In this document: piece after piece, positions 1 to 53,342 of the stretch | Position numbering within the stretch: position 1 is the stretch's first letter | Layout of the letters: every line of letters begins with the position of its first letter | The notes under the pieces: model-generated | What the model was told of the DNA's origin: nothing | What the model saw: only the letters and a program-made list of their open reading frames with translations | The model's database searches: none | Assembly: GCA_963575745.1 (NCBI GenBank) | Contig: CAUYUJ010000324.1 | Location: 62,001 to 115,342 of the forward strand | Length of the DNA: 53,342 nt | Direction of reading: 5' to 3' | Source: Prorocentrum cordatum | Lineage: Eukaryota | Translations under genes and position numbers: made by a program

Positions 1-320
1 CATCATCACCACCCTCACCCTCACCATCACCATGACCATCATCATCACCATCGACACCACCATGATCATCAAAACCATGGCCATCATCAACATCGTCATC
101 GCCATCATTACAATCGTTTTCATCAGCACCAGCATCACCATCGACATCAGCATCGTCATGCCACACTATACCACCATAGCAACACCACCACCAACATCAT
201 AATCATCATTATTATTCGTATTATCATTATTCTCACTATCATCATCACAAGCATCAGAATCACCATCATCACCATCATCATCATCACCATCGCCATCGCC
301 ATCACCAACATCATCACTAC

Positions 321-352
<32 letters not shown>

Positions 353-363
353 GCATCATCATG

Positions 364-411
<48 letters not shown>

Positions 412-434
412 GTCATCATCATCATCATCATCCC

Positions 435-503
<69 letters not shown>

Positions 504-514
504 ACTCATCATCA
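1..514. repeat. (CAT)n microsatellite, degenerate at left, near-perfect 320-500
   Basis: Direct reading; gives spurious poly-M/D/I ORFs. Confidence 0.95.
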
Positions 515-2309
515 CTGCTCCCCCAACACCGGAGACACGAGGTGTCACACGTGATGGCCTCCCGTGCCCTCTCGAAGAATCGCCACCCAGAAAGCTGGGC
601 TGGCACGGTGGCGGGACTTCCCACGGGTAGCTGCATCAGTCTATACTCCTACTCTGCCCCACAGCCGGCCGATAGCCACCAAATCGGGGACCCCCCGCCC
701 GAAATGAATTCAAAATCGACTATGTACGTCTCGACATGGACATTCTGTCGCCCATGTTGCAAAACGTGCAGCAAGAACGGGACGGGGCGCACATCCCGCG
801 GGAAAGGCCGAAATGTCGTTCTCGCCCCGGCGCTGTGCTCCTTTTTCGGAAAAAGAAAGCTCCCTCCTTAGGCGCGGCACACATTTTACTTCGTCGACGC
901 GCGAGCGGACTTGTGAGTGAAAGTGGCAGTGCTGTGTCAACGTGGCACGTGCTTCGTTTTCACCGCGGTCATCGGGAGCTCTGCCGCTCCCGCCCCTGAG
1001 CGGCCCGCGTAGTTTCCGCTTCGCCAAGTCGTTGGAAGCGGGAACGCGCGCGAGCGCCCTTCGTTTGCGAGGTGGAACGCAGTCCAAAATCCAAATGTCA
1101 AGGTGTGCCGCAACTTGTTCGTATGTTGTGGGGGGGAGAATGGGAATAGGCAGGGCTCTTTCACTCGCTCGACCTGGCTAACCAAATTATTTGTGTTTTC
1201 CTCCTCCTCCCCCTCCTCCTCCTCCTCCCCCTCCTCCTCCTCCTCCCTGTTCTTTCCTTTCTTCTCCTCCTCCTCCTTCCCTTCCCATCTTTCCATCCCT
1301 ATTCATTCCTGCATCCCAGGAATCAGCGGATCGAGGACGGCGGAGCAGGACGAGTAAGACGGAGGAGTGGCGGAGGAACAGCAGGAGAAGAGGTGAAGAA
1401 ACAGCAGCAGCAGGAGGAGCGGCGGGGAGGAGAAGGAGCGGCGAGAAGGAGGGAACGTATGACGGCACGGAGAAGAAAGAGAGCAAGGGGGGGCGCGCCA
1501 CGGGCATAGGGCCGCGCGACCCAGCAGACCCTCTCCCAGACAGCGACCGAACTTAAGAATATCTACGTGGTCGCCCGCGGGCCATCGGCCGTCGGCGATA
1601 TTCAGCGGTATGTGTGTGGCAGTTTTCGGCAGGCTCTGGCGGTCTTCTGCCTTGGCGTGGGGGTGCCCCCCTGCACCCCCTGCCAGTCTGGCTGAGTGGT
1701 TGTGCTTGGCAAGGGGTCCATCGTGATCGAACACCGACGTATCTTACACGCGGGCGATGGCAAGGAAGAGGAGACGGATGGTCAACTGGTGATTGATCTG
1801 GAAAAATTGCTGTGGTGTGGCCTGGGTTGGTCTTTAGTACTCACTCCGGCTTCAACTTTGGCATAAGATGCATTTGCAAGATTTGTTGAATATGTTTATG
1901 ACTCGATGTGAATATTGGCTGGTCTTTGACGAAACACTCCAACAAGACACCACGATGAGACGCCACGGCGGGACGCGACAACGGAACACCATGACGGGAC
2001 GCCCATCCCGCCTCGCCAGCAATTGATAAGAACAGGAATAGCAACACAACTCTGTCTTCCAGAATTGCAGACACGGACTCTCCCGCACAGTTCCGCCACA
2101 CGTAACACTCAACACGAAGCACAGCATTACGATGTCACGGCGGCGGTGGCCTCGCAAATGTAAGTGTCTAACAAGTCCGCCACCGCGCCTGTCTGGCTGG
2201 GATTATGTAAGGTATCTCGAACTGCCCACCCCCTCCTCCTCACGCAGTGCCACACTCATCCCCCCCTCCTGCGGTCTTCTGGTGGGCTGACGCGTCCCCA
2301 GGGCCAGGG

Positions 2310-2750
2310 CTCTCCAAGGCTAAGGCTGTCAAGACGGCCCAGGAAGGCCACCAAGGCCGCCAAGATGGCCCAGAATTGTCTCAAGAGGGACCCAACAGCC
2401 CCAAAGAAGACCCCAACAGGTACCAAAGGGCTCCCACGAGGCTTTCAGGACACAAAAAAGAATACCAAGAAGCTCTCCAGCAACTCAAACAGCTTAATTG
2501 TGAATGTTATGCGTTTCCTGGGCTTCTCGGCTCAAGGTGGGAGAAGCCAAAGAGAAGCCAAACAAGCCCACCAAAGGGCCCCCCGAAGCCCTCCGATGGC
2601 CCCGGACAGTACTGAGAGGGCCCCAAGCCGGCCCAAGACAGGCTCAAGATAGCTCAAGAATCCCCAAGAAGCCAAGAGGGTCCGTGGAGGCCCCCAAGAC
2701 AGCCCCACGAGACTCCCCAGACAGCCGAGATGGGCACGGACGGTCCCAGG
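2310..2750 (+). repeat. Degenerate interspersed/tandem repeat rich in (C)CCAAGA / GGCCC motifs
   Basis: Many ccaag(a) words (gccaagatggccc, ccccaaagaaga, gcccaagaca, ccccaagaagccaaga, ccccaagaca); no protein-like ORF. Confidence 0.5.
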
Positions 2751-3974
2751 ACAAAACCTCCCCCCACCCCGTAGGGCAGAGGCACCAGGCGGAGGGACCG
2801 GGGGAGGAGGGCGGGAGGGGGCACGGGCTCATCAGGAGAGAGATCCAAGGGCTCCCAACTTCGCGCTTCGCGCTTCGCGCTGCGCGAAGCGCGAAGTGCC
2901 AATAACTTCGCGCTCTCGCGCCGCCTCCCAGGGGAGAAGAGGAGGATGAGGAGGAATCGGAGCCGAACCGCGAAACGCGAAGCGCGAATAACTTCGCGTT
3001 TTTGAGGGCGCCCTTGGAGATCGGAGGGGCCAGATGGGGGCAAGGGAAGGCCGTGAGTTGGCGGGCGGTGAGCGTCATGCAACGAGCTTCTCCGCCATCG
3101 GGGACACCTGCCCCAGGGCGGCTGGAAAGTCCATGGCCTGACGTGCCACCGTAGGGCCTATAAGCTTTCGGGCCGCCCTGGGACAGGCGTCCCCGATGGC
3201 GGAAGAGCTTATGCCATACCGTTCTTCGCCCGCTAGGTGAGAGGCCGACGGGCGAGGCGGGCGAGGGCGCCGCCGCGTTTCCAGCGCGGCCGCGCGGCGC
3301 GCTCACCGCAGCCGCCGCGGGCGGGGGCCTCCGCAGGCGCGGGCCGCCGCAGGCGCGGCCATGCGGCGCGCTCACAAGAACGCCCCAAGCGCACCGCGGC
3401 AACCGCCGGCGGGAGCCGCACCGCGGCCGCACCGGCCAGGGGCAGCGGGCGCCGGGGCCAGGCCGGGCGGGGCCAGCAACACCGTGGCGAGGGGCACGGC
3501 CGCGCTCGCGGGGCCGCCGGAGTCCGCGCGGCGACCCGCTGCTCCCCTCCTTCCGCCCTTCAGCCCGCGGGTCCTCTCCTGCCCTCCGCCCTCCGCGCCG
3601 CTTCCTGCGCCCTCCCCTGCGACTCACCCCCTTCCACCTCCCCTCCTTCTCTGCTCTGCCTCGCTCCCCGGCGCTTCCCTCCGCGCCGCTTCCCTCCCCT
3701 CCCGTCGCCGTCGCCTTCCCTCCCCGTCCAACCCTCGCTCCCTTCTCTCTGACCCATCTGCCCGTCGTACCACCTCCCAAGCGGGGAGGAGGGCGGGAAG
3801 GAAGAGGAGCACCTCGCCTCGCAAACTCCCCGGCCCCGGTCTCGCCGGTGGGCGAGGCCGCAACAGACCGTACTTGGTCATGGCCACCACCGCCCGCTGC
3901 ACTGCGGCTTGCGACTGCAGGAAATCCTCTGAGAGCTGAATGTGCCAGGGTCCTCCTCCTCCTTCTCCTTCTCC

Positions 3975-4026
3975 TCATGATCATGATCATGATGATGATC
4001 ATCATCATGATCAGCATCATCATCAT

Positions 4027-4061
<35 letters not shown>

Positions 4062-4062
4062 G

Positions 4063-4101
<39 letters not shown>

Positions 4102-4566
4102 AGCCACCATCATTGTCATCGTCATCATCAGCAGCAACGTCATTACCATGATCCAGATCCCGGTCCTGATCCTGATCCTCCTCCTCCTCCTCTTCCTGAT
4201 CCTCATCATAATATGCATGTTCACACACATCAACATCACTATCACCATTACCGTCACCAGCATCACCGATTTGATCCTCGACGCCTCGTCACAATCATCA
4301 TAGGTTTGAACTTACGCTCTGTATCAGTATTATCACTGTTCATCCTCATCATCCTCATGATCCTCACCATCACCAACCTCGTCCTCATCCGCTTCCTCTT
4401 CCTCCTCCTCCACCTCCTCCTCATTCATCACCATCATCGTCATCGTCATCATCACTAGCATCGTTGTCGTCGTCGTCATTATAATCATCATCAACAGCAA
4501 ACACACCATCACCATTATCATGTTTCTCATCATCCTCACTATCACCAGCAGCATACCCATCATTGA

Positions 4567-4598
<32 letters not shown>

Positions 4599-4790
4599 AC
4601 ATCAGCATCAGCATCAGCAGCAGCAGCAGCCGCATCAGCATCCGCATCCGCATCAGCATCCGCATCATCATGAACAGCAGCAACATCAGCATCCTCATCT
4701 TCATCATCACCACCACCACCATCATCATCACAACCACCATCATCATAAACATCATCACCATCATCGTCGTCGTCATCGTCATCATTGTCC
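3975..4790. repeat. Degenerate (CAT)n microsatellite tract
   Basis: Direct reading. Confidence 0.9.
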
Positions 4791-6439
4791 TCCTTAATAC
4801 CCCAGGAACCCGGCCGTGGGTCAGAACGACCAAGCAAATCAAAAGGATCAAAACCTGCCATGCCGCTTCCAAAGCAGTGGTCGGCCCCCCTGGATAAGTG
4901 AGCCTCGGGTCCTCGTGAGCAGCTTCCGAATAGAGCCTGACATTCGGGGCTTCAGCCGACTCCAGGGCACGGCGGGAATTCCTCTCGGCCCGGGCCAGGG
5001 CCGACGCGGCGTCTTCCAGGAGATCGCTGGCGTCGATGCCGAACGCTGCAGAGTGGAACCAGCCAGACTCCACCACTGGAGCGTCGCGGAAGTCATCTGG
5101 CGCCGAGCCGCTTGCCAGAGCCGCTCGCATGGCTGGCCCGAGGTGGTGCCGACAGGGGAGAAGAACTAGGAGGAGGGAAAGAGGGGGGGGCGCCCACAGC
5201 GTCTGCGCTTGAGCCGAACTAGTTACGGATGCAAGGGGGCCCGGAGGAGCCTCATTCCCGTCTAAAGCTCGGAGCCCCGTCCCTGGCCGTTATCCTCCTC
5301 CTGCGGCTCCATTGGGCTGCACCGCCCAAGTCCCGAACCCGAACACCTGCCACGGGTTGCACAAATGTAACTCGAGGGAGCTGTCAAGGGGCTGGCATGG
5401 CGGGGGAAAAGGATCTAGTCGGAACGGGTGTGGAGAGGAGGAAAGGCGATGTGGAAAGGAGGGGGATGGGCAGGAAGGAAAGGAGAGGTGGAGACGGGAG
5501 AGGAGGCAATATCATCAGCGATGCGAGGAGAGCGGGGTCGAGAGAGGGAGGGGATGGCGAGGGGAAGAGGGAGTAAAAAGGAGGGAAGAGGGGAGATGGG
5601 GGGTTCTCCCCCTCGGGAATGGCCCGGATGTTCCCCTCGACTGTTGGCGAACACGTTCTCCATTGCCACGGCATGTGTCAAGATGAGACGCTGAGCAAAG
5701 ACGAGGCCTACACATAATAATGGTGACAGCATTGAGGTCGTCAGGGCGGACCGTGCACTTCGCCTAACAATTCATCTAATATGCTCCTGGATATTGACTC
5801 GTACACCGTTTACACGGACATAATTAATACGGATGGTTTTCAAAATGAAGCTCTTGCCCGAACGCCACACACATTCGACTTACAACAGAAAACAATTGTT
5901 TCACCGATGGAACACGAATGGTTTTCCAAATGGGGCTCCCTGATTAACGCTGCACACATTCGTCTTGAACGTTTTCAATCGTCACGCGGGTAGAGGCCGG
6001 TTCCATTTCACCATGGAACCCTCGCCTCAGCGCCGTGCGCACTCGTCTTAAACATGTCGATAGCCACATGGATGGAGGGCACTTCTGCTTCGTCTCACAC
6101 GTGTCCAACGGTCGCATGATTCGAAAGGTTGATATGCCACGCGTTAAAACAAGTGTATATATTCGTACGACCAGGTCCAAAGCTTCAATAATGGAGTTCT
6201 GGACCGACTTGACGTTGTCAGTTGCCGATCCTGGCTTCTGCACCTGTCTAGGACTATTAGAGGATGCCTTCTAATGGAGCTCTTCGTGCAATGCAAATGA
6301 ATTATGTGGGGGGCTAGGAGGCGGGAGTCCAGGATCGTGCATTGTATTTCAAATCGATAGTACATCTTTGGTTTTCGCTCATTTCCCCTCCTCCTCCTTC
6401 ATCTGTTCCTCGGTCTTTCTCTCCACACCACCACACTCA

Positions 6440-6605
6440 CCCATTACCGTCATCACCGCCATCGTCATAACCATCCTCATCACACAGATTGTTGCCCACA
6501 TCCTCCTCAATATCGTCATAATAATCATCACACTCGGAATCGTCAAGCTCATCGTCACCATCACCATCATCCGCATCATTGTCATCGCAATCGCCACAAC
6601 CGTCT

Positions 6606-6695
<90 letters not shown>

Positions 6696-6780
6696 CCAAC
6701 ATCGTCGTTAACAACATCACCGCCATCATAATCACCATCATCATCATCAGCATCATCGTCATCACCACAGCCATTATCAT
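6440..6780. repeat. Degenerate (CAT)n tract; left flank and insertion target of the YR retrotransposon
   Basis: Direct reading; CAT-rich sequence resumes at 38404-38465 on the other side of the element. Confidence 0.9.
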
Positions 6781-6934
6781 ACTGTAGATCTAGGGCGGGG
6801 AACTGCGCCAGCAGTAAGAATTGTTTTACTGTCGCCATACAATCGTGAACATAACAAAGTATTCGCGGGATCTGTATGTATATATATATATACATAGGAC
6901 AGCAACTGCTAAGTGCAAGCGCACTTTAAAGTCC
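6781..6934 (-). repeat. Split direct repeat B2 (3' terminus of YR element)
   Basis: Matches 7192-7344: gggcggggaactgcgccagcagtaaga...cgtgaacataacaaagt...tttaaagtcc. Confidence 0.9.
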
Positions 6935-7000
6935 TAGAAATGTTCGAACATTCGAATCAATGTGACAGTGATTTCTAAAAAGGCCTTGAGCTGGCGGCGG

Positions 7001-7191
7001 GAGCCAAAAACAGCAGCGACCGAGTGCTGACTGGCAAGACCAACCATTCCCAGACAATGCAAGGACGACGCAGCGAAGACTCCCAGGGAGCGAACCGCGA
7101 TTATCAAGGCGCTCACGCACCGAAGGAAGAGGGGTCCACCTGAGCAACGACAAAAACGCTCCTAGCATCATTCATGCGCCCGCACTCCCAT
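7001..7191 (-). repeat. Split direct repeat A2
   Basis: 191-bp ungapped match to 38216-38406; I count 14 mismatches (~93%). Confidence 0.93.
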
Positions 7192-7344
7192 GCTGATTTA
7201 GAACTGGGGCGGGGAACTGCGCCAGCAGTAAGACTTGTTTTGCTGTGGCTATAATCTCGTGAACATAACAAAGTCTGCGCCAGAGCTGTATATATATATA
7301 TATATATGACAGCAGTTGTTAAGTGCAAACACAATTTAAAGTCC
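7192..7344 (-). repeat. Split direct repeat B1
   Basis: Matches 6781-6934 and abuts A2 directly. Confidence 0.9.
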
Positions 7345-7371
7345 CTCCACATCCCCACAACGGGTGTTCAC

Positions 7372-8105
7372 TCAAACTTTGACAACCTCACACACGGCCC
7401 GAAACGCGGAAGTTTTTGCCAAGGCCCTGTTCAAGGCCTGTAGGTAAGTCTGGGCTATGGCGGTCCATCTCGCCCCCTCTGGATGGGCCCTCTCGAGCTG
7501 AAGGCGGGGCTTGCTGGTCCGACTGCAAATGCTGGCACGCCCGTCGCAAATCTTGGACAATCTTGTGAGCTCGTCGGGGTGGCGATGGCCGATAAAAAAA
7601 ACGTGTTCGCTTCCGCCACCAGGTGCCGAACTGGCAGAAATCGGAGCCAATGGTTGAAACGAAACGACTCTGAGCGAGTTCTAATAACTCAGGGTTTGAA
7701 ACATGTAGCTACTGTGCGGGTTCTCAAGTATCCAGGGGGGACCCGAACGATTGCAAGCTGCGATTATCTTTAGCACCGCGCGCATACACTTACCTATAGC
7801 GAGCTTAGTCCAATCCTTTTCCGACATTGCAAAGCGAGAGAAGCCCCGAGGGCGGGCTTGGCTCCTGATCGGGGCTGAACGAATCTTGGCAATCGAGAAG
7901 GACGCGCAGGGCGGCGCCATCATGACGCCTCGACATCTCCCTGACTGGATGTCCGATAGGAGGCGGCGCAGCACATTTCTGCGCGTTAGGTTTCCATGCT
8001 CGCCGTGGAACTTCTCCCGCGTTCCCGCCTGGAAGCCGCGCCTCCCGGCGGCGCGGGCGGCGCCTCCCTCGCCGGCGAAGGCGTCTGACAAGTGGGCGCC
8101 CCTCG
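7372..8105 (-). pseudogene. C5 cytosine DNA methyltransferase of the YR retrotransposon (stop and frameshift)
   Basis: Motif I DAFAGEGG, IV MAPPCASFS, VI ILENP, VIII DFCQFGTWWRKRT (after the in-frame stop at 7681), X-like AIAQTYLQAL in ORF 7372-7650. Confidence 0.82.
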
Positions 8106-8159
8106 CGCGCGGGCGCTCGCGAGCGGCAGCGGGGCGACCAGCCCGCGCGCGATGATCGC

Positions 8160-9158
8160 CTCGGCGCGTCGCTCGCGCTCGGCGGCGCATCTCTGGACCT
8201 CGATCGGGCGCTCGCGGTAGCCGCTGGCGAGACGCGCGTGCCGCTCGTACCGCAGGGCGCCCTTGTCCGCTCGCCACTGCCCTCTCTTCTTTATATCGGC
8301 CAGCGCCCCCAGGTGCCTGGCCGCGTCGATGGGCGGGCCGGGGCGGCGAGATGTCCCGCGCCGCGCGCCAAAAAGGACCTCGGCAGGTCGCCGTAGTCGA
8401 ACGTCCAACGCGGGCCGTCCCCAGCCGCCTCCTTCAGCTCCCCCATCGCGGGGCCGATCCACTTCGCCCAGCTCGAGCCCAGGAGGATGGGCACATTCGC
8501 ATCGCCGATCTTGCTCCTGCCCGCCAGCTCCTCGGGATGAACCAGCAGCGACCAGCGAGCCGCCGCCCCGTGAATCGGAGGCGTCAGCCCCGAGCCGCGA
8601 ACGCTGAGCAGCTGCCCAGGCCTCGGGTGGGTGCTCATCATGATCAGCGCGAACAGGGCCACGTCGCGGCGCCCCGCAGTCACCAGGGCGCTCATCAGCC
8701 CGAACCGCCCCAGGCGCCTCGGGCTTCCGCGAGCGGCCGGGGCACAACTTGCACCAGCCGCGAAGCGCTCGCCAGGCTCGTGGGAGTCGCTGCGAGCCCA
8801 GGCGGTTGAAGCTCCGGTGGAGGCGCAGCCAGCAGCCGGACAGCGTCTTGGCCCCATCGCGAAGCCATTACGCCGGCGAAGAAAGTCTTCTCGAAGTACT
8901 CGGCGAAAAGGCCGTCCAGCTCATGAGCGCCCCCGACGCGGTCGACGCTCTTCCCCCTCGACTCGACGCGCTGCTTGAACCGGTTCACCTCCAACCGGCA
9001 CTCCGTGCGCGCGGGTCTCGTCACCGCCCGCCGGCCCAGAAGCGCCCGCTGACGCTTGGCGCCGACGACCCCGCTGATGGACGCGGTTCCAGTGCTCGAC
9101 GAGGGCGATCGCGTCCGCCGGCGACGATCGGGCTGCCCGGCGAAGTCGTCGCTCGCTA
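8160..9158 (-). pseudogene. Tyrosine recombinase, frameshifted; N-terminal part continues at 35172-~35400 beyond the insertion
   Basis: ELDGLFAEYFEKTFFAG, STHPRPGQLL (catalytic R region), RSKIG, IKKRGQW and LRYERH (RGxW and catalytic Y) spread over ORFs 8695-9210, 8291-8857 and 7986-8747. Confidence 0.82.
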
Positions 9159-9206
9159 CCCAGAGGGTCTTGACACTCCGGAAATGCTTCAGCCTTAAGC
9201 ATTGGG
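9159..9206 (+). repeat. Left terminal inverted repeat
   Basis: cccagagggtcttgacactccggaaatgcttcagccttaagcattggg. Confidence 0.93.
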
Positions 9207-9274
9207 TCAACCCTTAAGCATTTTATCCGGGAGACTACAAAAACCACGCCGGGATAGTCCCCAAATGCTTAAGA

Positions 9275-9895
9275 AAACGCATCCCGCGCGCGCTATGTTT
9301 TGATTTATTTCCACGCGCGAGCGTTATTTTTTCAATGCGCGCGCGCGTTTCTTTGCAATTTTCGCGGGCGCGGCGCGGCTTTGCGACGCGCGCGCGCCTT
9401 TGTTTTGCAATCTTCACGCGCGCGCGCTTTTTTGTTAGTCCGCGCGCCCAAGTCGCAATGCATGTTTAATGCTCAGCGCGAGTTTTCACGCGACCAGGGG
9501 ATAAACCAGCGCGCGCATCGCTGCGTTTCAACGCAAACGTGTTGTTTTTTTTTGTCCGCGCGCTGTATTCGCGCAAATTTTCGCGCGCAATCTGATATTC
9601 CAATGCGCGCGCGCTGTTGGTGTTTCTGTTTGCGTGCGCGCATCGCGGCTTCGCAACGCAAGCGCGTTTGTTCTTGCCCGCGCGTCGCATTCGCGCGAAT
9701 TTCTGGCGCGCGCAATTGGATATTCCTCAAATGCGGTCGCGTTGTTCGCATTTCATTTTTCACGCGCGCGCGGCTTCGCAGCGCAAAAGCGCCGTGGTTG
9801 CGGCTCGCGCGCCGTATTCTCGCGACGTTTCGAGCGCGCAACTGGACATTTCACTGCGCGCGCCGTTCGCGTTCAGATTTTCGCATGGGCAAGAA
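9275..9895. repeat. Left subterminal region of GCGCGC runs alternating with T-tracts
   Basis: Dozens of cgcgcg/gcgcgc runs separated by ttt-rich linkers; no credible ORF. Confidence 0.7.
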
Positions 9896-11084
9896 GCGGC
9901 TTACGCTAACTTACGCTATCCAACGCCTGTTTGGCGCCACCCGCCCGGAGGTCAAACGTTAAGTCTGGGCGGTCCAAACGCATTCGGAGAGCGCCGCGGC
10001 TGGATTCGATGTGAGATTCTGGTCAGAACACGCCTCGTGGGCTTTTGCCCTGGGTTTTCAATTTTCTGGAACGAGCGGAGCTCGGCGGCGTTTGCTTCCT
10101 CCCGAGAGGGCAGCCCAAGGTATAATATTACATTTTGTTGTGTCAGAGCGACGGTGCCAGGGTTGTTTTTGTTGCGCGTGTGCAAACAGCCCCACCGATG
10201 CCCATGCACTCGCGAGCGCAGGCGTTGACGCAACCGAAGTTTTCTCAAGGGGCGGGGGGGGCTCATTTCTGAGGGCGGGGAACCTCGAGGATTTGTCAAG
10301 TTTCTCGGGGTGGAGGCTTCCCGTTTCTGGGGGGGTGGCCTCGCGAGAAGTCGGCGGCGGCTTTGACGCGAACAGTGGACAGCTAAAAGTCGGCGAAGCA
10401 TCGCTGCTGCCGCGCGCGCGCCTTGGGATTGAAAATTCACAACTGACGGTTTTAATTTTTTCAGCTCCGCATTTTCTTTTTTGGGCGTTCTGGGTCTCCA
10501 TTTATTTTGGGCGGTGGCCTCTCGTTTCTGGGGGCGGGGTTCTCGCTGTGTTTTTTTTTTCCCCGACGACATGCGCGCGGAAATTGCAGCTGCGGCTGCT
10601 GCGCGGCGCAGTTGCAGGACGCACAGCTACCTGCGGTTGCAGCTGTCTGTTGGAGACTCTGGCTTTTCATGCCTGAGTTCCCAATCCTCGTGCGTCGGCG
10701 GTGGACACACCTCACTGTAGTAAACCTCTCCTTAGTGCAAACGGCCTGGGACCGAAACCGACGGACCTGGACCCGCAAAAATGACGGCCTCGACGCCCTC
10801 TCGCAAACCGAAAACGGCCAATTCCTCAATCGACGTGTCAGGGTAGGAGGTCTATCCACTCCCGAGTGCAAGGGGAAAACGCGAGTCGCACGTATAGCTG
10901 CAGCAAGCTATGCGCGACCGCGACCGGATAATATATGGGAGAGGGGAGGCTCGGAGCAAGGCGGTTTGAGACATTGGGAGTTCGAAGTCAGCTCAAAATC
11001 TGTCCCCGGGCCCTTTCCAGGCTCCAAACGCACCAGTTTGTCGCGCTGCTTTCGGCCGTAACGACGAGGGGCCCCTCCGCAGGC

Positions 11085-11340
11085 CAATTGTAGAGGCCTC
11101 CTAGATGGGGTCGGAGTAGATGGGGTCGAAGTATCGCGCCGCATCGCCAATGCATCGCCGATGTATCGGCGATGCATCGGCGATGCACTGGCGATGCACC
11201 TGCGATGTCGGCGATGCTTTGGCGCCATTGACGCGGCGAAAGTCGGGCTCCGAATCGAGCGGCATCGCCGACGCATCGGCGATGCGGCGCGATTCTTCGA
11301 CCACAGCTGCTCCGACCCCATCTGGGAGGCCTAGAAATTG
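11085..11340. repeat. Foldback/MITE-like unit: ~31-bp inverted repeats enclosing 11-bp GCATCG(C/G)CGAT tandem repeats
   Basis: caattgtagaggcctcctagatggggtcggag (11085-11116) vs reverse complement of ctccgaccccatctgggaggcctagaaattg (11310-11340). Confidence 0.7.
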
Positions 11341-11454
11341 TCAGTGTCTCCCTCCGCCGAGAGGCGGAATGCGAGTCGGCGGCTGTCCGTGTCGGCGGCC
11401 GCGTCGGCCAGCCGCGTCGGCGCGCATTCGGAGCGCCCGCTTCGGGGCTCTCCT

Positions 11455-11734
11455 CGGACTCGTTGGACTCGAGGGCCCCGGTGCGCAGGAGCGGGGGGCG
11501 GGGGCTCGAGGAGGAGCGGAAGCCGAGGTTTTCCATGGCAGTAGGCTCGGCCCTCGAGCTCAAACAAAAACACGCGCACAAACGCTCGCAGGTCCGGACT
11601 CGTCGGACTCGAGGGCCCGAATGCGCAGGGGCGGGAAGCGGAGGCTCGAAGAGGAGCGGAAGCAGAGGTTTTCCATGGCAGTAGGCTCGGCCCTCGAGCT
11701 CAGACAACAACACGCGCACAAACGCTTGCAGGTC
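11455..11734. repeat. 140-bp tandem duplication (2 copies)
   Basis: 11455-11594 and 11595-11734 both run cggactcgt.ggactcgagggccc ... cacgcgcacaaacgct.gcaggtc. Confidence 0.9.
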
Positions 11735-12494
11735 CGAGCAGGCTGGCCCGATCTTCCCTGGCCGATATCGCACGTTCGGCTCAGCCGACGTCTCGGTCGG
11801 CGGGAAGTCGCCGTCTATCTCGGCGAAGATCCGCTCCACCAACGAGGAGGTCGAGGGGGGGGCGAGCGAGGGGAGGAAGGGGCGAGGAGGGATGACGAGG
11901 ATGAGGAGGAGGAAGAGGCGAAGGCCTCCTCGACCAAGTCAGCAGTAGCCTGGGCGAAATCGCGCACCGCCCGCTCGATCTCTCGCACCGCCTCCTCGAA
12001 GGAAAACGTGTTTTAGGTCCGTTTACTCCTCTTCCTCTTTTCCCTCCCCTTCCGCTCCAACTTACGGCATCTCACGGTATCTCACGGCCTCGCCCTCGGG
12101 GGGTCCTCATCTTTTGGATCGCGCTCCTGGGACAGGACCTTCCCCTGGCCCCTGGAACTCGACATCGCCGCGACATTCTGAGTCTGCACGGCGCCAGTGG
12201 GAAGACCAGAAGGCACCGATACCGCTGACCCTCTGACCTCTCCAGGGGTGCGTTCTGACAAGAATTTCGAGGCGAATCCAGCCGAGGCAACGAGGAATCT
12301 CCAGGAGGCCCGAGAAGGACAAAAGGGCGCCGTGGTAGCGGCATCGGCACCCTTTCCTCGTAATCCACGTCGGTCATCGAGAGCGAGTCATATATGACGG
12401 TCACGACGTTTTGCGCATCATCAGGGAGACTCTGCTGACTCATCGGCCCAGGGCTTCTGCTTCGCCCGCGGTCCATATGGGCCGAGTCCCCCAC
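11600..12494 (-). CDS. Possible degenerate multi-exon hypothetical cargo gene
   Basis: Protein-like segments MDRGRSRSP...DVDYEER, FSFEEAVREIERAVRDFAQATADLVEE and VERIFAEIDGDFPP separated by pyrimidine-rich intron-like tracts; no family recognised. Confidence 0.3.
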
Positions 12495-13854
12495 CCTGCC
12501 GCCTCAACATAAGCTCGAACCAGAAGGAGAGGGGGAAGGCGGGCGGAGGGGAAAGGACGAAGGAGGGAGGGAGGCAGGGGGGAGGAGGAGGAGCAGGAGG
12601 AGGAGGAGGGGGAGGAGGGAATGGAACGGACAGTTCAGCGGACAAGACAGCACAAATCAGCATGGGCGCGCCACGGGATACGACCCAGCCCTCGAACCCC
12701 AAGGTGGACCCGAGGGCCCAGAAAGGGGACACAAGGGAGAAGACCAGGATCCGCGGGCATAACCGCGCCAACCTGCGAGCCGTAGGATTTAAACTCATTG
12801 GCGTTGGTTCCTGACACCGCGGGAATCGTTCAACCTTGAATGATCGCCTGTTTCCCGGGCCACCGGCGGCGTTCAACCTTGAACGCCCTTGCGTTGCTTT
12901 CTGCTTGCATGCCCTCTCTCTCTCTCTCTCTCTGTCATTGTCTCTCCCTCCCCTTCCGTTATCCCTTCCCCCCTTCTTCTCCATTCCCTCGACATCCTCT
13001 TTTATGTCGCGTTCCCCCCCCTCTCGTTTGCCCTTGCCTTCCATCCCCTCCCTCCCCTTTCCTCCCATTCCCCTTCCCTGAAATCCTGCCGCCTCACTCT
13101 TTGCCAGGTTTCAGGCCCCGGGGCCATCGCAGATCGATCTGGCTCGAGAAATGACGCAGAAAGATGGGGTCTAGGGCTCCGGCTGAGATTTTTCAGGATG
13201 TTGCATTTTTTTTGCGACGTCGGAGCTCTGGGCCCCTTTCCTCCCGCGGGGCGGGCGCGCGCGCCAGGGGCGGGCAAGCGCGCGCGGGGGGCGGGCAAGC
13301 ACGCGCGGGGGGCGGGCAAGAAAGCAGTGCACGGGCAAGCGCGCGCGGGGGGCGGGCAAGAAAGCAGCGACTTGACGACCTTACGCTATCTTACGCTAGC
13401 TGTCGAGCCTGTCAGGCCTGTCAGGCGGTCCGCCAGACCCTAAACAGCTTCTGCACCGGCGTTCGAAGCGTTCGAAGCGGACCCGAATCTCGCTGTTCAG
13501 GGATCCCCTGCCAAAGCTTACCTCCCCCTTCTCTTCATCTTCTTCATCCTCCTCAAGGGCGCCCAGCTTCGCGCTCTCGCGCCACCCCCAGGGGCGAAGA
13601 AACAAATGGCGAAGAGGCGTAGCCGAGCCGCGAAGCGCGAATAACTTGCCCCCCCCCCATCGGCCCCCTCTTTCGAGTCGGAAAAACTACACAAACATTA
13701 ACTTTCGGAGGTCGCCGCGGATTTCTCGCGTCGGCGCCAGGCTCCGTTGGCGGCGCCTTTGACGCCACCATTGACGCCGATCCAAATAATCTGCGCGGGC
13801 CTCCGAAAGGTGTTTATGTAGTTGTTGTTGTTATTCAATTTCTGATGGCCGAGA

Positions 13855-16406
13855 TCAGTCTGCCATCCAGTGCGCGCAATCGTGGATGCGCGTTATTAAG
13901 CCAATGGCGTACTTGTGCACGCAACTGTCAACTACAGTCAGGGAATGGCACGACCTCGCTGTTCTCAACATTATGCCCACCATGTCCTCATCTCCGAAGC
14001 AATGAAAAAAAACGGGGATTGTTGCGATCGTCGAGCGCATCAAGTACTCGGTGGTGAAACTGGTGCATCCTTGGGATGTGGGTCCACATTAGAAGATCGT
14101 CGCTTTCCCTGCTCATTTCACTGAAAGTGTACAAGAACGTGTGTGATGCATGATACAATCGAGGCAACTCGGCATCCGTGAAAAAAACTGTCAGCTGATT
14201 TGATCACGCGAAAATACTCTGCAAGACCCCAAAGACACGAGCTCAACACTGCAGCTTGCCGCTTATCATCATTGTTGCATTTTCTGGAGAATTCTAGAGA
14301 CACATCCGCTAGCCATGCAATCAACGCTGGGCTCTGGGCTGCTTTCGCCCTGAAATGCACGGGGGCACCTCTCTTATCACGCTGAAGGGCTGCTTTTGTA
14401 AACTTTCTGCACGAACGCGTCAACTTGCGGTTCGAACGCCATTTCTTGAACCTTAAAAACAAATCGAACAATGCCGCGGACATTGGGGCGTCATTGGGCA
14501 GCGCAGCGGCGCCCTCCACAGGCCCTAACTTGTCATATGCCCGGTGTTCCGCCAGAAACCATAAAGCGCATCCGATCACCACCCAAGCAATTCCAAGGTT
14601 CACGATGTGCATGGAATCTCCGCGCGTCCTCTCCAGTCTCCACCCTGGGATTTTTGTCAGCACGGACTTCTTATCACATAACTTGTCGCGCGCTTCGCGG
14701 GGCTGGGCGGTCGTGCGCCAGGGCGCGTTTGGGCCCCAATCCCAGTGCGCAAATGCCTCTAAGGCTTTGCTTGCCCAATCCCGGTGGCAACAGAAATTAT
14801 TGCGGTAACCCCTGGGGGGGCGCGCCCGCGAATGCAATGCCCCCTTGCGCTATCTTACGCTATCTCACGCCACCGCGTCGGTTGACGACGGTGGCCGAGC
14901 GCAAGATACCGCGAGAAGGCATGGCGCACAGGCGCGCCGTTTGAATCATCCTGTAAATGCAAAGCTGCAGCTGCGACCCATGATGCGCGTTTTCTTTCCT
15001 CCCTACCTTCCCCTCCTCCCCCTCCCCCCCCCCTCCTCCCCCGCGGCCCCGCGCCCCCCTTGAGGGGGGGGCGGCGGCGCGGGCGCGGCCCAACTCACGC
15101 TATCTTACGGCATCTTGCGGCCTCGCCCTCAGGAGGGCAACGACGAGGAGGGCGGGGAGGGCAAGAAGGTGGAGGAGGTGGAGGAAGATGATGAGAGGGA
15201 GGCGGAGGATGGGGGCCATACCTTCCCACCCGGGGTTGCCTGCTGGCGCTGCATTGCAGGCCTGGCGCGGGCCTCCACATAAAAGTTTCGGTGGGCCATT
15301 CCCAGTCCCCCCGATACTCATTGAACAGTCCCACATAGCCTCCAACTATATACTGGTTCTTGGCAAGCTCTGCGCGGCGGCTGCGACTCGGCCACGGCTT
15401 GCCCGTGTGATCTGTGGGAGGGCATCGCCCTGCGGTAAGCCATGACAGTGACCACACAAGTACAGCGTATAATTCTTCATCAGTTTTTCCTTTTATGAGG
15501 TATTCGTCTGGCATGATCGTGAACAAGAACTTGGAAAACAATGTGTCTGACCTGCTCGTTGTGCTACCCCAGGCAATATTCAAAATTTTGTCCCTGGAAA
15601 TGTGTTGGCCCTTGTCTGCGTGGACCCCGAGTGGGATGCATTTTTTCGGGTCGCGATGGTGCGTTTTGAATCCAGGATGTTCTTTTACCCAGGGCTTGTC
15701 CCATTCATGCTTCCAGAACTCCTCCAGAGAATCGGCGTCGCCACCAACGAGCATATATTCGAAAGCCTCGGGACCTGCATCATATATAGCTCCAAAGACT
15801 TCATGTGGATATAGGATGGTGTGCTTCCGCACACACTCACCATGATCCTTGTCCTTCTTAAACGTAATATCAACATCAATAGGATCTAAAGAAATTGCCC
15901 GAGTTTCACACCATTTGATGAGGTCCCGTTGGCAGTTTGAAGGGTGCTCGCCATGCGCACCCAAAGAGGCCCATCTCGAAGTGGCGTCTTGGTGATCGCC
16001 GTAATCGCTTAAAACATCTTGGGCAATTGCTTGGGCCTCCGCAGCCGACAGTCGCCCGCTGCAGTATTTATCCAGCAGGCGGCGCCCAATCTTGGTGCCC
16101 TGATTGAAAATCCAAAAACTGTTCGGGTTCGGGGGGAAGGGTAATTGAATTTTTCTGACAACCGCGATTCCCCCAGGCCCTCCCAGGCCCCTAACTTCGC
16201 GCCCTCGATAGGCCGCCCTGGGGAAGTGGGGCTATCTTCGCGCCCCAGGCGGTGACCGCGCTAACCCCCCTCCCTCAGTTTTCAATCGGGCGATCCTCCG
16301 GGAACACTTTCGCGGGCGGATGCAGCGCAGCAGCGGGGGCAGCCGAATCGCGGCGTCGCGCCGCTTCTTGCCGGAGGGCTGCTAGCCTCTGGACCGACTT
16401 GAGCAT
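13855..16406 (-). CDS. EnSpm/CACTA(CMC)/Plavaka-like DDE transposase, ~630 aa, 3 exons (16406-16296, 16099-15273, 14811-13855), with two +1 homopolymer frameshifts
   Basis: IPLGVHADKG (D1), YRGDWEW (D2), CCHRD, GDSMHIVNLG (DxxH motif), IPRMHQFHH, NPRFFHCFGDEDMVG (E). The GC-AG intron 15272-14812 joins in frame. Exon 1 (GA donor) is less certain. Extra A in runs 14181-14187 and 14005-14012. Confidence 0.8.
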
Positions 16407-16919
16407 GTCGGCTGCTGGAGACCCCGAATTAAACTTAACTCAAGGACAAAGCCAAAAGGGCGGGCGAGCGGAATGCGAGAGAGAAAGGAAACCGTGGAGG
16501 GGGGAAGAGAGGAGGAGAGAAAGGGAGGGAGGATGGGGGGGAAGGGATGGGGAGGGAGGAGAGGACGGGAGGAGGAGGGGGAGGTAGAAAGGACGATTCA
16601 CGTTCGGAGCAGCAACAAAAATGTAAATTCAATTCGGCCCCTGCCATGCACATGCCAGCTTCGCCGGCCTCTGATATAGCTTTCCAGCTATATACATCGC
16701 TATCGCAAGCCGACGCGTCCCGACGTGGATGCGGAACAGGAAGGGATGAGGGTGATGATACACATCGGTCGCAAGATGTAGGTAGAATAATTAAGTAGGA
16801 AGGCGCTTGAAATAGATTGCGGTCTGGAAATCCAGAAACACTTGCTTTCAACGACCAGCGAGTAAGGGGTCGGAATAATAATAATAACAATAATAATATG
16901 GATGAGGATAGAGAGAAGG

Positions 16920-17480
16920 CAGAGGAGGAGAGGTGACGCTATCTTACGCTATCTGACGCGCCCTCGTGGAGGTAGAGGCGGATGTGGAACGGGAGGAGAG
17001 AAGGATGAGGATGAGGAATAAGAGGAAGAAGAGAGGGATGAGGGGGAGGAGGAGGCAGAGGAGGATAATTTACGCTATCTTACGCTATCTGACGCGCCCT
17101 CGTGGAGGTAGAGGCGGATGCGGAACGGGAGGAGAGAAGGATGAGGATGAGGAATAAGAGGAAGAAGAGAGGGATGAGGGCGAGGAGGAGGCAGAGGAGG
17201 AGAGCTGACGCTATCTTACGCTAGCTGACGCGCTCCCCTCGAGGTAGAGGTAGATTTGGAACAGGAGGAGAGAAGGAGGATGAGGATGATGAATATGAGG
17301 AGGACGAGAGGGATGAGGGAGGGGAGGAATCAGGGGAGGAGAGATGACGCTATCTTACGCTATCTGACGCGCCCACCCTTCATGTAGAGGTGGATGCGAA
17401 ACAGGAGGAGAGGGTGGACGAGGATGAGGATGAATAGGAGGAAGACATGGATGATGGTGAGGAGGAGGCAGAGGAGGAGG
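16920..17480 (+). repeat. ~137-bp purine-rich tandem repeat, 4 copies, each headed by gacgctatcttacgctatctgacgcg
   Basis: Unit starts near 16935, 17071, 17207 and 17347. Confidence 0.88.
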
Positions 17481-17639
17481 AGGAGTTGATGACGAGGACG
17501 AAGAGGAGGTCTGGGGCAGGAAACGCGACAGGAGCCTGAACAGCGACGAGCCAGCTCCCAAAGCAGAGCATAAAATTCAGGACGATCAAAAAAAAACTAC
17601 ATAAACATAACCTTCGAACACGCGTTTCTCGAGAAGCCT

Positions 17640-20600
17640 CTAGAGGCTAATTTCGGGCCGCGGGGCCATCAAACATTGAGCTACGAAAGTTATGTGTCTG
17701 CAGTTGTTGGCGTTCTTCGCCGTCCGAGCTTGTGCCTTCGTCGCCGCCGCGACCGCGGCCTGCACCTGGCCCGCGCCCGCGGCGGTGTCCGCGGCGGGCT
17801 GCTCGGACGGCGCCTCGCTCTTCGTCGGGTCCTGGACCGAGCGCGGGAATCGGGCGCTGCTAGAAGTACCCTTGGCCCAAGGTGCCCCCAGGGTTCTCGG
17901 GGTGGCACAGGCGGCGTCCAGGGCGCCCCTCACGAGGCCCAGAGGGCCCCAGGGGCTCCAAAATGCTGCGACGAGCTGGGGGAATCTTGGGCCAGGGGCG
18001 CTTCTAGCAACACCCGAGGGAAGGAGGGGGGGGAGGGAGCTCCTCCTCCTCCTCCTCCTCCTCCTCCTCCTGCTCCTCTCATTCCTCTCGTCCTCCTCCT
18101 CCCCTCGTCCCTCCTCCGCGCTCCTCCTCCTCCTTCACCTCTTCCCCCCAGTTTCCTTCGGTGGCTCAGGCTCTGATGGCAGCTTGCGCTTCTTGATCCT
18201 CAGCGTGTCGTCGGCCGTCGCAATGTGGTCGACCGCCCTCTTGGCCCGCTCCCGGAAGGTCTCGATCGTCGAGTTGAGCAGCTCAGCATTGCCGGCGTCG
18301 CGCACGAGGCCCATGAAGCTCTCCTTCGACGCCCAGAGGTCAGTCTGCAGCATCTGCAGCTGCTCGCAGAACGCGTCCTGGAACGGCTTCGCCTTGATCT
18401 TGAAGGTCACCTCAGAAACGATGTCCGTGTATGTCTTCGTCAGCGCCCCCCATTTCTGAACGAAATCTTCAGGCCTCGTAGAGGCGTTCCCCACGCTGGT
18501 GCGCGAGGTACGGCCGCGGCCTTTGCCGCTGCGGCCAGGCTGTCCACGCCTGCTGCCGCGGCCGCGTGCTGCCGCGCCTGCAGCATCCGGCAACGCTGGC
18601 GCACCTAGAGTTGCCATCCCTGTCGTGGTCTGGTCGAAGAGGGGCCCCAAGTTGCGCGCCATCTCCAGTGCCACTTGGCAACTCAAGGCCCCGGTCCAGT
18701 GGATCGTCTGCGTGTGTTCCTTGATATATGTATATGTCTCCTTCGTGCTGAGATGCCGCTTGTACTCAACCATCGTCAGGTCGCCAGGGAAATCTGGATG
18801 GTAGCGGGCCCTTCCATTGGCGAAGCTGCTGCGCTTCACGAGCTGCTCTACTTTCTCTGCAGGTGGCTCCTGGAGCAGCTGTGTACGTTTGGCCCCCACC
18901 CTTTGACGTCCTCGTGTTGTTCCGCTTTGCGTTTCACTAAAGTTTCGGTTGCTTCCATCTTGCCTACGTCGCCTCCGCACGCCAAGAAGAGTTTGAAGAT
19001 CTCTGACTTGGATCTTCGAGTCGCCAGCCTCTCGAGATGGTTTCGCACGCAAAAAACGCTTGCTCCTCGTGCGCCTCCTCCTCCTGCTTCCTCCTCCCCC
19101 ATCCTCCTTTTTCCCCTTCCTTCTCCTCCCCATTCTCCCCCGAATCATCATCCGTCAGAGGCTGACGCCATCTTGCGGTTTCTCACGGTGTATTACTGAA
19201 CGCCCATATGCATGATGTGTACGCATACATATAATGTTCGGTTTGTAGTGCGGGAGCAGCGCGCATACACACACATATATATACACCATCGTGAGGTATA
19301 GTGCGCATGTTTGTTGGAGGTCAGCATTGCAGTTCAGCAGACATGCTTTGTGCATCGTATAAGTAAATATATGTGTGTGTGCACGTGTCAGTAGGGGTTG
19401 CAGAAGATGTGTCTTGCGCTATCTTACGGTATCTAACGGTAGCGCGTGCAGCTTGGCGGGCGTATATGCCATTGTGTTTACATATGTACACAATGACACA
19501 TGCATATATGTGTATAGGTACGTGTGTATATACACATACATCGATACACGCAGGTATACCATTTACGATATCTTACGATGTATTTTGCAAGCGTTTGAAG
19601 TTTCACATAAGGCTTTGCGCATACATGAATTTGTGCATGCACTTGCACACAGTCATGTACATGTACACAAGTATGCATTCATACACACGTACGCATATAC
19701 ACACATATATGAATATTAATGTATCGCATGTGTATAGGTGTACAATGGTGGAACATGCGTCTTACGCTATCTTACGGTATCTAATGATAGCGCGTACATG
19801 TCCATAGAAACGTAGTGCATACACATATATAGCGACATGTAAATATGTATAGTTAATGTATGTGCGTGTGCATGCACATATACTTACGCATATCACAGAA
19901 AGTGTAACTTACGCTATCTTACGGTATCGGATGCTAGAGTGTGTTGTGGAATTTGGTTCGGACGTGGCATTGATCGAACCAGCTGCCTGCTTCCATTTCT
20001 CCGCCAGCAACGGGGGGCACTCCTTGGACTCCGTCTTGCGCTTCATGCGCGCGTGCAACATGGCCCGATGGGCTTTGTCGAGGCCGTCGTGGGCGCTCAC
20101 GATTGCTTTCTGCAGGTCGGCGCGGCGCACGGTGCCATCGGGCTGCCTCGGAACTACAAGCTTGAAGGCACCCGCACCCACAGCTTCGGCATCGCCAGCA
20201 CGCGGCTCACTGCTGTTGTCAGGCTGCGGCGCGCGGTCTTGGGAAGGGCTGGCCCCCGGGCTCGGCGACTGCAAATCCGACAAGTGAACGCCTTTACCTC
20301 TGCCCGGGCGACGGTCGATCTTTGCGCTGTCCTTGCCCTCGTTGCCGTTGCCCTTGCCGAGCTGGGCGGCCTTGCCAGGCGCGGTGCCGTCGTTGCCATT
20401 GCCGAGCTGGAGGCCCTTGGCGAGCGTGGTGTTGTCGTTGCCCTTGCCGAGCTGGGCGCCCTTCCCGGGCGCGGTGTTGTCGTTGCCCTTGCCGAGCTGG
20501 GCCTGGCCGCTGCTGGAGGTCGCCGTGTCCGAGGCGGCCGCGCAGGCGGCGGCGCCTGCGGCCGTGGCGGCGCTGCCCGCGGCGGCCTGCTCCGTCTTGC

Positions 20601-21231
20601 AGCCCTCCTCCTTCTCCACCTTCAGCATGAGCCGCGCGCGCCGCCTCAGCTCAGCCAGCTTACTTTCGACGCTGTCCTGACTCATGTCCCTGCCGCCCTG
20701 AGGCCCACCCTGTGGCTGCGCAGCCTGACCAGGCGGAGCAACGCCAGGCTCTGGTTTCACTGCAACTGCAGCTGGGGCCATCAAGATCTTGCCGCGGTAG
20801 TCCACCATCACCTAGAAGCTCATCGTCATCATCATCACCGCCATCATACAGTCGAGGCGTTGACCTAAGGAACCCTAAATAAGGAACGAGGCCCCTTCTT
20901 CCCAATAAGTTCAACCTCGATTTCCCATGGGAAACCGGAGGAAAACCCGAGGCACACTTTGACACAATCAAGGAACACCGAACCACTCCCCAACGAAAAG
21001 GGTTCCTTCTTCAGCGCCCCGACTGCAAACGTCATCAGCATCACCATCATCGTCAACACCATCGTCATCATTATCATCACTGCCGCCACCACCGCCATCA
21101 TCATCAACATCAGCATCATCGCCAACAACATCGTCATCATTATCGCCATCGCCACAACCATCACCACCATCATTCACCTTCCCCTCGGCGTCCCTGCAGG
21201 AGACCATCCGGGCCCGCCCTGGAGCCGCCAT
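17640..21231 (-). CDS. Multi-exon hypothetical cargo protein (exons ~21231-21178, 20811-~19990, ~19028-18140, ~18003-17640), with local frameshifts
   Basis: MAAPGRARMVSCRDAEGK|GT...AG|VMVDYRGK joins in phase. Contains 4x QLGKGND repeats and globular segments HRAMLHARMKRK..CPPLLAEKW, KSEIFKLFLACGGD and RARYHPDFPGDLTMVEY, then a helical C-terminal region. Confidence 0.6.
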
Positions 21232-21468
21232 GGCCAACTTCTTTGAAGAAGGAGGTTGCTGGGCTTGACAACCTCTCGAGCACAAAGGCTGAAATGCACG
21301 TGCTATCATCAGATAGTACCCCGCAATTTCGGATACGAGTGAGGGGGCGTTTAGGTGGGTCGCGGGGCGGGTCGAAGGTCGCGGGGCCGGTCGGCGATAA
21401 GCCACTCACCCAGGGATGGCATATAGACCGTTCGGGCACCCTCACTCTGATCTTCAGCTTGAGATTCA

Positions 21469-22110
21469 GAACTCACGGTAACTCACGGTAACTTACGGCC
21501 ACTCTGCAAGTCAGAACCCTCGGCTAACGGCAGCCAGGGTTCCACAAATCAGAACATATGAGCAATTCACGGTAAATCACGGCCTCTTTTGCTCAAGCAC
21601 CTGCAATCCATGGCAGTCGAGCGTGGGGAATCTGCAACTCGCGGTAACTCACGGCAACTCACGGCCTCATTTGCCCCTCATTGGGAGCATCATATGTCGA
21701 CACGCAACGTTCGAGCGCGGAAGACCTGCAATGCATGGCAATCCAGCGAGGGAAGCCTGCAACTCACGGTAACTTACGGTAACTTACGGCGAGAGTCTTG
21801 GAAGGATCCAACTGGAAAATTGCAAATCACCCTTTCTCACGTGCGTTCATGCCTGGGGTAGACGCAACTTACGGCAACTTACGCTAACTTACGGCACCTA
21901 GGGTGTTTGACCCAATTGCGGTGGCGCTTAATCTGCACCAAATTGAGAATTGCCAAACACTGTATTTCCTACATTATGCTAGCTTACGCTATCTTACGCT
22001 ATCTTACGCTTGATTACGCTATCTTACGCTATCTTACGCTATCTTACGCCGGGGGCGGGCCCTCCTCACGCCATCTGACGCTAACTTACGCTAACTTACG
22101 CTATCTTACG
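21469..22110 (+). repeat. Densest cluster of the element-specific 10-mer (AACTCACGGT / CTTACGCTAT tandem runs)
   Basis: e.g. 21983-22049 cttacgctat-cttacgctat-cttacgcttg-attacgctat-cttacgctat-cttacgctat-cttacgc; 21761-21790; 21867-21895. Confidence 0.9.
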
Positions 22111-24321
22111 CCGGGGAGGGGGGGGGGTACACCACTTTTACTCCTCTCCCCCATCATCGCCGTTCTCCTCCGGTTGCGTTTCTCGCCCCCCCAGGCCCGC
22201 GAGCGGCCGGGAGAAGGGCAGCGGGAGACCCGGGGGCCCGGGCATCGATGTTCAGGGACACGGAAGGCGCAGGCATTTTGCCAGGCCCGATCTCTCCTCG
22301 TAGTTTTCGGCTGGGCGCAGCTCGAAAAAACTTGGCCAAGGCGACCCTTGGGGGAGCTGTCCCAGCTGGACAGGCGGTGCGGAGCGCCACCGGGGAGCAA
22401 GCCTTTAAATTCTAGCGCGCCCTCGAGCGGCCAGCGAACTGCATCCTAGAAACAACGTAACATTGAACGTTCGGATGTTGTTTGCGCGGGTTTCATGCGT
22501 CGGCAGTGCCCGCCCCTAGCACATGGCACGCTTCGCGCGTCATGCGAGCTCGGGGCGGCCCAGCGCCGAACGCAGGGCAACCCGCGCGGACAACATCCGA
22601 TCATTCATGTTTATGTGGTTTCTTTCTGAAAAAACTGCGCGCAGCACAGGAGTCTCTCGACAATGCCGATTGCCTGGAGGCGGAAGGTGGGAGGAGGACA
22701 TTATCTGCTCTACCATCTCCCTCCTCGCTCCATCCCTCTTCATTCTACCTCTCATCCTGGTCGGGGATTGGCAACTCACGGTAACTCACGGTATCTTACG
22801 CCCGCGTAGGCGGAGAGGGGGAAGGTGAGGATGATGAAAAGATGAGGGGGAAGGTGAATGAGAGAGGAGGGTGTGCAGTTTAACGACATTTGTTGACATT
22901 GAATATTCATATATATATATATACATGTATATATACACATCTAGATATTTTTATTCAAATGCACATTCACACATGAATGCATGTATCTATATACACAGGT
23001 GTATATATTTGCGTATTTATATGCATACGTATACAGTACAGAAATCCAACCTTACGATATCTTACGGCATCTAACGTAAGCGCGTGCAGTGTCTCAGACA
23101 TGTCGATGATATTTTTTGTATATGTATACATGTATACATCTATAGGTAAGTCGGTGTATGTGTATGTAAGTTACATACAGCCAGTATTACGCGATCTTCC
23201 AGTATATAAGGGTAGCGCGTGCAGTTGTTCAGAAAGGTCAATTGTGTACACAAGTCTACGCATACATACTTACATACATACATGTGCGCATGTGTTTATA
23301 CATGTAATGTATTGATTACACACCTTACGCTATCTTACGGTATCTAATGGTAGCGCGTGCAGTTTCCCAGCAAGGTTTTGAACATACACCCATCGATATG
23401 TACATACGTGCATGGAACTACTCATATGTTACATACACACATACACATGCATACATATGCGGATGTACATGTAAGTTACAGGCAGCTCATCTTACGCTAT
23501 CTTACGGTATCTAATGGTAGCGCGTGCAGTTTCTCATAAAGATGGTGCACATACACACGCATTCATGTACATATATATATACGTGTATGTAATTCTGAAT
23601 TTGTATACATACATATGCATACACATGTGCACATACATTGATGCGTACATTTACATGCACATGTAAGTTACATCATACTTATCTTACGTTATCTTACGGT
23701 ATCTAATGGCAGTGCATGTTTTTTCACAAGAGAATATTGTACACATGCGTGTGTTTGCATGGATGTATGTATGTGCAAAACATTGCTTGTATATACATAT
23801 CGATATCTAAATTTCACACATGTGTATCTATGTGTTGGCGTGTGCATGCGCATGTACATATATAACAAGTGTATCTTACGCTATCTTACGGTATCTAATG
23901 CTGGAGTGTGCGTTGGAGTTGGGGTTGAGCGGACCACCCTCCATCATTGTCATGGATTGACAACTTGCGGCAAGTCGAGATGAGGCCAGGCTTATATAAA
24001 GCACCCCTGCATGCTCGCATGCAAAGTGCGGCCGAACTTCCCGGGCAGTTCGGCATTCAGAGCCTGGCCTCCTTGAAAATACGATTGCTATGCGGTTGGC
24101 CAAGTGAGTCAGGATAGGGAACTGGGGGGGGAAAGGGAGGGGGAGGAAGAGTGGAGGAGGAGGAGGAGGCGAAGAGGAGGCGGCCAGAAGAGCGCGGCCC
24201 GATCAAGACAGGCGACCGAGGGGCAGGGGGTTGGGAGGAGGAAGGAGGAGGAGCGGGGGGGGGAGAGCAGAGGGAGGAGGAGGAGGAGAAGGACAATAAT
24301 CACAATTGGCCAACCACGATG

Positions 24322-25665
24322 CTACAGCACTACTGGCTCTGCTGAGCCTTGAGCGCCTGAAGCTCCGAGAGAACCTGAGGCAGGCCCGCGTCCTCCCCAT
24401 GGGTCCTGGCTGCAATCGTTCGAGACCAGTTCGCCCAGCGGGATGCCATCGTCGTGGCAGCGATGGTTCACGAACAGATTTCCCACGGCTTCACCGAACC
24501 CGATCGGGTATGCTTCCGTTCCCTTCAGAGCCGGCGCTCCCCAAACTTGCACTGTCCCATCGCTCTTCTCGGTGTAGGTGACTGTTTCGATGGTTGACGG
24601 CTGGCTGGTGTCCCGGGCCTTCCAAAGACTACTGATACTCAAAGTGTTTGCATGGAGGATGGTGGCCTTCGGACTCTCAGCTCCATACGGTTGCATCCAC
24701 ATGCGAAGCACATTCATCGAGTCTCCTAGAATATGGCAGAGCTGTTCCCATCTAGGGTGACGCTCGAAAATCGATGAGCTCGGCTGCTCCGCAATCACCA
24801 TTGCGTTGTGGAGCAGCACAGCCAAGGCCACTAACAGAACAACACGGCTTACTTGCATGTTGGCTCTCTGAACGAAGGGCTGATGATTTCCCAACGGATG
24901 GTGTTGTCGACCTGTTTGGAAGCGGCCCACCCAGACCCACGTGCTGCACGGGGGGGCAGCCCAGAGCAACCCCCCAGGTTCCAGGGCAACAACGTATGTG
25001 AGTGCTTTGACGAAGCCTGCTGTGGTCGTAATGTCATCGGATTCTGCAACGGTCTTGAAATCCAATGCCACTCCAGAGAGAGCGTGATTGCGAACACCAT
25101 TCGTGATCGAGCGACACCCTGCAAAAAGCTCGACGCTGTGCACGGGCATTGGGTTCCCGCCGAGATCCAGTAGCAAGCCGACGATTGCCAACAACATGCC
25201 TGGGGGAGTAGGAGGAGGAGGAGGAGGAAGAGGAAGCGGGCGGAGGATGAGGGCGGGGAAGGGGAGGAAGTTGAAGGGAAAGGGGAGGAGGAGAGATGGG
25301 AGTAGGGGGCCCGAATATAGGCGGGAGGGGGGGGAAGCTTAAGATACCAACCCTCAGTTGTTCTTCCTCTCCCCTCTCCTCCTCCTCCTCCTCCTCCTCC
25401 TCCTCCTCCTCATCCTCATCCTCATCCTCATCCTCCTCCTCCTCTGCCTCTTTCGACGGATGTGCAACTTACGGTATCTTACGGTATCTTATGCGTTTCT
25501 TGCCCGGAGTCGGGAACCTGGCACGAATTTCGAACTCTTCATGAGGTGGCATTGGCCTGCCAGCGACGAGCAAGGAGCGTTCGCCATGGCTACCGAGTCA
25601 TCATCGGACGCAGATGGTTCGATCCCAGGATCTTCTAACATGCTAGAGTCGCTGCTGCTCGACAT
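24322..25665 (-). CDS. C5 cytosine DNA methyltransferase-like cargo gene (exons 25665-25518 and 25199-~24325)
   Basis: Motif I VELFAGC, IV WAAPPCSTW, VI AEQPSSS, VIII YGAESPKAT, X EAYPIGFGEAV. The GT-AG intron 25517-25200 joins in frame (KFVPG-MLLAIV). Confidence 0.82.
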
Positions 25666-25969
25666 GCTTGCAAGTGGATCTTGGGCCCCATACAGCTAGG
25701 CCAAGCGCGCGAGGCGAAGAACAGTCAGATCCCTAGGCCGCCTAACTTCGCTGTTATCTTCGCGCCCTCTCGACGCCGCTCTGGCGGAGGGTATCTCACG
25801 CTATCTTGCGGTATCGAACGCGCGAAGCGCGATTATCTTCGCGCTATATGGCTGACCTAAAGGACCCTGGCCCTTGTCGAGCACAGCGGCAATTCTTGTC
25901 CTGTCGTGCGCGGCCGAACGTGCCGCCCGTCGCTGCCGACTCCGTGAGTCGCAGCTCCCAACTGGCCCA

Positions 25970-26154
25970 CAGTGGGGGCGCGTGCCCAGAAACCAGTTGG
26001 ATTTTGCCAGAGTGCCCTGGGTTTCTTGGATTTCGATGGGCCCCCAATCAGAACTTTGCGATTTTCGATCAGCACATGTGGATTTTCACCGAACAAATCG
26101 CGGATTTCAGGGTTGGGTTTCTTGCGGAGGTTTCCTGTGGCCGAGCCCCCACTG
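25970..26154 (-). mobile_element. Tc1/mariner-like MITE, copy 1 (inverted relative to copies 2 and 3)
   Basis: CAGTGGGGGC...GCCCCCACTG termini with CA on both sides; interior matches the reverse complement of 30308-30485 and 32778-32940. Confidence 0.7.
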
Positions 26155-26164
26155 CATACACGAT

Positions 26165-29100
26165 CTATTTGGGGGCAGGGAGCCCCATCTTGTGCTCAAT
26201 GAAATGGTCGAGCAACTGCGTCTGGATGGCCATCCAGCTCGCCTCTGGGTTCTCGCCCCACTTGATCTGGGGCGCCTTGACGTGCTTGGGTTTCACGATC
26301 CTGAACGCTTTGTCCTCGAGCAAGACCTGGGATTCCGAGCGCCACTTCAACAGACTATGGGGCATCTTACGGTATCATACGGTATCTCACGCCATATTGC
26401 CCCCCGATTGAGTTGTCGTGCAATCACCATGAGGGGCCCTACAGTCAACTAGTACAGCAAGGTTGCGCGATAAGGATGCAAGTGCCATGGGCGCCCATTT
26501 CGAAGCTTTTCGAGCGGGGCGCGCCCAGCGACGGCGGCGAATGATGGACCGAGGAGGCGAGGATGCAAGGGTACCCTTGTAAAGGCTGCTCATCCTTGAT
26601 ACGCGGGTTGGCTGTAATCAGCTCACGCGCGACTACACGAAGCGGTCGAAGCGGACCTTCATGTCACTGTTCAGTTGCGTCCTCCAAAACCTCACCTCCC
26701 CCTCATCCTTCTCCTCTTGCTGCTAGTGCTGCTGCTCCTCCTCCTCCTCCTCCTCTTCTTCCTCTCCCCTCGTCCGCACCCCCCCTCGCGGGGTGACGGG
26801 CCGAGCGCGTCGCCCTCGCGGGTGGCGGGCCGAGATCCCCCAGGGCCCCTCCCCACGCGGCGGCGGATCGAATTCGGCCCGGCGCTCTCGGCTCAGCGGA
26901 AGCCCTCGACCCCATCCTCCTCGCTTGGCACGCGGGCCGCCGCCGGAGGAGGAGGAGGAGATGAAGGGGGGGGTCAGGAGGAGGAGGAAACGAAGGGAAG
27001 AGGGAGGAGGTTTTTGTTGAGGAAGAAAGATGGCATAAACATAAACGTTCGGAAGTCAACGCGGGGATTTCTTGGATCGCCGCTGGACACCCTTCCTCTG
27101 CGCGCTGAGCACGCCAGGGGCAGCGCCATAGGCGCCGCCAGGGGAGGGAGTCCTGCGCCAGCCGAAGGAATCAGCGCGGACCTCCGAACATTTCTGTTCA
27201 TGTAGTTTTGTTATTAGTCGGTTGTTTGTTGTTGTTACCTCGGAAGTTTGTTTGCCCGGATACTTCAACCCTGCAGTCGTGGCCGCGCTTCCCGATCGTG
27301 ATGTTCTTGCTGTAAGAATGCTCGCCGCGGGGTCCGGGGCTCGGGTGGAGCTTGGCCGGCGTGAACGCGAGGAACTCCTGACGCCGCGCGTTCCAGTCAG
27401 CGGGGTCGCAGAGCGTCTTGCCGAACTTGCTCTTACGAGCGCCATCTTTGGGAAGCATGCGAGGCCAGGTGGGGTTTCGCGAGGTGGAGGGGGGGGATCA
27501 AGCCTCCCCCTCCGCCTCCTCGTCCATGCACACGTATGTGTGTATACATATGTATGTGTATATAAAAATTACAACACTACAGAACCTGTGCCTTACGCTA
27601 TCTTACGGTATCTAACGCTAGCATATGCAGTTTAACAAATATGGTCGACCATACTATGTGTAAATATCCATACACACATGAACACATGTCGATGCACTTG
27701 TACACACATTCGTACATGCATATACACATAACAACATATATGCGTATTGCCATACTTATATGTGCGTATACACATGTATATCTGTATATACGTATATCAT
27801 GCAACAACTGTCTTACGATACATTACGGTATGTAACGCTAGCGCGTCTGATTTCACATAATAGCGTCTCGCGCGCACACCGGCGCACACACAAACATACG
27901 CATATGTGTACTCACGTATTACAGAACTTGCACTTCACGATATCTTACGGTATCTGATGCTCGCGTGTGCGTGGGTGAAAAAAACAACACGGAATGATAA
28001 CCTCTAATTCTTCCTCACCGAGCCGCCTCTGCCGCACCCCCCAAACCAGAACAACGGCCAGAACCACATAGCGTGGCAGAGCATAGCATGGCATTGCATA
28101 GCTCTAAACCATCTGAACATATATATACATACATGCGTGTGCGTGTTCATCATCGTTGTCTGACGGCCAGCCTGACACTTGCGATATCTTACGGTATCTT
28201 ACGGTGCGTGATGCTGCACCGTAGCGCAGCATAGCATAGCAAAGCATAGCATAGTTCAATGCTAAGTGTGGATGTATGTGTATATATATATATATATGCG
28301 TGTTCATCATCGTTGTTCGTCGGCCAGCCTGGCACTTACGATGTCTTACGATATTGTACGGTGTTTGTTGCCGCTGCGTGGCATAGCACAGCATAACATC
28401 AATGCTATGGTGTATGTATAGGTGTGTGTGTGTGTGTGATCATCATCGGTATGCGCTGGCCAGTCTGTCACTTGCGCTATCTTACGGTATCTTACTGTGT
28501 TTTCGATGCCGCGGCGCCTGGTGCTGAAGATGTTGCTTCCGCGGCGTCCGAACATGGTGCTGAAGATGATGGCATCGCTGCGTCATCACCTGGTGCTGAA
28601 GATGATGCCATCGCTGCTGCCGGCCTCTTCATCCTTGCTGTCGCCTTTGCCTTCCCTTTTGGCTTGGGCTCACGTGTTGCGTCTTCCTCTGACTCCTCAG
28701 CGGCCGCCTCCTCCATGCCATCCTCAGCCGCCTTTCGGGCGGCCCGCGACTGCGGCGGCTTCTTGCCCTGGGCCTCCAAGAGCAACATTGCCGCCAGCGG
28801 GGGCTCGCTCGGCGGCGGGAGCCCACGCTTGTCCTCCTCTGCCTCCTCTGGCGCCTCCTGCGCGTCCTGCGCGTCCTCATGCGGCGCCTCCTCGTCGCAC
28901 TCATCGTCCTCATCTGAGCGAGCGCCTTCAGGGAGATCATCGTGCTCCTGCCACGAGCCATGCGGCTTGCCGCCGTCCGCCTGCGTCTCGTCGCCTGCGG
29001 CTCGCCACTCCTGCCTCGTCACTCGCCTGCTCTCGCCACCCGCCTGCGGCTCGCCGCTCGGCTTCCCCTCGCAGCCCAGAGACTCGTCGTCGGAAATGAC

Positions 29101-29576
29101 CATTGCGTGGCCCACGAGCTCCTGGCTCGTGGCGGAGGCTATGGGCGCGGGGGCCGCCTGCACCCATCACCCCCGCCGCCACCAGGCGTCCTATAGACCG
29201 AGGACGCCTGGGATAGGCACCACAAGTTCGTTCCTCTCCTTCCTCTCCTTCCTCCGTCCTCTCCTCTTGCCCATCCGTTCTCTTCCGTCCTTCCTCCATC
29301 CCTTCCCTCCTTCAGCTTTCGTCCTTCCTCCGTCCTCTCCTCTCCGTCCGTCTCCTTCCTCTCCTTTTTTCTCCTTCCTGCGTCCTTGTTGATGCCATCC
29401 ACGTTGTGCACGCTATCCGCCTTGGACATCATCAGGTTGGCCGCGATCTGCTCCAGCTGAGCCTCCGTCAGCGAGGGATTGGCATCTGCCAGCTCCGCCA
29501 CGATAAGGTCCACGTCCTCCTTCTTCGGCACCTCCTGAGCCTCGCCGTCTGGGATAGGCACAGCCTCGGGCTCCAT
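26165..29576 (-). CDS. Multi-exon hypothetical cargo protein (acidic/Ala-rich linker, KPKGKAKA..MKRPAA basic patch, small C-terminal globular domain)
   Basis: Segments 29576-29390, ~29157-28500, ~27458-27264 and ~26327-26165. The last two join by GT-AG as GEHSYSKNITIGKRGHDCRVE|VLLEDKAFRIVKP...QIKWGENPEASW. Confidence 0.5.
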
Positions 29577-30307
29577 GGACAGGAGGTTCGCTCTCTTGAA
29601 CTTCGGCTTCGTCCTCTCCTGGGGGACATCGTTTTGTTCCCCTCTTGTGTTTCTTTCTCTATCTCTCTCCCCCTGTGTATGTATACATATTTATATATAG
29701 CCACAGAACATGTATCTTACGCTATCTTACGACATCTAACGTTAGTGAGTGCGCGTTGACATAACTGGATTTACATACTATGCGCATGTGTGTATATGTG
29801 TATACATAATACAAGAATACACATACGCGTATATGCATACACATATACATATATGTGCATATATTTATATATGTACACAAATTACAAACATACCTTGAAT
29901 CATCTCGAGCCGAGATCCTATCATCATCGCGCAGGGCCCTGGGCAACTTACGATATCTTACGGTATCTAACGGTACTTGTGCCCAAATATCATCACCATC
30001 CCCCTTCCCCCTCTTCCTCCCTCTGAGGGGAAGTGGGGGAGGGGGCAACTTACGATGTCTCATGATTTCTAACGGTACTGATGGCATACTGTCCGAACAT
30101 CCCCACCATCCCCCCCCCCTCCTCCTCCACCGCACCCTTTCCTCTGAGTGGGAGGGGATATGATGGGGAGAGGGGGGGGGACCTTACGATATCTTACGAT
30201 ATCTAACGGTACTTGTGCCCCAACATCATCACCATCCTATGTCTTGTTCCTCCTCCCCTTTTCCTTCGGAGGGCAACTTACGATATCTCACGGTATCTCA
30301 CGGCCTG

Positions 30308-30485
30308 CAGTAGGAGCTCCGGCCACAAGACATTTTCCGCAAAACAATCAACACTGAATCACCAGGAAAGTTGCCGATGTTTTTGCTTGGGAACCCCTTC
30401 GTTTCCTTTTGTAAAACCACCGAAACCCAAGAGACCCAGGGTACCCTGGTGGGAGCAGGGTGTTTCTTGGCATGAGCCCCCACTG
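30308..30485 (+). mobile_element. Tc1/mariner-like MITE, copy 2
   Basis: tg|CAGTAGGAGCTC...GAGCCCCCACTG|ta. Confidence 0.7.
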
Positions 30486-30599
30486 TATGCCCCCCTCCTC
30501 ATACTCATGCACCTCGCTATTTCTCTTACTCGTGGCCCATGGGTACCATCCTGCAGCCGCGGATCAGCATACGCCGCACCCAATCCCAGACTGCCGGGG

Positions 30600-33500
30600 C
30601 TGATCTGAACCGGGTGCGGATCCTTCTCTGGGTCATCATCCTTCTCTGGGGTCTCAATCTCCGACGAAGCACCGCGCCTAGTCCTGGTCACAGGCTCGGG
30701 AGGGACCAACTTCTTCAACTCGGCGATCTGGTCGTCCTGGGGGCCCACATGGCTGCGGGCCCAAAACTCACGACCGGACCTCACGACCCAATGTTTCATC
30801 TTGCGAGCCTGATCGATCCGCAAGGGTCATGACGCCCGAAGCGGGACGCAAATTTCACTCGTTTTTTTCACGAGCATCCGCGCCCATCCCCCTTCCCCCT
30901 TCTCCTCCTCCTCCATCTCCTTTCTTTGAGGGGGAGGGGAGAGGGGAGCAACTTACGCTATCTCACGGTATCTAACGCCCACCATCCCCATTCCCCTCCT
31001 CTTCTTCCTCCACCTCCCCATCCTCTTCTTGAGGTAGAGGGAGACCCTTGGACCCACATCGGTCCCTTGACCCTGTTCTGGAAGATCTGGCCAGGCGCAA
31101 CAAATAGCTGACCATCGCGTGGATGACCTGCGGGTTTGCATATGTATATATGCGTGCGTGTGTTCATCATCATTGTTCGTCGGCCAGTCTGACACTTACG
31201 ATATCTTACGGTATCTTACGGCGTTTGATGCCATAGTATAGCATAGCATAGCTCAATATTGTATGTATATGCGTTTGTGTTATTCATCGATGTTCGTGGG
31301 CCAGCCTGGCACTTGCGATATCTTACGGTATCTTACGGCGTTTGATGCCACAGCGTGGCATAGCATAGCATAGCTCAATATTGTTTATGTATATAGATAT
31401 GCGTGTTCTTCATCGTTGTTCGTTGACCAGCCTGGCACTTACGATATCTTACGGTATCTTACGGCGTTTGATGCCACAGCGTGGCATAGCATATCATGGC
31501 ATGGTTCAATACTACAGATACGCGTGTGTCTTCATCAACGTTGTCCGACGGCCAGCCCGGCACTTACGATATCTTACGAAATCTTACGGCGTTTGGTGCC
31601 GCAGCGTGGCATAACATAGCATAGCATTGTTGAATACTATATACGTGTGTCTGTGCGTGTGTGTGTTCATTATCATTGTTCGTCGGGCAGTCTGGCAGTT
31701 GCGATATCTGATGGTATCTTATGGCATGTGATGCCGCAGTGTGGCATAGCATAGCATAGCTCAATATTGTAGATATGTGTGTCTTCATCATCGTTGTCTG
31801 ACGGCCAGTCTGGCACTTACGATATCTTACGGTATCTTACGGCGTTTGATGCCACAGCGTGGCGTAGCATAGCATAGCTCAACAGTGTACGTACATATGT
31901 ATATAGATATGTGTGTGTTCTTCATCGTATTTCGTCGGCCAGCCTGGCACTTACGATATCTTACGGTATCTTACGGCGTTTGATGCCAGATCGCGGCGTG
32001 GCATATCATGGCATAGTTGAATGCTTCAGATACTTGCGTGTCTTCATCATCATTGTCCGACGGCCAGCCTGGCACTTGCGATATCCTACAGTGTCTGACA
32101 GCGTCTGGTGCCGCAGCGCGGCGTAGCATAGCATAGCATTGCATGGCATAGCTCAATACTATTTAAATATATATATATATATGTATGTGTATGCGTGTGT
32201 GAGTGTGTTCAACATCGTTGATCGTCGGCCAGCCCGACACTTACGATGTCTTACGGTATCTTACGGCGTTTGATGCCACATCGTGACATAGCATAGCACA
32301 GCATAGCTCAATGCTATATGCGTGTGTGTGTGCGTCCATCATCGTTGTTCGTCGGCCAGCCTGGCACTTGCGATATCTTATGGTATAGTATGGCGTTTGA
32401 TGCCCCAGCTTGGCATAGCATAGCACCGCATAGGGCAATGCTATAGACATGTGTGTATTCCTCGTCGTTGTCTGACGGCCAGTCTGTCACTTACGATATC
32501 TTACGGTATCTTACGGTTTTATCTTTCGATGTCCGTTCGACCGATCCCTAGTAGTTGCTCCATTTCGAGGGCGCATCGCCTCTCTCCTGCTCGACAGTGC
32601 GGCCCATGTTCCACTCGCTGCACCTGTCCAGCTCATGCACTGCCATGCTGTAGACATCTGCGGTGGGCTGGACCCCTAGGCGGCGGTTCTCAAGGCCCCT
32701 TCGAAACGCAGCCTGTGCCATCTTACGATATCTTACGCTACCTTACGCCATGCGCCCGCATGGCGCGAGGTGGCGTACAGTAGGAGCTCGGCCACAAGAA
32801 GCTTTCCGCAAGAAATCCCCTCAGAAACCCATCATTTTTTTGTCCGGGGACCTTACACTTCCCCAGGAATACCGCGGAAACCCAAGAGACCCAGAGTACC
32901 CTGGAGGGAAGCAGGGCGTTTCTTGGCATGAGCCCCAATGCAAGAGACACGAGGGGACAAGGGTTTGTCGAGAAGTTAGCGAGATGGCAAGGGTTTCTCG
33001 AGGACGAGGGACATGAAGGACTAGGGAGAGGGAGAGAGAGAAGGAGAGAGAGTGGGGGGGGGTAAGAATCTGAAAGTGCGTTCCGAAGGCCGGCCTTTCA
33101 GCCTCGTCAAGATCGCCTTGATGATATCAAAATTCGACTTGATGTCGTTCTGGCTCACCTCTGGGCACAGGGCGTGGAGAAGTGGAGACGGGATGAGGGA
33201 GGTGCAGGGGCGCGCCCTCGCATCTCCCCCATCTTACGGTATCTTACGATATCTTATGGGGAAGGGGGGGTGGAGAGTAGAGAATGAGGAGGGCACCTTG
33301 GGTTTGCCATCTGGCGGCGCGATCGTCCCCACCACGAAGAGCTCCTTGATCCTCTCGCAGCGCTGCACCCGCTCCGTAGTCAAGCCCTGGGGGGCGCCGC
33401 ACGTCCACGCCCATATGGGGGGGCGGGGGCGATCCCCTATGGGCATGGGTGGGTGTATTCTTCGGATATCGTGTAGCTTACGTCATCTTACGCTATCTCA

Positions 33501-33655
33501 TGGGGGAGGGCGCGTGCGATTTGCGTCGCGCCGACCTCGCTGATGGCGGCCACGAGAGCGTCGCATTGCTCGCTTGGGGCCCGCGGGAAGTCCTGGGCCC
33601 CCTGGGGGCCCTCCTCCTCGGAAGGGCCCTCGGTCCTTTGACCGGCCGACGCCAT
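30600..33655 (-). CDS. Multi-exon hypothetical cargo gene (may be the 5' part of the 26165-29576 gene)
   Basis: Short protein-like exons MASAGQRTEG...QIARALP, PIWAWTCGAP...DGKPK, VSQNDIKSNFDIIKAILTRLKGRPSERTF, PTADVYSMAVHELD and RIDQARKMKHWVVRSG...QIAELKKLV, separated by 10-mer-bearing introns. Confidence 0.4.
31145..32520 (+). repeat. Tandem array of ~11 units (~117-165 bp) built around cacttacgatatcttacggtatcttacggcgtttgatgcc plus (gcata)n and (ta/tg)n
   Basis: Cores near 31193, 31310, 31436, 31561, 31696, 31814, 31948, 32073, 32238, 32365 and 32488; three more related units at 28070-28500. Confidence 0.92.
32778..32940 (+). mobile_element. Tc1/mariner-like MITE, copy 3
   Basis: ta|CAGTAGGAGCTC...GAGCCCCAATG|ca. 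Confidence 0.68.
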
Positions 33656-35123
33656 CTGAAGCCGAAAAGGCTGTGAAGGTGAGGTAGGGGGAGAGACCTT
33701 GAAGCTGGTCCTACATATGCCTCTACATGTCGAGGCGTTTCTACATCCCAGTGGGCCAGAATGCCTGGTGAGAGGGTGCATCTTACGATATCTTACGGTA
33801 TCTAACGGAGCCCCCTTTCCCACCCCCGTATTTTTCCCCCAAGTCCCTGGCCTCAATCGATGTCCATGGGCGAGTCCAAAAATATGGGCGGGTCGAGGTC
33901 GACGATAGGAGGGCCCCTGGAACGGGGCGAGTTGACGGTCTCAGCGTCGGAGTCTCCAGAACTCGCGATGCACTCGGGGTAGGCGAACCAGGGAAGCCGA
34001 ACCTCAGAAGAGGAAAATGTACCGACACCGCTACCCCGCCGCCGTTTTGTCCTTCTTGGGCTTTCTGGGGATTCCTCGTTGCCACGGTTGGATTCGCCTC
34101 GAGATTCTGCTCAGAGAGCACTCTTGGAAAGGTTTGGGGACAGCGGTGTCGGCACTTGTTGGTCCTCCCAGAACCACGCGATCATCGGCCCATCGCCGGG
34201 CCAAGGGCCCCCATGGATGGAGCGCATCTTCAGCGCCAGGGGGATTGCACCGAGAATAATCCAGACGTTCTTCATAGTAGTCCAGTGGGAAGAAGACTGG
34301 CACATCGCGCGGGAGAATGGCGCAGCGGGGGCGGTGATCTGGCGGGAACGACCACAGGCCGGGCAGGCCAAAGAAGTTGTCTTCGACGAGCGTTCTCCAG
34401 CGAAAGAAAGGTTTGGACACCTGGGCCATTTCGAGCCAGACGCTCTGGGAAATCAGTTTCGTGTTTCGGTGTGTATGTTTGCCCTCATCGCCCGTCTATC
34501 AATTAAATGTTTGATTTAACCATATGTGGTTTTGCGTTTTCGTGGTGCAATGCGCCTTGTTGTTTACAGCATTGTTGTTTATGTGTGCTGTCGCTTGGCG
34601 CTGAAAGAACATTCGCCTCGGTGGCCCAGCGTGTATTCACTCAATCTCGCGAAGAGTGTTTCCGTTTGGTGGGCTATAAATGCGTTTGTTTTGTTTGTTT
34701 TGTTTTTCTTTTTAGATAAAACAGAAAAAAAGAAGAGCAGCGGAAAACAACTGGGATTGCGTTTCCGCTTGGCGCTAAAAATGTGGTTTCTTTTGTCGCT
34801 CAGCGCGCATTTCCGAATCGCACGAGGAGTTTCCCGTCTGTTGGGTGGTCGAATGCGCGTTTGTTGATTAATTTTAAGTTTGCGTTTTCAAGTGGTTGTT
34901 TCCTTCGTCTCCCAGCGCGCTTTTTTGGACCGCGCGAAGAGTTTTGCGCTGGCTGGGCGGTGAATTTCGATGGTTTTCGTTTGTTGTTTTTGATTTGAAC
35001 TGTCGTTTGGCGTTAATTATGTTGTTTCTGCGGTCGCCCAGCGCGCTATTTAATAACGCGCAACAAATTTTTGAAATCGTCAGGGGCGTGAAACCCTTAA
35101 GCATTGGACACCGGGAGAGCTCC

Positions 35124-35171
35124 CCCAATGCTTAAGGCTTAAGCATTCAGAGAGCTTCAAGAGCCTCTGGG
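35124..35171 (-). repeat. Right terminal inverted repeat
   Basis: Reverse complement reads cccagaggctcttgaagctctctgaatgcttaagccttaagcattggg, 40/48 identical to the left TIR. Confidence 0.93.
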
Positions 35172-35769
35172 TAGGTCGGGCATGGCCGCGGCCGGCTGCT
35201 CCAGCGCCCTGGCGCCACCCGACGTCGCGCGGTCCGCCCCCAGGGTGGCCAGACTGCTGGCGGGCCGCGGCCGAGGCCGCAGGCCTCGCCGCATCGGCGC
35301 CTCGGGGCAGCGCCCCCGGCGCAGGGGCGGCAGGCAGCCCGCCGCGGGCTGCGCGGGCGGCGGCCGGCAGGGCCCGGCTCCGCCGAGTGGCTGACGCAAA
35401 CCCCGTGGCCTTGAGCCTGCGATGCGACCGACGGCGCGACGGATTGCCCTGGGCTCGCTGAAGTGGCTGAGACCTCGCTGAGGCTCAGGACGCCCAGGTC
35501 GGGCTGAGCCTCGAGCTCATGCTGCTCATGGCTGTCTATAGGTTGGTGATGACGCTGATGTTGCTCATTGTGTCATCGTGCATATATGATGGCTGTTAGC
35601 TAACGGCTCTCGTTCACAATCCTGTCCATGAATCGCATCGTTCACATGGTGGCAGTGTGGCTCCGGAGTTTGCTTGCTGACGACGCGTTCGCTCTGGGGT
35701 CCCTCGGGGGTCAGGGCGTTCGGTCGGGATATGCAAGACGGAATGCACCAGGCCAGCGAGCAGGAAGTG

Positions 35770-36550
35770 TTGCCATCAAAGATCCGAGAGGCCTCGTCTG
35801 CACAGTTGAGCTCACTCGGGATCCAGCGGGCGACGAGGCGAATCTGACGAGCCAGGACGCACGCGCTGATGCGTCTGATGACTGCCAACATTGAGAAATC
35901 TCTTGAACGAGGTCGGCAGATCGACGGCACCGCTCCCATGTTATCGCGCAGACGCAGATGCCTGGTATCATGCCCCCGCCGCGTCTGGGCGAGGCGACGC
36001 GCGGCGGCCGGGGCGGCGCGGGCTTCCAAAATGGCAATGCCCTCAGCCCTGGCCATAACCCCGCTGCGGCAGGGACTCCAGCGCGCCTGGTCAAGCCACC
36101 CGGCGGGCACCTCCTCGAAGACCTCGTCGAGTGCCCAGGCGTCTGCAGAGGCCCCCCCCATCGGGCGCCGACCGGCGCCGGGGCCCGGCGCCCTCGTCGT
36201 CGACGAAGCCGGCGCGCTGCATTGCGCGCTGGCGCGGGGCCAGCTCCAGGTCAAGGCGGAGCCGGCCCCGCTCGGCCACGCGCCCCGCGCGGGCGACCTC
36301 CCTGGCGCCCATCGTGGTGGAGGTGACGCCGAAGCCGCTCTCGGACGCATCGGAGGCGGTGACGCAGCGGTTCCAAGGCAGCACCAAATCACTGCTGACG
36401 AAGACCAGGAGGTCTCCGAGGCAACTGAGCTCCTCGCGCGCGGAGGTCTACATCTCCTGCCGCCCCCAGTAAGTGGCCTGAATGAAAGCGTAGCTGGCCG
36501 ATAAGACGCTGAGCAGCTCGCGCCTCGCAAAGCCAGCGTAACTGGGCGTC
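35770..36550 (-). pseudogene. RNase H plus C-terminal RT remnant of the YR retrotransposon
   Basis: VTASDASESGFGV, GIAILEARA, LRDNMGAV, RWIPSELNCADEASR (DIRS-type RNase H D-E-D-D pattern); frameshifted. Confidence 0.8.
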
Positions 36551-37800
36551 CACGGCGGCGGTCACCCCCCTGTTGAACCGAGCCATCTGCCAGTTCGGAG
36601 CCCTTCCCGGGATCTTGCGCGCGTCCAGGATGGTCTGGAACCGCCTCGCCAGCACCTCGAAACCTGCCAGCGCAGGCGCGTTCAACTGGTCGAGCGTGGA
36701 GGCGTAAAACATGATGTCCACGAGGCAGGTCAGCTCGTGCACCACCCTGTCGTTCACGTCTACCTGCTCCGTCCGCGCCCACAGCTGCAGCCACAGACGC
36801 GGGTCCTCCAAGGGCCAGTGCTGGCCGGGGGCGCGGTAGCTCTCCTGGACGGCCTTGCGATGCGACTTGTATCTCTCGCCCTGATCGTCGTAGTCTATCC
36901 ACAACGTGCGTGCGTCCTCGGCCGCGGGAGGCGGTGTCGCCGTGCCGCCGGCGACGTCCGCGCCGTCGGGGCCGGTCGGCGGCTCCAGCGGCGGCGGCAC
37001 CGGAACGCCCGCTCCAGCCGGCTGCAACTGGGCGACCAGCTCCTCGCGGCGGGCGCGCCTGGCCTCGTCCACCTCCGTCACCGGCACGAGCTCAGCACGA
37101 CGGCCCTGGCCACGGCAGATGACCATCGCGTCGTAGTCCGAGAGTCTGTAATCCTTGGGTGCCGACCGTCGCCTCGTCGCCAGGCCCGCCGGCCCGGCCG
37201 CCCTCCATGAGCAGCCAGGCGTAGCCCCTCGGAGTGTCCTGCGGGCCGCGCTGGGGTACTCCTCGACCAGCTGACCGTCAGGCGCCGCCGCCACCCCCGC
37301 TGCGTCAGCCGCCGCGGCTCCAGCAGCCGCATCGGCTGGGGGTCCGTCATCCGCCGCGGCCGCCGCCGCCGCCGCCGCGCCACGGCGCAGCGGCAGGCGC
37401 GGAGGCAAGAAGCGGCCGCCGAACATGGTGTCCAGGGGCACCACCTCCCGATCTGGCATCACCACGTCTGTGACCTCGATCGGCGGGTCGCCCGCCGCGG
37501 CTCCGTCCTCAAGGGCCAGGCGCCGCCCCTCGCGGATGTAGCCATTCAGGTCGTCCAGGGGCAGGGCGCCCGGGAATCTGTAAAATGACGTGTCGAGCGG
37601 TGGCAGCCGCCCGCCTGGGCAGAAGTCGAGGACCCGCGTCACCCCATTGGCACCCTCGCTGCCATCCAGCACCTCGGCTTACATGTCGAGGTCGGGGGTC
37701 AGGATGACTCACTTGTCGCGCGTCTGTGGCCACAGCGCGATCCTCTCGTGGTACACGACGTCCGCGTCGCACCACGCCAAGAACCGCTTACCAGGGAGGA
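36551..37800 (-). pseudogene. gag-like ORF1 of the YR retrotransposon (two premature stops near the 5' end)
   Basis: KRFLAWCDADVVYHERIALW...*VILTPDLDM*AEVL, then ORF 36389-37672 with EDARTLWIDYDDQGERYK and DQLNAPALAGFEVLARRFQ; lies upstream of RNase H. Confidence 0.65.
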
Positions 37801-38258
37801 GGCGCCTCAAGCACGCCTCCCCCGCGTCGGGCCCAACGAGCGCCACGGTTCACACGACCCCGTCCGACAACTCTGACTGCCACACTCCACGTCGCGGCGA
37901 ACGCCGTCTGGACTACCCAGCTGGCGACCCCGATGGCGGCGACCTCCTCCCAGCCTAGCTCCACGGCCAGGCACTCTGGGCACGGCGCCGCCTCCGGGCA
38001 CCTGGGGCAGACGCACGGCGCGACGTCTGGGCACGGCGCCGCCTCCGGGCAGCTGTACTCGCAGCCGGGCGGGTCTGGGCCCGGCGGGCCCGGCGGGCAA
38101 GGCTGCCTCCACGAGCACAGCGAGAGCACAATCGCAGTGATGGGGCCGCTCCAGAACGCAGGAAAGCCCTGGGGCTGCATGCAGCTCAAGGCCGCAGGTC
38201 GCAGAGACAGCTTTCGAGCCAAAAAGAGCAGCGACCGAGAGCTGACTGGCAAGACCAA
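37788..38258 (-). CDS. Small 5' ORF of the YR element: Cys/Pro-rich repeats between hydrophobic segments
   Basis: PITAIVLSLCSW, 2x CPEAAPCP, VAAIGVASWVVQTAFAATWSVAV, basic tail; open frame overlapping the gag start. True start is uncertain. Confidence 0.5.
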   Translation of the reverse strand: MVLPVSSRSLLFLARKLSLRPAALSCMQPQGFPAFWSGPITAIVLSLCSWRQPCPPGPPGPDPPGCEYSCPEAAPCPDVAPCVCPRCPEAAPCPECLAVELGWEEVAAIGVASWVVQTAFAATWSVAVRVVGRGRVNRGARWARRGGGVLEAPPPW

Positions 38259-38406
38259 CCAATCCCAGACAGTGCAAGCACGACGGAGCGAGGACCCCCA
38301 GGGAGCGAAACGCGATTATCAAGGCGCTCACGCACCGAAGGAAGGGGGGTCCACCAGAGCAACAACAAAGGCGCTCCTAGCATCATTCATGCGCCCGCAC
38401 TCCCAT
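38216..38406 (-). repeat. Split direct repeat A1 (5' terminus of YR element)
   Basis: Matches 7001-7191. Confidence 0.93.
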
Positions 38407-38759
38407 CATAATCGCCATCATCATCGCCATCAGCATCATCATCACCCCAATATCGCCCCCATCTCCATGCTCACGCCGTCCTGCAACAAAATGAATGCAA
38501 GGGCCCGCTGGCCACGCGCAAGCCTTGAGGAGCGCCTGGCCCTCCCGCTGCAGCCGCTGGGGTGCCTGCCCGAAACAAAGCGGCCGCGGGAGAGGGGGGA
38601 GGGGGGCGGCGCTGCCAGCTGAGGCCGCTGCGAGCTGACAGGCGGGTGGAACATTGGCGGCGTGCATGTCCAGGGGGAGGAGGAAGAGGCCGAGCGATAG
38701 AGAGAAAGAGGGGAGGAGGGAGAGAGAGGGAGGCGGATATACACAAACAGACAAGACTG

Positions 38760-38809
38760 ATCTATAGAGACAGAGACAGAGACAGAGACGACGACAGCGA
38801 CACACACAA

Positions 38810-38841
<32 letters not shown>

Positions 38842-39285
38842 ACGCACACGCATACGCAAACACACGCACACACGCCCACGCCCACGCCCACGCCCACGCC
38901 CACGCACAAGCACAAGCACACACACACACTGACACTCATACTCACACGCGCACACACTCACACACGAAAGCACACATACACAACACACAACACACAACAC
39001 ACACAGCATACACACACACACACACACACACACGCGCGCACGCGCACGCGCACGCGCACGCGCACGCGCACGCGCACGCACACGCAAGCGTACACGCGCA
39101 CACGCAAACGCACACGCACGTGCACACGCACGCACGCTTACGCGCCCACCCCCCCACTCACACTCACACGCAAATATTTCAAGTCAGCGGCGCAAAGGGT
39201 CCTCAAGCGCGGGCAGCAGATGGAAATGACACTTGCGATCGAACGCGCACACACACACACACACACGCACACACACACACACACA
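38760..39285. repeat. Compound (GAGACA)n/(CA)n/(CACGCG)n microsatellite
   Basis: Direct reading. Confidence 0.92.
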
Positions 39286-41049
39286 CCTCCTCGTGGCGGC
39301 TCATCGGAAACGCGTCTTGCACATCCCTGCCTCGTGACTCCCCAGAGTGTGGGGGGTAGGCTGTGTTGGGACTGTGCCCTTCCCCTCTCCCTCGCTCCCT
39401 TTTCCTCCTCTCCGTCCTCTCCTCCCCCCTCCGTTCCTCGTCCTCCCCTGGGGTTCACAATTCTCGCCGCGGTTCACTCCCCCGCCAGGGTTGTCTCTCG
39501 GAGGTGTGTTTATTTCGTTTGCGGGGATGGGAACAATGGGCGCGGCTAGCCCATACGCCATTCGAAGTGCCCCCTTCTGAACTGCATTGAAAAGGTATGG
39601 TCGCTGCTGCTGTGTTTGTGTCCTCTTGACTATGCTCGGGTCGGCCATCCTATGTGCCAAAAAGATTGCTTGGGGGCGGGAATGCATAACCTTCCCGGGA
39701 TCATCACGCCGCGGAAGCGGTTGGGGCTTCGGCACTCTCCTCCGTGGGGGTTTCGGCTCCGGCCGGGGCCTCGGTGCCACCAGCGGATCCTGGGGTGCAA
39801 ACCAGCGACTCGTTTGCCCAACGCGCGTCGGTTTTTGAACCGCATGTGGCGTGTGCTGTAGCGAGCGTTTCCATCGAATGGGACGCACAAAAACATACTA
39901 ATACTATATGTCCTCCTTGGAGGCGCGCGTACGACCTGAACATACAGTATACCCATCTTGTAGTATATCGTTTCCCGAGCGGTGTGGCCAGAAAGCGCCC
40001 GCCACGACGCATATACTATAAGATTTCTCGGTGCGCGCGTCGCCCCTGGGGCGGCGACGCACATATAGTATAAGTATGTTGGGGTGATGCCGATCGAAGG
40101 CCCCACGTTTTCCCTCGGGTAAAACTCGGTGTGCGTGTGTGTATGTGTGTGTCTACACGGATGCGTGCTCCTCAAAAGGAGCTGGCGTAAACAGGCGTCA
40201 TAATATGTTTGCGATTCACCCTGCGACGCCAAAGTTGTTTCTGGGTGTCATTGTCGTGTGCTCGGGTGGCATCAGAGGGGTCGGTTTGTCTAAATGCACC
40301 AAGTAGGCGCCTTGCGCCACCGCTGGTGCGGCCACCTTTTTGGCGTCACTTTGTAACGATCTCGGGTATTAAGGTGGTGGTGTAGGGTGATGCCGCACGT
40401 GACTGGTGAGTTCGTGGAGGGGGAAGCCTTTTTTTCGCATGCGCGTTTATCATTGGGGGGAAGGTTTGTTTTTGCCGTTGTCTTTGATGTCTTCCCTCTC
40501 TTAGTAGATGCGCTTCAATTGGTCGTGTGTATCGAAGTGGCTGTTTTGATCGAGCCGGCGGCGATCCTCGGAAGGTCGTCCGCGGGAGCGGCTGGCGGTT
40601 CTATAGTTCCACCGAGCAGGCCAGTCTCCTGGTGGGACAGGTCAAAACCGCCCCCACGCCCTTGCAGCTAGGGTTGTCTCTTGGTTGTGCGTTTACTTGT
40701 GGAGGTGGTGTGGTGTGTGGGTGCGTGGGGGCCTGATTATGGTTCCCCTCCCTTTCACTGCCCCGCAACCATACGTGTTTATTTTTGATGTGTGCCAGCG
40801 TGCCAAATACGGTTTATTCTTGACCCCTGCGCATAAATGACACGCACACACAATGAACTGTGCAGTTCGGTTGTGGTGGTGGTAGGACTGAGATGAAAAC
40901 TCGGGGCTCGGGCTGTTGTGACTGCTACGTGTATGTCGAGGTTGTGTTTCGCGTCCTTCTGGACCCCAAGCCGCACGCGGGTGTTCCCTGAAGACCCGGC
41001 CGTCGCTCATGGCGCACACTCCTGAGGCGGAGGCGGAGGCGGAGGCGAG

Positions 41050-41139
41050 CACGCACACACACACATGCACACACGCGCACACACAACACACAACGCACAC
41101 ACACACACAACCGCACGCACTCCCGCGCCCGCGCCCGCG

Positions 41140-41200
<61 letters not shown>

Positions 41201-41299
41201 ACGCACACGCACACGCACACGCAGTCGCACACGCACCCGCACCCGCACCCGCACCCGCACCCGCACCCGCACCCGCACCTACACCCACGCCCACACCCA

Positions 41300-41300
<1 letters not shown>
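41050..41300. repeat. Compound (CA)n/(GCACAC)n/(GCACCC)n microsatellite
   Basis: Direct reading. Confidence 0.92.

Positions 41301-53342
<12,042 letters not shown>

Follow-up and report, generated by a model that had tools for sequence, protein, structure and literature searches.

En/Spm (CACTA) transposons carry 12-bp TnpA motifs, which are subterminal and occur in both orientations. In the P element, the splicing of IVS3 is regulated by pseudo-5′ splice sites, and intronic U1-binding enhancers are known as well. For VANDAL21, a Mutator-like element of Arabidopsis, the excerpted text of PMC5735166 describes the VANC21 targets as a 9-nt motif located mainly in non-coding sequence, in one orientation and at high density, within tandem repeats of introns and upstream regions. 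Anti-silencing targets of this kind are expected to be strongly enriched in a single TE family and scarce in the remainder of the genome, with DNA methylation lost from the elements bound. According to the excerpts of PMC4815162 and PMC3879977, the introner elements of Micromonas resemble one another along the full length of the intron, with high identity among many copies, and occur by the hundreds in the introns of host genes.

The window, which is the whole stretch of 53,342 nucleotides analysed here, contains a large transposon bounded by terminal inverted repeats (TIRs), and this transposon is filled with clusters of the tandem decamer TAWCTYACGN. As in the VANC21 targets excerpted from PMC5735166, the motif is short (10 nt here, 9 nt there) and is spread over the element, not confined to its ends. 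A VANC-like arrangement had been proposed in the original prediction, and each feature that can be checked against this excerpt agrees with it: the clusters are non-coding (0 of 49 on homology-supported coding sequence; they are found in introns and upstream arrays), they have one orientation (52:0), they are embedded in tandem repeats (TRF periods of 10, 118–127 and 136 bp), and they form both the core shared by the minisatellites and a conserved island. This likeness is one of sequence architecture. The element differs from VANDAL21 in its transposase family and host group, and an encoded VANC protein (DUF1985/DUF287) was not found by Pfam among its ORFs of at least 140 aa. Unlike the VANC21 targets, the units here keep an exact 10-bp spacing, form blocks of 2–3 and have a splice-donor sequence as their complement.

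The clusters share with TnpA motifs the presence of a short repeated motif in a large TIR transposon and a presumed element-encoded binder. This second comparison made in the original prediction nevertheless fails on position, because the clusters (9899–33782) avoid the subterminal regions, and they also lie in one orientation. Unlike Micromonas introners, the clusters share only a block of ~26 nt between unrelated flanks (identity 0.88 in the core vs. 0.30–0.47 in the flanks, not over a whole intron), and in neither mapped intron does this block occupy the donor position; its GTRAG does lie on the same strand as both mapped genes. Like the P-element pseudo-5′ sites and U1 enhancers, the clusters would be non-productive donor-like sequences in a transposon transcript that could steer U1. 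However, those are single sites beside one regulated intron, whereas here about fifty tandem arrays extend over the element.

Extent of the element and census of the decamer arrays

Based on the alignment of the left end against the reverse complement of the right end, the TIR-bounded element was delimited to 9156–35174 (26,019 bp). The left TIR (9156..9215, unstranded) begins with CTACCCAGAGG, and the right TIR (35115..35174, unstranded) was placed by the same end-to-end alignment, which is imperfect and covers ~55 bp. A target-site duplication was not clearly resolved at the element ends. The ~125-bp subterminal repeats at 9511–9873 are without a decamer cluster, and the ~700 bp inside each element end contain other repeats and zero clusters. 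Among the 146 ORFs of at least 140 aa submitted to Pfam, no match at E ≤ 0.001 was obtained inside the element, and no DNA-binding domain was found in its ORFs; two matches below the cut-off both belong to one ORF outside it. The largest accessory ORF (P0002) had no relatives among 8000 scored candidates and no Atlas match. Neither Rfam families nor tRNAs were detected (0 each), and no homology-supported + strand gene was found.

The one-strand decamer arrays are real within the window. Over its whole length TAWCTYACG has 70 matches, all 70 on the + strand (first at 9907, last at 33797), against a chance expectation of 1.35 (sd 1.12, maximum 5) derived from 100 dinucleotide shuffles. CTTACG occurs 100 times on the + strand, including 98 times within 9175–35150, while CGTAAG occurs once. 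A strict census, requiring at least two units at exact 10-bp spacing, gave 49 clusters, every one of them on the + strand. A looser census, which tolerates one mismatch per hexamer core, gave 52 on the + strand, all of them inside the TIR-bounded element, and again 0 on the minus strand; these comprise 17 clusters of 2 units, 33 of 3 units, one of 5 and one of 7. The field of 52 clusters spans 9899..33810 (+ strand) and reads C/GTRAGWTANC on the coding minus strand (the slash marks the donor position). The last cluster lies at 33782, and none was found within 33811–35174. Loose single units inside the element, read in their coding-strand form, number 106 on the minus strand vs. 1 on the + strand. 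Outside the element only isolated CTYACG hexamers occur, 6 on the + and 2 on the minus strand, none of them in tandem.

The original prediction of arrays confined to the + strand was therefore borne out by these counts, and each of its 17 example coordinates has a cluster within ~10 bp, the middle unit being degenerate at 26363. Its estimate of 55–60 clusters of 2–6 units came close to the 52 clusters of 2–7 units counted. The isolated partial hit it reported at ~1739 is present, and the stop of the arrays at the element borders is true of the window, whose flanks show no homology-supported host gene.

Unit structure and repeat context

On the coding strand, the conserved block of ~26 nt reads C(G/A)T(T/A)AGATACC-GTAAGATA(G/T)C-GTAAG. 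Among 11 AT-rich units of the B family (55 pairs, ungapped), the mean pairwise identity was 0.88 in the 27-nt core vs. 0.30–0.47 in the 30-nt flanks. At −1 every unit has C (134 of 134), although T was also allowed there, and −2 is variable; T occupies +7 in 102 of 130 units and A occupies +8 in 80 of 130. Within the unit, variation is seen at +3 (A 100, G 30) and at +6 (A 74, T 36). T at +6 characterizes 21 of the 49 last units vs. 6 of the 36 middle ones, so that the last unit is most often GTAAGT, and the first unit often lacks G+1 or has a pyrimidine at +3. Degenerate units lie upstream of the array (on its 5′ side) in 34 cases vs. 6 downstream, and the 3′ edge of the array is sharp, directly after a complete GTAAG. 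The CpG is retained in most of the 134 units and has decayed to CpA in 12 degenerate ones. Inside the element, GTRAG is found 140 times in sense vs. 21 times in antisense, and 34 of the 49 clusters close all three sense frames. The idea of a poly(A) signal proved weak: of the 49 clusters, only 5 have a TGTAA in the 40 nt downstream (1.1 expected at random), and all of these belong to the B family.

About 30 of the 49 clusters belong to tandem arrays or dispersed repeat families, and their independent origins are therefore far fewer than 49; at least eight clusters are solitary and stand in unrelated contexts. A 136-bp minisatellite of 4.2 copies (16900..17479, + strand), situated upstream of transposase exon A on the coding strand, has a cluster in every unit. 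Eight clusters spaced by ~105–125 bp (21472..22111, + strand) lie coding-strand upstream of the ORF 19912–20811, and a decamer run of 13.6 copies is found at 21974–22111. The AT-rich repeat units of the B family (~150–190 bp in length; 22880..23900, + strand) each carry a conserved cluster of ~27 nt; further units are located at 19160–19925 and 27590–27960, with one at 29716. The C family is a 118–127-bp minisatellite with one cluster per unit (31137..32516, + strand), to which an array at 28069–28516 is related. The cluster is the sole part common to the 136-bp and 118–127-bp minisatellites, the clusters spaced by ~105–125 bp and the AT-rich units. Such a core shared by differing minisatellites recalls the human minisatellite core.

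Clusters in the two mapped genes

Two genes of the element are supported by homology. In the DDE-transposase-like gene, tblastn of the full-length relatives P0020 and P0024 placed exon A at 15273..16108 (minus strand), ending in ...ETFMWR. Exon B and the C-terminal part, with a DSMH motif, were located at 13897..14811 (minus strand) by tblastn of relatives and by reading of the sequence; this region has two frame changes, in A7 and A9 homopolymer runs. The gap between the exons, on either side of which residue 329 of P0020 aligns, is an intron of 461 nt (14812..15272, minus strand, GCCCGC...CCCCCCAG), and its excision gives WPTETFMWRGYRNNFC in frame. It contains two clusters, at intron positions 154–179 and 404–429; the first begins 153 nt past the exon end, and the other ends 33 nt before the acceptor. 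The transposase-like family includes 1953 proteins at E ≤ 0.001, without a Pfam family and without a relative among the viral contigs.

The second gene encodes a protein with a predicted C5-methyltransferase fold. Based on homology to P0167, residues 5–58 of which aligned with 25662–25504 (E 3.6e-7), exon 1 occupies 25518..25665 (minus strand, ATG at 25665) and ends in ...KSSKFVPG. Intron 1 (25200..25517, minus strand) has 318 nt, GTTCCC...CCCCCAG, and its junction is supported by relatives: joining 25518 to 25199 yields ...KFVPGMLLAIVGLLL, in agreement with P0163–P0166. The cluster of this intron begins 24 nt past the exon end, at intron positions 25–50 (25468–25493 in the window). Exon 2 (24348..25199, minus strand), established from relatives and the structure model, includes ELFAGC ... 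PPCSTW ... EQP and, close to the C-terminus, one frame change in a run of G. For the model of P0004 (mean pLDDT 70.9), Foldseek returned 38 matches at E ≤ 0.001, and those ranking best are all C5 cytosine methyltransferases (top 3qv2, E 3.5e-5), with low TM-scores of 0.24–0.34. Among 14 relatives, FAG, PPC and EQP show no or almost no variation. P0004 had no sequence-level match to Pfam DNA_methylase and no meaningful match to PDB sequences, so that the cargo methyltransferase named in the original prediction stands at the level of the predicted fold and lacks support from Pfam or PDB sequences; its alignment gave no relative among the viral contigs.

None of the 49 clusters overlaps a homology-supported coding segment, and three fall within the two homology-mapped introns. 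The location in introns and spacers given earlier agrees with this, the other clusters being placed by ORFs only. The position within genes is variable: clusters are found 24 or 153 nt into introns, near an acceptor and upstream of first coding exons, and the cluster at 26366–26391 adjoins a downstream coding-like ORF. Clusters as productive splice donors were rejected, since the exons end 24 and 153 nt before a cluster in both mapped introns. The first unit of the intron 1 cluster puts TAA in frame, and therefore its GT sites cannot yield the conserved protein. Use of the last unit in the transposase intron, GTGAGT, would keep the phase but insert 57 extra residues that none of the relatives has.

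The transposase relative P0026 (61% identical) continues into the same intron and terminates in HKIA-stop. P0167, labelled Pyramimonas sp. in its source, has TVRFDS and NLDSD in the retained intron, where the window reads DTVRYRK. Judged from such peptides, relatives with proteins 61–65% identical appear to keep the motif.

Possible roles of the arrays

Based on the above results, we tentatively suggest, at a probability of about 0.38, that the clusters are arrays recognised by a sequence-specific DNA-binding factor, probably one that the element encodes, and are built like VANC21 targets. These cis-acting arrays would mark the non-coding parts of the 26-kb TIR transposon, the candidate factor most likely being a DNA-binding protein that the element itself supplies. 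Candidates among its products are the ORF 18138–20811, the helix-turn-helix-like ORFs within 33300–33655, the acidic ORF 28495–29690 and the transposase N-terminus. With two or three sites arranged head to tail, one helical turn apart, the factor may bind cooperatively, and selection for extra sites may have led to the repeated amplification of the block into different minisatellites. The outcome could be an element-wide control of chromatin or expression, like that by VANC anti-silencing arrays, possibly in interplay with the C5-methyltransferase-fold protein through the CpG of each unit. If the arrays do dock such a factor, the transposon, with its C5-methyltransferase-fold gene, would be a compact system in which to examine how a mobile element tags and regulates its chromatin. 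In favour of recognition arrays, conservation extends to positions −1, +7 and +8, which U1 pairing does not need. Against them, the coding-strand motif contains GTRAG, for which we estimate a chance of ~2% in a random tandem decamer, rising to ~10% if any RNA-processing motif had counted; the sharp 3′ edge and the degenerate units on the 5′ side are also easier to explain at the RNA level. If an element-encoded docking factor does exist, VANC-like self-recognition would reach beyond plant Mutator-like elements and include a large DDE transposon that carries cargo.

It is new here that both homology-supported genes lie on the minus strand, where the motif is a tandem splice-donor-like C/GTRAGWTANC. 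Tandem GTRAG on the gene strand makes an RNA-level explanation a serious rival and, since the clusters are oriented as the genes are, DNA polarity and RNA sense are inseparable. In sense transcripts, the clusters would be tandem 5′ splice-site-like GUAAG/GUGAG sequences and putative U1 snRNP sites, which we consider a real but uncertain possibility. They could act as pads aiding the weak or GC-type donors of the element, as decoy or alternative donors leading to unproductive mRNAs and intron retention, or by suppressing premature 3′-end formation in long introns. The reverse complement C/GTRAGW with its variable positions +3 (A/G) and +6 (A/T), the sense excess of GTRAG, the usual GTAAGT of the last unit next to an often defective first unit and the closure of all three sense frames by most clusters are consistent with this. 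The homology-fixed donors match U1 poorly (CAG/GTTCCC, GAG/GCCCGC), with a cluster 24 to 153 nt beyond each, and all three transcript-derived relatives (P0005, P0006 and P0167, labelled Pyramimonas sp.) run into these introns, which hints at inefficient splicing. In the excerpts of PMC3879977 and PMC4815162, prasinophyte donors are GC-rich (AG/GTGCGT) and often GC-type; however, the exon-side AG of this consensus (PMC3879977), which may not be the host's, is absent from every unit. Further points against U1 sites are that the clusters are not productive donors in either intron with homology-defined borders, that one lies just before the transposase acceptor and another beside a coding-like ORF, that arrays stand upstream of first coding exons, where transcription is unproven, and that −1, +7 and +8 are conserved; the few TGTAA near clusters lend little to the 3′-end mode. 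To our knowledge, there is no precedent for element-wide U1 pads, nor any described counterpart of an element-wide splice-donor decoy or pad system. Rather doubtful is an RNA code in which introns and leaders are seeded with tandem U1-complementary decamers, not productive donors, and U1 snRNP coats the pre-mRNAs. It might rescue weak GC-type donors, keep transcripts intron-retained until conditions permit expression, or bring the element through a genome-defence check based on splicing. Were the RNA reading true, the arrays would represent a novel use of the spliceosome by a mobile element.

The arrays might also have no present function, being either the relic of a duplicated splice donor or a slippage- and recombination-prone "minisatellite core", in both cases copied around the element through segmental duplication and unequal exchange with the orientation preserved. 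Direct duplication accounts for the single orientation, and most clusters do lie in repeats; the identity of the core far above that of its flanks, the solitary clusters in unrelated contexts and the peptide traces suggesting persistence in relatives with 61–65% identical proteins nevertheless make this unlikely. It is quite improbable that the C5-methyltransferase-fold protein of the element acts preferentially on the clusters, with self-methylation of phased CpGs. Each unit has one CpG in fixed phase, and the predicted fold of P0004 and the (nearly) invariant FAG, PPC and EQP in its relatives fit this idea. However, P0004 lacks sequence matches to known methyltransferases in Pfam and PDB and its TM-scores are low, the CpG has decayed in 12 degenerate units, and the CpG of the motif is nothing special in a GC-rich element that contains many further CpGs; we know of no C5 methyltransferase that alone reads 10-bp motifs. 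Branch-point arrays (CTNAC) at the intron 3′ ends of + strand genes are hardly credible: the + strand units do read CTTAC, CTCAC or CTAAC, and GCAG follows ~15 nt after clusters in B-family units, but a + strand gene with homology support is lacking, clusters lie within the introns of two minus-strand genes, and a pyrimidine tract is absent between the motif and AG.

A metagenome scan with TATCTTACGNTATCT, a pattern too short to be specific, returned at least 116 loci, none related by blastn to the window beyond the motif itself and none with repeated clusters in an alga-like context. Among the viral contigs, a 19-mer matched one phage-like contig (L001), which is unrelated and has a lone run between genes. 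Among the matches listed for algal tandem repeats, introns and splice donors, the literature yielded no description of the motif, a search by the literal motif (10–16-mers) gave only unrelated work among the matches listed, and the available portion of the preprint 10.64898/2026.10.09.758095 contains nothing bearing on it. Under either reading, recognition arrays or RNA-level sites, the motif is a simple, highly specific tag with which copies and relatives of the element can be found, and exact probes for EMSA, DAP-seq, methylation calling and minigene tests can be derived from it. It should be noted that the element has a sole inverted, degenerate copy of a cluster (14900..14923, + strand), in which GC replaces GT in both units; its complementarity to the cluster at 15096–15119 amounts to 75% across 24 nt.

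Decamer clusters of the transposon

In the 53,342-base window, TAWCTYACG occurred 70 times, always on the + strand and within the range 9907-33797, against a chance level of 1.35 (sd 1.12, maximum 5) in dinucleotide-preserving shuffles. The transposon itself extends over 9156-35174, i.e., 26,019 bp from the start to the end of its inverted repeat. The shorter CTTACG had 100 + strand occurrences, of which 98 fell within the element, and its complement CGTAAG was found once. When clusters were defined as at least two units CT.A[CT][GA] at exact 10-bp spacing, 49 were obtained on the + strand versus none on the minus strand; with one mismatch per hexamer core permitted, the + strand had 52 (17 doublets, 33 triplets and one cluster each with five and seven units) and the minus strand again none. 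The strand-specific tandem decamers claimed by the original prediction were thus borne out, and all 17 positions offered there as examples were confirmed, as was an isolated partial match near 1739. It was also claimed that the motif ends at the element borders. This holds within the window, where isolated CTYACG was seen outside the element six times on the + strand and twice on the minus strand. However, flanking ORFs of at least 140 aa gave no Pfam match above the cut-off, so that no host gene is recognisable in the window flanks, and the border stop is therefore uninformative on host introns. The sole inverted copy of a cluster within the element (14900-14923) has GC instead of GT in both units.

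On the coding minus strand, the motif reads C|GTRAGWTANC, so that GTAAG or GTGAG, resembling a splice donor, recurs at 10-nt intervals. In a set of 130 strict units, position +3 was A 100 times and G 30 times, +6 was A 74 times and T 36 times, +7 was T in 102 and +8 was A in 80, with +9 free; position -1 was C in 134/134 units, T having been permitted. Clusters typically take the form of a fixed ~26-nt composite: a first unit, ATACC, a canonical GTAAG, ATA(G/T)C and finally another GTAAG, which is most often followed by T (21/49 clusters). Degeneracy is common in the first unit, where A replaces G+1 in 10/49 clusters and a pyrimidine stands at +3 in 19/49, and degenerate in-register units are found 34 times on the upstream side versus 6 on the downstream side. 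All three sense frames are closed by stop codons in 34 of the 49 clusters. The pattern is genuine and very strong, and a plausible analogue of it is known. Searches for the literal motif and by topic gave no description of it in the portions of the literature returned, and the literal matches were unrelated among those listed.

Homology-mapped genes and their introns

A first search with the transposase-like ORF P0001 (15098-16231, minus strand) gave 14 relatives, of which the best were source-labelled Pyramimonas sp. (63% and 61% identity), and an exhaustive search gave a family of 1953 proteins at E<=0.001. Two full-length relatives, P0020 and P0024 (about 620-650 aa), align first with 16108-15272 and next with 14813-14184, the same residue, 329, being present on both sides of the gap 15272/14813. 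Excision of the intron at 14812-15272 (461 nt, minus strand, GCCCGC...CCCCCCAG) yields WPTETFMWRGYRNNFC in frame. That its position is old is suggested by 17 relatives, among 33 motif-matched family proteins (P0001 included), which continue with unrelated sequence directly after the intron-flanking WR.

The methyltransferase-fold ORF P0004 (24325-25338, minus strand) had 15 relatives; its family, which has no name, comprises proteins of about 330-390 aa from metagenomes and from a transcriptome labelled Pyramimonas sp. Its gene (24348-25665, minus strand) contains FAG, PPC and EQP motifs, which show little or no variation across an alignment of 14 sequences. Sequence searches with P0004 against Pfam and PDB gave no match, and no Pfam model detects the family. 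The AlphaFold model (mean pLDDT 70.9, pTM 0.69) gave 38 Foldseek matches in PDB at E<=0.001, with a top E-value of 3.5e-5 and TM-scores of only 0.24-0.34; the best were all C5 cytosine methyltransferases (EhMeth/Dnmt2, DNMT1, DNMT3, MET1, M.HaeIII). A DDE-type transposon here carries a gene whose modelled fold is that of C5 cytosine methyltransferases. Residues 5-58 and 119-236 of the transcript-derived relative P0167 map to 25662-25504 and 25206-24853, respectively. Splicing of 25518 to 25199 yields ...KSSKFVPGMLLAIVGLLL, a gapless match to other relatives, and removes an intron at 25200-25517 (318 nt, minus strand, GTTCCC...CCCCCAG). This intron is made up of a long purine-rich arm and, after it, a pyrimidine-rich one; the arms (35-55 nt, 73-86% complementary) could fold the intron ends together. 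Three frame changes were seen in the two homology-supported genes, all in homopolymer runs: at about 14181-14187 (A7) and 14005-14013 (A9) in the transposase and at about 24395 (G run) in the methyltransferase-fold gene. Both genes may be intact and the shifts assembly errors.

The two mapped introns contain three clusters, and in both, where this is testable, clusters were ruled out as productive donors. The methyltransferase-fold exon ends CAG|GTTCCC, and the cluster lies at intron positions 25-50, its first unit bringing TAA into the reading frame. In the transposase intron, clusters occupy positions 154-179 and 404-429 of 461; the last unit of the first one, GTGAGT, is in phase with the acceptor, and its use as a donor would add 57 low-complexity residues present in no relative. 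The exon-side AG of the mapped donors (CAG|GT, GAG|GC) is absent from every unit; the Micromonas donor consensus is given as AG|GTGCGT in a section of PMC3879977.

For relatives, the motif was traced through peptides, which is indirect evidence. In 3/3 relatives labelled Pyramimonas sp., reading continues into the transposase or methyltransferase-fold introns. The transposase fragment P0026 (61% identity with P0001) runs into the transposase intron and ends HKIA-stop, the expected translation of ...CAYAAGATAGCGTAA; among 177 proteins compared, it is the only one outside the window with such an end. P0167 keeps 60 codons between two exons, with TVRFDS about 8 codons in, plus NLDSD; the window counterpart of this stretch is DTVRYRK, read through the cluster.

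Cluster placement and possible readers

About 30 clusters belong to repeat families, either tandem or dispersed, with units that are unrelated in all other respects: a 136-bp array (16900-17479), 118-127-bp arrays (31137-32516 and 28069-28516), clusters at ~105-125-bp spacing including a 13.6-copy pure decamer run (21472-22111), and AT-rich units of ~150-190 bp (19160-19925, 22880-23900, 27590-27960). At least 8 clusters stand alone. Along the coding strand, two of the arrays are situated in the interval that separates one gene's end from the following gene's first coding exon, and may represent a promoter, leader or first intron. In 11 AT-rich units, mean pairwise identity was 0.88 in the 27-nt core versus 0.30-0.47 in the 30-nt flanks (55 pairs, ungapped); this drop outside the core was also seen in a MAFFT alignment.

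We tentatively favor, at a probability of roughly 0.38, the clusters as an array recognized at the DNA level. Reading by U1 at the RNA level seems somewhat less likely, with several points to its credit: a sense-strand GTRAG would appear by chance in about 2% of tandem decamers by our estimate (perhaps 10% if any RNA-processing motif is counted), the variable positions are those tolerated by donors, the arrays have a 5'-to-3' polarity, and the mapped donors are weak. However, the entire decamer is conserved beyond GTRAG, clusters occur at both intron ends and upstream of coding exons, and the block has been repeatedly amplified into different minisatellites, all of which favors a reader of DNA or otherwise of the whole motif. 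The exact one-turn spacing, too, would be compatible with cooperative DNA binding. DNA-level reading also has a close, experimentally supported precedent in VANC21, whose 9-nt binding motif, according to a part of PMC5735166, shows enrichment in VANDAL21 and lies mainly in non-coding sequence. It is doubtful that the clusters are a functionless relic or minisatellite core, improbable that they are the substrate of the methyltransferase, and scarcely conceivable that they serve as + strand branch points.

No recognizable DNA-binding protein of the element was found by Pfam among ORFs of at least 140 aa. On the minus strand at 33300-33655, two coding-like ORF pieces, ...ALVAAISEVGATQIAR and GLTTERVQRCERIKELF, were noted; joined over a putative 125-nt GC-AG intron, they resemble what we take to be a helix-turn-helix, and the product is a candidate DNA-binding protein of the element. 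This third junction (33387-33511, GCCCTC...CCCCCCAG, tentatively CGC|GCCCTC) is ORF-modelled only, without homology support, and follows the pattern of the mapped introns, with a GC-type start and then a cluster about 10 nt on. Introns 14812-15272 (GAG|GCCCGC) and, tentatively, 33387-33511 share an apparent GC start and end in a C-run and CAG|G. Their starts agree with the GC donors described as frequent in prasinophyte repeat introns in parts of PMC4815162 and PMC3879977.

Ends, flanks and other repeats

The element ends form an imperfect inverted repeat of ~55 bp, the left end starting CTACCCAGAGG..., and no target-site duplication was resolved there. Subterminal repeats of a different kind, without a decamer cluster, lie inside each end (9511-9873). 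The segment 34010-34170, part of the minus-strand ORF that comes first at the right end, has a 162-bp inverted counterpart (79.6% identical) near the left part of the element, at 12198-12359. On each side of the element there is one copy of a dispersed 191-bp repeat, at 7001-7191 and 38216-38406, the two being 92.7% identical. In the right flank, ~4.9-kb units that are 82-88% identical are repeated in tandem (41271-53342); this stretch has a strong C-over-G skew and contains sub-repeats of ~140 bp, and no protein family was found in it apart from two Pfam matches below the cut-off.

A decamer-based search also matched an unrelated phage-like viral contig, in which one intergenic run (L001:2990-3030, TATCTTACGG) has about five decamer copies and looks like an iteron-type repeat. 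It is a coincidence of sequence and was rejected as a relative.

The remaining long coding-like ORFs read in the element likewise lie on the minus strand, without homology support. Four related inverted repeats (13682-13826, 17592-17708, 22448-22623 and 27034-27202; arms 16-45 nt, 74-88% complementary) start AAAAACTACA(T/C)AAACA..., and each follows closely, in the downstream direction of the minus strand, after a coding-like ORF has ended. With their resemblance to gene-end hairpins, they are candidate transcription-termination or 3'-processing signals of the element.
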